DNA from: an uncultured bacterium
GTDB lineage: Bacteria; JAJVIF01; JAPKYR01
Assembly (NCBI GenBank): GCA_965371155.1
Contig: CBDUXL010000002.1
Coordinates: forward strand, 1-42,129
Direction of reading: 5' to 3'
Length of the DNA stretch: 42,129 nt
In this document: positions 1-42,129 of the stretch, one piece after another
How the letters are laid out: the number at the start of each line of letters is the position of its first letter
How positions within the stretch are numbered: the first letter of the stretch is position 1
Position numbers and translations under genes: made by a program
Notes under the pieces: model-generated
The model's input: the letters and a program-made list of their open reading frames with translations, nothing else
Databases searched by the model: none
What the model was told of the DNA's origin: nothing

Positions 1-560
1 ATCCTTTTCTGCACGGTATCGCCGTTGATAGCGAGGTGAATGTGTTTCTGGAGGGCGGATTTCAGGGGACTGTGGACTTCGATCCCGGACCCGAAGTCGA
101 CGAACACACATCCAGCGGCGCGCTGGATTTCTGGCTAAGCAAGCTCGACTCCGACGGCGCCTATCAGTGGGCGCGCACATTTGGCAATCCTGGTAACGAT
201 GAAAGCTTCGCGTTCCTGGCAGTCGACAACTCAGGAAATGCCTGTATGGTTGGTGGATTTCTTGGCGAGGTGGATTTCGACCCCGGACCCGGTACTGATA
301 TTCACTTCGGAGCCAATTTCGGAGAGGCTTTCCTGACCAAGTTCGATCCCTCCGGAAACCATCTATGGGCACAGAGCTGGGGGCCGATCGGCACCAATCG
401 CGCGTATTGCGCCGATGCTGACGCCGCGGGGAACATATATGTCGGCGGGCGTTTCAAGTCCACTGTCGATTTCAATCCGGGGGATGGGACCGAGTACCGT
501 TTTTCCAATGGGATTTTTGACGCTTCCCTGAGCAAGTTCCCACCAGACGGGAATTGGTGA
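1..560 (+). CDS. Beta-propeller repeat (SBBP-like) protein, C-terminal fragment; 5' end lies outside the window
   Basis: The frame is open from base 3 to the stop at 558-560. There are three roughly 55-aa repeats, each with GGxFxGxVDF[DN]PG (VDFDPGPE, VDFDPGPG, VDFNPGDG) followed by a W-containing strand (YQWARTFG, HLWAQSWG). Confidence 0.6.
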   Translation, partial: PFLHGIAVDSEVNVFLEGGFQGTVDFDPGPEVDEHTSSGALDFWLSKLDSDGAYQWARTFGNPGNDESFAFLAVDNSGNACMVGGFLGEVDFDPGPGTDIHFGANFGEAFLTKFDPSGNHLWAQSWGPIGTNRAYCADADAAGNIYVGGRFKSTVDFNPGDGTEYRFSNGIFDASLSKFPPDGNW

Positions 561-577
561 GCGAAGGGCTCGACCAC

Positions 578-1777
578 TCAACCGGGACGCATGTCGGTGT
601 CGGAAACGTAGGGTCTCGCGGCCCTGGTAACCTCCCGCATCGTGTCTCCGGCGAACTTTTCACGGTGTGCGCGGGCGAGTTCGAGCGCGACCGCACCTTC
701 GATAACGCATGCGGCGGACTCAACCGCGGCGACATCGCTACGCTCGGTTTTTCCGGGTTTGGTTGCCACCCCGGTTTTCAAGTCAATTGAATCGTGAGGA
801 GGGTTGACTGTCGCGAGCGGTTTCATCCAGGCGGTCAGCGAAATCGGTTCCCCGTTTGTCATGCCGCCTTCGATCCCACCTGCAAGATTGGTCGTGCGGG
901 CGTACCAGGGCTCATGGTCGGGATCGTCTGTGACAGCGAACGGATCATGTGCTCCCCGTCCCGAACCTCCCGCCTGCGAGATTCCCGCGCCGATCTCCAC
1001 CGCCTTGATCCCGGGAACCCCCACTACCGCGGCGGCGAGACGGGAATCGAGACGCTCGTCCGACAAAGCGCAACTCCCCAACCCGGGCGGAACCCCGATT
1101 GCGATGATTTGAACTACCCCGCCAAGGGTATCGCCCTTCTCTCGGGCTTCATTAGCAGCATTTTCCATTCGGGCGCGGGATTCATCGGAGAGCTTTCCGA
1201 ACTCAAGGAGCCATGAATCCTCGTCGGGACCGATTTCCGCGCGTGTCGGCGATGATACTTCCTCCACCAATCGCACTTCTCCGAACGCAACGATCCTGCT
1301 TCCGATGCAAATGCCCAACTCGGCGAGGAACATCCTGCAGATCGCTCCCAGCGCGACAGTGATCGCAGTCGTACGTCCGCTTGCCCGTTCCAGAACGTTG
1401 CGAGAGTCGTCCAGGCCCCATTTCAGCGCGCCTGCGAGATCGGCATGGCCGGGTCGGGGTGGACACGGTTCATTCTCATCCCGGCTCCCCACCGGCTTCT
1501 CCGGAGACATCACATCTCGCCAGTTCTCATGATCCTTGTTCTCGATTAGGACGGCGATCGGGCTGCTAATGGTGATCCCATGACGCACACCGGAGAGGAT
1601 CGTGGCGCGGTCATGTTCGATTTTCTGGCGTTTGGATCGTCCCACACCCCGCTGTCGTTCTGCCAGGTGTTTGTTGATGTAGTCGAAATCGACACCCAAG
1701 CCTGCCGGAAGACCGGCGATTATCCCCACTAGCGCGGGGCCGTGACTTTCTCCTGCCGTAAGCCATCTGAGCGTCAC
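578..1777 (-). CDS. aroC: Chorismate synthase
   Basis: N-terminal signature LTAGESHGPALVGIIAGLPAGL and a length of about 400 aa. The ORF-track start at 1861 would overlap aroE by 83 nt. The in-frame GTG at 1777-1775 sits 1 nt after the aroE stop (1781-1779) and gives the usual N-terminus (V-T-L-R-W-LTAGESHG). Confidence 0.9.
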   Translation of the reverse strand: MTLRWLTAGESHGPALVGIIAGLPAGLGVDFDYINKHLAERQRGVGRSKRQKIEHDRATILSGVRHGITISSPIAVLIENKDHENWRDVMSPEKPVGSRDENEPCPPRPGHADLAGALKWGLDDSRNVLERASGRTTAITVALGAICRMFLAELGICIGSRIVAFGEVRLVEEVSSPTRAEIGPDEDSWLLEFGKLSDESRARMENAANEAREKGDTLGGVVQIIAIGVPPGLGSCALSDERLDSRLAAAVVGVPGIKAVEIGAGISQAGGSGRGAHDPFAVTDDPDHEPWYARTTNLAGGIEGGMTNGEPISLTAWMKPLATVNPPHDSIDLKTGVATKPGKTERSDVAAVESAACVIEGAVALELARAHREKFAGDTMREVTRAARPYVSDTDMRPG

Positions 1778-1778
1778 T

Positions 1779-2717
1779 TCAGCTCTCCACCCCTGTCCTT
1801 TTTGCCCACGATAAGTACGCAGCGACCATTGCGGCGCGCTCGATTTCTTCCTCACCTTCACCGAACCATACCGCGCGTGACATCACCGCCTGCTCGACCA
1901 GCATCCCGCTTCCCCCGATCGCAGTCGATCCTGCTTTCTCTGCAGCTTTCAGGAGACCAGTTGTTGGCGGGGTGTAGGACAGATCAATCACAAGCTCGTA
2001 TTGCTTCAGGTGTTCCTGAGGAGGTGACGGGCTTGCCTCGAAAACGGCGCCGCCCACATCGGCGCTCCCGAGCGGTGTGGCGTTCACAAGCGCAGCGGGG
2101 GGGTCCACCAGCAATGTAGCCCAGTCGAGCCACTTGTGACGGGAGAAAGTCACTTTCGAGCGGGTGTATGCGGTGTAGATATCATGCGCGAATGAGTGGA
2201 GTCGATCCTCACTGCGAGCGGAGACAATCAGGTGCTTTATTACCCCGAGATCAAGTGCCGCCCAGGCGATCGCCCTGGCAGCCCCGCCTGCTCCGAGCAG
2301 GACGAGGGTCCAGCCGTCCCCGGACAGATTCTCCTCTTTCAAAGCCGCCCGGAAAACCGACACGAAAGCGGGTCGGTCGGTGTTGTATCCGATCAGATGG
2401 TCTCCCCTGTGCGCGACCGCATTGACCGCGCCGACTTCCCGAGCGGTGTCGTGCAGCGCATCGAGCTTTCGAGCGACTTCCTCTTTGTAGGGCGTGGTAA
2501 CGTTGAATCCGATAAGCTCGGGAAACCGGGTCACTCTTTCAAGAAAATCATCAAGCCCATTGGGAGCGAGATCGAAAAGCTGGTAATCACACTCTCGTCC
2601 AGACGCTTGTCCGGCGGCCTCATGAAGGAGAGGGCTGAGGGAATAGCCGATCCCGTGTCCGAGAACGCCGGCAGCGGGAAAAACATTTAGACCATGATCG
2701 GACTCGGGGGATTGCAT
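1779..2717 (-). CDS. aroE: Shikimate 5-dehydrogenase
   Basis: Motifs GVLGHGIGYSLSPLLH, GFNVTTPYKE, NTD and the LLGAGGAARA Rossmann motif. ATG at 2717 is preferred over the ORF-track start at 2768, whose first 17 codons run through GC-rich hairpins. Confidence 0.85.
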   Translation of the reverse strand: MQSPESDHGLNVFPAAGVLGHGIGYSLSPLLHEAAGQASGRECDYQLFDLAPNGLDDFLERVTRFPELIGFNVTTPYKEEVARKLDALHDTAREVGAVNAVAHRGDHLIGYNTDRPAFVSVFRAALKEENLSGDGWTLVLLGAGGAARAIAWAALDLGVIKHLIVSARSEDRLHSFAHDIYTAYTRSKVTFSRHKWLDWATLLVDPPAALVNATPLGSADVGGAVFEASPSPPQEHLKQYELVIDLSYTPPTTGLLKAAEKAGSTAIGGSGMLVEQAVMSRAVWFGEGEEEIERAAMVAAYLSWAKRTGVES

Positions 2718-2749
2718 GAGAGAGGTATTATAGCATCGCGCGCGGGACC

Positions 2750-2789
2750 GCGGGCGTCCCGCCCGCACAAGAGCGAGCGGGACGCTCGC
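2750..2789 (-). terminator. Two tandem GC-rich hairpins between the flavoprotein gene and aroE (possible terminator or processing site)
   Basis: Plus-strand gcgggcg-tcc-cgcccgc (2750-2766) and gcgagcg-gga-cgctcgc (2773-2789), each a 7-bp stem with a 3-nt loop. On the minus strand the first hairpin met is followed by TCTTGTG. A perfect TATAAT (2732-2727, minus strand) lies 9 nt upstream of the aroE ATG. Confidence 0.3.
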
Positions 2790-2799
2790 GGTCCCAGCA

Positions 2800-4479
2800 T
2801 TACCTGAGTGTTCCCTCGTAGGTTTCGGTCAGTTGCCGTTCTCGAACTTCGGGGTTGGAATAATCAGGGAGGATGATCGGGGCGATTCTGTCACCGTAAT
2901 CGATTCCGGATTCTGAAAGTTCCTTGTGGTACTCGACAACATGGTCGAGATTAAGGCCTTCGGGGATATCGCGATCAAGCGCGTACTTCGCGGCGGTCTT
3001 TCCGGCGATACGGCCGAAAACGGTGACGTCCAGAAGACTGTTACCCATCAGGCGATTCTCGCCGTGGACTCCGCCGGTAACCTCGCCCGCCGCGAACAGC
3101 CCTTCCAGCACGGTTGAGGTGTCCGTCGCAAACTTAACTCCGCCGTTCTGGTAGTGCAGCGTGGGATAGATCAGCATGGGCTCTTTCGAGATGTCGATCC
3201 CGTGACGCTTGAACAGGATGTACTTACCCGGGAACTCCCTCTTCACATAGCCCGGCTCATGGAGAAGGTCAAGCATCGGGCTGTCAAGCCAGACACCGCG
3301 TTTCCCGGTGGGCGTGGGAACACCCATGCCTGCATCGTCGGAGCACTCCCTGATAATACTCGCCGCCTCGACATCGCGAGGCTCCCGCTCGTAGACAAAC
3401 TGCTCGCCCTTGATATTAAGCACATGCGCACCGGCGCCGCGGAATTTCTCGGTGATCAGAATTCCCTCGGCCTGCTCGGGGAAAATAATGCCGGTGGGGT
3501 GATACTGGACCGAGTGCAGAAAGACGAGAGGAACGCCTGCTCGATAGGCGAGCACCAGTCCGTCCCCGGTGGCGCCGTAGTGGTTAGTCGTCATAAATCC
3601 CTTAATATGCAAACGACCGCTTCCACCGGTTGCGAGAACGACGGCTTTCGCGCGGACCTTACGGTACGCCCGCGTGTCGAGATTGTACAGAACCGCACCC
3701 GCGCAGGCTCCGTTCTTGTCCTTGATGAGCTCAACAGCGGGGGAGAACTCGAGAACTTCGATTTTGTCCGGATGGTTCTTGACCTCATCCCTGAGCGTGC
3801 GCATGATCTCGGCGCCGGTGATGTCGCCCGCGTAGTGCATGCGCTTGCGACTCGTGCCGCCGCCATGCATGGTCTTAAGTTCGCCATTCGGCTCCTTGGC
3901 GAACATTGTGCCCAAACCCTCAAGCCAGGCAAGAACCTTGGGGGCCTGGGTAACAAGAATATTCACCAGTGCGGGATCATTGGTGAAATGCCCTCCGCCC
4001 ATCACGTCGAGGTAATGCCAGTACGGGCTGTCGGTATGGATTTTGCTTGCGGCCTGGATGCCGCCCTCGGCCATCATCGTGTTGGCGTCGCCCAGTCTGA
4101 GCTTGGTGGCGATTATCACTTTCGCACCCGCAAGGGCAGCCTCCAGGGCGGCGCCGGCGCCCGCACCTCCGCCGCCGATCACCAGCACATCGCATTCGTG
4201 ATCGATATCATCAAAGCCGACATCCTCGGGATCGACCCGGCTACGGGCTTCCAATGTACTCACGATTTCCGGGCTTATCGCGTAACCCTTCGAAACACCC
4301 ACGCGGATCTCGGTCCGCGCGTCTTCCTTGTAGTCCGGATGGTATTTCTTCAGCCGCTCCCCGCGTTCATCGAGTGTAAGAGCGCCGAATTCCTCCCCGC
4401 GACGTTTTCTCTCGACCCTCTCGGGACGGGATTTTTCGACAACCTTGTAGAGTTCCTTCAGTTCGGGCGGGTAAGGCAT
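2800..4479 (-). CDS. Succinate dehydrogenase/fumarate reductase-family flavoprotein, with a roughly 95-aa N-terminal extension
   Basis: FAD dinucleotide motif VLVIGGGGAGAGAALEAA, the Sdh/Frd signature VQYHPTGI...ITEKFRGAGAHVLN, and C-terminal HYQNGGV and GENRLMGNSL. Confidence 0.8.
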   Translation of the reverse strand: MPYPPELKELYKVVEKSRPERVERKRRGEEFGALTLDERGERLKKYHPDYKEDARTEIRVGVSKGYAISPEIVSTLEARSRVDPEDVGFDDIDHECDVLVIGGGGAGAGAALEAALAGAKVIIATKLRLGDANTMMAEGGIQAASKIHTDSPYWHYLDVMGGGHFTNDPALVNILVTQAPKVLAWLEGLGTMFAKEPNGELKTMHGGGTSRKRMHYAGDITGAEIMRTLRDEVKNHPDKIEVLEFSPAVELIKDKNGACAGAVLYNLDTRAYRKVRAKAVVLATGGSGRLHIKGFMTTNHYGATGDGLVLAYRAGVPLVFLHSVQYHPTGIIFPEQAEGILITEKFRGAGAHVLNIKGEQFVYEREPRDVEAASIIRECSDDAGMGVPTPTGKRGVWLDSPMLDLLHEPGYVKREFPGKYILFKRHGIDISKEPMLIYPTLHYQNGGVKFATDTSTVLEGLFAAGEVTGGVHGENRLMGNSLLDVTVFGRIAGKTAAKYALDRDIPEGLNLDHVVEYHKELSESGIDYGDRIAPIILPDYSNPEVRERQLTETYEGTLR

Positions 4480-4536
4480 TGCTTGCTCCTCGTCTGCACT
4501 CCTGAACGTGCTCTCAGGGCATGTACCATTCGAATA

Positions 4537-5313
4537 TCAGAGATGAGATGAATCCTTCGGGCGCCAGTCGGGATCGGGCATATTGGGTTCGGCCTCACGC
4601 TTCTTGTAGAGTTCGACCAGCTCATCTTTGGAGGCCGACATGAGATGAGCCAGATTTTCCTCATAGCGTCCCGATTCGATCTGGCGCACACGCTCCTCAA
4701 GATGCTCGGCTTTCGGGGCTATGTGCTTCCCGAAAATTCGTCTGCAAAGGATTGCAATAAGCGGCTGGGTTTCCTCTGCGGGACATCGAGCGCAACATAG
4801 CCCGCACATCACGCAGTCAAACGAAAGCTCCGCCACGCGTGCGATATCACCGCGAATCGCCGCCGACATGTAGTCCATGACCTCGATATCCAGCGGACAA
4901 CTTCTCGTACAGGTGCCGCATCCAATGCACTTGAACATCTCCGGGTACAATCCCGTAATTGTTCCCGGCTCCGGCTCCAGTTTTTCAATATCATAGAGCG
5001 CCTTGTTGGCGGGGAAGAACGGAATCTGGGCGAGGAACATGTCGGGTTTGACCATGGTCTGGCAGGCCAGGCCGACCTCGACCCGATGGCTGTCAGGAGT
5101 TCGGTAGACCGTTCCGCACGCGCCGCAAACGCCCCCACGGCACCCGCATCCACGAAGCAACTGGAAACCGGCGTGCTCCAGGGCCTTCATGATAGTGAGG
5201 TTTTCCGGCACCTCGTATTTTCGGCCCATCACATGTATTTGGACCGTTCTTACCTCGGTTTTCTTATCGCTCTCCGGTGGAGCGGTTGAAACGGTTCCAG
5301 TTTCGCCGGACAC
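4537..5313 (-). CDS. Sdh/Frd-type iron-sulfur subunit (2Fe-2S plus two 4Fe-4S-type Cys clusters)
   Basis: CGCRGGVCGACG (C-x4-C-x2-C 2Fe-2S type), CIGCGTCTRSCP and CVMCGLCCARCP. It lies immediately upstream of the flavoprotein gene. Confidence 0.75.
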   Translation of the reverse strand: MSGETGTVSTAPPESDKKTEVRTVQIHVMGRKYEVPENLTIMKALEHAGFQLLRGCGCRGGVCGACGTVYRTPDSHRVEVGLACQTMVKPDMFLAQIPFFPANKALYDIEKLEPEPGTITGLYPEMFKCIGCGTCTRSCPLDIEVMDYMSAAIRGDIARVAELSFDCVMCGLCCARCPAEETQPLIAILCRRIFGKHIAPKAEHLEERVRQIESGRYEENLAHLMSASKDELVELYKKREAEPNMPDPDWRPKDSSHL

Positions 5314-5353
5314 TCTTTTTGCTCCTTATGATGAAAAAAGATCCCGCCCACAC

Positions 5354-6289
5354 TCATACCGGCGCTTCGCCGTGGACCGAGGCAAGGCTTTCAAAAAGTG
5401 ATGTCGGGTCCACAGCATGAGATTGGAATCCCACCTGAACCGACGGCACCCCCAAGGCCAACGCGAGAAGCTGAGTGAAATAAGTAATCGGGATCGGATT
5501 GAATTCGGGATGCTCTTTCTGCATCTCCGGCTGGAGATGATCCAGGTTATAGAAACACAGAGGGCACGTGACCGCCACAGTATGCGCTCCGAGTCGACTT
5601 GCGGCGGCGAGAATCGAATGGCTCCTCGTGACGGTCGCATCGTGCTTTGCGATGGTGAGATAGCTTCCACAGCAATCGATCCGGGCCGGGAAGTCGAGAA
5701 CCTCAACCCCGATCGCGACAAGGAAATCCTCGAAAATATGGGGATCCTCGGGATCGTCCAAAGCGATCTCATCGGAAGGCCTGAGAAGCTGACATCCGTA
5801 GAAAGGCGCCACACGGAGCCCCTTCAGTGTGTCTCCAGCAGCAGCCGAGATCGAATCGAGCCCGACAGAATCACGAAGCCACTCCAGAAGGTGCAGAACC
5901 TGCGTCTCGCCCGCATAAGGGACATACTCGGGTTGGGGCACCTCGTAGTCTCTGAGCCTTCTATCCTCCGCAAGGTAGGAGTTGATCCGTTTGCGTTTCA
6001 GATCGTCATCATGAAGAATCGCGTTCAGCCTTCTGAGAGTTGAGAAGCAGAACGGACAAGTGGTTACAACGGCTTCATACCCCATATCCCGCGTCTTTAT
6101 GAGAAGGCGAGTCTGCGGGATCAGGTTGGCAATCCTGGTGGTAACAAGCGGAGTGGTCGCGCCGCAGCATGTCCAGTCGGGAATTTCCTCGAGCTCCTTG
6201 CCGAGCAGGCTGACGGCAAGGTGCGTGGTTTCATCAAGGGCTTTAGCCTTGTCCTTGAGGGTACAACCGGGATAGTATCCGACTTGCAT
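5354..6289 (-). CDS. HdrB/SdhE-like protein with two CCG cysteine-rich domains
   Basis: N-terminal YYPGCTL...WTCCGA and a second APFYGCQLLRP...CCGSY, which is the duplicated CCG-domain pattern. Confidence 0.75.
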   Translation of the reverse strand: MQVGYYPGCTLKDKAKALDETTHLAVSLLGKELEEIPDWTCCGATTPLVTTRIANLIPQTRLLIKTRDMGYEAVVTTCPFCFSTLRRLNAILHDDDLKRKRINSYLAEDRRLRDYEVPQPEYVPYAGETQVLHLLEWLRDSVGLDSISAAAGDTLKGLRVAPFYGCQLLRPSDEIALDDPEDPHIFEDFLVAIGVEVLDFPARIDCCGSYLTIAKHDATVTRSHSILAAASRLGAHTVAVTCPLCFYNLDHLQPEMQKEHPEFNPIPITYFTQLLALALGVPSVQVGFQSHAVDPTSLFESLASVHGEAPV

Positions 6290-6364
6290 CCAAAAATCCT
6301 CTGCTACGGCCCGACGCCGAATCCCTCGATATCCAAATCCAGTCCTCGCCCAAAACGTCGTGCA

Positions 6365-6769
6365 TCAATTCGAGAACTTGCGGAAAAGGCTCACAAGGGC
6401 CTGCTGAGGGACGTCAGCCGCCGCGTCGGCGGAGATCTGGTCGGGTCCGTATCTCTCGCCGTCCTCTTCAAGAGCAATGAGGCGGATCGCCTCAGACAGC
6501 GCAGCAATATCGATATCAACCGGACAACGGCTCCGGCAGGTGAAGCAAGTGGCACAGAACCAGATTGCATCACAAGCGATCAGTTCCTCAACTAACCCGA
6601 ACTGAGCGTAATGAACAATTTGGTGAGGCAGCAAATCCATCTGATCTGCGAACGGGCATCCGGATGTGCATTTGCCGCATTGAAGACATAATAGCAGCGG
6701 CGCACCCGACAGCTCCATCAGACGCCGGGTCCCCTCTCGTCTTTCTTTGGGACCTGGAATGTGTATCAT
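6365..6769 (-). CDS. HdrC-like 4Fe-4S dicluster protein
   Basis: CLQCGKCTSGCP and CATCFTCRSRCP. The start ATG (6769-6767) overlaps the stop of the upstream gamma-subunit gene (ATGA). Confidence 0.7.
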   Translation of the reverse strand: MIHIPGPKERREGTRRLMELSGAPLLLCLQCGKCTSGCPFADQMDLLPHQIVHYAQFGLVEELIACDAIWFCATCFTCRSRCPVDIDIAALSEAIRLIALEEDGERYGPDQISADAAADVPQQALVSLFRKFSN

Positions 6770-7347
6770 GAAGCCGCCTCGTCACCGCTTGCAATCTGTT
6801 CGCGCCTGATTTTCCCCAGCCCGTACTCATAGCCTTTATCAAATGCCCTGTAATTAAGTTCAATAAAATGCCCTGGAACGCTTGCGGAGATCGCCTTCTT
6901 GGACGCTTCGGGTTCAATCAGTCCGCTTGTGCCTGACAGGAAACCCAGCATGATCATATTCAGAACCATACTGTTGCCGAGGTCCTCGGCGAAACGCGCC
7001 GCGGGAATGCCATAGGCGCGGATCTTGTCATTTGCATGCTCGGGTTCGACCAATTCCTCCTCGTAGAGGAGCAGGCCACCGGGCGCCAGATTCGGCTCGT
7101 GCTTTTCGTACGCCTCCTGGCTCATTGCGATAAGGATTTTCGGCTCCTGGACGTAGGGATAGCGGATTGGATCGTCATCCACAACAACCTGCGCCGTACA
7201 CGCACCGCCTCGGGCCTCGGGACCGAAGTTCTGGGTCATTGTCGCGAAGCCGTCGGAGTATATGCTCACGGTTTTCCCGAGCACTATACCGGCCAGAATA
7301 ACACCCTGTCCACCGAATCCCGAGATGACTACATCTGTATGGCTCAT
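6766..7347 (-). CDS. 2-oxoacid:ferredoxin oxidoreductase, gamma subunit
   Basis: VISGFGGQGVILAGIVLG...GPEARGGACTAQVVV, about 190 aa, and a 4-nt overlap with the beta subunit gene. Confidence 0.85.
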   Translation of the reverse strand: MSHTDVVISGFGGQGVILAGIVLGKTVSIYSDGFATMTQNFGPEARGGACTAQVVVDDDPIRYPYVQEPKILIAMSQEAYEKHEPNLAPGGLLLYEEELVEPEHANDKIRAYGIPAARFAEDLGNSMVLNMIMLGFLSGTSGLIEPEASKKAISASVPGHFIELNYRAFDKGYEYGLGKIRREQIASGDEAAS

Positions 7348-8243
7348 ACCGCCTCACCTCCCCTTTTCGGGGGCACGAATCTCTTGCCCAGAATCCGACC
7401 GAAATGATCCTTCATGGACGAAAGAAACGTAGGACGCTCCTCGTCGACAAACTTGCCGACCACAATCCGCTCCTGGAATTTGATATCAAGGCTCTCCGGC
7501 GGAGCGTCGTGGTCGATTTCCGAGCTTTCGTAATAGTATTTCATAAGGTCGAGGCCGGTCCCGAGCTTGTTTCGACGGGCGTATATGGTCGAGCAGGGGG
7601 CAATAACCTCGATGAACCGGAACCCGGTTCGTTGCAGGGCTTCGGACATGCTGTCGGTGAGGCGACGGATGTGGAGCGATGTCCACCGGGCGACATAGGT
7701 TGCTCCGGCGCTGGTGGCAAGGTTCGGAAGGGTAAAGGGTCGCTCGAAATTCCCGTACGGAGCCGTCGTTGCCCTCGCCGTGACAGGTGTAGTGGGTGCG
7801 AGCTGACCGCCGGTCATGGCATAGATGAAATTGTTGACGCAGATGACCAGTATGTTTTGATTGCGTCGAGCGGCGTGGATAAAATGGTTTCCGCCGATGC
7901 TGATAAGGTCGCCATCGCCTGAAAAAACCACGTGTGTCATTTCCGGTCGGGAGAGAGTAAGGCCCACGGCGAACGGGATCGCTCGACCGTGAGTCGTGTG
8001 GAAGCTGTCGACTTTCGCATAGCCGGCCACGCGTCCGGTGCAGCCGATGCCGCTTGTCATTGTTATGTCATCGGGACCCAGACCGGCTTTTTCCATCGCA
8101 CCCGCGAAGCATCCAAGCGCGATGCCGATCCCGCATCTTGAGCACCAGATATGCGGCATCCGGTCCATGCGCAGAAATAGGCTTTTGGGATGTTCCGGCA
8201 TTTCAGTCGCGGCCCGGGCCGGAGCTTCATTGGGAACACTCAT
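7344..8243 (-). CDS. 2-oxoacid:ferredoxin oxidoreductase, beta (TPP-binding) subunit
   Basis: WCSRCGIG, SGIGC, and the TPP motif SGDGDLISIGGNHFIHAARRNQNILVICVNN...YAMTGGQ. Confidence 0.85.
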   Translation of the reverse strand: MSVPNEAPARAATEMPEHPKSLFLRMDRMPHIWCSRCGIGIALGCFAGAMEKAGLGPDDITMTSGIGCTGRVAGYAKVDSFHTTHGRAIPFAVGLTLSRPEMTHVVFSGDGDLISIGGNHFIHAARRNQNILVICVNNFIYAMTGGQLAPTTPVTARATTAPYGNFERPFTLPNLATSAGATYVARWTSLHIRRLTDSMSEALQRTGFRFIEVIAPCSTIYARRNKLGTGLDLMKYYYESSEIDHDAPPESLDIKFQERIVVGKFVDEERPTFLSSMKDHFGRILGKRFVPPKRGGEAV

Positions 8244-9430
8244 CGCGCCACCTCACGAATCGCCTGGTAGATTGTCTCCGGGTCGTGCACCCAACCGCCC
8301 CCGTGCGGTACATGCCTGGTTTCGCATTTGCCTTCGGCCCATCGCTCGACCTCGTGAACAACCTGACCATAGTTGATTTCCGGCACCACGAAACCTTTGA
8401 TGTTCCCGGCAATCTCGCGAATCATTTCCTCCGGGAACGGCCACACGGTAACGAGTCTCAGTTCGCCTACCTTGATGCCTTCCCTGCGAGCCTTTTCGAT
8501 CGCCGGGATCGCCACGCGGCTCGAGATACCGTAACTCGCCAACACTACATCGGCGTCATCAAGCTTGTGCTTTTCCACATGCCGTATCCTGGAGGCGTTC
8601 TTTTGGATCTTGTATATGAGCCGATGGACGCATTCTTCCTGGCATTCGGCGGTCATGACAGGATACCCGCGTTCGTCATGTGTAAGGCCGGTCGTGTGGA
8701 ATCGATATCCCCTTCCCACCGGAGCGATCAACGGCACCAGGTCATCTCCAGGCACATATGGAAGGTAATCCTCGGGAGGAACATCCGTGTACCGACGCTG
8801 AGTGAGTTCGATTTGATCCGCCGGTGGAATAACTACTCTCTCGGTCATGTGCCCGACACACTCGTCCATCATCAGGAAGACCGGAACGCGCCACTGCTCG
8901 CTCAGGTTGAACGCTTCGATAGTCAAGTCGAAACACTCCTGGGGCGAGTTGGGGGAGAGAGCGATGATCTCATAGTCCCCGTGCGATCCCCAGCGCGCCT
9001 GCATCATGTCGGCCTGTGCGGGGAGGGTCGGCAATCCTGTGGATGGACCTCCACGCTGGACATTCACCACAACGCATGGAGTTTCCATCATCACCCCGAG
9101 TCCCACGCTCTCCATCATGAGGCTGAATCCGGGGCCGGAGGTGACGGTCATGGATTTCAGTCCGCCCCAACTTGCGCCGAGTATCGCCATGATACTCGCG
9201 AGCTCATCCTCCATCTGAATGAAGGTTCCTCCAATCAAGGGGAAACGCAGGGCGACGCGCTCGGCAACTTCGGTGGACGGCGTGATCGGGTATCCTGCGA
9301 AGAAGCGACATTCCGCGGCGCAGGCGCCCTCGGCCGCGGCGTGGTCACCATCCAGGTAATGAGTCCCGGTTAGAACACCTTTCGGGTCGGCGTGGGTAGA
9401 CATGGCCTCTGTTGTCTTATCACCCATCAA
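8240..9430 (-). CDS. 2-oxoacid:ferredoxin oxidoreductase, alpha subunit
   Basis: GDHAAAEGACAAECRFFAGYPITPSTEVAE, about 395 aa, and 4-nt overlaps with both neighbouring genes. Confidence 0.85.
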   Translation of the reverse strand: MMGDKTTEAMSTHADPKGVLTGTHYLDGDHAAAEGACAAECRFFAGYPITPSTEVAERVALRFPLIGGTFIQMEDELASIMAILGASWGGLKSMTVTSGPGFSLMMESVGLGVMMETPCVVVNVQRGGPSTGLPTLPAQADMMQARWGSHGDYEIIALSPNSPQECFDLTIEAFNLSEQWRVPVFLMMDECVGHMTERVVIPPADQIELTQRRYTDVPPEDYLPYVPGDDLVPLIAPVGRGYRFHTTGLTHDERGYPVMTAECQEECVHRLIYKIQKNASRIRHVEKHKLDDADVVLASYGISSRVAIPAIEKARREGIKVGELRLVTVWPFPEEMIREIAGNIKGFVVPEINYGQVVHEVERWAEGKCETRHVPHGGGWVHDPETIYQAIREVAR

Positions 9431-9714
9431 AGGGCCAGCTCAATAATCTCGTCCTGATTGAGGCAGTATATCGCAAACTCAGGACAGATACGTTCGCAAA
9501 GGTCGCAGTTCACGCATTTATCGGGCTCGACCACCTCGGGAGGATGATAGCCCTTGCTATTGAATTCCGTTGATAGTTTCAGGACACCGCGCGGGCAGAA
9601 CTCAACGCAAAAACCGCAGCCTTTGCAGCGGTCCTTGATGATATACACGGTACCGTCCGGTGATTGCTCTTTGTCTGCATCAAACGGCTTGCGCCAGTAT
9701 GGCGATTCCGGCAT
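9427..9714 (-). CDS. 2-oxoacid:ferredoxin oxidoreductase, delta (2x[4Fe-4S] ferredoxin) subunit
   Basis: CKGCGFCVEFCP and CVNCDLCERICP. ATG at 9714 is preceded by GGAGGAG (9727-9721) at a 6-nt spacing and is preferred over the ORF-track ATG at 9735. Confidence 0.8.
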   Translation of the reverse strand: MPESPYWRKPFDADKEQSPDGTVYIIKDRCKGCGFCVEFCPRGVLKLSTEFNSKGYHPPEVVEPDKCVNCDLCERICPEFAIYCLNQDEIIELAL

Positions 9715-9801
9715 TGGTGTCTCCTCCAGGACCATCTTTCCATAGCCCCGGCGTTATTATCATCACCGTTTTCTCTCTCAAGCCGACGGACCCAGCCTAA
9801 C

Positions 9802-9834
9802 AAAAAAAGGCCCGCGAGTTGACCTCGCACGGCC
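9802..9834 (-). terminator. Rho-independent terminator (minus strand)
   Basis: The minus strand reads GGCC-GT-GCGAG-gtcaa-CTCGC-G-GGCC followed by TTTTTTTG (the A7 run at 9802-9808 on the plus strand). This is 9 GC-rich base pairs plus a T-run. Confidence 0.7.
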
Positions 9835-9971
9835 CGCAATTGAGCCCATCATTCAGCTATATGGCTCGGGCAGCTTTTAAACTCCCTCCCACGATTCAGG
9901 AACAATACCTCAGCTTATGCTCCTTCTATCGCAGGCCATGTGAAGAAAATCACTTGGCAGTTGGAAAATAT

Positions 9972-9999
9972 CACCTGTTGAACTAAATGTCAACAGGTG
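9972..9999. repeat. Perfect 10-bp stem hairpin
   Basis: cacctgttga (9972-9981) / 8-nt loop / tcaacaggtg (9990-9999). Confidence 0.6.
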
Positions 10000-10082
10000 G
10001 GAGCTTGATTTGGCATTCAGGCGCCCATTTCCCCGTCTTTTTGCGTGTTTGATGCCATCCCATGCCGGTTGACGGAAAAGAT

Positions 10083-10138
10083 CCCACATTAAAATGTGGG
10101 CCACCGAGACCAACCGGTGGCCCACAACTTGTTGTGGG
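10083..10138. other. Three overlapping, mutually exclusive hairpins
   Basis: A is cccaca-ttaaaa-tgtggg (10083-10100). B is gggccaccg (10098-10106) paired with cggtggccc (10115-10123). C is cccacaac-tt-gttgtggg (10121-10138). B shares bases with both A and C. Confidence 0.55.
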
Positions 10139-10139
10139 T
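10115..10139. repeat. 25-nt direct repeat, copy 1 (palindromic core)
   Basis: cggtggcccacaacttgttgtgggt is identical to 10205-10229. Confidence 0.9.
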
Positions 10140-10147
10140 CTTCTGAC

Positions 10148-10186
10148 GGGGACACCTGCTTTTCGGGGACGAAAAGAGGTGTCCCC
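10148..10186. repeat. Long interrupted hairpin between the two 25-nt repeats
   Basis: ggggacacct-g-cttttc / ggggac / gaaaag-aggtgtcccc, giving 16 bp with one bulge. Confidence 0.7.
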
Positions 10187-10204
10187 TAGTGTTAACCAAT
10201 GCAT

Positions 10205-10229
10205 CGGTGGCCCACAACTTGTTGTGGGT
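10205..10229. repeat. 25-nt direct repeat, copy 2
   Basis: cggtggcccacaacttgttgtgggt, starting 14 nt beyond the stop (10245-10243) of the lipoprotein gene. Confidence 0.9.
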
Positions 10230-10242
10230 TATTGTCATGTTT

Positions 10243-12918
10243 CTACGGCACTTCGAAAGCATACATCGGGCCCAGTGAGCTTCCGATGAATACCGTACCG
10301 TCCGCGTCGATTGCCGGAGCCGCTGCAACGCCGATGGGTCCTGATGTTCCCAGGTAGCTCTGCCACAAAATCGGCGGTGGGGACGATGTACCCGTTCCGT
10401 CGATGCAATAGAAATTCCCATTGTAGCAGCCGAAATACACTTTCCCGTTTGCGTCGATCGCACTCGCGCCGACTATTTGAGGGCCGTAATCGTGTGACCA
10501 GATTGTGTTTCCCGTGTCTTTATCGAGGCGATACAGATAGCCCGACAGTGTGCCGACAATAACATCGCCGTCGGGAAGCAATGAACACGCGCTTCGAGCG
10601 CCGCCGGTGACGTTTATGGCCCAGACGACGAAGCCGACATCGGATGGTGTCAGAGAGGTGTCCAGCGCACGGACCCGTCCGGTCTGGGTGCCGATAAACA
10701 GGATTCCATCATCGTTTATAGCCATACCGGTTGTGTAAGAACCACCGGCAGAGTACTGCCATTCCACTGTACCATCCGATGGATCCACGCAGTAAAGGTA
10801 TCCGTCGGTCGACGGAACATACAGGCAATCGTTGAAGTATGCCGCGGTACCGGCAATGTATGCGCCGGTCTGAACATACCATTCCTCGGTGACGGTCGCG
10901 CCGTCCCAACTGAACGCGCGATACCTGCCATCGTGACACCCCACACAGACCCAGCCGTTCGGAAGGACAGTCACCCCGCAGATGATTGCGTTCGGGAGAT
11001 CTTCCGACCAGATGATGTCGCCGTTCGCGCGATTGAAGCAGAAGAGCCTGCCGACATTCGAGCCGATGTAGAGCTCATTGGTAGGACCCAGCGCGGGTGC
11101 GGATTTCACATGATCACCGGTGGGATGCGACCAGACAAGGTTCCCATCCGTATCAATAGCATAGATGCTGCCGCTGTTGGAACCGAAGTAGACATTGCCG
11201 TCGGAGTCTATCGCCATAGAGTCAACAACTGCCCCGCCGGTCGGGTAGTTCCACTTTTCGCTGCAAACCGACGGGCCTGCATACTCCGACCGGCCCGTTC
11301 CCTGGTAATCGTGGCCCATCATGGGCCAGGGGTGGCCCGCGGCGGGATCGACAGTGACATCCACAAAGCACGCGGTCCATGTGTCGACAATCTCATCGTA
11401 CACGCGAACGTGGACCGAGTAGTCACCCTCCGTGCCGCCGGTTTCATCGACCCAATTCACGACGTAAGTATTGTCCGATCCGGTTGGAACGCCCGGCCAC
11501 ACGGGGTCTTCGCCGGAAAGGGTCACGTCCCATTCGTATGCCACCGGATGCAGGTCGGTGTTGATTGGGTTCTCGGTGAAGGTTTCTGCGGTAGTTTCGG
11601 TAGTGCGGGAAGCAAACTCGGGATCGGGTGGAGTGCAAATGGCCACTGTCCCGGCATCAGTGACACTAATCGTCATTCGCTTGTATGCCGCCAGTTCGGC
11701 GTTCTGGGGGAAACCACCGCCACCGGTGTCGTAGTCCGTGGGATCCGCACTGATAACCATGATCAGCACGTCCTGATCCAGCGCGTTTGTCGGCGTTACC
11801 GGGAACTCGATCTCGACAGTGCTCGATGCTGGACCGGCCGGAGCCCAGTCAAGCGAACCGGGATCATCGAAAACCCCGTCACCCAGCGGGAACAGGCCGG
11901 TTGAACTTTCCAGCAGAATCGCGCCGACCTCATCCCGAACGGGAGTCCCGTTCAGGTATGCATTCCAATCAAAAACCTCGACAAACAGTCTGACATTTCC
12001 GCCGCTGAGGGTGTCGGTGTAGAAAGCATCGGAATCGTCCGTCACTGAGATATTGAAAGGCTCAGCGGCGTTCGCTTCCTCAGGGAAACTGTCGGGAACC
12101 ACAAGAGGCCCGGGATCGGGAGGCACCCACGACGCGACGACGGTGTACTGATACGAAAGCGCAGGAGATCCGCCGACGATCGGGCATTCAAGCTCGTATC
12201 TTCGACGCAGCGTAGTCGTGGTGAAAACACCCCTCCTGGCGCAGTTGTCAGCATCCTGGAAGAAGTCGCCGACATCATCCTCCTCATTAAGTCCTGTAGC
12301 GAAGTACTTGTAACCGTTCAATGATGCAATGTTGCCGGAACCCATGCCGAGCGCACCGGGAACAAAATCGAAAATTCCCGTGCCCGACGCCCATTCATCG
12401 GGATTGTACCAGCGCGTGTATCCATCTGCATTCAAGAGGATGATATCGTCCATGCCATCGGAGTATGAAATATCGCTGTCATGTTGCCCGATTAGACCGC
12501 CCGGCGAGATAAGGACGCCCATTACGTCGAATCCCGAGTATTGGTCTAGGCCGGGGAAAGGATGGGTCAGGGCGACATCCACGTCCAGCCTGCCTTCCGT
12601 CTCCCACTCACTCATGTCCACAATTGTGATATTTATGTTCGCCAGAGACCCCATTGGAGGCTGCAGGAAAGCCACCACGTCAACGCGGAAGGTCGCCTCA
12701 CGCAGCGGGACGACCTCCGAGGTCCCGTTTGTCGGATCGAGCGAAACCGTCCAGAAACCCCAAAGATGCCTGTTCGACTGGGATTGCGACGATACAGCAG
12801 TCAATTCGGCGGTATCCAGGAGATCAGGTGCGGAGGTTGTATCGGACACATTGGCGCAGCCGATTAGAAAACCTCCCAGAATCAAGGTCAGGAAAGCATG
12901 ACAGAACGTAAACCGCAT
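10243..12918 (-). CDS. Large lipoprotein with an unassigned N-terminal half and a C-terminal PQQ-like (BamB-type) beta-propeller
   Basis: ATG at 12918 has GGAGG (12931-12927) 8 nt upstream. The signal peptide with lipobox is MRFTFCHAFLTLILGGFLIGC. The C-terminal roughly 380 aa carry repeated blades (DGNVYFGSNSGSIYAIDTDGNLVWS, DGYLYCVDPSDGTVEWQ, SGYLYRLDKDTGNTIWS, NGNFYCIDG). Confidence 0.75.
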   Translation of the reverse strand: MRFTFCHAFLTLILGGFLIGCANVSDTTSAPDLLDTAELTAVSSQSQSNRHLWGFWTVSLDPTNGTSEVVPLREATFRVDVVAFLQPPMGSLANINITIVDMSEWETEGRLDVDVALTHPFPGLDQYSGFDVMGVLISPGGLIGQHDSDISYSDGMDDIILLNADGYTRWYNPDEWASGTGIFDFVPGALGMGSGNIASLNGYKYFATGLNEEDDVGDFFQDADNCARRGVFTTTTLRRRYELECPIVGGSPALSYQYTVVASWVPPDPGPLVVPDSFPEEANAAEPFNISVTDDSDAFYTDTLSGGNVRLFVEVFDWNAYLNGTPVRDEVGAILLESSTGLFPLGDGVFDDPGSLDWAPAGPASSTVEIEFPVTPTNALDQDVLIMVISADPTDYDTGGGGFPQNAELAAYKRMTISVTDAGTVAICTPPDPEFASRTTETTAETFTENPINTDLHPVAYEWDVTLSGEDPVWPGVPTGSDNTYVVNWVDETGGTEGDYSVHVRVYDEIVDTWTACFVDVTVDPAAGHPWPMMGHDYQGTGRSEYAGPSVCSEKWNYPTGGAVVDSMAIDSDGNVYFGSNSGSIYAIDTDGNLVWSHPTGDHVKSAPALGPTNELYIGSNVGRLFCFNRANGDIIWSEDLPNAIICGVTVLPNGWVCVGCHDGRYRAFSWDGATVTEEWYVQTGAYIAGTAAYFNDCLYVPSTDGYLYCVDPSDGTVEWQYSAGGSYTTGMAINDDGILFIGTQTGRVRALDTSLTPSDVGFVVWAINVTGGARSACSLLPDGDVIVGTLSGYLYRLDKDTGNTIWSHDYGPQIVGASAIDANGKVYFGCYNGNFYCIDGTGTSSPPPILWQSYLGTSGPIGVAAAPAIDADGTVFIGSSLGPMYAFEVP

Positions 12919-13090
12919 CAGATTGACCTCCAAAGGAACTATGGCTAATCTCTCTCTATTTCAACGTATATGATACCATCTCAGGAGGTATGCCCGCTAG
13001 CGGATATCAGGCTCCCCATCGTGCCCGTTCCCATAGACCGCCGTTTTAGGGTAGAATACGTTACCGTAATCATCGCCGACACTACGAGCC

Positions 13091-14428
13091 ATGCCTAGAA
13101 GTTCCCGATTAACGCGATTTACTCTTGGAAACATAAGCGAGCTGAAAGCGGTCGGACAGGACCGTGAGGATGAGGCCAGGCTCACGGACGTCAGGCGTTG
13201 GGTGAAAATCGCAAAGCGCACGAGAACTCTCGCCGCACACGCGAAGAATTGGGACGGTGTCCAGGATTATTTTGAGGAGCACGGGGTTGAGGATGACGAT
13301 CTGCACCTCTGGCGCAGCTACCGAAGCCTGATCACCCAGCGAAAAATGGGGATCTACAATGAGTTTCTCGCGCTTACCGACATCGTCGCCGAGGACTATC
13401 TCCGCTACTTTTTCGATAGCCCGCTCTTGAAGGGGACGCTCAGGAGGTACGCTACCGATGCGCTTCCGCTCACTTTCCTCGGGCTGAGCGAAGACTACTA
13501 TTACACTTACACCCACGCTCACGAGCATCCCATCGCGCTTGTTTCGATTCCGCGCAAGGGCACGACATCAATCTGGAACTGGCTGGCGCTTCCTCACGAG
13601 GTCGGACACAACGTTTTCGACTACCTGATCGGCTACGAGCGCGAACTCTCCCGCAAGGTGAGCAAAGAGCTTTCCGAAGAGCGTTTCAAGATCCCCGGTG
13701 GTCGGCTGCCTTATCGGCTTCCGAAAACCGAGCTGATGGAGATGATCTGGAACTTCTGGCTCGATGAAACCATGGCGGACGTTATCGGCACACTGTTCGC
13801 CGGGCCGGCTTATGTCATGGCGCGACAGGAGGATTCATGCGACATCGCCGCCGACCTTGGCGGAGCGCATATCACGCTCTGGGATGTCAAGGCAATGGAC
13901 ATGATGAAACACCCGGTGTGTCATTTCCGGGTGATAATTTGTGCGGAGGTGTTGAGGCGGATCGGGTTTGCGGGCGATGCGGCAGAGCTGGAGCATCGGT
14001 GGACCGGGATGCACCCAAAAATCGATGAGTACGTTTGGTTCGACCCCGCCGCCGGTTTCAGAGAACTGTTCCGTATCCCGCGAAGTGAGCTTACGAGAGC
14101 GATGAATATTGTACTGAACGTAGTTCTGAATCGAAAACTCAGGGTGCTCAACAACCATTCGTTGGTCGAGATCATCAAGTACGGACCCAGGGAGCACAGC
14201 AAGGTTCTGGCAATCGCGGACGAGCTTCTACGCAAGATCCCGAGATTGCCAAAAGACTCACGTCCAAGAATGGTGCTTGCCGCAAGTCGGTTCGCATTCG
14301 AGTGCGAGCCGGGCCTGGCGGACGTTATACATGACAACGCGTTAAGTGGGGTCAAGCGTCTTGGGAAGAAAATGAGGGAAAAGAGACAGCGAAAGAGGAG
14401 AGGTTCAAAGTCCGGGAAGAAGAAATAG
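13091..14428 (+). CDS. Hypothetical cytoplasmic HExxH (zinc metallopeptidase-like) protein with a polybasic C-terminal tail
   Basis: HEVGH at 13595-13609, and a candidate third ligand region DETMADVIGTLFAGPAY. No signal peptide is present. 13 of the last 20 residues are K or R. No clear SD, so the start is uncertain. Confidence 0.55.
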   Translation: MPRSSRLTRFTLGNISELKAVGQDREDEARLTDVRRWVKIAKRTRTLAAHAKNWDGVQDYFEEHGVEDDDLHLWRSYRSLITQRKMGIYNEFLALTDIVAEDYLRYFFDSPLLKGTLRRYATDALPLTFLGLSEDYYYTYTHAHEHPIALVSIPRKGTTSIWNWLALPHEVGHNVFDYLIGYERELSRKVSKELSEERFKIPGGRLPYRLPKTELMEMIWNFWLDETMADVIGTLFAGPAYVMARQEDSCDIAADLGGAHITLWDVKAMDMMKHPVCHFRVIICAEVLRRIGFAGDAAELEHRWTGMHPKIDEYVWFDPAAGFRELFRIPRSELTRAMNIVLNVVLNRKLRVLNNHSLVEIIKYGPREHSKVLAIADELLRKIPRLPKDSRPRMVLAASRFAFECEPGLADVIHDNALSGVKRLGKKMREKRQRKRRGSKSGKKK

Positions 14429-14442
14429 ACGCAGTCCCGTGG

Positions 14443-14460
14443 CCCATATCTTGATATGGG
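14443..14460. terminator. Perfect palindrome between convergent genes (candidate bidirectional terminator)
   Basis: cccatatc-tt-gatatggg lies 15 nt after the plus-strand stop and 16 nt after the minus-strand stop. It is followed by ttctg on the plus strand. Confidence 0.45.
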
Positions 14461-14475
14461 TTCTGATGTGCGCCT

Positions 14476-15663
14476 CTATATCCTCAGCAATTCCGTAATC
14501 AACTCACAATAGTCCCCTACCCTCGAATTCCAGGTCTCGGTGGATACACGTTCAGAACGGGCTTGATGTCTTTCCGGTGAGTCGGTCGATATCGCTTCTC
14601 GTACCAAGTGCAGATATTCATCGGGGTTGTCAGCCTGACCGCACACGTCACTGAACGCCTCCAGTTCGGGGAGGGGGGTCGCGACAACCGGCACTCCACC
14701 CGCAAGATACTCATATAGCTTCACAGGATTGACATGTACCGTAAGAGGTGTCCTGTCAAACGGAATATGCGCGCATGCGAAATGCGCAAGATAGTTGGGA
14801 AGCACATCGTACGGCTTCCGTCCCAGCGCATGGAAATTGGGCAGCGCCTCCAGGTCGTTAAGATTGCGGGTTGTCGGACCGATGAAGACCCAGTCGAATT
14901 CCCTCCCCTCACGAACGACAGCCTCAATAAGCGGCCAGTCAAGCCAGTCAGCGAGGTAACCGTAGAACCCCACGATTGGCTTCTCCAGACAGGTGATGTC
15001 CTTCGGACGCGGACCCATTGTGAGAGCCTTACTGAAATGATCGACTTCCGCAGCATTTCTGATCAGAGCGGCGCGCCCGGCCTGCGGAGATTTGGCATCG
15101 TAGAGTCCCTGCGATGTGGCAACCACGGCATCGACACGCCCCAGTAGCTCCCTCTCCTGGGCCTGGACAGCCTCGCGCCTGAGCCTTGCCTGTCTGAACT
15201 CGCTGATTTCGTCGGCGCAATCGTAGATGACCAAATCCTCATTGAAACGCCCGACCCAGCCGAGACCCAGGACATTGCAGACGACGAGAACAAGCGGTCC
15301 GTCGGAGCGATGATATCGATTGCCCAGAGTCAACCTGTACCAGAAATGATTCCAGGCGTTGATACCGGGTGAATGATAACCGAAGGGCAGACCTGCAGGC
15401 GGCACGAAATGCTGGATTCCGGTTACCGGATCGGCGCGAGGTCCCCCGATCCACGACCACATGTTCCCAAGAGGCTTCTCCGGGGAGAGGAATACCGTGA
15501 CAACATTCCCCGGCTCATCTATGTACAGAAGGCTGCCTCCGGTCTCGGAGAGAATCCGGTTGAAACGCAGGGCAAGCTGCTGGACTCGCTGCCTCATGCC
15601 TCGAAGGGCAGGGCCATCAGCAACGATCAACGTAAGGTTCTCTGGTAGAAGCGAGGCATTCAC
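14476..15663 (-). CDS. Glycosyltransferase (GT-B, GT1/GT4-like)
   Basis: C-terminal half has GFYGYLADWLDW...FIGP...ALGRKPYDVLPNYL...NPVKLYEYLAGGVPVVATPLPE (an EX7E-like region). GTG start per the ORF track. Confidence 0.7.
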   Translation of the reverse strand: MNASLLPENLTLIVADGPALRGMRQRVQQLALRFNRILSETGGSLLYIDEPGNVVTVFLSPEKPLGNMWSWIGGPRADPVTGIQHFVPPAGLPFGYHSPGINAWNHFWYRLTLGNRYHRSDGPLVLVVCNVLGLGWVGRFNEDLVIYDCADEISEFRQARLRREAVQAQERELLGRVDAVVATSQGLYDAKSPQAGRAALIRNAAEVDHFSKALTMGPRPKDITCLEKPIVGFYGYLADWLDWPLIEAVVREGREFDWVFIGPTTRNLNDLEALPNFHALGRKPYDVLPNYLAHFACAHIPFDRTPLTVHVNPVKLYEYLAGGVPVVATPLPELEAFSDVCGQADNPDEYLHLVREAISTDSPERHQARSERVSTETWNSRVGDYCELITELLRI

Positions 15664-15756
15664 GGTTCACAGTTTCAGGGACAGCGCATTAAGTAGTTTC
15701 CGGCAACCTCGACCGTTCTTTCGGGGACACCTCATTTGAACTGAGGTGCATCCTTC

Positions 15757-16854
15757 TCAACTCTCAAACAACATGTCCGCAATTCGCCAACCCTCTCCGA
15801 CAGCCTCAAGCCCGCCGGCGGTGTCTATTTTGCCGGCTTTGCTGAGCTGCGCAATATGCCCCGAGAAGGTCTGCATACCCTCGGACGCTCCGGCCTGAAT
15901 GATGTTCGGTATCTGCTCCAGTTTGTTCTCTCTGATGAGGTGACGTGCCGCATCGTTTACGATCAGAATCTCACACGCGGGAACTCTCCCTTTGCCGTCC
16001 TTCGTCGGAAGCAGAACCTGGCTGACCACACCCATGAGTGAGAGGGAAAGCTGAACCCGGATGGTCGCGCGACCGCTCGGCTCGAAAGCGTCGATTATCC
16101 GCGCCAGGCTTCCTGCCGCGCCCGAAGTATGGAGCGTGCTGTAGACCAGGTGACCCGTCTCCGCGGCACGCAACACAAGATCGATTGTTTCAAGGTCACG
16201 CATCTCACCGACCAGGAGAATGTTGGGATCCTCGCGGAGGGAATCACGAAGGGCCGATGCAAACGAGCCGGTGTGACGCCCGACCTCGCGTTGCGCCACG
16301 AGGCTGGTAAGCGGCTTGTGGATGAACTCAATCGGCTCCTCTATGGTGATGATGTGGTCGCGTCGGGTTGAATTGATGTGATGAATCAACGCGGCGAGTG
16401 TTGTGGACTTTCCGCTCCCTGCCGGACCGCAGATAATGACCAGGCCGTGCGGGAGATTGGCGAATCTCTTGATGACGGGCGGAAGGTTGAGTTCGGCGAA
16501 GGCGGGCGGGGCGGTGGGGATCCTCCTGAAGCTCGCCGCCAGACCGCCTTCGTGACGGAAGGCGTTCAACCTGAGGCGCATGTCCGGAAGTTGAATGCCG
16601 ACATCGGCGGATCCGCGTTCATCCAGGAGTGCAAGGGCGTCCCTGTCCAGAACCTCAGCCAGTATGGCTTTCAGCGTGTCGGCATCAACCGGCCCGAGGT
16701 CATCCTGCGCAGTCAAACCCGCCACAAGTCGCAGGTACGGAGGGAATCCCTCCTGCAGGTGGAGGTCGCTCGCGTTGGATTCATCCATCCTGCGGACGAG
16801 TTCAAGAAGGAGTTCCTGTCGGGGTGTCTGGTCGTTTGTGAATTCAGAAGGCAT
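15757..16854 (-). CDS. pilT: Type IV pilus retraction ATPase PilT/PilU family
   Basis: ASDLHLQEGFPPYLRL, Walker A GPAGSGKST, Asp box HIITIEEPIEF, Walker B ILLVGEMRD and His box AETGHLVYSTLHT. ATG at 16854 gives about 365 aa. The ORF-track start at 17085 overlaps the upstream gene. Confidence 0.9.
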   Translation of the reverse strand: MPSEFTNDQTPRQELLLELVRRMDESNASDLHLQEGFPPYLRLVAGLTAQDDLGPVDADTLKAILAEVLDRDALALLDERGSADVGIQLPDMRLRLNAFRHEGGLAASFRRIPTAPPAFAELNLPPVIKRFANLPHGLVIICGPAGSGKSTTLAALIHHINSTRRDHIITIEEPIEFIHKPLTSLVAQREVGRHTGSFASALRDSLREDPNILLVGEMRDLETIDLVLRAAETGHLVYSTLHTSGAAGSLARIIDAFEPSGRATIRVQLSLSLMGVVSQVLLPTKDGKGRVPACEILIVNDAARHLIRENKLEQIPNIIQAGASEGMQTFSGHIAQLSKAGKIDTAGGLEAVGEGWRIADMLFES

Positions 16855-16873
16855 AACGTTCAGGGATGAAAAC

Positions 16874-16895
16874 CCCCCGGGTATTGCACCGGGGG
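16874..16895 (-). terminator. GC-rich hairpin followed by GTTTTC just upstream of pilT (attenuator or stabiliser candidate)
   Basis: cccccgg (16874-16880) / 8-nt loop / ccggggg (16889-16895). On the minus strand it is followed by gttttcatcc and then the pilT ATG 19 nt later. Confidence 0.3.
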
Positions 16896-16945
16896 AACTA
16901 GTCAATAGGTTGGATTCACGAAACGTCCCGACTGCAGTTAACGCC

Positions 16946-18085
16946 CTAACGCCCCCTGTGATGCCGGTCCGTGACGCCGTCGTAGTGATGCTCGATAACC
17001 TCGGGCTCAGCGGGTGAATCATCGCCGACCCAGGTGTGAGTGTTCCATCGAATGCTGGCGCGCTCGTACTCATCGTGCCAGCCATGTCGATACGGATTCA
17101 GCCAGTCCGGGCGGTAGACCCACTTGTCGTGGCCAGGTCCGTGGTCGGCCCACATGCCCATGGGGAGCCAATCGGGATGGGAACCGCAAAGGTGCTCCCA
17201 GCTCGGAAGAATCCTGTCGGTCATCTCCCACACGACTTCGCTCTCAACGTCGTAAAGAAGCTCGGACTGGGACTCAAACAGCGGCCATGCCGCATCGTCG
17301 CGGGACTCGGTCGTGCCATTCCAGACCAGATCGCCGGTTTCCCCGTTATACAGGTAATACGCCACCTGCATGGTAACGCGGCGGTCTGGATTGATGAGGC
17401 CGAGGAACGGCGGGAGAAAAGTCCGCCAATCCGCATCGATATCCCGGCTGACCGCGTACTCGTTGACATAACCTCTGATGACCGCATCGGCACCCAGTTC
17501 AGATGCAATCTCCTGGATCAACTCGCCCGGGATATAATAGGTTTTATCGATTCCATAATGGCGCTCGAGGCCCGACACAACTTCCAAATGGAAACTGGTG
17601 GTCCGCTCGGCAAGGTGATCCCGAAAGAAGAGGTTATTGGCAACCGCATCATAGTAGGGGCCGCCCAGCCCAAGCATTTCGGTGAGCAGCGCCTCGGCGT
17701 CAGGCGGAGGGATAATCAGGTAGCCGCGCAGCATGAGTTCCGCGGCGAGGTTATCGAGTATCCTCCTTGGTCCGCCTGAGCTCTCCAGGACGCTTTCCCC
17801 TTGATTGGTGGGAGAAGTCATATCGACGAAGGGGAGGATGGCAATGGTGCGAACGCCTGCCATGTAGTGAATGGCATCCGCATCGAGCGTATACCAGTCC
17901 GTATGGCGCCAGTATTCCCAGGGCTGATTGTACCAACAACACTCCCAGGGTCCGTATTCGGTCGCCGCCTCCTCACCCTGGATTGCCTCGTCCACATCGA
18001 CCCCGCCATCCGCTATGGCGGGAGTCAGTGGGCCAAGGACCAGGAGAACAAGGATTAGTCCGAGTATACTTGGGTAGAATCGCAT
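16946..18085 (-). CDS. Exported protein with an LpoB/CsgG/DUF799-like core and a Trp/His-rich C-terminal tail
   Basis: AGGAG lies 10 nt upstream of ATG 18085. The signal peptide is MRFYPSILGLILVLLVLGPLTPAIA. The core pattern is TIAILPFVDMT...LAAELMLRGYLII...LGADAVIRGYVNEY...ETGDLVWNG. The tail is HPDWLPMGMWADHGPGHDKWVYRPDWLNPYRHGWHDEY...HHYDGVTDRHHRGR. Confidence 0.6.
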   Translation of the reverse strand: MRFYPSILGLILVLLVLGPLTPAIADGGVDVDEAIQGEEAATEYGPWECCWYNQPWEYWRHTDWYTLDADAIHYMAGVRTIAILPFVDMTSPTNQGESVLESSGGPRRILDNLAAELMLRGYLIIPPPDAEALLTEMLGLGGPYYDAVANNLFFRDHLAERTTSFHLEVVSGLERHYGIDKTYYIPGELIQEIASELGADAVIRGYVNEYAVSRDIDADWRTFLPPFLGLINPDRRVTMQVAYYLYNGETGDLVWNGTTESRDDAAWPLFESQSELLYDVESEVVWEMTDRILPSWEHLCGSHPDWLPMGMWADHGPGHDKWVYRPDWLNPYRHGWHDEYERASIRWNTHTWVGDDSPAEPEVIEHHYDGVTDRHHRGR

Positions 18086-18132
18086 TTCAATCGATCTCCT
18101 TAACTGATGTCGAAAACCAAAGACTAGCAGGA

Positions 18133-18744
18133 CTAACCGCCGACTATCACAAGCTCAAGCTCGATGCTAAATGAGAAAGTGAACGTGTCGGAACGACCTT
18201 CTGCGTCCTCAAGCAGGTACCTGAGATTGTATGTGTAGCGCTCTCCTAAATAGTCAAGCACAGGCCTCCCGCCTTCGATATGGTAACCGATCCAGTCCTG
18301 GATTCCTGCCGGCACAGGGTAACACATCCCAAGTGCGAGTCTGGTCGTTCCCTGTGGAGGTTTGCCACTATCACAGACGTAAGTGCCCTGGACACGTTCT
18401 TTCCTGAACTGAGGACCGCCTAACCAGCTATTCGTCACTGATCCAGCGGGGATACCGCCTACGAAGACGGTCTTATTGCGACTCCATGATTCAGTCAATA
18501 TGATGCATGTGAAGTACTGGTTGGTGTGATAAGTCCGAACATCCGCGATTACATCCACACCACTAGGGGGCAGGTTGAGCGTCGGTATCAACGTTGTCAG
18601 ATCGATCGTCAGGACGACCTTCTTGTCCTCCGTCGTCGCCCAGTTAGTGATGGTCGGCCACTTGTCCTGTGGCGTGATTTCGCATCCCACCAGCATCGGG
18701 ACAATTAAGACAATAAGCGCTAGCAATGCGACGTGATATCTCAT
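18133..18744 (-). CDS. Lipoprotein of unknown function immediately downstream of the secretin gene
   Basis: ATG at 18744 has GAGG 7 nt upstream. Signal peptide and lipobox are MRYHVALLALIVLIVPMLVGC. I recognised no family motif. Confidence 0.6.
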   Translation of the reverse strand: MRYHVALLALIVLIVPMLVGCEITPQDKWPTITNWATTEDKKVVLTIDLTTLIPTLNLPPSGVDVIADVRTYHTNQYFTCIILTESWSRNKTVFVGGIPAGSVTNSWLGGPQFRKERVQGTYVCDSGKPPQGTTRLALGMCYPVPAGIQDWIGYHIEGGRPVLDYLGERYTYNLRYLLEDAEGRSDTFTFSFSIELELVIVGG

Positions 18745-18794
18745 TTTGACACCTCGGGTCTGGTGCAATTCAATAACGGCCTTTGCCGCCGGAA

Positions 18795-21700
18795 TCAGTA
18801 TCGTTCCCTCCCTACAGGCAACGGCACATCGAAATCCTCATCAGTCAAGACCTCGGGCAGATGCATAACCGGCTTGATCAGGTGCGGAGTGAACACGAAG
18901 ATCAGCTCACTCTTGACTTTCTGTATTTCCCGGCTACGGAACAGGTGGCCAATCAACGGGAGGTCGCTAAGGAACGGGAAGCGGTCATAGTTGACACGCT
19001 CTTCATCCCGAATAAAGCCACCGATGATAAACGGCTCGCCATCCTGAACCCGGACGGTCGTATTGAAGGACTGGTCAACGGTGCGCGGACCGATGTCGGT
19101 CAACTCGAGAAGGTTCCTGTTTTCAGGGGTAAGGACAATAGTAACCGAATCGTCCGGATTCGCATGGGCAGTGAATCTAAGCGTAAGGCCAAGCTGCTGC
19201 TGGTCAATACGCTGTGTAACCCTGCCGAGATCGCTGACCTGATAGGTCGACCTGTATGGAATCGTCTCCCCCACGCGCAAGCTACCGGTCTGGTTGTTGG
19301 CGACGGTCAGCGTCGAACGGTTCATCAATTCTGCATAGCCTTCTTCGAGCAGGTAGTTGATCGTGTAGTTGATATTCCACTGGTTTGGGCTACCCATAGA
19401 AACGGGCCGGTAGAAGCCCTGCGGCAACGGTCCCGCATTTGGATTGAGGCCAACCTTCTCGAAGAATGTCAACGCCGTCATACCCGTGTTGCCACCGGTT
19501 GATATGTCGAAATCGAATCCGAAGTTCTGGTTGTCGGTTAGCGAGGTGCTGATAATCTGGAAATCGACCTGGATCATCACCGGCGCCTGATCGATAGCCG
19601 CAATCACCCTGTAGGCGCGCTCAAGGTCGCGCTCATCGCCACTCAGAATGACACGTTCTTCTGCGACCTTGACACCACCATAAATGCCGCCTCCACCGCC
19701 AGCGGAGTAGATCTGTATCTGATCGCCGGAAAGGATACCCATTCCGGTGAGGATGCGCCTGACCTGATCGGCAACTGCATAACTCAACCTGATATACCAG
19801 GTCGGCCAGACATCCCTGAATCGAGCCTGCAGATCCTGCGAGTCACCGAAGATGTATACACCATGTCGGACGACATAGGTGAATCCCATATTAGCGCCGA
19901 GCAGGTCGAGCAAGTCGAAGAGCTCTATGTCGGTAAGGCTGATAGTGAGGCTGCCCTGGACTTCAGGGTTGATCATAATATCCAGGCCGGCTCTCTCACC
20001 AATCAACTGTAGAACATCACGAATATTCGCATTATCCAGCCTCATGCTGAGTCTCCGGCTGGGTGCCTCGAGTTCAGATATTATCTCCTGTGTTTCAGCT
20101 TCATCCGGACCAACCACTGGAACGGGTTGAGGCACAACCGGCATAATCTCATACTCAGGAAGCACGAAATCCTCGGCTGCGGGACCGGCGACCTCGGGCG
20201 CGGCCCAGCTTTCAAACGGGCTCTCGCCACCCGCCCCGTACACCGCGATTATCCACTCATCGCCGCGAGCCTGCACATCGAACTCGATGAACTCGGTGGA
20301 CTCTATCGTGTGTGTGTAGATGCTCAGGATGGTGAATGAGGTGTCGAGGCTTGCAGTAGATGTAACCGTCAAGTGATCCATCCATGCACCATCGACAACC
20401 TGTTCGTATCTCTGCGGGTGAGTGCCCGGAAGCGACGGGCGGCTGTTGCGAAGCTTAACCTGAATCTTCGGCGGGAAGTTAACGGGCATCACTTCCCAGT
20501 CTTCCACCAGACCGGTGGCATTCAGCCGCAACACATCCGCGTCGCCCATTCGCTCGAACGAGATTCCGGTGATCAGGACGCCATCGAATGGCTCTTCCCA
20601 TTGGTCGGGTTCATCGACACGAATCTCAACCGTGGCGATTGCCTCAAATTCGGGAACCTCAGGCTCCTCTTCGGTCTGCGCAATGACCGGCTCGCTGATT
20701 ATCTCCGGACCGCTGATTTCCTCGTACACGGCCTCAGTCTCCGGTTCCTCAACCGGCACCGGCTCAAGCGCCTCGGTCTCGTCACTCTCGATCGCGAACT
20801 CGAAGCTCTCATCTTCCTCTGCCGACGGTGCGTCAGCGATGAGTACAGGCTCCTCAATCTCCGATTCCTCCACTACAGCGGTACCCTGTTCTTCGACTAT
20901 CTCTTCCTCGATTTCAGGCTTAGCCTCGACCTCAGGTTCTTCTGCCTCGACTATCTTTTCCTCGATGACCTCAGGCTCCGCGATAGCCTCAACCTTAACC
21001 TCGGCTTCGGCGGTTTCCTCTGTTTCCTCGATTTCAGGCTCAGTTTCGACCGTAGGCTCCTCAACTTCAGCCTCGGGCTTTTCTTCAGTCACAGGCTCTG
21101 CGAGAACCTCGACCTCGACCTCCGTAACCGGAGCCGGCTCCATAGCAACGGTGGTCTCCGGAACAGGCTCCACAGTGACCGTCGGTTCGACGGCAGGCTC
21201 GGTGGGAAGGGGTTCCTCAATTACTTCAGGAAGCGGGATGTATCGGAAAGCCACAAGAAGCTCATTTTCACCATCAGGGACTAATTCCTTCTCGAATTCC
21301 TCAAATGCTCCCTCGAGCGTAAATGTGACCGTGGTGTACTGAGCGTCCTCGGTGTCCTTGACGATCGCGCGCACCAGGGGAATCCTGGAGACGTGAGTAT
21401 GAGCGGTGTAGACACCCGCTTCCTCATCCAGAAGCTCAATCTCGGAGAGCGGAAAACGCAGACCGAGGCGATCCGGATACTTGAAATGAATCACTCCAGG
21501 CTCAGGCATCGGCTCAGAGGCAACTATCCTGAAGCTGATTTCGTCTCCGTCGGCCTTTTCAAGCAAGACCCGAATCGTCGGGAGAGACCCCGGAGAGTCA
21601 AACGGCGGAGCGCCCGGCGCCATGGGGGTGCCGGCATCCTCCGCAATTTCGGGTTCTGTTTCTTCGACAGGCTCAGGGATAGTCTCCTCGACGGCCTCTT

Positions 21701-23717
21701 CAGCAGGCTCTAAGACAGGCTCCGGCTCTTCGGCAAGCTCGGGACCAGGCTCTTCGACAAGCTCAAGACTGGGCTTGATCGGTTCAGCCGGCAGGGGAAC
21801 ATGCTGGAAAGCCAGTGTCATCTCGGTGCCGTTCCAGTCGAGCTCGGTATCGAATTCCTCAAGGCTGCCATCGAGAGTGAACAGGAGTGTGGTGTGCTGC
21901 TCGTCCTCGCGATCCTTGATAATCGCCCTGACACTCGGTACGGCGCGGATCTGGGTGTTGGTTGTGTACACACCCTGACCGGCGTCGAGCAGCTCGACAT
22001 CAGCCAGAGGGAACCGTAAGCCGACTCTGTCGGGATAGTGGTACTCGACCACCTCAGGCATGGGTAACTGCTCTGACGTGGTAATATGGAAAACGACATT
22101 ACCGCCGATTATTTCACCGCCAACCAGGCAAACAGTCGCTCCCTCAGCAACCTCAGGAGCTGGCTCTTCAGCAGGCTTCGGCTCCTCAACAGGCCCGGGA
22201 ACAGGCTCTTCGATTGCTTCCGGAGCCGGTTCCTCAATTGGCTCGACCTCGATATCCTCTGCAGGGACTTCGATGTCCTCTACTTCCACTTCCACCTCTA
22301 TAATTTCCGGCGCTTCGACAAGCTCAGGATGGGACCCATCCTCAAGCTCGGGAATGCTGAGATTGACCTCGATCGGGCTTTCGATATCGATCGGAACTGA
22401 TGTGGCAAAGAAATCGACGTGGAGTTCACCCTCATCGACGTAGTCCAGAGTAAAATCAATATTCTCCCGCGCAGTCTCCGGGAAGTAGAATACAAACTGA
22501 CACTCGGGACCGACATCCTCGATTACTCGGTTGAAGACTTTGAGCTCGGAAGCTACCAGTCCAGCCACAGGCGTCTGGAACCGGTCGCCTGCATCTTCCG
22601 GAAGGACAACTGCAGCGTCGGGGAAGCTGAAAGCGATCCTTGTAGGATAGTTGAGCCGCTGAGGGGTTCGAGCCTCAAGGACTCCGCCTTCGTAATAAAT
22701 ATAGAACCGATCTATGCCGCCATCAATTGTTTGAAATTGGACCCTATGGATTCGGATCGGTGCGTCCGCCGGTGTGGGGATATCGTCGGATGAGGCCAGC
22801 ACCATGATCTGGCTGCCCTCAGTGGGAACGGGAGGCGTCGTATCCGACAGTTCCTCGGCCGGTTGAGGCTCAAGGGATCTCTCATGGAAAAGGATCAGCT
22901 CGAGCGTATCCTCCGAATCGGTCCGGAGCGTATAGCCGAGAATAGAAGTGTCATCAATCGTCAGCCGGACCTCGGTATCCACGCTGCCACTTAGAGCAAG
23001 GCGCTCCGCGCGCATCCTCTCGACAATGTGGCCATCAACACCGGTGGCAAAGTTTGTCGGATCCGATGCGGGGAGGAGTATGTCGGTGCCCGGGAACCTG
23101 AGAAGAATCACTGTGGGACTCTCGATACGAATCTGAGGCAACACGACACCATATGAGAAAACGATAAGGAATCGGTCACGACCGCCCTCAGCTCTCTCGT
23201 GCCAAAGGTCCTCGATGGTCGGGATAGCGTGGTCCGGCGGAAGACCCGGACCAAAATCCACAAGAGGGTTTTCCCCGCGGAACACCGCCAGCTTGAGACC
23301 ATCAGCGGTGTTGGCGCGGGCACAGCCGAGCGTCGGATCATTGACTTCGGCTACTATCCTGACCACGGGAGGCTCAGTGGAGAACTGGGTGATTTCGAGC
23401 GAGGTCACGCCGGTAATCGGCGCTTTCCACACTGTGACGGCTTCCTCATCCAGAACGAGGAGAGAATCCTCGATATCGAAGACCAGCCTGTAAGGGGAGG
23501 TCAGGGTGAACGACCGGATACCCACGGTTCTCGACATGGCGAGGTCGACAATAACAGCACCATCTGTCACTTCGACACTTGCGGACCTCACCTCCGCAGG
23601 CCCGGACGGCTCTTCGGCCCTGAGGGATCCCAGGGACGATATGAGCAACAGGACCAGGAGGAGTAATACGCCTCGTGGTGTTTTGTGTTTGCTCTCGAAC
23701 TGGTGCGCGATTCTCAT
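18795..23717 (-). CDS. pilQ: Giant PilQ-type secretin: six AMIN-like modules, three acidic linkers, N0/N1 domains and a C-terminal secretin domain
   Basis: The C-terminus has the secretin pattern (VMIQVDFQIISTSLTDNQNFGFDF ... GEPFIIGGFIRDEER...FPFLSDLPLIGHLFRS...SELIFVFTPHLI). The N0-like domain is LSMRLDNANIRDVLQLIGERAGLDIMINPEVQGSLTISL. AMIN-like cores are SFTLTSPYRLVFDIEDS, ESPTVILLRFPGTDILLP, LNYPTRIAFSFPDAAVVLP, YHYPDRVGLRFPLADVELL, FKYPDRLGLRFPLSEIELL and VNFPPKIQVKLRNSRPSLP. ATG at 23717 gives the signal peptide MRIAHQFESKHKTPRGVLLLLVLLLISSLGSLRA. Confidence 0.9.
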   Translation of the reverse strand: MRIAHQFESKHKTPRGVLLLLVLLLISSLGSLRAEEPSGPAEVRSASVEVTDGAVIVDLAMSRTVGIRSFTLTSPYRLVFDIEDSLLVLDEEAVTVWKAPITGVTSLEITQFSTEPPVVRIVAEVNDPTLGCARANTADGLKLAVFRGENPLVDFGPGLPPDHAIPTIEDLWHERAEGGRDRFLIVFSYGVVLPQIRIESPTVILLRFPGTDILLPASDPTNFATGVDGHIVERMRAERLALSGSVDTEVRLTIDDTSILGYTLRTDSEDTLELILFHERSLEPQPAEELSDTTPPVPTEGSQIMVLASSDDIPTPADAPIRIHRVQFQTIDGGIDRFYIYYEGGVLEARTPQRLNYPTRIAFSFPDAAVVLPEDAGDRFQTPVAGLVASELKVFNRVIEDVGPECQFVFYFPETARENIDFTLDYVDEGELHVDFFATSVPIDIESPIEVNLSIPELEDGSHPELVEAPEIIEVEVEVEDIEVPAEDIEVEPIEEPAPEAIEEPVPGPVEEPKPAEEPAPEVAEGATVCLVGGEIIGGNVVFHITTSEQLPMPEVVEYHYPDRVGLRFPLADVELLDAGQGVYTTNTQIRAVPSVRAIIKDREDEQHTTLLFTLDGSLEEFDTELDWNGTEMTLAFQHVPLPAEPIKPSLELVEEPGPELAEEPEPVLEPAEEAVEETIPEPVEETEPEIAEDAGTPMAPGAPPFDSPGSLPTIRVLLEKADGDEISFRIVASEPMPEPGVIHFKYPDRLGLRFPLSEIELLDEEAGVYTAHTHVSRIPLVRAIVKDTEDAQYTTVTFTLEGAFEEFEKELVPDGENELLVAFRYIPLPEVIEEPLPTEPAVEPTVTVEPVPETTVAMEPAPVTEVEVEVLAEPVTEEKPEAEVEEPTVETEPEIEETEETAEAEVKVEAIAEPEVIEEKIVEAEEPEVEAKPEIEEEIVEEQGTAVVEESEIEEPVLIADAPSAEEDESFEFAIESDETEALEPVPVEEPETEAVYEEISGPEIISEPVIAQTEEEPEVPEFEAIATVEIRVDEPDQWEEPFDGVLITGISFERMGDADVLRLNATGLVEDWEVMPVNFPPKIQVKLRNSRPSLPGTHPQRYEQVVDGAWMDHLTVTSTASLDTSFTILSIYTHTIESTEFIEFDVQARGDEWIIAVYGAGGESPFESWAAPEVAGPAAEDFVLPEYEIMPVVPQPVPVVGPDEAETQEIISELEAPSRRLSMRLDNANIRDVLQLIGERAGLDIMINPEVQGSLTISLTDIELFDLLDLLGANMGFTYVVRHGVYIFGDSQDLQARFRDVWPTWYIRLSYAVADQVRRILTGMGILSGDQIQIYSAGGGGGIYGGVKVAEERVILSGDERDLERAYRVIAAIDQAPVMIQVDFQIISTSLTDNQNFGFDFDISTGGNTGMTALTFFEKVGLNPNAGPLPQGFYRPVSMGSPNQWNINYTINYLLEEGYAELMNRSTLTVANNQTGSLRVGETIPYRSTYQVSDLGRVTQRIDQQQLGLTLRFTAHANPDDSVTIVLTPENRNLLELTDIGPRTVDQSFNTTVRVQDGEPFIIGGFIRDEERVNYDRFPFLSDLPLIGHLFRSREIQKVKSELIFVFTPHLIKPVMHLPEVLTDEDFDVPLPVGRERY
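20592..21227 (-). repeat. Low-complexity polyacidic (E/P/V/T/A-rich) linker of about 210 aa inside pilQ
   Basis: Residues ~857-1068 of the 1666-aa ORF-track translation, for example EVIEEPLPTEPAVEPTV...EVEEPTVETEPEIEETEETAEAEVKVEAIAEPEVIEEKIVEAEEPEVEAKPEIEEEIVEE. The DNA shows periodic ctc/ttc/ctcgac/ggctc motifs. Confidence 0.85.
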
Positions 23718-23845
23718 TAGAGGGCCTTGGCTCCTTGATGGCTTCCTGCCGGGCAACACACGAACAGTCAAGGATGATAAATATCCATGCCGCAAAGCTG
23801 GTCTATTTCAATGGTTGTCACTCTTTACTAATGTCACGCAATTAC

Positions 23846-24817
23846 CTAATAAAATGAGATTGAAATCCCGGAAATCCCGGGGTCGCTCTCGGTGAACAAA
23901 ATCGGCGCCCGGTCGCCGGACCGCGTTTCATTCGCTATCACAACCGCGCTCATGGTTATCTCTTCAACAACGAAAGATGTTCTCTCAGTCGCTTCGACCA
24001 CATCACCGACCTGAAACAAGCGCTGTTGACCGCCTCCGGCGATAATGGCCCTGTAGTTACCCGGTTCGCCGATAATGCCCACGATGGTCAGCATCCGAGC
24101 AACTTGACCTGCGGTAGGCTCATCAGGTGAGACTGGACCTTCACCGAGATCCAGGGGTGGAAACGGCGGAATCGAATGAATCGGCCCCGGTATCGTTCCA
24201 CCATCTCTTCCAAGGGCATCGAACGGGCTGTAGCGTCGCATGCCGGAATCCCAGGCCGGCACTTCATCCCCTACAGGATCCGGCGTTGGCGGGCTGGTCA
24301 TGACCTGGAAACGCCTTAAAATGGGCATCATCAGATCGGCTATCCTGGCTTCCCCACGCACCTCAGGCACCAGCATCAGGGCCTCCCGCAGCTCTTCATC
24401 CTCCATGTCCCTGAAGTCTTGGCCGCCCAGCCCTTCATACGAGATGTAATAGGTTGGCAACTCTACTCCGCCTGCAATCGAGACCTGAGCGGCTTCCGCC
24501 GACTCACCGGGAGGGAGTTCCTCCGGGATTTCAATCCCCGGTATCCCTTCAGCTTCTTGTTCCCGTACGGCCTCCTCGGCCATCTGCTCGGCGGCGGTGT
24601 CAAGACTTGACGCGCCTCCGTGTTCGGTAATGGTTTCAGCAACGCTTTCACCGATCCGAACAGGATTAACCTGAGCCCTGGCGGATTCGAGGACGCCGAA
24701 TCCGGGCTGGAACAGTACGAAGTAGCCGGCAATAGCCAGCACGAAGACGGCGGCATACCCAAAATAGCGAGCATGCGAACTGCGATCATCCGGTTGTGGA
24801 GCTTTTTGTTCGTTCAT
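23846..24817 (-). CDS. pilP: PilP-like protein (enlarged, 323 aa)
   Basis: N-terminal TM segment YFGYAAVFVLAIAGYFVLF, an acidic/Pro-rich middle, and a C-terminal PilP-type beta domain LTIVGIIGEPGNYRAIIAGGGQQRLFQVGDVVE...FVVEEITMSAVVI. It sits between pilO and pilQ. Confidence 0.7.
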   Translation of the reverse strand: MNEQKAPQPDDRSSHARYFGYAAVFVLAIAGYFVLFQPGFGVLESARAQVNPVRIGESVAETITEHGGASSLDTAAEQMAEEAVREQEAEGIPGIEIPEELPPGESAEAAQVSIAGGVELPTYYISYEGLGGQDFRDMEDEELREALMLVPEVRGEARIADLMMPILRRFQVMTSPPTPDPVGDEVPAWDSGMRRYSPFDALGRDGGTIPGPIHSIPPFPPLDLGEGPVSPDEPTAGQVARMLTIVGIIGEPGNYRAIIAGGGQQRLFQVGDVVEATERTSFVVEEITMSAVVIANETRSGDRAPILFTESDPGISGISISFY

Positions 24818-24895
24818 AACAGATCACCCACACTATACTATTCTCAAGTCAATTCAACTTGAGACCTGGTCACTCTCATCCTCCACGATTTGCTC

Positions 24896-25732
24896 CTAAA
24901 TCGCCTCGTCCGTTTCATCGACCCCATCCGCTCCGTCTTCAACGGAAACAACCCTTCCGTCCCGATGAGCCACCCAAAGCGGAGGGGGATCATTTGCATC
25001 GCCGAATGTCAAAAGTGTGAAATGGGCGGCATACTGGCGCATCGATCCGCTCCCGGCGCCCTGGGGCGCCATTTGGAAACTGACCAACGCAGTATGCGGC
25101 CGCATGTTGAAGATCTCGTATGTGAATCTCTTTATGTCCTTGTAGGTTCCGCGAACGGTCATGCGGAAGGAGTGCGTTTCTATTCCACCGGCGATTGCCG
25201 CATAATTCTCACCCTCAGTGCCAAGCTCCTGATAGAACCTGAAACTGACCAGCAGGTTCTGCATCTGGTCCATATTGTTCTCGAACATCTGCAGGGCGGA
25301 CATAATTTGGTCCAGCCGCCCCTGAAGCTCGGACGGGTCGGATGAGAAGGCCTCCTTGAAATTGGTCCCGGCTCCCGGCGCGGTAACGCCCAATATGGCG
25401 ACACCATCGGTATCGAGGTTATTGTCAGTCAACATAATGTGAATCGTGCTGAGATAGCTGGTCAGAACGAACTCGTCGGCTTCAGGGATAAGGTTGCGGA
25501 TGGTTTCCATGTCCTGCAGTTGGACCGTACGAATCTGCCTGAGCAGGTCCTTGTACCTCAACAGATCGATAAGCGCCTGGGCGATGGTGTTTTGGGTCGC
25601 CAATTCTGCCTGCCTGTTAGCGATGGTTCGAACGAAAAAGCGGTGGGCGGTCATGTTGTAGGCCACCTGCAACAGAAGGCAGACAACGATAACCACGGCG
25701 ATTTTAATTGCTATTTTCGCATATGGATTCAC
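24896..25732 (-). CDS. pilO: PilO-like protein
   Basis: N-terminal TM segment IAIKIAVVIVVCLLLQVAY, a coiled-coil region, and a C-terminal ferredoxin-like pattern HSFRMTVRGTYKDIKRFTYEIFNMRPHTALVSFQMAP. The gene order also supports the call. Confidence 0.7.
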   Translation of the reverse strand: MNPYAKIAIKIAVVIVVCLLLQVAYNMTAHRFFVRTIANRQAELATQNTIAQALIDLLRYKDLLRQIRTVQLQDMETIRNLIPEADEFVLTSYLSTIHIMLTDNNLDTDGVAILGVTAPGAGTNFKEAFSSDPSELQGRLDQIMSALQMFENNMDQMQNLLVSFRFYQELGTEGENYAAIAGGIETHSFRMTVRGTYKDIKRFTYEIFNMRPHTALVSFQMAPQGAGSGSMRQYAAHFTLLTFGDANDPPPLWVAHRDGRVVSVEDGADGVDETDEAI

Positions 25733-25762
25733 AGGTGGCTTAACACCTCCATGGCCGTCGGT

Positions 25763-26350
25763 CTAATCAGGGAACTTGACCTCCACATGAATCTGGAAAC
25801 TGGCGGCAGGACTGCCTCCCACGTTTATCCTCTGGTAGCCTGCCATGCGTATGTTGCGGAATCGCGTTGGTTCCTCAGGCGAGCCTTTCAGTCGATCGTA
25901 GGTTCTCAAGGGTCCATTGAAACCGTAGCCCCTTGACAGGCAGTCGACCACCACATCCGGCCACTTGCTGCCGCGTGAGCGACGAAAGGTCAAGTTTACA
26001 AGCCATGTGTCTTCAGGCAGGAGTCTCTCTATTTCATTGTAAATCTCCCAGTAGTCCGGAGCCTGAAGCACCATTCGAGGGATGACGGCAATATAGCTCC
26101 GAATAAAACGCGCGTTCGCCTGGACCTCAATAAACTCCTCAACCTGTTCCATACGCTCATGATTTGCCGCGGTTTTGGCTTCCAGCTCGTCCTTCAGGTC
26201 TTTGGCTTGCCTGGTTTCAGCCTGGAACTGCAGCCAGACAAAAAGCAGGGTTGCGATTAACAAGGCCGCGGCAAAAACCGGGAAGGCCTTGAACTCAGGC
26301 TCAGGCAAATACTCCTCAGGAAGGAGGTTGATTAATCGATCTCTATCCAA
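25763..26350 (-). CDS. pilN: PilN-like protein
   Basis: The conserved INLLP motif is at the N-terminus (MDRDRLINLLPEEY), followed by one TM segment FPVFAAALLIATLLFVWLQF. TTG start, with an 8-nt overlap with pilM. Confidence 0.8.
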   Translation of the reverse strand: MDRDRLINLLPEEYLPEPEFKAFPVFAAALLIATLLFVWLQFQAETRQAKDLKDELEAKTAANHERMEQVEEFIEVQANARFIRSYIAVIPRMVLQAPDYWEIYNEIERLLPEDTWLVNLTFRRSRGSKWPDVVVDCLSRGYGFNGPLRTYDRLKGSPEEPTRFRNIRMAGYQRINVGGSPAASFQIHVEVKFPD

Positions 26351-27560
26351 CCTGATGAATCCCCCTCAAAGCCAGGCCCACGGCACAACTGAAGTCCGGG
26401 GCGAAATCGCGTACCAGGTCTTCTCGAATGCCGCTCTCAGCCACACTGAGACCCGAGAGCGGGTCGCCGGAAATAACAGGTATTCCCAGCTTTTCCGACA
26501 TCGATCTAATAAACTGCTCCCCGTAAGGGAAGTAGCCATCAAGGACCCCGAACGCGATCTCAGACCGCTCCTTGCCGAAGGACTGGCCGTAGCGGATGGT
26601 GTTCAGGGTCTCATCGACAAGCTCAGTCATCAAGGGATTCAGCCTGGCAAGTTCATCACGATCCCCGATCCCCTCACGCGCCAGAGCCTCATCCCGCGCG
26701 GACATCTCGGCCGAAAACGGGTCCTCACCAAACGACCCAAACTCCAGATCCTCTTCACCGCGCCGCCCGATGCCGAGGTCTTCCTCCTCGGATCCTACAC
26801 GGGCAGCATGTTCCGCCATTCCGTCCGCGCCCAGGCCCGCGTCGAACAGGTGCTTCTCGCCGAGCGCGTCCACAAATCCAACGCTTCCAATCGGAATCGA
26901 GCGGAGTATCCTGACCTGCCCATCAAATACCACCGTCAGGTCGGTGCACCTATCGTTGATGGTTATGAGAATGTACTCTCCACCGCGCTCCTGAATCTTG
27001 GGGGACCGCCTCTCGGCGCGATGCGCCGCAACAGGTGTGAGATCCAGAGCTGCTGGACGCAGCCCCGCCTCCAGCATTGCCTCAACCAGAAGACCCAACG
27101 GCTGTTTCTGGGCCGAGAGGATGAGAACCTCGACTTTTTCCGTGTTGTCATCTTCGCTGACGTATGTGCGGAGGATCGCGTAGTCCAGCACATTGTCGCC
27201 GGTTCCCGACGGGAGGCTGGCCTCGGTCTCGAACAGGATTGCTTTCCTGAGCTCGCGGATAGGCATGTTAGGGAGGTTGATAGTGCGGGCGATGGTTTCG
27301 GATCCATCCACGGCGGCCAGCGCGATTTTGGTTCTGATGCGGTTGGCCTGGATCATACGAGCAAGTGCGGAGGCCAGAGCTCCCGGGTTCTCCAGCCGGT
27401 TGCCGATATAGGCCTCCGGCGGTGTTTCCTCCCATAGTATCTGGGTAACCAGGGGCTCTCGCGCGGTTCGCTCTATCTCGACAATCTTCACCTGCGCAGG
27501 CCCCACATGGATACCCAGCGCACGCCTGGGGGCAACATTTATAAACGGTAACGGTGTCAC
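26343..27560 (-). CDS. pilM: PilM-like actin-fold protein
   Basis: About 400 aa with an N-terminal phosphate-1-like LGIHVGPAQVKIVEIE. It lies directly upstream of, and overlaps, the INLLP-motif pilN. GTG start per the ORF track. Confidence 0.75.
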   Translation of the reverse strand: MTPLPFINVAPRRALGIHVGPAQVKIVEIERTAREPLVTQILWEETPPEAYIGNRLENPGALASALARMIQANRIRTKIALAAVDGSETIARTINLPNMPIRELRKAILFETEASLPSGTGDNVLDYAILRTYVSEDDNTEKVEVLILSAQKQPLGLLVEAMLEAGLRPAALDLTPVAAHRAERRSPKIQERGGEYILITINDRCTDLTVVFDGQVRILRSIPIGSVGFVDALGEKHLFDAGLGADGMAEHAARVGSEEEDLGIGRRGEEDLEFGSFGEDPFSAEMSARDEALAREGIGDRDELARLNPLMTELVDETLNTIRYGQSFGKERSEIAFGVLDGYFPYGEQFIRSMSEKLGIPVISGDPLSGLSVAESGIREDLVRDFAPDFSCAVGLALRGIHQVG

Positions 27561-27847
27561 CTGTGTGTCTCCGTCATGCCTCTCGATTGTTCTTGCGGGC
27601 AGCTTACATCGCCCGCATAAGAAAATAAAACGTTTACCCTAGCTCCAGGGAAAACGCCCTAATCTATGCCAGTCACCCTCTTTCGGATGGCTCACAATAC
27701 TATAACAGGCAAGCAGTGTCAAGCAGGATACCGGCCGGGGAATCCCCGTACGACCCCCCAAATCGTAAGCACCGGTATGCTGTTTTCGCCAGCTGACTCC
27801 TCGCAACTTCCTCACGCTCCCCATTCTGAACAAATAACCTGGAATAT

Positions 27848-28468
27848 CTAGTCTTCCGCCCCGCCTCTACGGGATACGAAGAGGTTAAAAAGCCTGAAAT
27901 CCGTTCCCTCAGGGCCCCTTCTCGGTCGGACCGCGACCCAGCCGGAATCCGGATTGGTCCCTATAGCCAGCAAATCACGCTGGAAGTTGTACGGGTGGAA
28001 AATAATAAAATATGTACTCGCCCGAGAAGTGGTCGGGTCGTACGGATTGAACTCGACAATTTCAACTGCATAATCCTGTGTTATACCGAACAGGTAGCCG
28101 GTGGACTCATCGTATTCATCTTGACTGCCGTCTTCAATTGCCCTGAAGTAACCCGGCAGATAGTCCTCCGTCACCATGAAATCCACCAGTTCCTTTGGGG
28201 ACTGAAATTCCTCATCCAACCCCCACTGCGGGTACTCAAGATAATGGTAATAATACATTTCATACCCGGTAGCGAACGAATCCAGCGCACCAAGAGCATT
28301 GGTCTCCACTACCTGAGTCCGCATACGACCGATCAGGGCGAAGGAAATGGCGGCCAGGATGGAGATAATACCGCAAACGACAAGAAGCTCGGCGAGAGTG
28401 TATCCTCTCTTGCTGTTTGGCGGTAAAGGGAAAACCCAATGGTCTCTATATCGACTCAATATCTCCAA
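27848..28468 (-). CDS. Type IV pilin-like protein, tandem paralog 1 of 12 (window order)
   Basis: ...NSKRG|YTLAELLVVCGIISILAAISFALI, a prepilin cleavage/methylation motif with Glu5. There is no ATG after the upstream stop. In-frame TTG codons lie at 28468 and 28459, so the start is uncertain. Confidence 0.7.
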   Translation of the reverse strand: MEILSRYRDHWVFPLPPNSKRGYTLAELLVVCGIISILAAISFALIGRMRTQVVETNALGALDSFATGYEMYYYHYLEYPQWGLDEEFQSPKELVDFMVTEDYLPGYFRAIEDGSQDEYDESTGYLFGITQDYAVEIVEFNPYDPTTSRASTYFIIFHPYNFQRDLLAIGTNPDSGWVAVRPRRGPEGTDFRLFNLFVSRRGGAED

Positions 28469-28490
28469 ACCTTGATTCTTTCCAACCCGG

Positions 28491-29075
28491 CTAGTCAGGC
28501 AATATGTAGATGCTGATGCTGTATCGCCCGGTCCGTCCGATCTTCCTGGGCAGCGGACCCGGGTAGTTGCTGAACATCCTGGGTCCCTGAATGACCACCA
28601 GTCCCCGCTTCGCAATTGACCCCTCGTAGGGAATCATCGCAATGGCATAGGTGTTCCTGTAGCCCATACCGGGAACAACGCCGTAATCGGCGGGATAGAT
28701 GCTCATCCGATAGCCCCTGGCGAAGAGATCCCGTCTGTCATGAAGTTCCCTGGAGTACCTGTGGGGCACGAGGCTGTAAAGCCTCAGTTGATCCCAGAGA
28801 GGCTCCGGGGCAGAGAATTCCACGTCTTCGGTAATCGTCCCATCCGATAGGTAGTTGGGATACCTATGGCCGTACTGCGCGTAGTAGTTCTCGTAGGCCA
28901 TGCTCATCATGTTGAGCGCCCTGATTGCCTCGACCTCATACACCTTCTCACGACTTCGTCTGAGAAGGGCGATAGGCATAGTGGCGATGATGAGCAGAAG
29001 CCCGGTCACTATGAGCATCTCCACGAGCGAATAACCCGCTGAGGGCCGTATGTCGTTATCCGAACGATGCAACAT
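28491..29075 (-). CDS. Type IV pilin-like protein, tandem paralog 2 of 12
   Basis: MLHRSDNDIRPSAG|YSLVEMLIVTGLLLIIATMPIALL. Confidence 0.8.
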   Translation of the reverse strand: MLHRSDNDIRPSAGYSLVEMLIVTGLLLIIATMPIALLRRSREKVYEVEAIRALNMMSMAYENYYAQYGHRYPNYLSDGTITEDVEFSAPEPLWDQLRLYSLVPHRYSRELHDRRDLFARGYRMSIYPADYGVVPGMGYRNTYAIAMIPYEGSIAKRGLVVIQGPRMFSNYPGPLPRKIGRTGRYSISIYILPD

Positions 29076-29096
29076 CTTCCGACACCATATCCCGCA

Positions 29097-29543
29097 TCAC
29101 CTGACAGGTTCCCAATTGTCATACATCGGTATGCCGTCGTCCGAGATTATGAACGTACTCAGACGGAGAGTATGATCAGTTGGATATGCGTAAACGGTGT
29201 AGCGCTGGGCCTGATAGGCGGTAGCCATGGCGATAGAGTAGTTCTCGATAAAGAAGTGCTTGTGTCCCTCAGCTCCCCAGCCGGAGTATGCCCGGGGCAG
29301 GTAGTCATCCAGTTCCGACCAGTTATCGGTATAGGCGAAGTTATCACGGTAGTACATCTCCTCAGCATCGGTGAGGCTTCTGAGGGCTTTGACACAGGCC
29401 GCTTGCAGCGCGCTTTTCCGGGAACCGGCCAGGGATGGAATCGCGATGGCAGCCAGGATACCGATAATGCTGGCAACCACGAGGACCTCGACAAGCGTAA
29501 AACCCAGCGAATCGCGTTCCTCATTTTTCAGGCATCTCAACAT
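29097..29543 (-). CDS. Type IV pilin-like protein, tandem paralog 3 of 12
   Basis: MLRCLKNEERDSLG|FTLVEVLVVASIIGILAAIAIPSL. GGAGG lies 6 nt upstream of ATG 29543. The ORF-track start is 29624. Confidence 0.8.
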   Translation of the reverse strand: MLRCLKNEERDSLGFTLVEVLVVASIIGILAAIAIPSLAGSRKSALQAACVKALRSLTDAEEMYYRDNFAYTDNWSELDDYLPRAYSGWGAEGHKHFFIENYSIAMATAYQAQRYTVYAYPTDHTLRLSTFIISDDGIPMYDNWEPVR

Positions 29544-29631
29544 TTCTTGCCTCCGCACCCGGTACTCAGCCGGGCGCCGCTGCGTCCCTTGGTTGGACGC
29601 TTGCTTTCCTTTTTCCCCGCCCACCCGCTAT

Positions 29632-30132
29632 TTAATCCTTGAACAAGGTCGAGAAAAATTTGCCATGATTGTGCGAATCCAGAATGCTCCCGTCGCATGT
29701 CACTGCGTACGTCCTCAAGTGCCAGATGGACCTTTCAGCCGGGAAAGCCACCGCGGTAAAAGATTGGCGATGCTCGGGCACCAGGAAAAAAATAGTGTAG
29801 AGATTGGCGATCGGAGTATCTCTCGGATTGGACAGGTCATCGTCTTTGTCATAACCCGGGTCCACCAGATCCTCTTCGCGCTTCATCTCCTCCCAGTACC
29901 CGTACTCGCCGTGGCGCTGATAGTAAAGGACCTCATTCTCGCCGATGTTCTTCATGGCGGCGATCGCGCGCGTCTCGAATGCGATGCGCTTCGCACCCCG
30001 GGTGCTCACCACAGCCATCGATGCGAGGATAACAATAATGATGGCAACCATCAATACCTCGATCAGCGTGAAACCCTTCTGTTGAGCGCCCTCATCGAGT
30101 CCAGGCTCTCTCATGTCCTCAGGATCTGACAT
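29632..30132 (-). CDS. Type IV pilin-like protein, tandem paralog 4 of 12
   Basis: MSDPEDMREPGLDEGAQQKG|FTLIEVLMVAIIIVILASMAVVS. There is a purine-rich GGGAAGGAAAG upstream of ATG 30132. Alternative ATG at 30162. Confidence 0.8.
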   Translation of the reverse strand: MSDPEDMREPGLDEGAQQKGFTLIEVLMVAIIIVILASMAVVSTRGAKRIAFETRAIAAMKNIGENEVLYYQRHGEYGYWEEMKREEDLVDPGYDKDDDLSNPRDTPIANLYTIFFLVPEHRQSFTAVAFPAERSIWHLRTYAVTCDGSILDSHNHGKFFSTLFKD

Positions 30133-30163
30133 CACTTTTCTTTCCTTCCCGCCGTGTGCCATC

Positions 30164-30649
30164 TCAGTATGGTGACCAGTTTGCCAAGGTGTGCACTATT
30201 TGCACGCCTCCGGAATCCGTAATCACGAAGGTCTTCAGCTCCGGGATTCGCGGGACGGCGAAGACCGTATAGCTGTGAACGGAGAAATTGGTGATGGGCG
30301 GGCGGGGACCGCCACCACCGCCGCGGATCCAGTGAAGCGAGTAGTTCTTGACAAACACGTACTGGTCCGCGTCTTGCTCGTAGGCGCGCGGCAGGTAGGT
30401 CCTCGCCAGAGCGCTGAACCCGAGGGCATAGCGCCCATTGTCGATGTAGAAAATCTCCTGGGCGCTCGCAATTGCCTTAAGGCCCGTTGCAGCGCCGGTT
30501 TCGAGTGTTTTGTAGCGCGCCTGGGACATGCTCGCGATTGCCAAAGTGGAAAGGATCGCTATCAGAGTAGCCACCAGGACCATCTCGATCAGGGTGAATC
30601 CTGATTCGTCCTTGTCAGCGCGCTCGGGTTTATCTGGATTCCGGTTCAT
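30164..30649 (-). CDS. Type IV pilin-like protein, tandem paralog 5 of 12
   Basis: MNRNPDKPERADKDESG|FTLIEMVLVATLIAILSTLAIASM. Alternative start at 30673. Confidence 0.8.
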   Translation of the reverse strand: MNRNPDKPERADKDESGFTLIEMVLVATLIAILSTLAIASMSQARYKTLETGAATGLKAIASAQEIFYIDNGRYALGFSALARTYLPRAYEQDADQYVFVKNYSLHWIRGGGGGPRPPITNFSVHSYTVFAVPRIPELKTFVITDSGGVQIVHTLANWSPY

Positions 30650-30709
30650 GGTTGTCTTACCTTTTCCCGCCACGACATTTACAGCCGGTCTAATGGTCGG
30701 GAACCAGGC

Positions 30710-31222
30710 CTAAATCGGCCTCCACTGCGTTATCCCTTGTGAATATCTCCGACCCTCGACAACTCCCCTGTCGGTAATTCTGAGTTCCAGCCAGTCGCTG
30801 ATTTCGTACCGATGGCGATAGATGCCCTTCGCCCTGATCGAGTAGCGCTGCGGGGTAATCGGGTTCACATACCAGAAGCACGTGAAGCCCTGGACAAACG
30901 CAATTGAGCGCTCCTTGATGGGCGAATCGGAGAGAACGAAGTCGGGATCGATGTAGCTCGGTTGAAGGCCGCCAAAGTCGAGCGCGTAATAGCCGTTGTC
31001 GTTGTAGAACGCTTCCAGGGCGGACGCCAGTTGTTTCATCTGATGCATGCCCTGGGTTTCCAGCGCCCGTTGCCGCGCCTTACGGAATGAGGCAAACCCG
31101 AAGGTGGCGATGACGGCGATAATCAGCGCCACGGTCAGCACCTCGACCAGCGTGAAACCGGTTTCATGCTTCTCTTCGACCTTCAATTTCTCTATCTCAG
31201 CTATTTCAGCCATAATGGCCAT
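30710..31222 (-). CDS. Type IV pilin-like protein, tandem paralog 6 of 12
   Basis: MAIMAEIAEIEKLKVEEKHETG|FTLVEVLTVALIIAVIATFGFASF. The ORF-track start at 31315 overlaps the upstream gene, so ATG at 31222 or 31213 is more likely. Confidence 0.75.
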   Translation of the reverse strand: MAIMAEIAEIEKLKVEEKHETGFTLVEVLTVALIIAVIATFGFASFRKARQRALETQGMHQMKQLASALEAFYNDNGYYALDFGGLQPSYIDPDFVLSDSPIKERSIAFVQGFTCFWYVNPITPQRYSIRAKGIYRHRYEISDWLELRITDRGVVEGRRYSQGITQWRPI

Positions 31223-31259
31223 CCCGGGCCCGCCCTGACATTCAGTATGATATAGAGCA

Positions 31260-31754
31260 TCAACGAGGCACCCAATTGATGCCATCGCGTGTCTGCTCGA
31301 CTGTTCCGTCCTCAAATATCCTGAACGTGTGCAGGTTCAATGAGTTGCCTGCGTCCGGGAATGCGACGTAGGCAAACCCGTAAGTGAAATCCTTGAAAGT
31401 ATCTCTCACGAAAAAGTGGATGGAGTAATGTTTCGCCATGCGCTCGCGATCGGTGATACCGTGCTTTCGCCAGTGAGAGTTGACGAACTCTCGCTGGCGG
31501 AGACCCTCAAAGGAGGTGAAGTGCCTGAATACGCTTCTGTACCCGATCTCAGCCGAGCCGAGCGCGTTCAAAGCCTTAATTGCCCCAAGCTCGTAAGCGG
31601 ATCGTTTCACCCCGCTCAATTGAGGAAGCGCCATGGCCACGATCACCGTGATAATCGAAACCACCAGGAGGATTTCAAGCAGCGTGAATCCGCGACCTTC
31701 CTCTTTTTCATCCGACCTTTCGACCGGGATCTCATTCAGCATATTTCCGCGCAT
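31260..31754 (-). CDS. Type IV pilin-like protein, tandem paralog 7 of 12
   Basis: MRGNMLNEIPVERSDEKEEGRG|FTLLEILLVVSIITVIVAMALPQL. Confidence 0.8.
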   Translation of the reverse strand: MRGNMLNEIPVERSDEKEEGRGFTLLEILLVVSIITVIVAMALPQLSGVKRSAYELGAIKALNALGSAEIGYRSVFRHFTSFEGLRQREFVNSHWRKHGITDRERMAKHYSIHFFVRDTFKDFTYGFAYVAFPDAGNSLNLHTFRIFEDGTVEQTRDGINWVPR

Positions 31755-31811
31755 GGTTTTTCTCCGTCTGTCGACAAACCAGCTATCAAACGCAACTGCC
31801 GATTGCCCGCC

Positions 31812-32348
31812 CTAGTATGGCGTCAGGCGATCGTCCTTCGTGATAACACCGCCCGGATCGAGGTAAAAGGTGCTCAAACCCAGATGTTGCTGGATCGGGA
31901 CCGCCATGAGCACAAAGTTCTTGCTCCCCCATCTATCGGGTGCGGATGAGCTCCATCCGCCGAAACCACCGCCGGGTTCTTCATCGGACGCATCCGGGGC
32001 GTAGCCCCAGGCGAACAGGCGATATCCCTTGATGAACTGATTCTCGGCATGCCGGATGTAATAAGTATCCGGAAGGAACCGATCTATCTCCCGAAAGAAC
32101 AGCCTGCTTGGCTCGGTAGTGTGCACGGGATAGAATCCCATCTCTCGATAGTACAGCTCGAACGCCTCTTGAATAACCTTCAAACCCTTGACCGCGCCCG
32201 CTTCCTTCACAACCTTCTCGACCTTCCGTGTCGCCGGGATTGCGAGGACGGTAATAAGCGCTATGATGCCGATTACAACGAGCACCTCCAGCAACGTAAA
32301 GCCTCGTTGGCGTCCCGGACTTGAGTTTCTTACAGTATTCATTTTCAT
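31812..32348 (-). CDS. Type IV pilin-like protein, tandem paralog 8 of 12
   Basis: MKMNTVRNSSPGRQRG|FTLLEVLVVIGIIALITVLAIPAT. Confidence 0.8.
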   Translation of the reverse strand: MKMNTVRNSSPGRQRGFTLLEVLVVIGIIALITVLAIPATRKVEKVVKEAGAVKGLKVIQEAFELYYREMGFYPVHTTEPSRLFFREIDRFLPDTYYIRHAENQFIKGYRLFAWGYAPDASDEEPGGGFGGWSSSAPDRWGSKNFVLMAVPIQQHLGLSTFYLDPGGVITKDDRLTPY

Positions 32349-32376
32349 GTCCCAGCCGTAAGAATTGTCCTGTCAC

Positions 32377-32868
32377 TCAGTAAATCGCAATCGGCCACAG
32401 CGTATTTGTGTCACGTACGACGCCGTCATTGATGATAAGAAACGTCTTGAGATCGAGACCGCGTTCGATCGGCCAGGCAACGATAGAGTAATTCTGCGGG
32501 TACTCGCCAATATTAATCAATTGTATCGAGTAGCCCTTGATGAAGTAACCGCGCCGTCCCGAAAGTCTGTTATACGCCTTCGCATCAATTGCATCACACC
32601 GCCTCAAGTCGTGCCACTGGTCATGACCGGCGGTGTAGCACTGGTAAACCTGGTAGTACAGCTCCTCCGCCTCAGCCAGTTGTTTGAGACCGTGAACCGC
32701 CCCGGTCTCAAGCGCATTCCGCCTGGCATGCTGGAGGTTGGGAATAGCCATGACGGCCAGAATGCCTATCAGGCCGACAGCGAGCATGATCTCAAGCATC
32801 GTATAACCACGAGCATCCTGATGGTCCTCGGATTCAAGTGGCGTCTTTATTTCCTGCGAATCAGCCAT
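32377..32868 (-). CDS. Type IV pilin-like protein, tandem paralog 9 of 12
   Basis: MADSQEIKTPLESEDHQDARG|YTMLEIMLAVGLIGILAVMAIPNL. Confidence 0.8.
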   Translation of the reverse strand: MADSQEIKTPLESEDHQDARGYTMLEIMLAVGLIGILAVMAIPNLQHARRNALETGAVHGLKQLAEAEELYYQVYQCYTAGHDQWHDLRRCDAIDAKAYNRLSGRRGYFIKGYSIQLINIGEYPQNYSIVAWPIERGLDLKTFLIINDGVVRDTNTLWPIAIY

Positions 32869-32911
32869 GTCGTTCTCGCCGGTCGTTCGGTATCGCCGGC
32901 ACCCGGAGTCG

Positions 32912-33427
32912 TCAGTAGATCGTAACCGGCAGCCCGTTGACTTCCGCGCCCTCCCTGACAGGCGGCATCGCGACCAGCCTGTCGTTGTAGGTGCTTCCCG
33001 TTATGAACTTGTTGATGTTAAAAGTCCGCAGGCCCATTCTATTATAGCCGACGGGGGTCGCGATTACCTGATAGTATAACGAATTCGGAGTGTTTGGAGT
33101 GACAAAAGCCAGCGAGTACCGATCGATGAATGGCAGGACGCTCGCGGAGGTCACAGGGCTGCGGAACTCCCACTTCGTGGAGTAGCCTTTCGGAAGCAAG
33201 TTGGCGTCCACCAATTCCATGAAATCACCAAATCTCTCGTAGTCCGAGTAGAACCGGCTTTCAGCAAGGGCGATACGGTTCAGCCTCTGGATCGCGTTGT
33301 CCTCGAGCGCTGCCCGCCTCGCATGCATGTAAGACGGCAGGGCGAAGCTGGCAATAATGAGAATGATAATGCACACCGAGAGAATCTCGATAATGGTCCA
33401 GCCGTCATTTCTCCCAAGAATACCCAT
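32912..33427 (-). CDS. Type IV pilin-like protein, tandem paralog 10 of 12 (Trp at predicted +1)
   Basis: MGILGRNDG|WTIIEILSVCIIILIIASFALPSY. Confidence 0.75.
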   Translation of the reverse strand: MGILGRNDGWTIIEILSVCIIILIIASFALPSYMHARRAALEDNAIQRLNRIALAESRFYSDYERFGDFMELVDANLLPKGYSTKWEFRSPVTSASVLPFIDRYSLAFVTPNTPNSLYYQVIATPVGYNRMGLRTFNINKFITGSTYNDRLVAMPPVREGAEVNGLPVTIY

Positions 33428-33457
33428 TGACTGTCTATCAGCCTGATATCTCCATTG

Positions 33458-33955
33458 CTAGAATACCGGCCTCCCGGTATCGAGCCATTTCACAACACCG
33501 TCCTCTTCGACCTTCATGCTCCTGAGGCCGGCAATCCCGCCCATAGGGGTCCATCGCGGATACCATAAGTAAGGCTCGTCCACCACCGGCTCCGCAATGA
33601 TCTCAAAACCTCCCCCCTCCTTGTCTTTGTTGAACTCCAATTTGTATTCCAGGATAAACGCCGCTCGTTGGTAATGAAGCCGGTCGTCGTCTTCCAGGAA
33701 ATCCCAATCGACATAGCCTTCTCTCTGAAGGTCGTCGAAGTTCGCATACTCCCCAAGTTCGCGGGAGTACAAGTCCTCCCAGATAGCAAGCTGTGCAAGC
33801 CTCTGGGCGCAGTAATGCTCCTTGGCACGACGCTTGACTTCGAGGTACTGCACGGTGCCGACGGTGACGAGAATCGCCACGATGGTGGCCACGATAAGCA
33901 CCTCCATCAGCGTGTATCCTCTTTCAGACTTGTATCTATTCACTGTGCCTGACAT
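33458..33955 (-). CDS. Type IV pilin-like protein, tandem paralog 11 of 12
   Basis: MSGTVNRYKSERG|YTLMEVLIVATIVAILVTVGTVQY. ATG 33955-33953 overlaps the upstream stop 33957-33955 (TAATG coupling). The ORF-track start is 34012. Confidence 0.8.
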   Translation of the reverse strand: MSGTVNRYKSERGYTLMEVLIVATIVAILVTVGTVQYLEVKRRAKEHYCAQRLAQLAIWEDLYSRELGEYANFDDLQREGYVDWDFLEDDDRLHYQRAAFILEYKLEFNKDKEGGGFEIIAEPVVDEPYLWYPRWTPMGGIAGLRSMKVEEDGVVKWLDTGRPVF

Positions 33956-34500
33956 TATCGCCCTCTCCACGGTCCTAAATCTCCTTCTTGACGCCTGTAC
34001 CACGTCTTCCAATAGACCTCCCCGTCCTCCTGCATATAGAAGGTTCTCAATTCGGGAGTGTGCCTGAGCGGAATCGCCATGATCAGATATTGGAAGGTGT
34101 CCGGCTCCGATTCATCGTCCTTGCTGTTTCGCATGAATTCCAGGCGGTAATATGGGATAAATGCGTTGACCGTATGCCGTCTCTCATCGGACTGCTCGTA
34201 AAAGTCCGGAACCAGGTTGGCATTCTTTAAATCGAAAAACGTGGCGTAGGTGCCCTCCGGATTCAGGGTCGGGTCGTTTGAGAAACGAAAAGTGTGCTCC
34301 AGTCTGGACAACTGTTTCAGTCGCTGCACGCAGGTTTCCTCGATCGCGAACCTCTTTTGGAACTTCATCATCGCCTGAGTAGCCATGACTAGAATGATCA
34401 TAAGTGCGGTGACGCCGAGGATCTCAATCAGCGTGTAACCGGTCTGGGGCCCGCGATCGCGACTTTCAGGAATTTCGTATGTTTCTCGCTCCGTATCCAT
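33955..34500 (-). CDS. Type IV pilin-like protein, tandem paralog 12 of 12
   Basis: MDTERETYEIPESRDRGPQTG|YTLIEILGVTALMIILVMATQAM. Confidence 0.8.
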   Translation of the reverse strand: MDTERETYEIPESRDRGPQTGYTLIEILGVTALMIILVMATQAMMKFQKRFAIEETCVQRLKQLSRLEHTFRFSNDPTLNPEGTYATFFDLKNANLVPDFYEQSDERRHTVNAFIPYYRLEFMRNSKDDESEPDTFQYLIMAIPLRHTPELRTFYMQEDGEVYWKTWYRRQEGDLGPWRGR

Positions 34501-34545
34501 TTTGCACGGCGCCCTCAGGCGCCGGACTATCGCACCGGGTCGTCC

Positions 34546-35247
34546 TTATTTCCCGAATGATTCCGCCTCCACGTCAGCAAAATCACCAGGCGGAAATTTT
34601 ACCCCGCCGTTGGGGTTACGCAATGTTGCGATGTACTCGCGCTGAACGATCGTGCCTCCCCGCTCGATGCTCAAGGTCATCGAGATTCTCTTAACCTCGG
34701 GAAGCTGATCGGTGAAGTTTCCCTCCGAATCAGCGTAGTCGAACATAAGATTTGCGATACCTGATGTGAGACTGGTGGTGCCCTGCTCCTTAATGGTCCC
34801 ATTCTCTCTCACCACCACCACGGTTCGCATCAAGTAGCTTTCCCTGATGAACGTACCGTACTTTAAGATGAACACGCCGTACCTGACCTTATATCGCACC
34901 CAGATCTCTTCGCCGTCCGGACCCGGATAACCGAGAATAAGGTATAAAGGGTTTGTGGTTTCTCGAAGGACCATCGCACCCGTTTCGTCATGCGTCTCCT
35001 CGTTGTAGAACCAGACAGCGGACTGCACATCGCTGATAAACTGGTTCATTACACACTGGTGACCGAACTGCACGTTTTGGTCATTGGTCATCCTGTTCAA
35101 AGCCCCGAGACCCTCCAGAAGCCCCGCGACAATGCCGGCTGCAATCAATGTGGTCAGTCCGACAACAAGCAGGGTCTCCACCAGAGTGAATCCACGCTCG
35201 CTGAATCCCAGTTTTTCTTGTCCAATATTCATCCTGAATTCTGTCAA
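34546..35247 (-). CDS. Minor pilin-like protein (PilW/GspJ-like, 233 aa)
   Basis: ...EKLGFSERG|FTLVETLLVVGLTTLIAAGIVAGLLEG. The TTG start overlaps the upstream stop (TTGA). Alternative ATG at 35232. Confidence 0.7.
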   Translation of the reverse strand: MTEFRMNIGQEKLGFSERGFTLVETLLVVGLTTLIAAGIVAGLLEGLGALNRMTNDQNVQFGHQCVMNQFISDVQSAVWFYNEETHDETGAMVLRETTNPLYLILGYPGPDGEEIWVRYKVRYGVFILKYGTFIRESYLMRTVVVVRENGTIKEQGTTSLTSGIANLMFDYADSEGNFTDQLPEVKRISMTLSIERGGTIVQREYIATLRNPNGGVKFPPGDFADVEAESFGK

Positions 35248-36824
35248 TCCAAACCTACCCAGCGCACTTCAATCGCGTCTATGGCGAACCCATCGTAACC
35301 GTCATCGTAAGTGTTTCCTGAATCATTAGATTTGAAATGGATCACCAATGTGTCTCCCTGGATCCAGTCGGTCCAGTCACCGTTAATCGGGTACGGGTTT
35401 CCGCCGGCATCCTCCGGCGTTATCGTATCGCCGGGATCGGTGGGAACAGTAACCAAACGTCCCCTGATTTCGCTCGCACCGGGAACGGTAAACGGGAATG
35501 TGAAATCCTCGTTGTCTTCGAAAACAAGGTGTGACGGGAAGTCACGGAGATTAGGTAATCGATCCACCCTTGTCGGAGCGTTGCGATAGAAGCTCGTCTG
35601 GAACCATGCAATCCCGCGATCGTCATCCTGCCACCAGGTTTTTGTCTGCCACTCTTCGGAGCGAGGATTCGGCGCCACAGGGTGGAACTCCAGATCCACC
35701 CGGATAAGGTCTCCATGCCCGAGCCTGACCGACTCCACATCCGGAGCGATGACGTATGTCCGTCTGCCTAGATCGAACCCCGATTCCAGGTAGTTCGGGA
35801 AATACATTATCACGTTATCAAACTCTCCACGCCAGTCCTCGAGGTAGTAGGTCGCCTCGTTATAGCCATAAATCTCGATCTCAGCCACATAGGGCCAATG
35901 ATAATCCTTGTCAAAATCGGCGTAGGTATCGATTTTGTATACGCCGATGATGCCGGCTTCCAGCGGCGCCTCGGGCTTGTCGTAAATCATATGGATCCCG
36001 GATGAAGAATAGCCCAGGTTCTTTCCGAACGCGAGTGGGTTTGCATCCTGGAACCACGGATCGAAGACGTCCCCGACGCCGAGTATTCCGTCGGACCAGA
36101 AGAAATCGAAGTTGCGTTGCCAGATGTCCAGCTCGTGGGGAAGATAGTCGAAATCCTCATCCGGTACACCGAGAATCTCGGTCATGTTGAACCTGTTATC
36201 ATAAAGAATCCGACTGATGTAGGTCAGCTTAGGGAAAGCGCAATAAATGTACTGGTAATCCTTAGGACGGTTGTCTCCACCCCCTTCCGGATCGTCGCTG
36301 GGTCCCCCGGCGCCCGGATCCCCGCCCCCGATTGGGTCGTCTGTCACAGGGCCTTCATCACCACGATAGGCCAGCGCGTTCTCTTTTCCCATCCATCGGC
36401 TGTTCTCGTTGGCGCGCTTCCCATCGAAAGCATGGTGCCTGGAGAACCTGTCTCCAGGAGTGGGGAGATCATACGACGCCCCAACTGTGACGACCCCGTC
36501 GAATTCCGTGCTGATTGCGAGATCGCTGAAATAGTCGGGAACATCCTGAACGTACCCGACTTCGCCAGTCTTGAGGAACGGAACCCGTCCGAACTCGCTC
36601 GCCCGGAGGCTCTCGAACTCCAAACCGGCGAGGTAAACAAGACTGCCCTGATCGATAGCCATGCGGGACGTTATAGTGGAGGTCGAAAGGGCCATCAGGA
36701 ATCCCACCAGGGCTATACCCAGAACAACCGTGGATATAAGCACCTCGAGCAGGCTAATACCCCGCTGGTTGCGGACAGCGTCCAGGAGCCTGAAACCTCG
36801 TTTGTATGTACAAGAATCTGTCAT
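35244..36824 (-). CDS. Large minor pilin-like protein (PilV-like N-terminus, 526 aa) with a C-terminal CUB-like module
   Basis: ...VRNQRG|ISLLEVLISTVVLGIALVGFLMAL. The C-terminus reads GDTLVIHFKSNDSGNTYDDGYDGFAIDAIEVRW. A Gly/Pro/Asp loop GGGDPGAGGPSDDPEGGGD is also present. Confidence 0.7.
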   Translation of the reverse strand: MTDSCTYKRGFRLLDAVRNQRGISLLEVLISTVVLGIALVGFLMALSTSTITSRMAIDQGSLVYLAGLEFESLRASEFGRVPFLKTGEVGYVQDVPDYFSDLAISTEFDGVVTVGASYDLPTPGDRFSRHHAFDGKRANENSRWMGKENALAYRGDEGPVTDDPIGGGDPGAGGPSDDPEGGGDNRPKDYQYIYCAFPKLTYISRILYDNRFNMTEILGVPDEDFDYLPHELDIWQRNFDFFWSDGILGVGDVFDPWFQDANPLAFGKNLGYSSSGIHMIYDKPEAPLEAGIIGVYKIDTYADFDKDYHWPYVAEIEIYGYNEATYYLEDWRGEFDNVIMYFPNYLESGFDLGRRTYVIAPDVESVRLGHGDLIRVDLEFHPVAPNPRSEEWQTKTWWQDDDRGIAWFQTSFYRNAPTRVDRLPNLRDFPSHLVFEDNEDFTFPFTVPGASEIRGRLVTVPTDPGDTITPEDAGGNPYPINGDWTDWIQGDTLVIHFKSNDSGNTYDDGYDGFAIDAIEVRWVGLD

Positions 36825-36842
36825 AAACCAAACTGATCTATC

Positions 36843-39422
36843 TCAATAACCACCCAGATTCCGGAATCGGAATGCCCTGGTTGGGTCGTCGGATCTGTCA
36901 TAGTACTGGTCGTAGGCGAGCATTGCGTATTCTTCGTAGTATTCCTTCACTTGAAGAATGTCGCCGTTGACGTAGCCGCAATGGTTGATCTCGAATCCCG
37001 AATGCCCGGCATTATCATCCCCGTCCCCGATCAGTTTCACCTGAGCGGTTGTACCGGGCACAAGCACCCAGCCGTAAGTGGCGTTCAAATCAATAACTGT
37101 TTCAGGTGAGGTTCCCAACGGATACTCAGGACCTGCAGCGCCCGGTCCGCCCCCGGGCTGCTCGCCTCCGGTGGGGTCATCCGGATTGCCGGGTCCTCCC
37201 ATATCCGGGAAATCGTCGGTGCTATCGGAAACGAGAGTTGCGATCAGGATTCCGTCGATATCATACACCTCGATTCGATCGCCCGGGTCGAGGTCATAAC
37301 TGTAACGGTCGAAATGCAGTCCGACCACCAATGCGTTCTTGTTCGTGTACCACCACTCCGAAGTCTCGAAAGCCTGATCTCCGAAGGCGGGATAGCTCAC
37401 ATTCGACGGGTAGTACACATCCGACCGGATAGTCGGCGGGGTGCTGTCATCATCATGGCCGTCGGATGTTGTGTATTCAATGGCGTCGATTCGATAGCCG
37501 AAGTTCTCGGGGGATACCTCATGGGCATCCTGCGCGTCGGAGATGAACTCGATCTCCAGCCTGTCGAAAATGCCGCAGTCGATAGGGTCGACGGAAAGAG
37601 TCCTGATGTCGCGGTACTGGAGGGGATTTGAAATAATGAACGGCCCCCAGAAACTGTCTTCATGAACATAATTAATTGTGAACCCCGCGATAGTCAGGGA
37701 TATCATGTCATTATTGAGAGGTCCACCGGAGCCGACAGTTAGATTCGTGCACTCGGAGAAGTAGACCTTCCAGTTGGTGAGCGTCCCCAACCCGCTCGGA
37801 TCGGTGGTATCCGGAACCGACGGCTGCCAGATGGTCATATAGCCGCCGATGTTGGTCGTCAGAGGCAAATACAGCGGTCCACCCATGTCAGGGATAGTGT
37901 AGGTGCCGTCGTTGGCGCCGAGAGAGGCAAGGTGCGGGGTCTGCACCAACGGCTGCTCTCTTCTCTGCCAGTTGCCGTTCCTATCGGTGTACTCCATCGC
38001 CTCGATCTTGAACCCGTAGTCGGGGAGGCCATCCGTGTCGAAATTGGCCCCTCTGTGGAGCAGGAGAACAAAGCCCAAGGGGACCGTCGTATCCATGCGA
38101 TTGATTACCGGTGAGAAACCTCCCGGAGGCAGCGGATTTCCAGAGTCGTAAACCTCCACTGCACCCACCCCCATTGGCTCGGAGGCATTGAAAAGGTACA
38201 GCGTGTCGGCAGGATCAAGCGAGCAGAAATCCGAAAACTGGATGGTCATCTGCTGGGCTACAGCCATCGGGGATGCCGGGGCAGCCTGGAACTCGCCGTG
38301 GATGACCATGACGTTCAGGTTGGCGGCAGTGGTGACATCGATTATGTGATCGTAAGGATGCGGAGTCTCATAGTAAGACGGAAAAGCGTCGTAGTCGAAT
38401 TTGTATCTGACGCCGCTCACCCTGAAGCCGTAGTCCAGTCCGTCCGCCGGAGGGGCCGGTCTTGCCGAAAGATATAAGCCGATTGTAGTGGTGAGAAAAT
38501 AATCTGTGAAGACCTCACTAAGTACGTTCTCAAAGCCGCTATGGCTTTGCGGCGGCGGATTCTGGAATTGACCGGCACCAGCAAGCCACGGGGAAATGTA
38601 AAGAGTGTCGCCGCCGTGGATCTGGACCCTACCGATTTTGGCCATCAGAGCGAGATGGGTCAGGTTACGATAAGGATGTCGAGGGTCCTGCTGGTAAGTA
38701 ACCGACCACGCGCGAGCGATGTCGGGCGGGTACGGGTGCTCGGTCTGGATATACGGGTACGGTCCAAGGCGTGACGACTCAGTGATTCCCGCCTCGCGGA
38801 CATCGTAGTTCCATTGCACGTTTGGGTATTCGCCACGAAGGAAACTGAACAACGCGGTATCGCCATCGGGTTCGTCCACCTCGCCTACCCCAAATACCAC
38901 CAGGTCGCCCGTCGATTGCCTCTGAGCGAACTCGTACCCCGGGAAATCCTCACTGAATGTGAGATCATCGTGGTATCGATAAATCGCATTGTCCCTGTCG
39001 CCGGGGACAATATCGGTCTCGGGATAATACGCGCTTATGCTGGTGTCAACGCTGTAAGCCGTTCGGAGCGTTGTAACCGGGAAATCCTCGATTTCTTCCT
39101 CGTAGGATACACCCTCGGTCAGAAGTGTGACTTTCAGCAGGTCCTCGGAAGTGGTGGAGACCTCAAAGGGGTCGATATAACCCGGGGTGATGTACTCCGG
39201 GTCCACCAGGAGGCCGTAAGCGCCCTCATGCATGGCTCCCTCAGCAACCTGGCGGGCGACAAATGAGTGCCGATGTGTGTCGGTGGATTCAAGCGACTTT
39301 ATGCTTACTGCGAGGGTTGTGTAGGCAAGAACGGCGAAGATGCCGGCGATTATGAGCACGACGATCAATACGACCCCTCGTTCACCAGAAATCCTCCTAT
39401 CAAGTTTTACAGGAATCGGCAT
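36843..39422 (-). CDS. Giant PilX/GspK-like minor pilin (about 860 aa, no Glu5) carrying four CUB-like modules
   Basis: MPIPVKLDRRISGERG|VVLIVVLIIAGIFAVLAYTTLAVS, with a hydrophobic N-terminal helix but Val rather than Glu at +5. Module ends are DYGFRVSGVRY, DYGFKIEAMEY, NFGYRIDAIEY and HSGFEINHCGY. Module starts are TEHPYPPD, TPHPYDH and YPSNVSYP. The ORF-track GTG at 39482 lies only about 10 nt from the predicted sigma-54 transcription start, so ATG 39422 is preferred. Confidence 0.7.
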   Translation of the reverse strand: MPIPVKLDRRISGERGVVLIVVLIIAGIFAVLAYTTLAVSIKSLESTDTHRHSFVARQVAEGAMHEGAYGLLVDPEYITPGYIDPFEVSTTSEDLLKVTLLTEGVSYEEEIEDFPVTTLRTAYSVDTSISAYYPETDIVPGDRDNAIYRYHDDLTFSEDFPGYEFAQRQSTGDLVVFGVGEVDEPDGDTALFSFLRGEYPNVQWNYDVREAGITESSRLGPYPYIQTEHPYPPDIARAWSVTYQQDPRHPYRNLTHLALMAKIGRVQIHGGDTLYISPWLAGAGQFQNPPPQSHSGFENVLSEVFTDYFLTTTIGLYLSARPAPPADGLDYGFRVSGVRYKFDYDAFPSYYETPHPYDHIIDVTTAANLNVMVIHGEFQAAPASPMAVAQQMTIQFSDFCSLDPADTLYLFNASEPMGVGAVEVYDSGNPLPPGGFSPVINRMDTTVPLGFVLLLHRGANFDTDGLPDYGFKIEAMEYTDRNGNWQRREQPLVQTPHLASLGANDGTYTIPDMGGPLYLPLTTNIGGYMTIWQPSVPDTTDPSGLGTLTNWKVYFSECTNLTVGSGGPLNNDMISLTIAGFTINYVHEDSFWGPFIISNPLQYRDIRTLSVDPIDCGIFDRLEIEFISDAQDAHEVSPENFGYRIDAIEYTTSDGHDDDSTPPTIRSDVYYPSNVSYPAFGDQAFETSEWWYTNKNALVVGLHFDRYSYDLDPGDRIEVYDIDGILIATLVSDSTDDFPDMGGPGNPDDPTGGEQPGGGPGAAGPEYPLGTSPETVIDLNATYGWVLVPGTTAQVKLIGDGDDNAGHSGFEINHCGYVNGDILQVKEYYEEYAMLAYDQYYDRSDDPTRAFRFRNLGGY

Positions 39423-39502
39423 GCTCAATCTTGCCTCACGGTTCCGAGGGGCGCGAAGATGCAGCACCTTCCGCCGCTCCACGATGGAACCAGGTCGAAA
39501 AG

Positions 39503-39518
39503 TGCAATTACTATGCCA
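39503..39518 (-). promoter_or_regulatory. Sigma-54 (-24/-12) type promoter upstream of the pilus operon
   Basis: The minus strand reads TGGCAT-AGTAA-TTGCA, against the consensus TGGCAC-N5-TTGCW. It is intergenic, with a predicted start near 39492, 70 nt upstream of ATG 39422. Confidence 0.6.
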
Positions 39519-39901
39519 TCAAGCCGGCGACAACACATCCTGCCGGCGACTAGCCTTCGTCACGCCAATTGAACTGCAATAATACCGTTTATGCATCCCT
39601 TTGTCGAGCCTGGACAGCTAACGTGCACCCCCTGATTCGCTTCAGAAGCCCGGATTCCCGCATTTGACGGCGTCAGCGACTGGTGCTGACAACAAGACTT
39701 CCCGAATCTCAGGTTTACTTCCGGGATGATTTCTGCCGGTGTTCCGTTTTGCAGTTTCCTTTCTTCCAGCATGGTGTTGCAAGCTGCAACAGTCTCGGCT
39801 CCTGGCGGTGGCAAAAAAATCCACCTGTCACAGCTACTGTAAACAATAATAGTATCGGGAGTAACTGCTGAGTCTTGATGGGTCTTAATCTCAAGCGAAA
39901 C

Positions 39902-41374
39902 CTAGAATCTGACCACACCGGAAGGCCAGAGCTCTGCGAGTCGAAGTGCGAACGCCAGAATAGATTCAACTATCGGCATCCTGCTGCCGCCGGCGGAAGT
40001 TCCGATGTACAGGAACGCCGAAGGGGCGGAACCATAGGGCGCCTGACTCATGATCAACCCGATCAGCCCTCCCCAGCGAACTGCAAGCCAGCTCCATGTG
40101 AATCTGAAACGCGAGGAGCTTATGTTGCACCATCCGAAAAGCCCCAGCAATATTGCCGCCGGGAGAAACAGCGGAACGCCCGGGGGACGTGCGCCCATCG
40201 AGAAGAACACATCCGTTCGGTCGATAAGCTGCTCGAAATACGCCTGGTATTCCTCCTCCGTTCCGGCTGCGGCGCCGAGCTGGACCATTGTGAACTCCCC
40301 ACCCACAAGCTCGGCTGGGAGGACGCGAAAATCAGCGAGGAGCCGCTCGGTTTCGCCCACCATGCGGGCATCATCGGTGATCCCCCACGAGAGCAGAACG
40401 ACTGACGCAATGCCCAACAGGAAACGCAGGCTCGCCCGATGAGAATCCTCGCCTTTCCGACCTGCCAGCGCCAGAACACCCGGAACTACAAGCGGCGCGA
40501 GCCATATCACGCCGTTGAGGCCGACCAGGTCGTGCCATATCAGACGGGCCATATCCCCTAACTGCATTTCCGGGTGCTGGATATCGATCCATTGCACGGG
40601 AAGGGGATTTCCAAAGAAAAAGGCGTTGCCGATCAGTGAGATCACAACAGCTACGGCGGCGGAAATTCCGAAGGTTGATATAAGAACGGTCTGTCGAGCT
40701 GGCGAAACCCCTTTCGGTGGTGATACGAACAGCATCAGAAGGCCCCAGACAGCCCAGGTCCATCCGGCGGGATGACCGGCTCCGGCGAATCCGGCGCACA
40801 AGCCCCCAAGGATAAGCGGACCGATTGCCGGACGATTGTGGGACTCCAGAACCATCACGACAGTCCAGCATGCCAGGGCGGCGAGGGGGAGGAAAATCGA
40901 GGCTGCGCTCAGCCAGCCGAAGACAAGCGATCCCGCCATGGCCGCCCATGCCGCCCAGATGGGTTTCGTTCCCTCGCTGAAACCCCACAGAACCGCGAGC
41001 CGTGTCAGACCGCCAAACAGGAGAAAAGCCCAGGGGAGGACACTGAAGAAGTTCAGAATCCAACAGAGGCGTGGAAGGTCGGCGCCGTCGAGCGGGCGAC
41101 CGAGGCTGTCACGGTACAACCTGCACACTCCGCCGTAGTACAACATCGTGGCCGGGGGAGTTCGGGGCCTGTAGTTTTCCCTGATTCTGAACACATGAGT
41201 CGGACGGACCCCGGCCGGAAGCAGGTCTTGCGCCACAATCGGCCCGTTGCCCTGTATCCAGTTGACCGCGGCGGAAAGCGGCATCAGCTCCGGCGCGGTG
41301 TCTGGAACCGTGCGGGCGAGGACGCCCACCACGAGCGCGAGAATGATAAGGGAGATTACATATGCGCGGCGCAT
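39902..41374 (-). CDS. Polytopic inner-membrane protein, possible GT-C-fold glycosyltransferase
   Basis: About 490 aa with roughly 10 or more hydrophobic segments and a long first extracytoplasmic loop (ENYRPRTPPATMLYYGGVCRLYRDSLGRPLDGAD). It lies 34 nt downstream of the UbiA-family gene. No specific motif was recognised, and the function is inferred from context only. Confidence 0.4.
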   Translation of the reverse strand: MRRAYVISLIILALVVGVLARTVPDTAPELMPLSAAVNWIQGNGPIVAQDLLPAGVRPTHVFRIRENYRPRTPPATMLYYGGVCRLYRDSLGRPLDGADLPRLCWILNFFSVLPWAFLLFGGLTRLAVLWGFSEGTKPIWAAWAAMAGSLVFGWLSAASIFLPLAALACWTVVMVLESHNRPAIGPLILGGLCAGFAGAGHPAGWTWAVWGLLMLFVSPPKGVSPARQTVLISTFGISAAVAVVISLIGNAFFFGNPLPVQWIDIQHPEMQLGDMARLIWHDLVGLNGVIWLAPLVVPGVLALAGRKGEDSHRASLRFLLGIASVVLLSWGITDDARMVGETERLLADFRVLPAELVGGEFTMVQLGAAAGTEEEYQAYFEQLIDRTDVFFSMGARPPGVPLFLPAAILLGLFGWCNISSSRFRFTWSWLAVRWGGLIGLIMSQAPYGSAPSAFLYIGTSAGGSRMPIVESILAFALRLAELWPSGVVRF

Positions 41375-41407
41375 CGGGTTTTCGCCCGGAGCCAATTGAT
41401 GGACGGC

Positions 41408-42129
41408 TTATCTGAAACCGGGCAGTAGAAACAGAATCGCAACAGTAACGATCCAAAGAATCAAGCAGACAGCGATAGGGCGATCCTGGAGTAGAACCTC
41501 CTCGGGCGCCTCGCCCTCGGATCGAGTGTGAACGAGGTAGTAGTAACGGAAAATGCCGTAAATCACGAACGGAATCGTCAGCATGAGGCGATTGTCTGGA
41601 TGGCCTGACGTGGAGAAAGTGTAGAGCGAGTAGCTCATCACGTTCACACTGGCCGCAATGAGCAGGAGCTGGTCGACCATCGGGATAGTGTAACCCGCAA
41701 GCGCGATCCGTCCCGCGGCCTCCGTTACATCGGGAATCTCGCCATTGGTCTCAAGACGCACAAGCTCCTGACGTCGCTTGCCGAGCGCGAGAAACAGCGC
41801 CAGAAGTCCGGTGCAGAGAAGAAGCCACGGCGAGATCTCAACTCGCAGGGCCACCGCTCCGGCGACAGCCCGCAGCGTGAAGCCCGCGGATAAGACAAGG
41901 ACATCCAGAAGCGGAATGTCCTTGATCCAGACGCTGTAGAGGAATGTCAGGATGAGATAACCTGCGATTGTGATAAGAAAACCGAACGGCAAACCGTCCA
42001 GCGGTTTCGCAGGAAGCGGCAAATGAAGTGGAGTGAGGTCAAGATACAGCCCTCCCGCGGCAACAAGAATCATCAGGGCTATCACGGTGGCGAGCGCTGC
42101 AGGAACCGGAAACCGTCCGCTGGCTATCG
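41408..42129 (-). CDS. UbiA-family prenyl-phosphate phosphoribosyltransferase-like protein (decaprenyl-phosphate 5-phosphoribosyltransferase type); N-terminus lies outside the window
   Basis: The frame is open to base 42129, reading ...IASGRFPVPAAL at the edge. Motifs are LDVLVLSAGFTLRAVAGAVA, LALGKRRQEL and C-terminal IPFVIYGIFRYYYL...GEAPEEVLLQDRP, which resemble the Rv3806c-type subfamily. Confidence 0.65.
   Translation of the reverse strand, partial: IASGRFPVPAALATVIALMILVAAGGLYLDLTPLHLPLPAKPLDGLPFGFLITIAGYLILTFLYSVWIKDIPLLDVLVLSAGFTLRAVAGAVALRVEISPWLLLCTGLLALFLALGKRRQELVRLETNGEIPDVTEAAGRIALAGYTIPMVDQLLLIAASVNVMSYSLYTFSTSGHPDNRLMLTIPFVIYGIFRYYYLVHTRSEGEAPEEVLLQDRPIAVCLILWIVTVAILFLLPGFR

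Follow-up and report, generated by a model that had tools for sequence, protein, structure and literature searches.

A so far undescribed type IV pilus variant, with oversized pilins and a giant secretin, in an uncultured Planctomycetota-labelled lineage

The window considered here is a whole 42-kb contig (42,129 nucleotides) of an uncultured bacterium, and positions 15757-39518 of its minus strand hold one block of genes for 15 pilin-like proteins, PilM, PilN, proteins in the PilO and PilP positions, a secretin, two exported proteins and a PilT-family ATPase. A sequence-only reading had already described this block, and every open reading frame lies where that reading put it, all on the minus strand. 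When the predicted proteins were searched with Pfam (gathering scores) and NCBIfam/TIGR profiles (curated cut-offs), PilM, the secretin, AMIN, the ATPase and most pilins were matched, whereas the earlier labels PilO, PilP, PilV and PilW found no significant profile support and are names of position only. In transcription order the features are:

39503..39518, minus strand: sigma-54-type -24/-12 promoter element TGGCATAGTAATTGCA, some 80 nt before ATG 39422
36843..39422, minus strand: giant minor pilin in the PilX/GspK position, 859 aa with the start at ATG 39422 (879 aa with the start at GTG 39482)
35244..36824, minus strand: 526-aa modular pilin (G/ISLLE, Glu5 present), N_methyl 24 bits, above gathering score
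34546..35247, minus strand: 233-aa pilin-like protein (G/FTLVE), N_methyl match sub-threshold
27848..34500, minus strand: 12 small pilin genes, p01-p12 (p01 33955-34500; p02 33458-33955; p03 32912-33427; p04 32377-32868; p05 31812-32348; p06 31260-31754; p07 30710-31222; p08 30164-30649; p09 29632-30132; p10 29097-29543; p11 28491-29075; p12 27848-28468)
29097..29543, minus strand: p10, candidate major pilin of 134 aa after removal of the leader MLRCLKNEERDSLG; canonical FTLVEVLVVASIIGILAAIAIP, G14 and P22 present
27694..27722, minus strand: sigma-70-like promoter TTGACA-17-TATTGT, within the 290-nt spacer ahead of pilM
26343..27560, minus strand: PilM, 405 aa, PF11104 66 bits
25763..26350, minus strand: PilN, 195 aa, N-terminal LINLLP motif, one transmembrane segment
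24896..25732, minus strand: PilO-position protein, 278 aa, N-terminal transmembrane segment and predicted coiled coil
23846..24817, minus strand: PilP-position protein, 323 aa, transmembrane anchor, acidic linker and C-terminal beta domain
18795..23717, minus strand: giant secretin, 1640 aa from ATG 23717, PF00263 120 bits, AMIN 33.7 bits
18133..18744, minus strand: predicted lipoprotein of 203 aa with lipobox LVGC, encoded next after the secretin
16946..18085, minus strand: exported protein of 379 aa in which an AILPF.D motif is conserved
16873..16896, minus strand: terminator-like GC-rich hairpin and T-run, between the 379-aa gene and pilT
15757..16854, minus strand: PilT-family ATPase, 365 aa from ATG 16854, Walker A GSGKST

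All 15 pilin-like proteins have a cleavage motif with G(-1) and, after it, a hydrophobic helix, behind leader peptides of about 9-22 aa that are longer than the classical T4a leader; Glu5 is present in 14 of the 15, only the largest being without it, and Pfam N_methyl reaches its gathering score in nine, stays sub-threshold in three and is absent from three. The largest has a class III-like N-terminus (G/VVLIVV), a long N-terminal helix and then a mostly beta body of four repeated modules, each ending in [DN][YF]G[FY]xI. Its lack of Glu5 had been read correctly, but the length of 879 aa gives way to 859 aa as the more likely one, since public data call the same start at ATG 39422. The GspK N-terminal profile matches it weakly (E 0.0034) and one homolog carries the NCBI name 'PilX N-terminal domain-containing'. 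Homologs number 24 among 5.8 billion protein clusters and only 13 of 1.84 billion representatives at E<=1e-10, and among those representatives no relatives of the body were detected outside the lineage. Confidence in the structure model, which shows repeated beta-sandwich-like modules along the body, is low (pLDDT 57) and matches to other folds are weak, so that a tip or adhesin role may be proposed by analogy only. The 526-aa pilin continues for about 480 residues of no assigned fold beyond its pilin part, with orthologs of 522-570 aa at the same position in all loci, and the 233-aa protein, which likely starts at an internal ATG giving the leader MNIGQEKLGFSERG, has orthologs of 218-226 aa and matched no specific minor-pilin family.

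The twelve small paralogs announced by the sequence-only reading are indeed pilin-like, each with the cleavage motif and hydrophobic helix, and their mature lengths are 134-184 aa; NCBIfam matches are confined to the N-terminal helix. In five loci p01-p12 are positional 1:1 orthologs that score 125-217 bits against one another versus 20-60 bits for the best paralog, which argues that each pilin is individually maintained, and the array is also collinear in distant loci. One member stands out: p10 is the smallest, its N-terminus is the most canonical and, over 28 aa, the best conserved (96%), it has the highest GspG/PilA-type N-terminal scores, and it follows the longest upstream spacer in every locus, with a GGAGG Shine-Dalgarno sequence (the best of the set) and a conserved CCCGG...CCGGG inverted repeat. 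From these features we infer that p10 is likely the major subunit.

Downstream of the array, the order pilM-N-O-P was partly substantiated, PilM through PF11104 and PilN through its INLLP motif. PilM scores 119.9 bits against TIGR01175, under the cut-off of 133, and PilM and the secretin (PilQ) both fall below NCBIfam subfamily cut-offs; the 51 PilM homologs form three identity tiers, and the best match outside the lineage is 21% identical. The L-x-N-L-L-P motif of PilN is invariant in five divergent orthologs, with a weak match to Pfam PilN (E 0.15), and at 195 aa this protein is of ordinary size, contrary to the claim that all envelope-spanning parts are enlarged. For the PilO-position protein the sole homology trace is a non-significant one to Myxococcus xanthus PilO (3jc8_Oa, E 0.55), and the C-terminal beta domain of the PilP-position protein resembles a GspC-HR/PilP domain (T2SSC weak, E 0.06, residues 253-297), a profile search of PDB sequences giving no match for the protein.

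The secretin opens with a signal peptide and continues with six AMIN-type modules, each near 120 aa long (at about 36-152, 160-288, 315-447, 525-645, 710-835 and 1040-1165), N0 and N1 domains (1253-1405) and the secretin domain (1484-1641), and the linkers between the modules are acidic and Glu/Pro-rich. By hhalign, modules 2, 3 and 6 are related to each other with 89-97% probability and modules 4 and 5 with 100%. A structure model of residues 30-660 (pLDDT 72) contains four all-beta modules, for which Foldseek returned M. xanthus PilQ as the best match (3jc8_Qa, E 7e-5), together with AmiC (4bin) and the B2 domain of Neisseria PilQ (4aqz), with probabilities of 0.99-1.0 for the PilQ and AmiC AMIN domains. 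The model thus supports an AMIN-type fold for the N-terminal modules, four of which it covers, and the length and the number of modules agree with the earlier account of a roughly 1640-aa secretin with six AMIN-like modules. The secretin has 16 homologs, 1475-1763 aa long, and the best match outside the lineage reaches 74 bits.

The two exported proteins, called orphans before, have kept that status: the lipoprotein, whose G20 and C21 do not vary among five orthologs, matched nothing in Pfam or NCBIfam, the 379-aa protein matched only FlgT_M, weakly (E 0.13), and nothing in a profile search of PDB sequences, and both genes are syntenic in all loci. The ATPase that closes the block scores 389 bits against TIGR01420 (PilT/PilU family; cut-off 319), agreeing with its naming as pilT, and its ARHLIRE motif resembles AIRNLIRE; orthologs adjoin the cluster in core-clade loci and are absent at that position in two deeper relatives (L017, L018). 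At the other end, the sigma-54-like TGGCAT-N5-TTGCA is the sole such match in its intergenic region, and 10 of 11 related loci keep it at the equivalent place before the orthologous gene (a variant in L012, none in L011). Sigma-54-dependent expression is also established for pilA in Myxococcus and Pseudomonas. The block should not be read as one operon, since the sigma-70-like promoter before pilM is conserved (TTGAC-N17-TAgTATTGT in five core-clade loci) and a terminator-like hairpin precedes pilT; the sequence suggests at least two or three transcription units.

About 20 metagenomic contigs or MAGs have the whole layout as well, those with a label being named 'Planctomycetota bacterium', and the full gene order is kept both in core-clade loci and in relatives with only 45-48% PilM identity, which argues against a chance juxtaposition of unrelated systems and shows a real and old system rather than a one-off. 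The gene-neighbourhood search proposed earlier therefore had a clear outcome, the same order recurring only in metagenomes and MAGs; all homologs of the giant pilin and the giant secretin are of this kind, none from a named or studied organism, and no description of such a cluster was found in the literature. The signature set of PilM, AMIN-bearing secretin and PilT-family ATPase supports a T4P-derived machine, and the claim that its composition is unlike any characterised system withstood every test run; no PilY1 is present in the block. Profile searches found no PilB, PilC or PilD in the window, nor in about 280 kb of related loci, so that the block is not a complete, self-contained machine and assembly by a T4aP motor is an assumption; the scatter of T4aP genes over several loci is usual and a lack of motor genes at one of them normal (PMC6668835), and the adjacency of pilin genes and pilMNOPQ is by itself weak evidence of novelty. 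We consider it probable that this is part of a type IVa-type pilus, the block supplying its filament, alignment, outer-membrane and retraction components, in an uncultured, Planctomycetota-labelled lineage of sediment bacteria. The cluster is a so far undescribed type IV pilus variant and not a new class of machine.

The nearest comparison is the T4aP machine of M. xanthus, comprising PilA, PilBTCMNOPQ, TsaP and three clusters each with FimU, PilV, PilW, PilX and PilY1, with which the block shares the PilM-N-O-P-Q order, a PilT-family ATPase, a secretin with several AMIN domains (three in M. xanthus; PMC10653833), that organism's PilQ being the best structural match to the N-terminus of the secretin here, and many minor pilins (12 there), some large, to which a priming, tip and cork model applies (PMC7541494). 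Sequence similarity is marginal, however, and the 12 minor pilins of M. xanthus are three redundant sets of four, PilY1 in each, whereas the window has one collinear, non-redundant array of 12 small and three large pilins without PilY1; its secretin family has six AMIN-type modules in about 1500-1760 aa against three in 901 aa, its PilP-position protein is transmembrane-anchored (323 aa) and its leader peptides are longer. Cyanobacteria (Synechocystis) likewise have a large pilin repertoire, no PilY1-type propeller and pilin sets proposed to specialise filaments, and a beta-solenoid domain of the Synechocystis PilX is proposed to replace the PilY1 plug (bioRxiv 10.64898/2026.02.12.705559), a parallel to the enlarged pilin in the PilX position here. 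Their pilins, though, are spread over several operons with two priming sets, as opposed to a single array with one cap protein, and the 859-aa protein appears to have repeated beta-sandwich-like modules in its low-confidence model rather than a solenoid, with no sequence homology detected among 1.84 billion representatives. Modular pilins such as S. sanguinis PilB and PilC, ETEC CofB, Thermus ComZ and T2SS GspK, on record up to about 860 aa (PMC8179133), also join an N-terminal pilin module to bulky grafted modules at a predicted tip position, and GspK and PilX lack Glu5 as the 859-aa protein does; here two giants stand side by side, the 859-aa model (pLDDT 57) shows no GspK alpha-domain, and the grafted modules matched no Pfam/NCBIfam family and no PDB sequence.

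Taken as a pilus, the machine might work as follows. The sigma-54 promoter would drive one long pilin operon, yielding the 859-, 526- and 233-aa proteins and then the 12 small pilins; the oversized proteins, probably with some small pilins, would form a priming/tip complex capped by the Glu5-less 859-aa protein, whose beta-rich repeated modules would replace PilY1 as plug and adhesin. This is modelled on systems in which minor pilins and PilY1 serve as priming complex, tip complex and cork (PMC7541494), on the cyanobacterial proposal that an enlarged PilX stands in for the PilY1 plug (bioRxiv 10.64898/2026.02.12.705559) and on the display of modular pilins at pilus tips (PMC8179133). Below the tip p10 would be polymerised as the main shaft subunit, the separately promoted pilM-N-O-P-secretin unit would build the envelope-spanning conduit, with six AMIN modules on long acidic linkers anchoring and positioning the secretin on peptidoglycan, and PilT would retract the fibre, presumably for adhesion or motility, with extension ATPase PilB, platform PilC and prepilin peptidase PilD encoded elsewhere.

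A rival account overlaps with this one and differs only in denying a single major pilin: one machine would make more than one kind of fibre, or a shaft mixing several of the 12 pilins, so that adhesion, DNA uptake or motility, for instance, could each draw on its own subset of the array for major pilins or for priming. Thermus makes two pilus types from different pilins. The twelve pilins here are anciently diverged, each conserved 1:1 in fixed order, all 12 of major-pilin size, and Pro22, typical of polymerising pilins, occurs in p03-p06 as well as p10; cyanobacteria prime two specialised filaments with distinct minor-pilin sets (bioRxiv 10.64898/2026.02.12.705559) and S. sanguinis builds heteropolymeric pili from two major pilins (PMC8179133). 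Against it, with a single Glu5-less cap protein and a single large-pilin set no second priming set is obvious, all 15 genes seem to be under one sigma-54 promoter, which offers no evident way to switch, and p10 differs from the other pilins in several respects; we regard this account as possible, if rather unlikely.

It is very improbable that the pilins form a short, T2SS-like periplasmic piston expelling substrates through the giant secretin with no surface pilus, even if several small pilins match GspG or GspH best at the N-terminus (F/Y-T-L-x-E), the first gene gives a weak GspK match, one secretin homolog is annotated GspD/PulD by JGI, PilY1 is absent and a Glu5-less K-type cap accompanies other minor pilins much as in the T2SS pseudopilus of GspG with a GspH-I-J-K tip. 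The GspG/H/K matches are limited to the shared N-terminal helix and far under cut-offs, profile search found no GspC, L, M, E or F in the block, the K-like gene comes first, opposite to the T2SS order, and there are 15 pilin-like proteins instead of five; AMIN modules, which are missing from T2SS secretins (PMC10653833), form part of the secretin here, PilM is encoded along with a PilN that has the INLLP motif, and a PilT-family retraction ATPase adjoins in the core clade. Hardly any credence goes to the notion that the pilins belong to a number of unrelated type IV filament systems and only happen to lie beside a pilMNOPQ cluster: pilins and pilMNOPQ do have separate promoters, motor genes lie elsewhere and T4aP genes are often scattered (PMC6668835), but the succession of giant pilin, 12 pilins, secretin and two downstream genes is intact in all loci examined, even in relatives at 45-48% PilM identity, and the giant pilin and giant secretin families share one narrow distribution.

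Every open reading frame that the sequence-only reading lists for the block is present, between 15757 and 39482 and always on the minus strand, and in transcription order they run as follows (a slash marks the position after G(-1)).

39422 (ATG) or 39482 (GTG), minus strand: start of the giant pilin at the PilX/GspK position, 859 aa or 879 aa, respectively
Second in the block, minus strand: 526-aa pilin, N-terminus G/ISLLE
Third in the block, minus strand: 233-aa pilin, N-terminus G/FTLVE
27848-34500, minus strand: twelve small pilin genes, p01 to p12 in transcription order
After a 290-nt gap behind the pilin array, minus strand: PilM, PF11104 (PilM_2) 66 bits against a gathering score of 27
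Between PilM and the secretin, minus strand: three single-transmembrane proteins of 195, 278 and 323 aa
Next, minus strand: secretin of 1640 aa, with Secretin at 120 bits, AMIN at 33.7 bits, and N0 and Secretin_N weak
After the secretin, minus strand: 203-aa predicted lipoprotein (lipobox LVGC), then a 379-aa exported protein
16854 (ATG), minus strand, last in the block: PilT/PilU-family ATPase of 365 aa, TIGR01420 389 bits against a cut-off of 319

All classifiable components are of the type IVa pilus (T4aP) type. By motif reading, G(-1) and a hydrophobic helix occur in all fifteen pilin-like proteins and Glu5 in fourteen; Pfam N_methyl reaches its gathering score in nine, is sub-threshold in three and gives no match in three, and TIGR02532 exceeds its cut-off in most. 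The twelve small pilins (mature length 134-184 aa) all carry the motif G/[FYW][TS][LMI]xE, with F, Y or W at residue +1 like T4a pilins. INLLP is the signature of PilN, through which it binds PilM, and the 195-aa protein starts LINLLP, with L-x-N-L-L-P invariant in five divergent orthologs, so that the block encodes the T4aP pairing of a PilM (119.9 bits to TIGR01175, slightly short of the cut-off of 133) with an INLLP-bearing PilN. The 278- and 323-aa proteins fit PilO and PilP in position and single-transmembrane topology, and their matches to PilO 3jc8_Oa (E 0.55) and to a T2SSC/GspC-HR/PilP-like domain (E 0.06), respectively, are non-significant; profile searches of PDB sequences with PilN, the PilO- and PilP-position proteins and the 379-aa protein returned nothing significant. 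The ATPase has the Walker A motif GSGKST and an ARHLIRE stretch resembling the AIRNLIRE of PilT. Pfam and NCBIfam profile searches matched PilB, PilC, PilD and PilY1 in no scanned ORF of the window, and a second T2SSE-type ATPase was found neither in the window nor in 280 kb of related loci; T4aP genes are normally spread over several loci (PMC6668835).

Two features depart from the classical type. The leaders of the block pilins, counted from inferred start codons, are about 9-22 aa long (p04 20, p06 22, p10 14), and classical T4a pilin leaders are shorter than about 10 aa. The core minor-pilin set of FimU, PilV, PilW and PilX with PilY1 is also missing: no block pilin reaches a minor-pilin family cut-off, only the first, Glu5-less protein is PilX/GspK-like, by a weak N-terminal match, and no block ORF matches PilY1 or a PilC-propeller, in line with the absence of a PilY1-type propeller noted in the sequence-only reading. 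Nor does the block carry the markers of neighboring classes of machine. A type II secretion system, which has an AMIN-less GspD and the five pseudopilins G-K, is suggested by GspG/H/J/K matches of the pilins, but these lie within the N-terminal helix and far under the cut-offs, GspC/L/M/E/F have no profile match in the block, and the secretin bears AMIN modules; a type IVb or Tad pilus would call for TadZ/CpaE, TadB/C, an RcpA-type secretin and Flp/T4b pilins, all of them unmatched in Pfam and NCBIfam searches of the block ORFs. The mismatch with model layouts proposed from the sequence is borne out.

The same gene order recurs in related metagenomic loci: a UbiA-family gene, a gene for a 496-aa protein, the giant pilin, pilins of about 550 and 220 aa, the 12 small pilins, PilM, three further proteins (about 200, 280 and 330 aa), the secretin, two more proteins (about 205 and 390 aa), PilT, then a glycosyltransferase gene and, on the opposite strand, a gene for 447 aa. 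Identity of the PilM homologs falls into tiers of 69-84%, about 55% and 45-50%, and the next match has only 21%. Two loci of the lowest tier, L017 and L018, retain the three leading proteins (884, about 545 and 221 aa), the 12 pilins, PilM with three small proteins behind it, a secretin of 1549 or 1558 aa and both downstream genes, with no pilT at that position; the sole break in the collinearity of the array is a 197-aa non-pilin gene in L017 (5803-6396), with a signal-like N-terminus, between the counterparts of p06 and p07. Judged by gene order, the block is a conserved system and not peculiar to one contig. Its range is narrow, with only 24 homologs of the giant pilin among 5.8 billion protein clusters, all from metagenomes or MAGs, and ten loci in a scan of 185,579 species-representative genomes, five of them labelled 'Planctomycetota bacterium' and the others 'bacterium'. 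When 1.84 billion representatives were searched exhaustively by HMM, 13 proteins scored E<=1e-10, the remaining matches being confined to the roughly 80-residue N-terminal helix. For the secretin there are 16 full-length homologs (1475-1763 aa), after which the best match is a Desulfobacterales PilQ at 74 bits. No characterised organism with this layout emerged, the literature searched holds neither a description of it nor a Planctomycetes system of such kind, and the 526-aa product has no identical entry by exact look-up.

How the twelve small pilins arose can be read from their relatives. When the globular parts only are compared, each window pilin is matched best, with 125-217 bits, by the pilin that holds the same place in the array of four other loci, whereas the best paralog scores 20-60 bits; ortholog identity is 55-82% against a mean paralog identity of 28%. 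This collinear mapping extends to L017 and L018, with the exception of p08, for whose counterpart p10 is a slightly better match than p08 itself. A row of twelve similar genes invites explanation as a recent expansion or variation cassette, or else as an assembly artefact or recent tandem duplication, but the former is contradicted and the latter ruled out by the excess of ortholog over paralog similarity, which instead implies ancient paralogs, each under selection in a fixed order. Nor can the small pilins be placed in the FimU, PilV, PilW, PilE or GspH/I/J families, since all such matches lie within the shared N-terminal helix, and no specific NCBIfam pilin family is matched beyond that helix either.

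Among the twelve, p10 (29097-29543) is likely the major pilin. It is the smallest, with 134 mature residues; no other small pilin has an N-terminus so conserved (96% over the first 28 residues) or so canonical (FTLVEVLVVASIIGILAAIAIP, with G14 and P22), its GspG/PilA-type scores are the highest of the small pilins, and the spacer upstream of it is the longest in each locus, with a GGAGG Shine-Dalgarno sequence and a CCCGG...CCGGG inverted repeat just upstream. This repeat (CCCGG-N8-12-CCGGG, within window 29544-29632, minus strand, directly 5' of the GGAGG) is found in seven loci with its sequence conserved and compensatory changes absent, so that no RNA structure is claimed for it; it could be a hairpin that stabilises or processes the mRNA, or a palindrome bound by a protein. 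An Rfam search of the window returned nothing.

The two largest pilins fit the concept of the modular pilin, in which a pilin module is joined to extra modules. The N-terminus of the giant pilin, ERG/VVLIVVLIIAGIF, has G(-1) and a hydrophobic helix and no Glu5, as the sequence-only reading had it; the length of 879 aa given there is less well placed, since the protein more probably starts at ATG 39422 and has 859 aa, as it is called in a public collection. The structural model of the 859-aa form (pLDDT 57) has an N-terminal helix at residues 13-72 followed by beta-rich modules, some with pLDDT 75-88, and the sequence contains four repeats, each ending [DN][YF]G[FY]xI. An HPYP...DYGFxI pattern in these repeats hints at a CUB-like fold. 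Foldseek matches of this pLDDT-57 model are weak (TM at most 0.26) and include the CUB-containing chains of enteropeptidase, C1r/C1s and MASP-2, and a Pfam search of 14 family members found no family, CUB included, so we treat the CUB-like fold as no more than a hint; the family profile had no significant match among PDB sequences. The 526-aa pilin combines an N_methyl match of 24 bits with about 480 further residues. Modular pilins are common and thought to occupy the tip (PMC8179133), and the closest functional precedent for the large pilins of the block is in cyanobacteria, where enlarged PilX subunits have been proposed to replace the PilY1 plug (bioRxiv 10.64898/2026.02.12.705559). Elsewhere in the window, an 896-aa predicted lipoprotein (10243-12933, minus strand) has beta-propeller repeats (Beta-prop_ACSF4, 148 bits); it is of PQQ/BamB type and not syntenic in relatives, and was rejected as a PilY1 substitute.

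The secretin is enlarged at its N-terminus, where 1250 residues hold six modules (M1-M6) of about 120 aa, separated by linkers of 19-37% Asp+Glu and 12-24% Pro, the longest of 212 residues. Pfam AMIN (PF11741) is passed by M1 alone (E 1.5e-6), with M2 marginal (E 0.064), and profile-profile comparison with hhalign groups M2, M3 and M6 (89-97% probability) and M4 with M5 (100%), the links between these groups and to M1 being weak; a profile search of PDB sequences with either group gave no significant match. In an AlphaFold2 model of residues 30-660 built with 16 homologs (mean pLDDT 72), M1-M4 are all-beta with the same strand pattern and pLDDT 75-90, and the best fold matches are to AMIN domains of PilQ and AmiC, the top Foldseek match in the PDB being the PilQ chain of the M. 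xanthus T4aP machine model (3jc8_Qa, E 7e-5, probability 1.0, 403 aligned columns), with further matches to E. coli AmiC (4bin), the B2 domain of Neisseria PilQ (4aqz, TM 0.62 on target) and 4av2. Four modelled modules, together with the homology of M5 to M4 and of M6 to M2/M3, support the six AMIN-like modules first proposed from the sequence, directly for M1-M4 and through hhalign for M5 and M6. The protein has the secretin, N0/N1 and AMIN parts of a PilQ, and because it scores 125 bits to TIGR02515 PilQ, under the cut-off of 284, it is a divergent member of this type. Studied PilQ proteins have at most three AMIN domains, which bind septal and polar peptidoglycan and position the machine (PMC10653833). 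The two orphan exported proteins reported behind the secretin are there and profile searches assign them no family; the lipobox of the 203-aa protein and an AILPF.D motif of the 379-aa protein are conserved in orthologs, and their position allows a guess that they are pilotin-like or secretin-associated.

The block opens with a sigma-54 element, TGGCATAGTAATTGCA, at 39503-39518. Chance alone would give 2.4 such patterns in the window, where four are present, so a lone match would mean little; however, in 10 of the 11 other loci TGGCAT-N5-TTGCA stands at the equivalent site 5' of the ortholog, good comparative evidence that this is a genuine RpoN promoter, as suspected from the sequence. The gap before pilM contains a sigma-70-like TTGACA-17-TATTGT, kept as TTGAC-N17-TAgTATTGT in five core-clade loci (the closer relatives), and a GC-rich hairpin with a T-run separates the 379-aa gene from pilT. 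What the sequence-only reading gave as one block therefore comprises at least two, and probably three, transcription units. The pilM 5' leader (27561-27700, minus strand) also includes a GGGTAAACGTTTTTATTT stretch, conserved 3' of the sigma-70-like promoter in five loci.

Taken as a whole, the block most likely encodes a retractile type IVa-type pilus. The sigma-54 operon would supply a priming and tip complex centred on the Glu5-less giant pilin together with the two large pilins next to it, p10 would build the shaft, the separately promoted PilMNOP-secretin unit would form the conduit, tethered to peptidoglycan through its six AMIN modules, and PilT would retract the fibre, with PilB, PilC and PilD presumably encoded elsewhere in the genome. 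A model with one shaft leaves the conservation of twelve small pilins unexplained, and this gives room for a heteropolymeric or multi-filament reading. In one such version, to which we give little credence, the small pilins would be not one major pilin with spares but obligate, non-redundant components of a type IV filament with an ordered composition, for example an extended tip or stalk segment of many subunits, or else a heteropolymeric shaft, with the two giant modular pilins as its cap; such an architecture would be unprecedented among the homopolymer-plus-tip pili that have been studied.

The usual picture of a type IV pilus comprises one major pilin, four or five minor pilins and PilY1. 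Here, fifteen pilin-like genes remain collinear at 45-48% PilM identity, and each is thus presumably needed. While the kind of machine encoded is already known, what is new is the array of 15 pilin genes in fixed order, the lack of a PilY1, the long pilin leaders, the two adjacent giant modular pilins without homologs outside the lineage, and the six-AMIN secretin of 1500-1760 aa. A pilus specialist would find this layout surprising, and it is well backed by comparative data; it comes from uncultured organisms, and the motor genes are missing. It offers a test case for how many distinct subunits a type IV filament or priming complex can hold, for enlarged minor pilins as a replacement of PilY1, and for the effect of extra AMIN modules on machine placement or periplasmic span; it also presents two protein families, the six-AMIN secretin and the giant PilX-like pilin in its body, for which no relatives are detectable elsewhere, and a first view of surface appendages in an uncultured anoxic-sediment lineage.

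In the region 39902-42085 (minus strand), directly upstream of the pilus promoter, lies a UbiA-family gene cut by the window end, which among NCBIfam families matches decaprenyl-phosphate phosphoribosyltransferase best (143 bits for the truncated product). It adjoins a polytopic membrane protein of 497 aa with at least seven transmembrane-like segments and a weak 'putative glycosyltransferase' match, and the pair is syntenic in the core clade. The arrangement recalls the donor-plus-GT-C logic of TfpW pilin arabinosylation (bioRxiv 10.1101/2020.04.19.049825) as well as three-component systems that add pentofuranose (PMC11127046), and the pair may possibly glycosylate pilins or the envelope; pentofuranose glycosylation by the UbiA-type phosphoribosyltransferase and the polytopic protein could likewise be added to the ordered-filament reading. 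On the other side, downstream of pilT, are a GT4-type glycosyltransferase (14476-15663, minus strand; TuaH-like, 70 bits) and a protein of 445 aa (13091-14428, plus strand) with a HEVGH zinc-protease-like motif and no family match, both syntenic with the pilus block in core-clade loci. The region 578-9735 (minus strand), as read from translations, holds ORFs similar to chorismate synthase and shikimate dehydrogenase, a set of four subunits like those of a 2-oxoacid:ferredoxin oxidoreductase, and Cys-rich Fe-S proteins that resemble heterodisulfide or fumarate reductases; a ferredoxin/POR gene set occupies the corresponding place in the related locus L015, and these predicted metabolic genes are consistent with an anaerobic lifestyle.

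Follow-up and report, generated by a model that had tools for sequence, protein, structure and literature searches.

The window, a stretch of 42,129 nucleotides, carries a pilus gene cluster in the order pilins-pilM-N-O-P-Q-lipoprotein-x-pilT, and the arrangement pilM-N-O-P-Q-lipoprotein-x-pilT is kept in six related loci. All features described here lie on the minus strand (-). PilM (405 aa, 26343..27560) is matched by Pfam PilM_2 at 66 bits; TIGR01175 gives 119.9 bits, under its cutoff of 133. A candidate PilN of ordinary size (195 aa, 25763..26350) is assigned by position and a weak Pfam PilN match (E 0.15). The candidate PilO (278 aa, 24896..25732) has an N-terminal transmembrane segment and is assigned by position; the Pfam and TIGRFAM scans yielded no significant HMM match for it. 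It measures 278-310 aa in relatives, and in all of them it is about 70-100 aa longer than usual. The candidate PilP (323 aa, 23846..24817), assigned by position and a weak T2SSC/GspC match at aa 253-297 (E 0.06), consists of a transmembrane anchor (aa 19-37), an acidic linker of about 200 aa and a C-terminal beta domain. Its position and size (264-332 aa) are kept in most related loci, the corresponding ORF being just 171 aa in locus L006. The first-pass annotation had described PilP and PilO as enlarged; both ORFs exist and are long across relatives, but their identity as PilP and PilO is suggested by position after PilM and by weak HMM hints. A lipoprotein (18133..18768) with the lipobox LVGC, read from the sequence, is encoded directly downstream of the secretin gene. 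An ORF of 192-221 aa occupies this position in all related loci. The Pfam and TIGRFAM scans found no family match for the lipoprotein, which is a possible pilotin or partner candidate. Further downstream lies a gene for a PilT/PilU-family retraction ATPase (15757..17085; TIGR01420 389 bits, cutoff 319). Prepilin N-terminal motifs are present in the flanking genes, and an 879-aa pilin-like ORF has a GspK-like N-terminus. The secretin gene is thus found in a type IVa pilus context, that of a pilM-N-O-P-Q operon that has pilins and a PilT/PilB-type ATPase close by, with PilN, PilO and PilP placed by position.

The secretin gene is contained in an unbroken ORF (18795..23795) of 1666 aa when counted from the first TTG. 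The ATG at 23717 is taken as the real start because the residues MRIA are conserved (M1-R2-I3-A4 near-invariant across 16 aligned homologues) and a typical Sec signal peptide comes next. The pilQ-type gene then extends over 18795..23717, stop codon included, and encodes 1640 aa, in agreement with the length proposed earlier. The signal peptide (aa 1-33, 23619..23717), read from the sequence, ends …LLLLVLLLISSLGSLRA/EE, and A34 and G39 are invariant among the 16 aligned homologues. The channel part had been placed in the last ~420 residues, and this position is borne out because the Secretin, Secretin_N, N0 and PilQ models all fall at aa 1221-1615 (18873..20057). Secretin (PF00263) matches aa 1458-1615 with 120.3 bits (cutoff 27.5), whereas the matches of Secretin_N (aa 1308-1379) and GspD-N0 (aa 1227-1268) remain below threshold. 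Over its whole length (model positions 2-428 of 428), the PilQ model TIGR02515 aligns to aa 1221-1615 at 125.5 bits, although its curated cutoff of 284.35 is not reached. With the full model spanned below cutoff, the protein counts as a divergent PilQ member, not as a non-member.

Two readings would take the protein for something else. A chimeric join or a frameshift could have fused separate genes into one long frame, a danger that the first-pass annotation had itself raised. Nothing was found in favour of such an artefact, and its probability is negligible. Fifteen homologues of 1475-1763 aa, with 44-57% identity, are collinear with the protein of the window and come from independent metagenome assemblies (JGI, ENA, NCBI and Logan). 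Three of the 15 cover 100% of the query in alignment, four GTDB genomes hold full-length matches, and the start and every module core are conserved among the homologues. The fusion of separate genes was rejected on these collinear full-length homologues. The protein could also be a type II secretion secretin (GspD): TIGR02517 gives 124.7 bits, near the 125.5 bits of the PilQ model and, like it, under its own cutoff, database records name relatives 'GspD/PulD (secretin)', and the GspK-like N-terminus of the 879-aa ORF points the same way. However, the GspD model matches the C-terminal half only while the PilQ model aligns throughout, and a single N1 domain behind an AMIN N-terminus is the layout of T4aP secretins. 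The gene is also preceded by pilM and by three genes that occupy the places of pilN, pilO and pilP, with the above-cutoff PilT-family ATPase two genes downstream. On this gene context the type II secretion reading was rejected as very improbable.

The region in front of the channel holds six modules: m1 (aa 40-150, 23268..23600), m2 (aa 160-291, 22845..23240), m3 (aa 315-450, 22368..22775), m4 (aa 522-646, 21780..22154), m5 (aa 708-833, 21219..21596) and m6 (aa 1035-1170, 20208..20615). The six core sequences quoted for them previously are all present in the translation, at residues 74, 200, 357, 561, 747 and 1081, and all six are conserved in the alignment of 16 family members. The proposed P-x-R core pattern holds as R or K in the other modules, but the m2 core, SPTVILLRF, has V at this place. 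A loose pattern, [SYF]-P-x-[RKV]-[IVL]-x-[FLV]-x-[FILV], was counted 6 times where shuffling predicts 0.04 (5000 shuffles, maximum 2), and the strict P-x-[RK] pattern 5 times where 0.15 is expected. Relatives carry 4-7 modules.

Membership in the AMIN family is clear for m1 only. This module is a canonical AMIN domain, scoring 33.8 bits with Pfam AMIN (PF11741) when the full protein is scanned and 28.9 bits by itself, above the cutoff of 20.5. Modules m2 and m6 are divergent and AMIN-like; m2, scanned alone, remains under that cutoff at 13.7 bits (E 0.067), and m3, m4, m5 and m6, each scanned alone, gave no Pfam AMIN match at E<=10. The Pfam 'AMIN-like' model PF24837 had no match at E<=10 in either the protein or the single-module scans. 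Across the family, modules of the m2/m3/m6 class match Pfam AMIN at E<1 in 5/40 cases (best E 0.0054), AMIN being their commonest, though weak, Pfam match; for the m4/m5 class the count is 0/31. In the published definition of the AMIN domain, the strand pairs bear an Rxxx-(acidic) signature on their second strand, and it is most pronounced in pairs 2 and 3 (PMC2572700). Module m1 conserves the Rxxx[DE] signature twice, as RLVFD and RIVAE. In m2 and m3 the signature appears once each, at partial or non-equivalent positions, and in m4, m5 and m6 it is missing at the expected strands; the Rxxx-acidic definition is therefore satisfied by m1 only.

The remaining modules can be linked by sequence to each other, but not to m1. 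m4 and m5 are 51% identical (hhalign 100%), and hhalign joins m2 to m3 (96.7%), m3 to m6 (93.4%) and m2 to m6 (88.7%). The class profiles A2 and A3 match at 91.9% (E 6.8e-7), which connects m4/m5 to the m2/m3/m6 group, and at the level of these profile comparisons m2-m6 are shown to be homologous to one another. For m1 no sequence-level homology was detected with the class profiles (hhalign E 0.007-0.065, probability <6%), and its pairwise hhalign probabilities with single modules are 0.2-30%, the highest value being that of m1-m3 (30%). In a sequence search of the PDB nothing was found with the A2 module profile, and the A3 profile gave non-significant matches only, among them N. meningitidis PilQ residues 26-78 (E 0.8). 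Structure models were made for m3 and m5, so that m2, m4 and m6 are tied to the AMIN fold through hhalign homology only. The AF2 model of m3 has a pLDDT of 90.8 and 10 strands; in Foldseek it matches the AMIN domain of E. coli AmiC (4bin, TMq 0.55) and the B2 domain of N. meningitidis PilQ (4aqz, TMq 0.58), both with probability 1.0, other matches having TM<0.35. The m5 model (pLDDT 95.2) matches 4aqz (TMq 0.62), 4av2 (0.61) and M. xanthus PilQ (3jc8, an architectural model; 0.63), with probability 1.0 and the rest at TM<0.46. Among the N. meningitidis PilQ structures, 4aqz is the top match of both modules. The Foldseek E-values of these AMIN matches are modest (0.005-0.02), beta-sandwich fold space being crowded. 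The models support, as a prediction, an AMIN-type beta-sandwich fold for m3 and m5, closer to AMIN than to other beta-sandwiches. The description of six AMIN-like modules thus stands at the level of fold, by way of the m3 and m5 models and the hhalign ties among m2-m6, but does not extend to the Pfam family, which admits m1 alone. 'AMIN-like' fits the fold, whereas peptidoglycan binding at six points would be an extrapolation because m3-m6 fail the AMIN HMM and largely lose the signature.

Acidic linkers, recognised by composition, separate several of the modules. An E/P/V-rich linker joins m3 to m4 (aa 451-521, 22155..22367), an E/P-rich linker joins m4 to m5 (aa 647-707, 21597..21779), and between m5 and m6 lies a polyanionic E/P/V/I linker of ~200 aa with ~40% D+E (aa 834-1034, 20616..21218). 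The equivalent of the m5-m6 linker ranges from 44 to 201 aa among homologues, and the lengths of the other linkers vary too. In all 16 homologues the linkers contain 18-34% D+E and 16-23% P, and K/R is almost nil in most, reaching 6-8% in two. Residues 34-1215 comprise 269 D+E and 62 K+R, so that each chain has a net charge near -207 in this region, and the proline-rich acidic linkers total about 365 residues. Recent expansion of repeats does not account for the linkers, as a tandem-repeat search in the DNA of the gene found only trivial 6-24-bp arrays. Conserved modules with linkers of drifting length fit folded binding units on flexible tethers.

The gene is considered, with a probability of about 0.6, to encode the type IVa pilus outer-membrane secretin PilQ with a six-module AMIN-fold array for peptidoglycan anchoring. 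The last ~420 residues (N0, one N1 and the secretin domain) would make up the gated multimeric channel typical of secretins. Ahead of them, the first ~1180 mature residues would lie in the periplasm like beads on a string, as six AMIN-fold beta-sandwiches with acidic linkers. The modules may have arisen by duplication, followed by divergence into three classes: the canonical m1, m2/m3/m6, and m4/m5. As in other PilQ proteins, the AMIN-fold modules would bind the peptidoglycan layer, by which the secretin would be positioned and held in the wall. Such binding would be multivalent and of long reach, each subunit of the ring gripping the wall at several points or away from the channel. For the AMIN domains of PilQ and AmiC, binding to septal or polar peptidoglycan has been reported, together with a need for them in the localisation of PilQ (PMC10653833, PMC5285504). 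For the present protein we infer peptidoglycan binding by any module, its multivalency and any link to the width of the envelope; for all six modules binding stays at this level because m1 alone passes Pfam AMIN with both signatures. Against anchoring by all six count the loss of AMIN HMM recognition and signature in m3-m6 and the lack of a sequence link between m1 and the others. Negative charge as extreme as that of the N-terminal region is absent from characterised AMIN regions, which also counts against this reading, and the charge may hint at some other or further role.

A possible but less favoured account is that m2-m6 no longer bind peptidoglycan and serve as rigid beta-sandwich spacers, or as platforms on which partners like the downstream lipoprotein or the 379-454-aa periplasmic protein dock. 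In that account the modules, the proline-rich linkers and the long tether of PilP would jointly fit the machine to a periplasm that is variable or unusually wide. The failure of the AMIN HMM on m3-m6 and the lost signature agree with this, as do the two envelope proteins of no assigned family conserved beside pilQ, the ~200-aa linker of the PilP candidate and the lengthened PilO, both of these clade-wide. For the wide or multilayered periplasm that the first-pass annotation had suggested, the signs are mixed. The AMIN domains of known machines turn back to the wall and do not span the periplasm. Against the spacer account, the array is N-terminal to N0, and in known machines would therefore lie off the axis from outer to inner membrane; PilN, moreover, is of ordinary length. 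Of nine related MAG records, four are titled Planctomycetota, a phylum for which an enlarged periplasm has been reported (PMC5394234), but the label comes from record titles only and the chorismate synthase is <=49% identical to anything outside the clade. The pilus-bearing, press-stud-like 'crateriform' complexes between outer and inner membrane of Planctomycetes were described in the same work, which does not give their protein composition (PMC5394234). It is conceivable, if rather improbable, that the giant secretin, the long-tethered PilP, the lipoprotein and a large pilin battery form a pilus base spanning an envelope of enlarged or variable periplasm, a candidate for such complexes; just as doubtfully, the multi-AMIN polyanionic array would there tie the wall to both the outer and the inner membrane. 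Literature searches on crateriform with secretin and on Planctomycetes with PilQ returned nothing relevant to the protein. Finally, the ~365 E/D/P-rich linker residues might themselves be the functional novelty: a net charge of about -200 per chain, thousands per ring, would make a cation-binding or repulsive periplasmic skirt that the beta-sandwiches merely punctuate. The excess of D+E over K+R and the acidic, mostly K/R-poor linkers throughout the 16 homologues favour this, but it is unlikely, given that the modules are conserved while linker sequence and length are poorly so, that two homologues carry appreciable K/R in the linkers, and that acidic proline-rich spacers are commonly passive, TonB-like tethers.

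A close parallel is PilQ of M. xanthus, likewise a T4aP secretin, whose gene comes after pilMNOP and whose tandem AMIN domains precede N0-N1-secretin. That protein has about 900 aa and three AMIN domains, against 1640 aa and six modules here (4-7 in relatives); 5/6 of the present modules are too divergent for Pfam AMIN, and the linkers are far longer and polyanionic. PilQ of N. meningitidis and of P. aeruginosa has two AMIN domains, with 9-10% sequence identity to the present modules. The AMIN domain of E. coli AmiC, the archetype for septal peptidoglycan targeting, shares its fold with m3 but is a single copy fused to an amidase and bears the canonical Rxxx- signatures that m3-m6 largely lack. 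Repeated ring domains are another route past 1000 aa, as in Thermus-type PilQ; in the long secretins P0019 and P0020 the channel stack is lengthened by 5-6 Secretin_N domains, whereas the present protein has one N1 and lengthens the tethered AMIN array. The linkers recall the proline-rich periplasmic spacers of the TonB type; being Glu/Pro-rich they are likely extended too and could cover tens of nanometres, but they are not homologous to those spacers, have no Lys-Pro half and alternate with folded modules. In M. xanthus, PilQ requires its AMIN domains to be recruited to the poles and to form multimers (PMC10653833).

Chorismate synthase is 55-66% identical among relatives inside the clade, and this comparison indicates a deep and uncultured clade. 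The multi-AMIN-fold secretin, roughly double the normal length for such a channel protein, is an unusual expansion of a known design, encountered only in this small uncultured bacterial clade. The site and manner in which pilus machines are installed in the cell wall are believed to be set by AMIN domains, of which PilQ of model species carries zero to three according to a survey (PMC10653833). With four to seven AMIN-fold modules in each subunit, strung on acidic tethers of great length, the clade would widen the known range of secretin architecture. Most of the modules are beyond the current Pfam model, and these new, confidently modelled AMIN-fold sequence classes could improve the domain models. 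The clade offers a natural test of AMIN copy number against wall or periplasm geometry. Should its members be true planctomycetes with an enlarged periplasm, the locus would be a concrete candidate for a trans-envelope machine that copes with that geometry.

The minus strand from 18795 to 23795 holds one single ORF in the ORF list. The first 26 residues of its maximal translation are common to no homologue; after them the protein begins MRIAHQFESKHKTPRGVLLLLVLLLISSLGSLRA/EE, with a typical Sec signal peptide, and when 16 family members are aligned, M1, R2, I3 and A4 hardly vary. The pilQ gene is therefore placed at 18795..23717 and encodes 1640 aa, the approximate length proposed in the first-pass annotation. 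Among 5.8 billion proteins searched, 15 relatives (1475-1763 aa, 44-57% identity) were found in JGI, ENA, NCBI and Logan assemblies, several of them collinear with PilQ along its whole length, and GTDB species genomes yielded nine related pilQ loci. The start, each module core and the channel are all kept across the 16-member alignment. Fusion of separate genes by a frameshift or assembly error, raised in the first-pass annotation, is rejected on the strength of these long relatives from separate assembly sources and the conserved start, cores and channel; its probability is practically nil.

In the channel block, Pfam Secretin matches aa 1458-1615 (120 bits), Secretin_N and N0 matches are sub-threshold, and aa 1221-1615 align with the TIGRFAM PilQ model over its full length. 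Composition and self-comparison delimit six folded modules ahead of it: m1 (aa 40-150), m2 (160-291), m3 (315-450), m4 (522-646), m5 (708-833) and m6 (1035-1170). All six cores quoted in the first-pass annotation are present, at residues 74, 200, 357, 561, 747 and 1081, and their shared pattern occurs 6 times versus 0.04 expected from shuffles. The linkers from m1 to m6 measure 9, 23, 71, 61 and 201 residues in order and are composed of ~34% D+E, 16% P, 19% V+I and 2% K+R; aa 34-1215 contain 269 acidic versus 62 basic residues. Modules retain 50-60% identity among homologues while linker lengths vary (m5-m6 linker, 44-201 aa). A tandem-repeat search of the gene found no recent DNA repeats as a source of the linkers.

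Pfam AMIN (PF11741) exceeds its threshold for m1 only, both in the whole protein and with each module scanned alone; m2 scores a sub-threshold 13.7 bits, and m3, m4, m5 and m6 give no match. Family-wide, a weak AMIN match was found in 5/40 modules of the m2/m3/m6 class and in 0/31 of the m4/m5 class. The Rxxx-acidic strand signature, used by de Souza et al. to define AMIN (PMC2572700), is conserved twice in m1 and partly in m2 and m3, and was not found at the expected strands of m4-m6. By sequence, m1 is thus a canonical AMIN domain. Profile-profile probabilities are 96.7% for m2 and m3, 93.4% for m3 and m6, 88.7% for m2 and m6, and 100% for m4 and m5, and comparing the two class profiles gives 91.9% (E 6.8e-7, 110 columns). 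By these matches m2-m6 are a single diverged family, to which m1 could not be linked by profile comparison.

AlphaFold2 predicted ten-strand sandwiches from the m4/m5 alignment with m5 of the window first (pLDDT 95.2) and from the m2/m3/m6 alignment with m3 first (pLDDT 90.8). In Foldseek searches of the PDB, the m5 model best matched 4aqz, the B2 domain of N. meningitidis PilQ (TMq 0.62), 4av2 (0.61) and M. xanthus PilQ in 3jc8 (0.63), with probability 1.0 each; all its other matches have TM <0.46. The m3 model exceeds TM 0.5 only for E. coli AmiC (4bin, 0.55) and 4aqz (0.58); GFP matches ranked nominally higher, yet have TM ~0.2. The description of the modules as AMIN-like is thus upheld by fold for the modelled m3 and m5 and by Pfam for m1, and not by the Pfam threshold for m2-m6, which on these models are predicted to be divergent AMIN-fold modules missed by current family models.

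The family is narrowly distributed. When the m2/m3/m6 profile was run exhaustively with HMMER against 1.84 billion cluster representatives, only 28 proteins matched at E<=0.001, and every match whose source was looked up came from a metagenome or MAG. The seven proteins of 1026-1695 aa checked among them are all secretins; no secretin domain was found in P0043 (1056 aa), another long match. Copy number varies: P0004 and P0005 carry three m4/m5-type copies, making seven modules each, and a more distant relative (locus L009, 9848-13648; 1266 aa, 28% identity) has four. The m2-m3 linker of P0004 contains a tandem (PVIEPVVEE)n expansion. The more distant giant secretins P0027 (1695 aa) and P0025 (1658 aa), which are also among the profile matches, have an extra mid-protein STN (~aa 830-925) besides the channel-proximal N0, a hint of a further architecture in this expanded group.

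PilM is encoded upstream of pilQ on the same strand (Pfam 66 bits, TIGR01175 120 bits), followed by three membrane-anchored ORFs where PilN, PilO and PilP are expected; their HMM matches are weak (PilN E 0.15; GspC/PilP-type E 0.06). The PilP candidate (23846-24817, minus strand) has a TM-helix anchor and no lipobox, a ~200-aa acidic disordered tether and a short C-terminal beta domain. Immediately 3' of pilQ lies a predicted lipoprotein of ~200 aa (18133-18768, minus; MRYHVALLALIVLIVPMLVGC…, lipobox LVGC) without a Pfam or NCBIfam match; every related locus has an ORF of 192-221 aa in this position, and the product is a possible non-TPR pilotin or partner of the secretin. Next comes a secreted W/H/D-rich protein of 379 aa (16946-18085, minus; faint FlgT_M-like match, E 0.13), conserved in relatives as a 430-454-aa ORF between lipoprotein and pilT. 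Its gene overlaps at the 3' end with the start annotated for pilT, which encodes an above-threshold PilT-family ATPase with a ~90-aa N-terminal extension. Further upstream of PilM, 27848-39482 (minus) holds a battery of about ten prepilin-like ORFs of 160-255 aa and two giants (526 and 879 aa) with prepilin/GspK-like N-termini. The battery is unusually large; related loci show a comparable series of ~160-200-aa ORFs ahead of pilM. Six of the nine related loci share with the window the gene order small pilins-pilM-N-O-P-secretin-~200-aa ORF-~430-aa ORF-pilT, with pilM of 400-423 aa, pilN of 195-232, pilO of 278-310 and a PilP-position ORF of 264-332 aa (171 aa in L006). Some database records name PilQ relatives 'GspD'; against a T2SS secretin, which is very unlikely, stands this context of PilM, PilN/O/P positions, prepilin-like genes and PilT-family ATPase, which identifies the locus as one for a T4aP rather than a T2SS.

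Four of nine related genome records are labelled Planctomycetota and the rest 'bacterium'. The chorismate synthase of the window has relatives at 55-66% identity, of which several share a contig with a pilQ homologue, so wider synteny is conserved; beyond these, identity falls to <=49%, to proteins labelled Acidobacteriota or Terriglobia. The pilQ clade is therefore a deep, uncultured one with a second-hand phylum label. The pilus locus is flanked by housekeeping and anaerobe-type genes in 578-9430 (minus): that for chorismate synthase and those for shikimate dehydrogenase, subunits of 2-oxoacid:ferredoxin oxidoreductase, and an FAD oxidoreductase together with its Fe-S and CCG-domain partners. 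The 2-oxoacid:ferredoxin oxidoreductase and CCG/Fe-S protein genes suggest an anaerobe. In an 896-aa protein (10243-12933, minus), PQQ/BamB-like beta-propeller repeats lie in the C-terminal part, and the N-terminal ~560 aa are without assignment.

The periplasmic N-terminus of PilQ would probably act as a multivalent, long-reach wall anchor on a standard secretin channel (probability about 0.6). This reading is preferred because AMIN domains of PilQ and AmiC bind peptidoglycan at the septum or pole, and PilQ recruitment depends on them (PMC10653833). The AMIN fold, module conservation and flexible tethers are consistent with it, and by simple geometry six ~3-4-nm modules and ~365 linker residues could together extend over several tens of nanometres. 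Loss of the AMIN signature in m3-m6 and the extreme charge of the N-terminal region count against it; a polyanion-centred role is improbable. That the modules serve as a spacer or scaffold in a wide periplasm is less likely: the PilP tether of ~200 aa and a PilO that is longer throughout the clade lend some support to the wide periplasm of the first-pass annotation, whereas PilN is ordinary and AMIN arrays in known machines lie off the OM-IM axis. The chance is slim that PilQ belongs to the crateriform, press-stud OM-IM complexes with pilus-like fibres described in planctomycetes (PMC5394234).

A literature search found no published description of this giant-secretin family. The PilQ proteins covered by a survey contain between zero and three AMIN domains (PMC10653833), in contrast to the six predicted AMIN-fold modules here; the nearest out-of-family PilQs of ~1000 aa have two recognised AMIN stretches, and other nearest matches are secretins lengthened by 5-6 Secretin_N domains. 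PilQ of the window carries an AMIN array that is expanded and diverged to an extreme degree, and is not a new type of system.

Follow-up and report, generated by a model that had tools for sequence, protein, structure and literature searches.

Why should a single pilus locus carry twelve consecutive prepilin genes? This question is raised by the stretch of DNA analysed here (42,129 nt, hereafter the window) from a Planctomycetota-labelled uncultured bacterium. The first-pass annotation of the window had offered three possible answers: several alternative major subunits, a heteropolymeric fibre or a variation mechanism. The run of genes itself is confirmed by the ORFs of the window. Twelve consecutive prepilin genes lie on the minus strand from 34500 to 27848, and in each of them the prepilin signal G|[FYW][TS][LMI]xE is followed by a hydrophobic helix (Table 1). 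We number the genes in transcription order; the paralogs previously counted from low coordinates as 1, 2 and 12 correspond to our pil12, pil11 and pil1. The spacing is as tight as had been described: if the likeliest start codons are used, neighbouring genes lie -1 to 88 nt apart, and the stop codon of pil1 and the start codon of pil2 share the sequence TAATG at 33955. When all six frames of the window are scanned, 14 prepilin motifs appear, every one of them on the minus strand (28405-36761). This is far above chance, since shuffled versions of the window contain 0.02 motifs on average (50 shuffles). Besides the twelve array proteins, the class III motif is found in up233 and up526, two of three additional pilin-like genes (879, 526 and 233 aa) located directly upstream of the array. 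Consequently, the operon encodes 15 pilin-like proteins and not 12; the original count is correct for the paralogs, but these three genes had been overlooked.

Table 1. Pilin-like genes and pilus machinery genes of the window, listed in the direction of transcription
Feature	Position	Strand	dN/dS	Remarks
up879	36843-39482	-		first operon gene; giant pilin-like; N-terminus GERGVVLIVVLIIAGIF, GspK/PilX-like, without Glu5
up526	35244-36824	-	0.155	RG|ISLLEVL class III signal; Pfam N_methyl 24.0 bits (cutoff 21.2); orthologs in 10 loci
up233	34546-35247	-	0.229	RG|FTLVETL; not part of the 12-member family; N_methyl below cutoff at 17.7 bits; orthologs in 11 loci
pil1	33955-34500	-	0.142	TG|YTLIE; monophyletic, 39/40 bootstraps; 1:1 orthologs
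pil2	33458-33955	-	0.324	ATG at 33955; longest ORF to 34012
pil3	32912-33427	-	0.165	DG|WTIIE; Pro22 present
pil4	32377-32868	-	0.053	motif, orthologs
pil5	31812-32348	-	0.093	motif, orthologs
pil6	31260-31754	-	0.095	basic, pI 8.2-9.7 across all orthologs
pil7	30710-31222	-	0.160	longest ORF to 31315; all orthologs basic, pI 9.1-9.9
pil8	30164-30649	-	0.119	longest ORF to 30673
pil9	29632-30132	-	0.164	longest ORF to 30162
pil10	29097-29543	-		candidate major pilin; longest ORF to 29624
pil11	28491-29075	-	0.209	longer, divergent member
pil12	27848-28468	-	0.216	longer, divergent member; longest ORF reaches 28615, where a start would overlap pil11
pilM	26343-27560	-		Pfam PilM_2 PF11104, E 3.6e-18, 66 bits (cutoff 27)
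Three ORFs (195, 278, 323 aa)	23846-26350	-		usual pilN/pilO/pilP positions
PilQ-type secretin (1666 aa)	18795-23795	-		Secretin 8.3e-35, 120.3 bits; AMIN 4e-8, 33.7 bits
PilT/PilU-family retraction ATPase	15757-17085	-		NCBIfam TIGR01420, 389.1 bits (cutoff 319.1)

Downstream of the array, pilM, three small genes, a secretin gene and a PilT-family ATPase gene identify this region as a type IVa pilus locus. A 287-nt gap with a promoter-like site (27722-27694) separates pil12 from pilM. The three ORFs that follow each have an N-terminal membrane helix, and by position and topology they are candidates for pilN, pilO and pilP; the third gives a faint T2SSC match (E 0.06), and no family is above threshold for any of them. 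Both the Secretin and the AMIN scores of the PilQ-type protein are above cutoff, and the secretins of relatives are at least 1524 aa long. Might the array nevertheless encode a type II secretion-like pseudopilus, that is, a periplasmic piston instead of a surface pilus? For the N-terminal helices of the array proteins, GspG and GspH are the best-scoring models, although neither reaches its cutoff; in addition, the N-terminus of up879 is GspK-like and a secretin is present. However, the retraction ATPase, which exceeds its curated cutoff, PilM_2 and the AMIN domain of the secretin are all type IVa features, and the GspC, GspL and GspM families were not detected by the Pfam/NCBIfam search. We give the periplasmic piston only a slim chance.

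All twelve array proteins retain Glu5 and the complete pilin architecture; they belong to a single head-domain family of pilins with class III signal peptides, and all are intact. Pfam PF07963 (N_methyl) or TIGR02532 is above cutoff in 9 of the 12; pil1 (15.2 bits) and pil11 (19.8 bits) are below the Pfam cutoff of 21.2, pil3 has no match to it, and none of these three is listed for TIGR02532. The mature proteins share 17-38% pairwise identity. The E-x-[FY]-Y segment after the helix and the L-x-T-F-x-[IVL]-x-x-D-G-x-[VI] strand at the C-terminus, which had been ascribed to ten copies, are indeed clear in ten sequences of the alignment and weak in pil11 and pil12. Measured from inferred start codons, the leaders are 9-22 residues long (group medians 13-22); type IVa pilin leaders typically have 5-7 residues, usually fewer than 10. 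At the DNA level, similarity is as low as first reported, repeats between copies being limited to stretches of 23-53 nt in the region coding for the N-terminal helix (60-87% identity). No long DNA repeats, invertible segments or silent truncated cassettes were found in the array.

Every contig of a relative that is long enough carries these twelve genes in this order; the relatives include 11 species-level genomes and a number of metagenome contigs. The array is unchanged in order and number in L001, L004, L007, L009, L010, L012, L013, L015 and L016, as well as in the metagenome contigs L089, L092, L095, L101, L106 and L111. The variation in copy number that the first-pass annotation had thought worth looking for in related genomes is thus absent, with twelve copies in all those sampled. 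In each locus the positional ortholog is the best BLAST match. Its score is typically 2-4 times that of the second-best paralog, the ratio falling to about 1.3 in the most distant loci, and the orthologs of relatives are only about 35-60% identical to the copies of the window. All 12 positional groups are monophyletic (24-40 of 40 bootstraps), and two adjacent pairs appear as sister groups, pil11/pil12 (40/40) and pil1/pil2 (27/40). Values of dN/dS, computed on the unsaturated pair L013/L015, are between 0.05 and 0.32 for every array gene, with no sign of diversifying selection, and therefore none of the twelve copies can be considered degenerate. Since each position forms its own clade, the order is invariant and dN/dS is low, the array is ancient, fixed and selected. 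In other words, the duplications are older than the last common ancestor of the clade sampled, and purifying selection has maintained every copy in its place ever since. The earlier view that these are old paralogs, neither a recent amplification nor an assembly artefact, agrees with the presence of the same array in independent assemblies. Such retention of each copy implies twelve non-redundant roles and not a set of spare or switchable copies.

These observations bear directly on the proposal that the copies are alternative major subunits used under different conditions, or that the fibre surface is varied by recombination. Many full-length copies lying side by side might suggest either, but the invariant number and order, the 1:1 orthologs at about 35-60% identity, the low dN/dS values and the lack of long repeats, silent cassettes and invertible DNA in the array all argue against them. 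Moreover, internal promoter-like and terminator-like sites are no commoner in the array than in shuffled sequence; the genes are tightly packed, and the signature of a major pilin is confined to pil10 (see below), which makes several alternative major subunits unlikely. A variation mechanism is likewise at odds with complete genes that each have their own signal peptide. Taken together, we find either proposal barely credible. As for specific schemes, pilE/pilS-type antigenic variation was rejected on the basis of full-length copies with signal peptides, repeats of at most 53 nt and invariant content, and a copy-number-variable array, recombination cassettes and recent amplification are ruled out by the fixed order and the old clades.

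The conservation of twelve genes in the same order in all sampled relatives points to a many-part pilus and not to a variation system. The reading that we favour, with somewhat better than even confidence, is one in which a single major pilin is accompanied by three large tip proteins and by eleven minor pilins that are co-expressed and have non-redundant roles. The twelve genes would then be the central part of an operon of 15 pilin genes that belongs to a retractile type IVa pilus machine. The operon is probably transcribed as a unit from a promoter upstream of up879, where a promoter-like site is seen at 39607-39579. The product of pil10 would be the fibre-forming subunit, whereas the other eleven would be low-abundance minor pilins which, together with the three large pilin-like proteins, would form a priming/tip complex and decorate the fibre. 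The exposed surface might differ from one of these proteins to the next: all orthologs of pil6 and pil7, for instance, are basic, whereas pil1, pil2 and pil9 are for the most part acidic. If this is the case, we are dealing with a pilus of unusually many non-interchangeable parts.

Several features make pil10 look like the major, fibre-forming pilin. At 130-136 aa, its mature protein is the shortest of the twelve, and its group is the best conserved, with 65% conservation along the whole protein and 90% in the first 28 residues, compared with 45-80% for the N-terminal helices of the other groups. Among the twelve groups, only that of pil10 keeps F1, E5, G14 and P22 together. Its ribosome-binding site reads GGAGG, and its median anti-SD duplex is the strongest of all (-9.5 kcal/mol), not far ahead of those of pil2 (-8.5) and pil8 (-7.7), a ranking that depends on the inferred start codons. 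The AF2 model of pil10, the one copy that was modelled, predicts a lollipop fold with a helix at 17-68 and four strands (pLDDT 86.8). Its top Foldseek match is Thermus thermophilus PilA4 (6xxd_A, E 9.7e-5, TM 0.63/0.73, 29% identity), and PilX, ComP and the PAK pilin are also matched; at the sequence level, similarity to PDB pilins is confined to the N-terminal helix. Judging from the family alignment, the remaining eleven proteins probably adopt the pilin fold as well. In another lineage, solo pilins of the array's family adjoin a response regulator; major pilin genes often adjoin a response regulator.

The same features weigh on the heteropolymeric fibre, in which several or all of the twelve proteins would be abundant subunits co-polymerising in one filament. 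Glu5, the complete pilin architecture and purifying selection in all twelve, together with their apparent co-transcription, are consistent with this possibility. There is also a precedent for more than one pilin in the filament body, namely the type IV pilus of Streptococcus sanguinis with its two major pilins, PilE1 and PilE2 (PMC10628169). However, S. sanguinis is a monoderm with two closely related major pilins, whereas here there are twelve, 17-38% identical, next to a diderm machine with a secretin. The S. sanguinis pilin pair is far more alike than the twelve copies of the array. Furthermore, the combination of G14 and P22 and the highest helix conservation are seen in pil10 only, and the head domains range from 131 to 184 aa at 14-37% identity, differences that would make equivalent packing hard. 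We consider a fibre of this kind unlikely.

Alternatively, all twelve proteins might be minor pilins, with the major pilin encoded elsewhere along with pilB, pilC and pilD. Neither these three genes nor a separate pilA occur in the 42 kb of the window or in the roughly 10 kb of additional flanking sequence covered in relatives; pilB, pilC and pilD are presumably located elsewhere in the genome, and the gene of the true major pilin could lie outside the window too. In Pseudomonas, pilA-pilBCD lies apart from the minor-pilin and pilMNOPQ loci, and the operon studied here starts with tip-type proteins, like a minor-pilin operon. Against this, every sequence hallmark of a major pilin is found in pil10, whose closest structural match is itself a major pilin, and that protein, Thermus PilA4, is encoded inside a pilin cluster (PMC5131608). 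On balance, an array made up of minor pilins alone seems doubtful to us.

In the favoured arrangement of one major and eleven minor pilins, the large up-proteins would cap the filament. The likely start of up879 is the Met at about 39422. This protein has no Pfam match and a faint NCBIfam GspK match restricted to its N-terminus (E 0.0034, 17 bits against a cutoff of 130); its orthologs (887-901 aa) occupy the same position in L001 and L004. The GspK-, GspI- and GspJ-like labels of the three proteins derive from N-terminal sequence only, and no curated minor-pilin family (FimU/PilV/PilW/PilX or GspH-K) is at cutoff for any of the 15 proteins. It is possible that the up-proteins are functionally analogous to the core minor pilin/PilY1 priming complex. 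An operon that opens with large pilin-like proteins, one of them lacking Glu5, resembles GspK/PilX-type tips, but up879 and up526 are far larger than typical GspK and PilX, and such systems have nothing that corresponds to the eleven additional small pilins.

A comparable total of pilins is known from Myxococcus xanthus, whose type IVa pilus comprises PilA, 12 minor pilins and three PilY1 proteins (PMC7541494). Those twelve fall into three sets, which are alternatives to one another; each set consists of four heterologous proteins (FimU, PilV, PilW and PilX) with a PilY1 of its own, and the sets are encoded at three separate loci (PMC7541494). The Myxococcus minor pilins form a priming/tip complex, and its PilX, like up879, lacks Glu5. 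In contrast, the genes described here constitute one head-domain family in one contiguous operon, the PilY1 C-terminal propeller domain was not detected at the locus, and nothing suggests alternative sets. The pilA1-pilA4 cluster of T. thermophilus is similar in that PilA4 is the best structural match of pil10 and in that small pilins without a disulfide-bonded D-region, as judged here from Cys counts, occur in both (PMC5131608). However, the pilin-like genes of Thermus number four or five, include GspI-/GspJ-like ones, and are not twelve paralogs of one family. Finally, proteins with a prepilin signal are also numerous under the same phylum label, in the planctomycetal expansion of N_methyl + SBP_bac_10 (DUF1559) proteins, with at least 41 genes per genome (PMC8567305). 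The SBP_bac_10 domain is absent from the 14 proteins scanned here (Pfam, up to E 0.1), and the array differs from that expansion in that its proteins are half the size and its genes are fixed in number and clustered with the pilus machinery.

In the DNA under study, a type IVa pilus locus includes an operon of 15 pilin-like genes, twelve of which are ancient paralogs that have been individually retained by selection. These twelve, named pil1 to pil12 in transcription order, follow three larger pilin-like genes named by the length of their products (up879, up526 and up233). The first-pass annotation had described twelve back-to-back prepilin genes with short gaps and one pair coupled by TAATG, and this description was borne out by the ORF listing, translation and a motif scan. 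All twelve encode the signal G|[FYW][TS][LMI]xE followed by a hydrophobic helix, and a six-frame scan of the whole window detects 14 prepilin motifs, every one of which falls on the minus strand within 28405-36761, against a mean of 0.02 in shuffled sequence. With the most plausible start codons chosen, intergenic gaps in the array range from -1 to 88 nt, and TAATG is the overlap of the pil1 stop with the pil2 start. Proteins pil1-pil10 clearly share a post-helix E-x-[FY]-Y segment and a C-terminal L-x-T-F...D-G-x-V strand, both of which show only weakly in pil11 and pil12; this agrees with the ten paralogs originally credited with such segments once the numbering, counted there from the opposite end, is reversed. 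The mature proteins are pairwise 17-38% identical. DNA similarity between copies is as low as had been stated, with repeats limited to 23-53 nt coding for the N-terminal helix (60-87% identity). Since DNA identity is low and the same array recurs in independent assemblies, both a recent amplification and an assembly artefact can be rejected, and the view of the copies as old paralogs stands.

Features of the pilus locus within the window
Feature	Position	Strand	Observation
up879	36843-39482	-	precedes up526; N-terminus GERGVVLIVVLIIAGIF resembles pilins of the GspK/PilX type that lack Glu5
up526	35244-36824	-	upstream of up233; same signal motif as the array
up233	34546-35247	-	directly upstream of the array; same signal motif as the array
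pil1-pil12	34500-27848	-	twelve consecutive prepilin genes, from pil1 (33955-34500) to pil12 (27848-28468)
Hairpin	29541-29585	-	CCCGG, 6-10 nt, CCGGG; immediately 5' of the pil10 GGAGG
pilM			downstream of the array; PilM_2, E 3.6e-18
Three ORFs			after pilM; size, position and membrane helix as expected for pilN, pilO and pilP; no family match
PilQ-type secretin	18795-23795	-	1666 aa; AMIN and Secretin domains
211-aa ORF	18133-18768	-	between secretin and pilT; hydrophobic signal-like N-terminus; no family match
379-aa ORF	16946-18085	-	between secretin and pilT; hydrophobic signal-like N-terminus; no family match
PilT/PilU ATPase			downstream of the secretin and the two ORFs; curated model, 389 bits against a cutoff of 319

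The GspK match of up879 is faint and lies below the cutoff. A module that closes with a G[FY]x[IV]xAxxY-like strand occurs four times in the same protein (near residues 350, 488, 660 and 827) and once in up526, at the C-terminus. The modules have no match in Pfam or NCBIfam and may be repeated beta-sandwich adhesin-like domains. Given the tight spacing of the genes, and promoter-like and terminator-like sites that are no commoner than in shuffled sequence, the pilin operon is probably co-transcribed. A 287-nt gap with a promoter-like site separates the array from pilM. The secretin is more than twice the usual size, and the secretins of relatives reach at least 1524 aa; its N-terminal extension of about 1200 aa has AMIN-like modules with long acidic, Glu/Pro-rich linkers between them. 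Lineage-specific machine components may be encoded by the two ORFs that separate the secretin gene from pilT. The remaining genes of the window are housekeeping ones, such as those for chorismate synthase, shikimate dehydrogenase and 2-oxoacid:ferredoxin oxidoreductase.

The main new result is that the array is ancient, fixed and under selection. Dozens of pil10 orthologs with 53-73% identity are present in metagenomes, and a scan of one genome per species found an ortholog in 11 species-level genomes (L006-L016), labelled either Planctomycetota bacterium or just 'bacterium', to which the metagenome scan added further contigs. An NCBI MAG labelled 'uncultured Planctomycetota bacterium' and contigs from JGI and Logan have the layout of the window: proteins of about 890, 530 and 220 aa, twelve small pilins, pilM, three ORFs and an outsized secretin. 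All twelve genes are present, once each and in identical order, in every locus of sufficient length (L001, L004, L007, L009, L010, L012, L013, L015, L016, L089, L092, L095, L101, L106 and L111), and partial contigs are consistent with this; the copy-number variation that had been proposed for survey does not occur in these loci. For each pilin of a relative, the best BLAST match is its positional counterpart in the window, which typically has 2-4 times the score of the next paralog, a ratio that falls to about 1.3 for the most distant loci. The twelve positional groups are all monophyletic (24-40 of 40 bootstraps) in a neighbour-joining tree built from 129 pilins and three outgroup sequences. 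Among neighbours in the array, pil11 and pil12 (40/40) form sister groups, as do pil1 and pil2 (27/40), a pattern consistent with tandem duplication. The only structural variant seen is a non-pilin insertion between the pil6 and pil7 orthologs of L111, a distant relative, where the pilin count is still twelve. The inserted ORF (L111:7691-8284) encodes a Pro-rich protein of 197 aa with a signal peptide, which at its C-terminal end is similar to the PilP/GspC-type domain in the third ORF after pilM in the window.

None of the array copies is degenerate, let alone most of them, as the first-pass annotation had allowed for. For the locus pair L013/L015, the only one giving reliable values because synonymous sites are saturated in the other pairs, dN/dS is 0.05-0.32 for 14 of 14 genes. 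The same annotation had suggested that an array of this size might serve a variation mechanism or supply several alternative major subunits. The former is not supported: gene content does not vary, and cassette features, long repeats and signs of diversifying selection are all lacking. The latter idea is unlikely because this evidence applies to it as well, and because the full major-pilin signature is found in pil10 only.

As to the function of the array proteins, we infer that pil10 encodes the major pilin. Its product is the shortest of the twelve (130-136 aa when mature), and the orthologs are 65% identical overall and 90% identical over the first 28 residues, compared with 44-59% overall in the other groups. 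Conservation of all four residues F1, E5, G14 and P22 is confined to the pil10 group. The longest intergenic gap precedes pil10, which has a GGAGG site and the strongest median anti-Shine-Dalgarno pairing (-9.5 kcal/mol), followed by pil2 (-8.5) and pil8 (-7.7). A confident AlphaFold2 model built from an 88-sequence family alignment (pLDDT 86.8, pTM 0.71) shows a long helix with a sheet of four strands. In the PDB it best matches PilA4, the major pilin of Thermus thermophilus (6xxd_A, E 9.7e-5, TM 0.63/0.73, 29% identity), and further matches are PilX, a Shewanella pilin, ComP and the PAK pilin. This model supersedes an earlier one made from 17 close orthologs (pLDDT 62), for which all fold matches had E >= 0.4. 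The hairpin upstream of pil10 is kept in the closer relatives (L001, L007, L008, L010 and L016) and absent from more distant ones; with five base pairs and zero covariation it is no evidence for a regulatory RNA.

The eleven other paralogs would then be non-redundant minor pilins which, together with the three large proteins, might act in priming, at the tip or in decorating the fibre. The pil6 and pil7 proteins are basic in all orthologs (pI 8.2-9.9), most of the other groups are acidic, and pil1, pil2 and pil9 are mostly so; charge is thus conserved position by position. Judging by charge, pil6 and pil7 could possibly bind DNA. It is also conceivable that several or all twelve paralogs build a heteropolymeric fibre, an idea that we consider unlikely. 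Another possibility is that the major pilin is encoded elsewhere and the twelve are all minor pilins. The absence of pilB, pilC and pilD from the window speaks for it, and in the extended flanks reached in relatives neither these genes nor a separate pilA were found, the neighbours being housekeeping genes only; even so, we regard it as rather improbable. One could further speculate, although we think it a long shot, that the 15 proteins assemble once each and in fixed order into a hetero-oligomeric stem and tip of defined length, acting as a ruler or adaptor. Such a stem would bridge an unusually wide periplasm, from the inner-membrane platform to the 1666-aa multi-AMIN secretin, and the major pilin would polymerise beneath it afterwards. 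If this were the case, a fixed number of distinct subunits would be a structural necessity, which would explain why exactly twelve are retained in every relative.

Well-studied type IV pili have one major and four to seven minor pilins, and where there are more minor pilins they form alternative sets or are encoded by scattered genes. A pilus specialist would be surprised by the gene count and its conservation, although the pilins and their machine context are in themselves ordinary. Myxococcus xanthus also has 12 minor pilins, in three alternative four-gene sets of heterologous proteins with one PilY1 per set (PMC7541494), the pilin cluster of Thermus has four to five genes, the major pilin gene among them (PMC5131608), and the fibre of Streptococcus sanguinis is made of two similar major pilins (PMC10628169). 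Not one of these three has a contiguous, count-fixed array of twelve paralogs from a single head family. The prepilin expansion known from Planctomycetes, which amounts to at least 41 genes in each genome, concerns the N_methyl + SBP_bac_10 family (PMC8567305), whereas none of the twelve array proteins has an SBP_bac_10 domain. The chance that such arrays had already been described was also raised at first, but literature searches on Planctomycetota, candidate phyla, tandem pilin paralogs and heteropolymeric pili yielded no such description. With twelve single-family paralogs frozen in number and order across the clade, in one 15-protein pilin operon, the locus lends itself to asking what purpose extra minor pilins serve, and how large a number of distinct subunits can fit into a type IV filament or its priming complex.

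About 25 relatives are 55-66% identical to the window's chorismate synthase, and several are encoded on contigs with pilin arrays; beyond these, identity falls to about 48%, to proteins labelled Acidobacteria or Terriglobia. By this drop, the source belongs to a deep, uncultured clade; NCBI records give the Planctomycetota label to 4 of the 11 genomes.

A profile of the twelve full-length proteins matches 729 proteins at E <= 1e-5, and those that are named carry generic labels only, e.g. 'prepilin-type N-terminal cleavage/methylation domain', PilE or PulG. The head domain is a rare one: of 1.84 billion cluster representatives, its profile matches only 251 at E <= 1e-3, and 27 of these reach E <= 1e-10. 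Sequence matches in the PDB (geopilin, PilA and GspG) cover the N-terminal helix only, and sequence comparison detects no relative of the head domain there. Being rare and having no such relative, the family is structurally unexplored. Solo members occur in another lineage (L085:5208-5735 and L087:2415-2936); they share the C-terminal LRTF...DD...WEPLR motif with the array family, have about 37% identity to pil10 and adjoin genes for a response regulator, D-Tyr-tRNA deacylase and multihaem cytochrome/NrfD. Five proteins from the head-domain search (P0183, P0188, P0195, P0200 and P0216) are secreted and lack the prepilin signal, having instead 2-6 tandem head domains, and some tandem head-domain proteins have weak matches to ComP_DUS, Pilin_GH or DUF2950.

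Follow-up and report, generated by a model that had tools for sequence, protein, structure and literature searches.

Modular minor pilins with cysteine-free CUB-type modules and a CBM32-like module at a type IVa-like pilus locus of an uncultured Planctomycetota-like bacterium

Results

Genes at the locus

The DNA analyzed here (42,129 nucleotides, below called the window) comes from an uncultured Planctomycetota-like bacterium. Three pilin-like genes, coding for proteins of 879 (or 859), 526, and 233 residues, lie head-to-tail on its minus strand, with the positions and sizes given by the first-pass annotation (Table 1); the figure of 879 residues applies to a start at a GTG codon. Since both the database gene call and the homologues begin at Met21, a product of 859 residues is the likelier one. 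The gene for the 233-residue protein and the stop codon of the 526-residue protein overlap by 4 nt. The trio stands at the head of a pilin operon of 15 genes, and the genes for PilM, a secretin, and a PilT/PilU ATPase are found on the same strand, together with three further, unassigned genes in the same region. In related MAGs, the trio is strictly syntenic with the pilin array (for the 233-residue gene, synteny is kept in 7 related loci), and the flanks of 12 related loci contain no further large conserved gene adjoining the trio.

Table 1. Features of the locus. Residue numbers of the largest protein refer to the 879-residue form.
Feature	Positions	Strand	Remarks
Propeller lipoprotein, 896 aa	10243-12933		
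Locus context	15757..34500	-	Pfam and NCBIfam scans
PilT/PilU ATPase	15757-17085	-	TIGR01420 1.9e-116, above cut-off
AMIN-PilQ-like secretin, 1666 aa	18795-23795	-	Pfam/NCBIfam scans
PilM	26343-27560	-	Pfam/NCBIfam scans
12 small pilin genes	27848-34500	-	Pfam/NCBIfam scans
Minor pilin gene, 233 aa	34546..35247	-	ORF; Glu5; N_methyl 0.0027
Modular minor pilin gene, 526 aa	35244..36824	-	Glu5 and PilV/GspI-like N-terminus
C-terminal CUB-like module of 526-aa pilin (aa ~420-526)	35247..35567	-	Motifs GDTLVIHFKSNDSGN...GYDGFAIDAIEVRW
Central CBM32/F5-8 type C (discoidin, galactose-binding-domain-like) module of 526-aa pilin (aa ~186-415)	35580..36269	-	Foldseek
Gly/Pro-rich linker of 526-aa pilin (aa 153-185)	36270-36368	-	Precedes central module
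Giant minor pilin gene, probably PilK/GspK/PilX-type	36843..39482	-	ORF; 879 aa from GTG 39482, more likely 859 aa from ATG 39422
Conserved C-terminal tail, 37 aa (aa 843-879)	36846..36956	-	Ends [AR]FRxLGxx; candidate in-cis closing β-strand for pilin domain
CUB-like module 4 (aa ~681-842)	36957..37442	-	Acidic set matching Ca2+-binding CUB site
Gly/Pro/Asp-rich conserved insert in module 4 (aa 757-791, 35 aa)	37110-37214	-	
Module 3 (aa ~503-680), larger β-sandwich, probably divergent CUB with insertions	37443..37976	-	Motifs TPH ... FGYRIDAIEY; pLDDT ~90
CUB-like module 2 (aa ~368-502)	37977..38381	-	Motifs TPHPY ... ADTLYLF ... YGFKIEAMEY
CUB-like module 1 (aa ~242-367)	38382..38759	-	Motifs TEHPY ... 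GDTLYIS ... YGFRVSGVRY; pLDDT 72-92
Leader, hydrophobic α1 helix without Glu5, small pilin-like β-sheet domain (aa 21-235)	38778..39422	-	

Pilin-type N-termini

The N-terminus of the 879-residue protein (...GERG/VVLIV, the slash separating positions -1 and +1) shows a Gly residue at -1 and a hydrophobic helix, with Val taking the place of Glu at +5; the consensus of its family is ERGxVLITVL. NCBIfam GspK matches residues 34-84 with an E-value of 0.0034, far below the cut-off, Pfam PilX_N matches 4 of the 24 homologues, and the family profile matches PilX_N/DUF7305 pilins through positions 5-80 (E ~1e-4 to 1e-3). These matches agree with the earlier description of a PilX/GspK-type N-terminus devoid of Glu5. 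Judged from its sequence, the protein is probably a PilK/GspK/PilX-type subunit, and the missing Glu5 fits an apical subunit that is assembled first. The other two proteins, with N-termini RG/ISLLE (526 residues) and RG/FTLVE (233 residues), both keep Glu5. The former matches Pfam N_methyl at 2.7e-5 and, weakly, the PilV model TIGR02523 (0.016), and N_methyl motifs on both are in line with the designation of the large proteins as giant minor pilins. The similarity of the 233-residue protein to solved pilins is confined to its N-terminal helix; this pilin is a candidate third member of a tip trio.

Twenty-four full-length homologues of the 879-residue protein were found, with 45-56% identity, which makes the family more divergent than the small pilins. 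It is also tiny and limited to uncultured sediment MAGs: just 13 relatives at E ≤ 1e-10 occur among 1.84 billion representative proteins. The 30 homologues of the 526-residue protein share their contigs with the 879 family. The AlphaFold2 monomer of the 879-residue protein has a helix at residues 13-72 followed by a β-sheet, and in the models the long α1 helix packs on the sheet in pilin fashion.

One could argue that these proteins are not filament subunits and that the pilin-like N-terminus is a mere membrane anchor for periplasmic or cell-surface proteins with the CUB and CBM modules described below; indeed, known pilins match only the N-terminal ~50-80 residues, and profile searches of the PDB found no pilin globular domain. 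We regard this as very improbable, given that the genes head the 15-gene operon in strict synteny, that the 4-nt overlap points to translational coupling of the 526- and 233-residue pilins, that the predicted α1 helix packs as in pilins, and that Gly at -1 and Glu5 are conserved.

Four repeated modules and a C-terminal tail

Downstream of the pilin domain, the 879-residue protein consists of four cysteine-free modules, predicted as β-sandwiches of the CUB type (only probably so for module 3), and a conserved C-terminal tail. AlphaFold2 predicts residues ~250-680 as β-rich modules with pLDDT values of 80-93, whereas module 4 is weaker (pLDDT ~60-70). All modules are modelled as all-β, with 6-9 strands called in each, compared with the ten-stranded β-sandwich of the CUB fold. 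The four modules (residues 245-361, 372-499, 514-671, and 690-838) lie where they had been placed before, and their motifs are conserved over the 24 homologues: modules 1 and 2 have an invariant HPY, module 3 keeps only the His invariant, and GF/GY...Y ends every module. Conservation over the modules equals that of the pilin domain.

The repeats were not detected by plain BLAST self-comparison. In profile-profile comparisons with hhalign, module 1 aligned with module 2 (92.4% probability, 117 columns), module 4 with the C-terminus of the 526-residue protein (95.2%), and the pooled profile of modules 1 and 2 with that of module 4 and the 526 C-terminus (94.2%, E 1e-7), whereas the negative controls (the N-domains of both pilins and the middle domain of the 526-residue protein) all remained at or below 0.5%. 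Hence, by profile comparison, modules 1, 2, and 4 and the 526 C-terminus share homology, as had been proposed from the repeated motifs and from the signature with which the 526-residue protein ends. Module 3 aligned less well: it reached 34-57% against single modules, over the last strand only, and 81.6% over 114 columns against a pooled profile of the CUB modules. Its sequence probably represents a divergent copy of the CUB type.

The tail of the 879-residue protein has a column conservation of 0.66, on par with the folded modules, yet it is undocked and disordered in the AlphaFold2 monomer (pLDDT below 50). By analogy with CpaL and GspK (PMC13533445), it is a candidate for a β-strand that would close the pilin sheet in cis.

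Relationship to CUB domains

CUB domains are mainly known from animal extracellular proteins. When module 4 and the C-terminus of the 526-residue protein alone were combined into a profile, all 25 of its 25 best matches in the PDB were CUB chains and no other kind of protein matched significantly; the matches were led by cubilin (4.3e-11), CUB1 of MASP-3 (6.8e-6), and MASP-1 (1.2e-5), and included PCPE-1, TSG-6, MASP-2, and C1s. The family profile of the 526 C-terminus by itself matched the CUB domains of MASP-3 and MASP-1 (CUB1), C1r, Kremen, and MAp19. A whole-chain Foldseek search with the 879-residue model gave nothing below E 1e-3; CUB1-EGF-CUB2 of MASP-2 and C1r were among the most probable matches, with E-values of only 0.04-0.05.

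A second line of evidence comes from bacterial proteins with tandem "S-x-H-P-Y ... W-G-F" repeats (P0070, P0071, and P0074), one of which is recognized by Pfam CUB at 5.8e-14. These repeats likewise are without the canonical cysteines. In hhalign they matched module 1 (96.7%), module 4 (97.3%), and the 526 C-terminus (97.5%); module 2 alone reached only 11% and is tied to CUB because it is homologous to module 1. Pfam CUB (PF00431), which the first-pass annotation had suggested as a check, failed to recognize any of the 54 family members: neither the window proteins nor the 24 and 30 homologues gave a match at E ≤ 1. Because this model is silent, we describe the modules as divergent homologues within the CUB superfamily and not as Pfam-defined CUB domains. 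The canonical CUB cysteine pairs (four Cys forming two disulfides) are absent, as anticipated; each module has 0-2 Cys, none of them at the canonical columns. On the profile evidence, the repeated modules are thus true, cysteine-free relatives of CUB, so that the suggested CUB-like identity holds for modules 1, 2, and 4 and for the end of the 526-residue protein and is only probable for module 3. Neither of the two outcomes named in advance as speaking against it, folds unrelated to CUB-like jelly rolls or repeated motifs that do not align in profile-profile comparison, was observed.

The order of elements is the same as in CUB domains of PF00431 (MASP-1/2/3, C1r/C1s, cubilin, PCPE-1, TSG-6, and the bacterial repeats), namely, an (H)PY strand, a D-x-[LIV]-x-[LIV]-x-D strand, an S-D-G/x-S/D-x-N loop, and a final G-F-x-[LIV] strand. 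The present modules differ from known CUB domains by long insertions (among them additional strands in module 3 and the 35-residue Gly/Pro-rich loop of module 4), by the missing Cys pairs, by falling below detection by the Pfam model, and by being fused to a pilin.

Animal Ca2+-binding CUB domains bind ligands through their Ca2+ site. In the MASP/C1 structures, this site consists of E49, D57, D102, and S104 (MASP-1/3) and also a conserved Tyr. In the alignments, the corresponding four columns of module 4 hold D/N in 20/22, D in 22/22, D in 22/22, and D in 20/22 sequences, and those of the 526 CUB hold E/D in 21/30, D in 30/30, D/N in 29/30, and S in 13/30. A putative Ca2+ site therefore appears to be conserved at its acidic positions in module 4 and largely also in the 526 CUB. 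The acidic set is absent from the alignments of modules 1 and 2, so these two modules may be spacers.

A CBM32-like fold in the 526-residue pilin

In the 526-residue protein, a Glu5 pilin part is followed by a linker rich in Gly and Pro, then by a CBM32/discoidin-like module, and finally by a single CUB module. The central module had been overlooked in the first-pass annotation. Based on the AlphaFold2 model, in which the central region has pLDDT values of ~70-90, Foldseek returned 55 PDB matches at E ≤ 1e-3, with a probability of 1.0 and target TM-scores of up to 0.77; among them are CBM32 modules, fucolectins, the N-domain of galactose oxidase, and APC10. Pfam F5_F8_type_C (PF00754) matched just 1 of the 30 homologues, with an E-value of 0.049, and no Pfam match exceeded the threshold. 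The predicted module is CBM32-like in fold only. It shares this fold with the CBM32 of Clostridium perfringens NanJ (2v72), the chitosan-binding DD1 (4zy9), and eel fucolectin (1k12) at target TM-scores of 0.69-0.77, with a sequence identity of 8-16%. Since ~220 residues align to targets of ~135 residues, the module has large insertions.

It is conceivable that the modules are mainly structural and have no specific external ligand, acting as a rigid stalk or spacer, as a surface for bundling between pili, or as a plug on the 1666-residue secretin. Modules 1 and 2 without the Ca2+-site residues of ligand-binding animal CUBs, a family that diverges more than the small pilins, and a CpaL middle region that is partly dispensable for piliation (PMC13533445) would all be in keeping with such a role. 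However, the conserved acidic site in module 4 and the 526 CUB, the resemblance of the central module to a fold typical of carbohydrate recognition, and module conservation that matches that of the pilin domain make a mainly structural function unlikely in our view.

Type of the pilus machinery

PilM, rather than GspL, and an AMIN domain in the secretin are traits of type IVa pili. By its gene content (PilT/PilU, PilM, and an AMIN-PilQ-like secretin), the locus is type IVa-like and retractile. A pseudopilus of the type II secretion kind was considered, with the trio as a GspK-GspI-GspJ tip; its CUB and CBM modules would then contact substrates on their way out or act as a gate for the giant secretin, and would not serve in external adhesion. 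The GspK match of the 879-residue N-terminus, the nearly equal scores of the secretin against GspD (4e-36) and PilQ (2.8e-36), several small pilins for which GspG gives the best score, and the lack of an identified PilB or PilC gene within the 42-kb window speak for this possibility. On the other hand, the locus encodes a retraction ATPase of the PilT/PilU family above the curated cut-off, has PilM in place of GspL, and has a secretin with an AMIN domain, and GspK carries an α-domain, not chains of β-sandwiches (PMC8179133). We find a secretion pseudopilus distinctly unlikely.

No match to the C-terminal β-propeller of PilC/PilY1 (PF05567/IPR008707) was obtained in any scanned ORF of the 42-kb window, so the earlier statement that PilY1 is missing is true for these ORFs and for this stretch only. 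The only propeller in the window is that of an 896-residue lipoprotein, which scores as PQQ/BamB-like and not as PF05567; a relative lies near the pilin operon in two related loci (L002 and L003). The window covers just 42 kb of the genome, and PilY1 genes can sit outside the main pilus locus. With this in mind, a conventional PilC/PilY1 adhesin could be encoded elsewhere, for which the lipoprotein and its relative also speak, and the giant pilins would then add specificities instead of replacing PilY1. We consider this unlikely, as neither the 896-residue protein nor any other scanned ORF gives a PF05567-type match, the flanks of the 12 related loci have no extra large conserved gene by the trio, and the conserved C-terminal tail of the 879-residue protein corresponds to an arrangement described for filaments without tip adhesins.

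Discussion

Both large proteins are modular pilins in the sense of Raynaud et al. 2021, with pilin N-termini followed by CUB-type and, in the 526-residue protein, CBM32-like modules. We propose, with a probability of roughly 60%, that the 879/859- and 526-residue proteins belong to a retractile type IVa pilus as modular minor pilins and form an adhesive tip complex. The 879-, 526-, and 233-residue pilins would assemble as a priming complex, which would finally occupy the tip of the pilus and present a multivalent head for binding. A glycan would be the ligand of the CBM32-like module, and at least CUB module 4, and in part the 526 CUB, would bind ligand through the Ca2+ site, as in animal CUBs. 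Retraction driven by the PilT/PilU ATPase would then pull the cell to the bound substrate, or the substrate to the cell, and the tip head would do the job of the separate PilC/PilY1 adhesin in proteobacterial type IVa pili.

A more daring idea, which we regard as improbable, is that the pilus is a device for fishing glycans. A retractile filament of 15 pilins would catch particles of polysaccharide or glycoprotein with its tip, which bears five CUB modules and a lectin module of the CBM32-like type; on retraction, these particles would be drawn up to the unusually large secretin of 1666 residues, or through it. The Ca2+ site of PilY1 acts as a switch for retraction, and the Ca2+-type site of module 4 might similarly be a switch between binding and release. 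This idea draws on the kinds of module present, on the retraction ATPase, on the taxonomic labels that submitters gave to related MAGs, and on analogy. Polysaccharide-binding, pili-like fibres have been seen on Planctomycetes (PMC5394234); if the idea is true, it would provide a molecular identity for these fibres.

As to significance, the proposed tip complex would carry the principle of modular pilins over to a type IVa-like pilus of a diderm, in which two core priming subunits together become a multidomain binding head with CUB-type modules. What is new is the architecture; the idea of modular pilins itself is already known (Raynaud 2021; Ellison 2026). The 879-residue protein is also a test case for the "β-strand addition" model of 2026, as a probable PilK-type subunit in which ~600 residues of putative adhesin separate the sheet from a conserved peptide at the C-terminus, and with no PilY1 nearby. 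Because the family is tiny and found only in uncultured sediment MAGs, the impact is limited to pilus evolution and to substrate attachment or harvest by these organisms and does not extend to medicine.

The proposed arrangement resembles PilC/PilY1 tip adhesins in its role, in which a retractile pilus is tipped with a large adhesin, and in having a modular binding part (N-terminal in PilY1) and a possible Ca2+ site; some PilY1 proteins bear F5/8 type C modules. PilY1, however, is a non-pilin defined by its C-terminal β-propeller (IPR008707), whereas at this locus the minor pilins themselves carry the binding modules.

Another parallel is with PilK homologues that have a large insertion before a C-terminal β-strand acting in cis, namely, Caulobacter CpaL/TadG, Thermus ComZ, PilK of the Vibrio competence pilus, and GspK of type II secretion systems, all in filaments without tip adhesins (Ellison et al. 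2026, PMC13533445). In that work, when PilY1 is absent, the pilin sheet is closed in cis by the C-terminal β-strand. The 879-residue protein shares with these homologues the character of a presumably apical, Glu5-less subunit, a very large insert after the pilin domain, conservation at the extreme C-terminus, and the lack of PilC/PilY1 nearby. It differs in that the insert consists of four CUB-type modules (~600 residues) and not of an α-domain, a β-solenoid, or the CpaL middle region, and in that the C-terminal strand is undocked in the monomer model. Moreover, the I-J-K gene order is near-universal (PMC13533445), whereas the order here is not pilI-pilJ-pilK: the K-like 879-residue gene comes first and precedes its putative I/J partners, the 526- and 233-residue genes.

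A close precedent for the principle is Streptococcus sanguinis, where the modular pilin PilB bears a vWA module and the modular pilin PilC a lectin module resembling concanavalin A (Raynaud et al. 2021, PMC8179133; PMC9934059). There, too, binding modules that are not pilus-specific are grafted on a pilin and presented probably at the tip, and PilY1 is lacking. The lectin-type modules of that system bind glycans. Within the accessible part of the 2021 source (PMC8179133), CUB (IPR000859) does not occur among the 264 modular pilin architectures, and F5/8 type C (IPR000421) occurs once. Compared with S. sanguinis, the present host is diderm and has a type IVa-like machine with a PilQ-like secretin and PilT, the modules are CUB-type and CBM32-like, with up to four in tandem, and two core minor pilins are modular at once.

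Results

Gene content and conservation of the locus

The genes encoding the 879-, 526- and 233-aa pilin-like proteins are followed on the minus strand by the other pilus genes listed in the table below and by three genes without family assignment. Met21 of the 879-aa ORF is where its homologues and the database gene call start, so that the product more likely has 859 aa. Because small pilins, PilM, a secretin with an AMIN domain and PilQ/GspD core, and a PilT/PilU-family ATPase are encoded on the same strand, the setting of the three proteins is a retractile, type IVa-like pilus locus. The alternative that the three proteins form the tip of a T2SS-like pseudopilus is disfavored by the ATPase, by PilM and by the AMIN domain of the secretin. 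The window holds no recognised gene for a PilB-type assembly ATPase or for a PilC platform protein.

Features of the pilus locus and flanking genes
Feature	Position	Strand	Remarks
UbiA-family protein	41408-42127	minus	adjoins the 497-aa protein gene
497-aa polytopic membrane protein	39902-41395	minus	directly upstream of the 879-aa protein gene
879-aa ORF	36843-39482	minus	ORF call; GTG start
Gly/Pro/Asp-rich stretch, 879-aa protein	37110-37214	minus	aa 757-791; interrupts CUB module 4
C-terminal tail, 879-aa protein	36846-36956	minus	aa 843-879; 37 residues
526-aa ORF	35244-36824	minus	begins 18 nt past the end of the 879-aa protein gene
Gly/Pro/Asp-rich stretch, 526-aa protein	36270-36368	minus	aa 153-185; between pilin and CBM32-like modules
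233-aa ORF	34546-35247	minus	4-nt overlap with the stop codon of the 526-aa ORF
Twelve small pilin genes	27848-34500	minus	consecutive; 163-255 aa; 3' of the three large pilin genes
PilM	26343-27560	minus	Pfam/NCBIfam scans
1666-aa secretin	18795-23795	minus	Pfam/NCBIfam; AMIN aa 77-151, PilQ/GspD core only aa ~1247-1641
379-aa ORF	16946-18085	minus	140-nt overlap with the ATPase gene; no family match
PilT/PilU-family ATPase	15757-17085	minus	1.9e-116, exceeds curated cut-off; family match from aa 93
896-aa predicted lipoprotein	10243-12933	minus	LIGC lipobox

In the secretin, ~1100 residues without a family match separate the two recognised regions, and the ATPase has an N-terminal extension of ~90 residues.

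A relative was found in 12 of 185,579 species-level genomes, all of them metagenome-assembled and labelled Planctomycetota bacterium or just bacterium. The families of the 879- and 526-aa proteins occur on the same contigs, and all contigs of sufficient length show one and the same gene order (UbiA-like gene, 497-aa membrane protein, 879, 526, 233, the twelve small pilins with fixed 1:1 orthologs, PilM). The genes are thus genuine, inherited together and members of a single operon-like unit; a gene-calling artefact was rejected on the basis of full-length homologues and synteny in the 12 genomes. Searched exhaustively with the 879-family profile in HMMER, 1.84 billion representative proteins yielded only 13 true relatives, and a homologue search with the CUB-module profile gave nothing beyond four fragments of the same families.

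In six related genomes (loci L002, L003, L005, L008, L010, and L012), each small pilin has its own 1:1 ortholog with unchanged gene order (40-88% identity); the giant pilins are less conserved than these. It is unusual for a single operon to keep 15 distinct pilins as a fixed set, which suggests that the system is heteropolymeric or multi-filament.

PilY1 and flanking genes

No scanned ORF of the window matched the PilC/PilY1 models of Pfam or NCBIfam. The absence of PilY1 claimed in the first-pass annotation thus holds for these ORFs and does not extend to the rest of the genome, where a PilY1 may be encoded. The sole beta-propeller protein near the locus is the 896-aa lipoprotein, in which ~550 residues without a family match precede a C-terminal propeller. 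This protein was not adopted as a cryptic PilY1, as it scores only as PQQ/BamB-like and matches no PilY1 model. In two related genomes (L002, 1546-3183; L003, 1994-2854), a relative with 26-31% identity precedes the pilin operon by ~4 kb.

The placement of the 497-aa membrane protein is syntenic in related loci L001-L005 and L007. The protein weakly matches a putative glycosyltransferase family (E 0.007), and no solved relative was found by sequence; the best solved relative of the neighboring UbiA-family protein is decaprenyl-phosphate phosphoribosyltransferase (1.8e-16). TfpW glycosylates Pseudomonas pilins by a lipid-linked D-arabinofuranose route (bioRxiv 10.1101/2020.04.19.049825). Since the gene pair resembles this route, the pilins of the locus may be glycosylated.

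Pilin domains and C-terminal tail

Past the Gly of its ...GERG motif, the 879-aa protein reads VVLIVVLIIAGIF, with Val at position +5 (family consensus ERGxVLITVLIIATIFAVLAY). Its N terminus is tied to the apical subunit class (GspK/PilX) by three sequence links that are weak but concordant: a match to NCBIfam GspK at aa 34-84 (E 0.0034), Pfam PilX_N matches in 4 of 24 homologues, and matches of the family profile, via positions 5-80, to proteins bearing PilX_N and DUF7305. In the AlphaFold2 models of both large proteins, an alpha-1 helix of 50-60 residues packs against a small sheet. These data bear out the earlier description of a pilin-type N terminus lacking Glu5. The 526-aa (RG|ISLLE) and 233-aa (RG|FTLVE) proteins retain Glu5 and match the N-methylation motif; the profile of the 233-aa family matched PDB entries through its N-terminal helix only.

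The tail of the 879-aa protein (consensus ...[DE]Yxx[DE]YxxLAYxxYYDR[ST]...[AR]FRxLGxx, the last motif forming its end) is as conserved by column (0.66) as the folded modules are, and is disordered in the AlphaFold2 monomer model. By analogy with CpaL/GspK-type apical subunits, it is a candidate for a closing beta-strand supplied in cis. The Gly/Pro/Asp-rich stretches of the two large pilins (consensus GGPxNPDxPxGGxQxGxGPxAGGP; 52% identity over 19 aa between the copies) are disordered in AlphaFold2, although in column conservation they roughly equal the folded modules.

The repeated modules and their relation to CUB domains

BLASTP self-comparison of the three proteins revealed no repeats, only shared Gly/Pro-rich stretches. 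Family alignments (24 sequences for the 879-aa protein and 30 for the 526-aa protein) were split into modules, and the resulting profiles were compared using hhalign. Module 1 aligned with module 2 at 92.4% probability over 117 columns, and module 4 with the C-terminal 107 residues of the 526-aa protein at 95.2%. Pooled modules 1 and 2 matched pooled module 4 (insert removed) and 526 C terminus at 94.2% (E 1e-7, 94 columns), while the negative controls (both pilin N-domains and the 526 middle region) gave ≤0.5%. These alignments place three motifs in register, namely an (H)PY strand, an LDPGD-x-[LI] strand and a final YGF-x-[VI]-x-x-[VIM]-x-Y strand. Of the five modules, four thus demonstrably belong to one domain family at the profile level. 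Module 3 is a probable divergent copy, reaching 34-57% against single modules, over the last strand only, and 81.6% over 114 columns against a pooled profile of all others. The three-motif order proposed in the first-pass annotation is thereby confirmed, and the homology of its four modules is firm for modules 1, 2 and 4 and probable for module 3.

A search with Pfam CUB (PF00431), as proposed there, matched no module in any of the 54 sequences, and the 879-aa protein matched no Pfam model at all. Three independent profile routes nevertheless point to CUB. The 526-family profile alone gave weak best matches in the PDB (E from 0.016 upward) to MASP-3 and MASP-1 CUB1, then to the CUB domains of C1r, Kremen and MAp19. 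A profile of only module 4 (insert removed) and the 526 C terminus matched cubilin CUB5-8 (4.3e-11), MASP-3 (6.8e-6) and MASP-1 (1.2e-5), followed by PCPE-1, TSG-6, MASP-2, C1s and enteropeptidase, the best 25 matches all being CUB-domain proteins. Finally, the 879-family HMMER search yielded, below the true relatives, three proteins that are not pilins and carry 4-8 "S-x-H-P-Y ... W-G-F" repeats in tandem; one of these proteins matches Pfam CUB at 5.8e-14. A profile of the 15 bacterial repeats aligned with module 1 (96.7%), module 4 (97.3%), the 526 C terminus (97.5%) and the last two pooled (98.5%, E 3e-15; controls ≤0.5%), and adding the repeats to the family's own profile improved the match to MASP-3 to 1.7e-8.

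Because these routes reach CUB while the Pfam model fails, and because the canonical cysteine pairs are absent, as already noted from the sequence, the modules are best described by their profiles as divergent, cysteine-free homologues of the CUB superfamily, beyond the reach of the Pfam model. PPC, P-domain and generic CBM identities were rejected, every significant PDB match being a CUB domain. The profile of the whole 879 family had no PDB match, and that of modules 1 and 2 one chance match only. Modules 1-3 were modeled as confident (pLDDT 80-93), all-beta domains. Whole-chain Foldseek gave no match below E 1e-3, as multi-domain geometry defeats such comparison, with MASP-2 and C1r CUB1-EGF-CUB2 among the most probable; the predicted structure offers weaker support for CUB than the sequence profiles.

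The three bacterial repeat proteins (P0070, P0071, and P0074) are cysteine-free in their repeats; a trypsin-like peptidase is fused to one of the proteins and a C-terminal zinc ribbon to another. This bacterial subfamily appears to be under-annotated, as Pfam CUB recognises only one of the three.

The CBM32-like module and putative calcium sites

The 526-aa protein, described earlier only as sharing the terminal CUB signature, does carry that module and has in addition a central beta-sandwich that had been missed (about aa 186-415 in the AlphaFold2 model). Foldseek returned 55 matches for this domain (E ≤ 1e-3, probability 1.0, target TM up to 0.77), all of them CBM32 or F5/8 type C relatives, including Clostridium CBM32 modules, a chitosan-binding module, fucolectins, the galactose oxidase N-domain and APC10. 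One 526 homologue matched Pfam F5_F8_type_C, at 0.049.

The modules were aligned to MASP-3 CUB1, whose Ca2+ ligands we take, from MASP/C1 structures, to be E49, D57, D102, S104 and a conserved Tyr. In module 4, the corresponding columns hold D/N (20/22), D (22/22), D (22/22) and D (20/22), which makes a Ca2+-dependent binding site plausible. In the 526 CUB module they hold E/D (21/30), D (30/30), D/N (29/30) and S (13/30), and such a site is possible. Modules 1 and 2 have Asp at D57, Gln and Ser, respectively, at E49, and no conservation at D102 and S104, so that a site is unlikely in either.

Discussion

According to published work, minor pilins prime assembly and remain at the tip, where the K-type subunit, which lacks Glu5, is uppermost. 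Pilins with grafted adhesive modules are known, with over 1,200 examples spread across 264 architectures (PMC8179133). With the architecture and homologies of the 879- and 526-aa proteins documented, we infer that these two and the 233-aa protein would form a priming and tip complex, exposing a multivalent binding head made up of five CUB-type modules and a single CBM32-like one. The head would bind ligands and Ca2+ and substitute for PilY1, and PilT-driven retraction would exert force on bound material. Three points speak against this mechanism: the tail is undocked in the 879 monomer model, the K-like gene comes first, in contrast to the usual order I-J-K (PMC13533445), and the NCBIfam and PDB profile matches assign neither the 526- nor the 233-aa protein clearly to the I or the J type.

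Alternatively, the modules could be a purely structural stalk. Modules 1 and 2 are compatible with such a role, whereas the conserved acidic site of module 4 and the lectin-type fold in the 526-aa protein are not. Anchoring of the proteins in the membrane without incorporation into a filament is unlikely in view of the operon context and the pilin-like AlphaFold2 models.

Dextran-binding fibres are known on Planctomycetes (PMC5394234); that the tip complex proposed here belongs to a glycan-fishing pilus related to these fibres seems to us rather improbable.

Both modular pilins and PilK homologues that have an adhesin insert built in were known already. New are CUB-type modules on pilins, which are absent from the accessible part of the 264-architecture list, where F5/8 type C occurs once; in the literature collection searched, no paper combines "minor pilin" with "CUB domain." Also new are the tandem multiplicity of these modules and the finding that, in a type IVa-like pilus of a diderm, two of the core minor pilins are both modular. 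In filaments without PilC/PilY1, such as the Vibrio competence pilus and those with CpaL or ComZ, the PilK homologue completes its own sheet in cis with a final strand that often lies beyond a very large insertion (PMC13533445). The 879-aa protein has the same layout, with a pilin domain, ~600 residues of CUB modules and a conserved C-terminal peptide.
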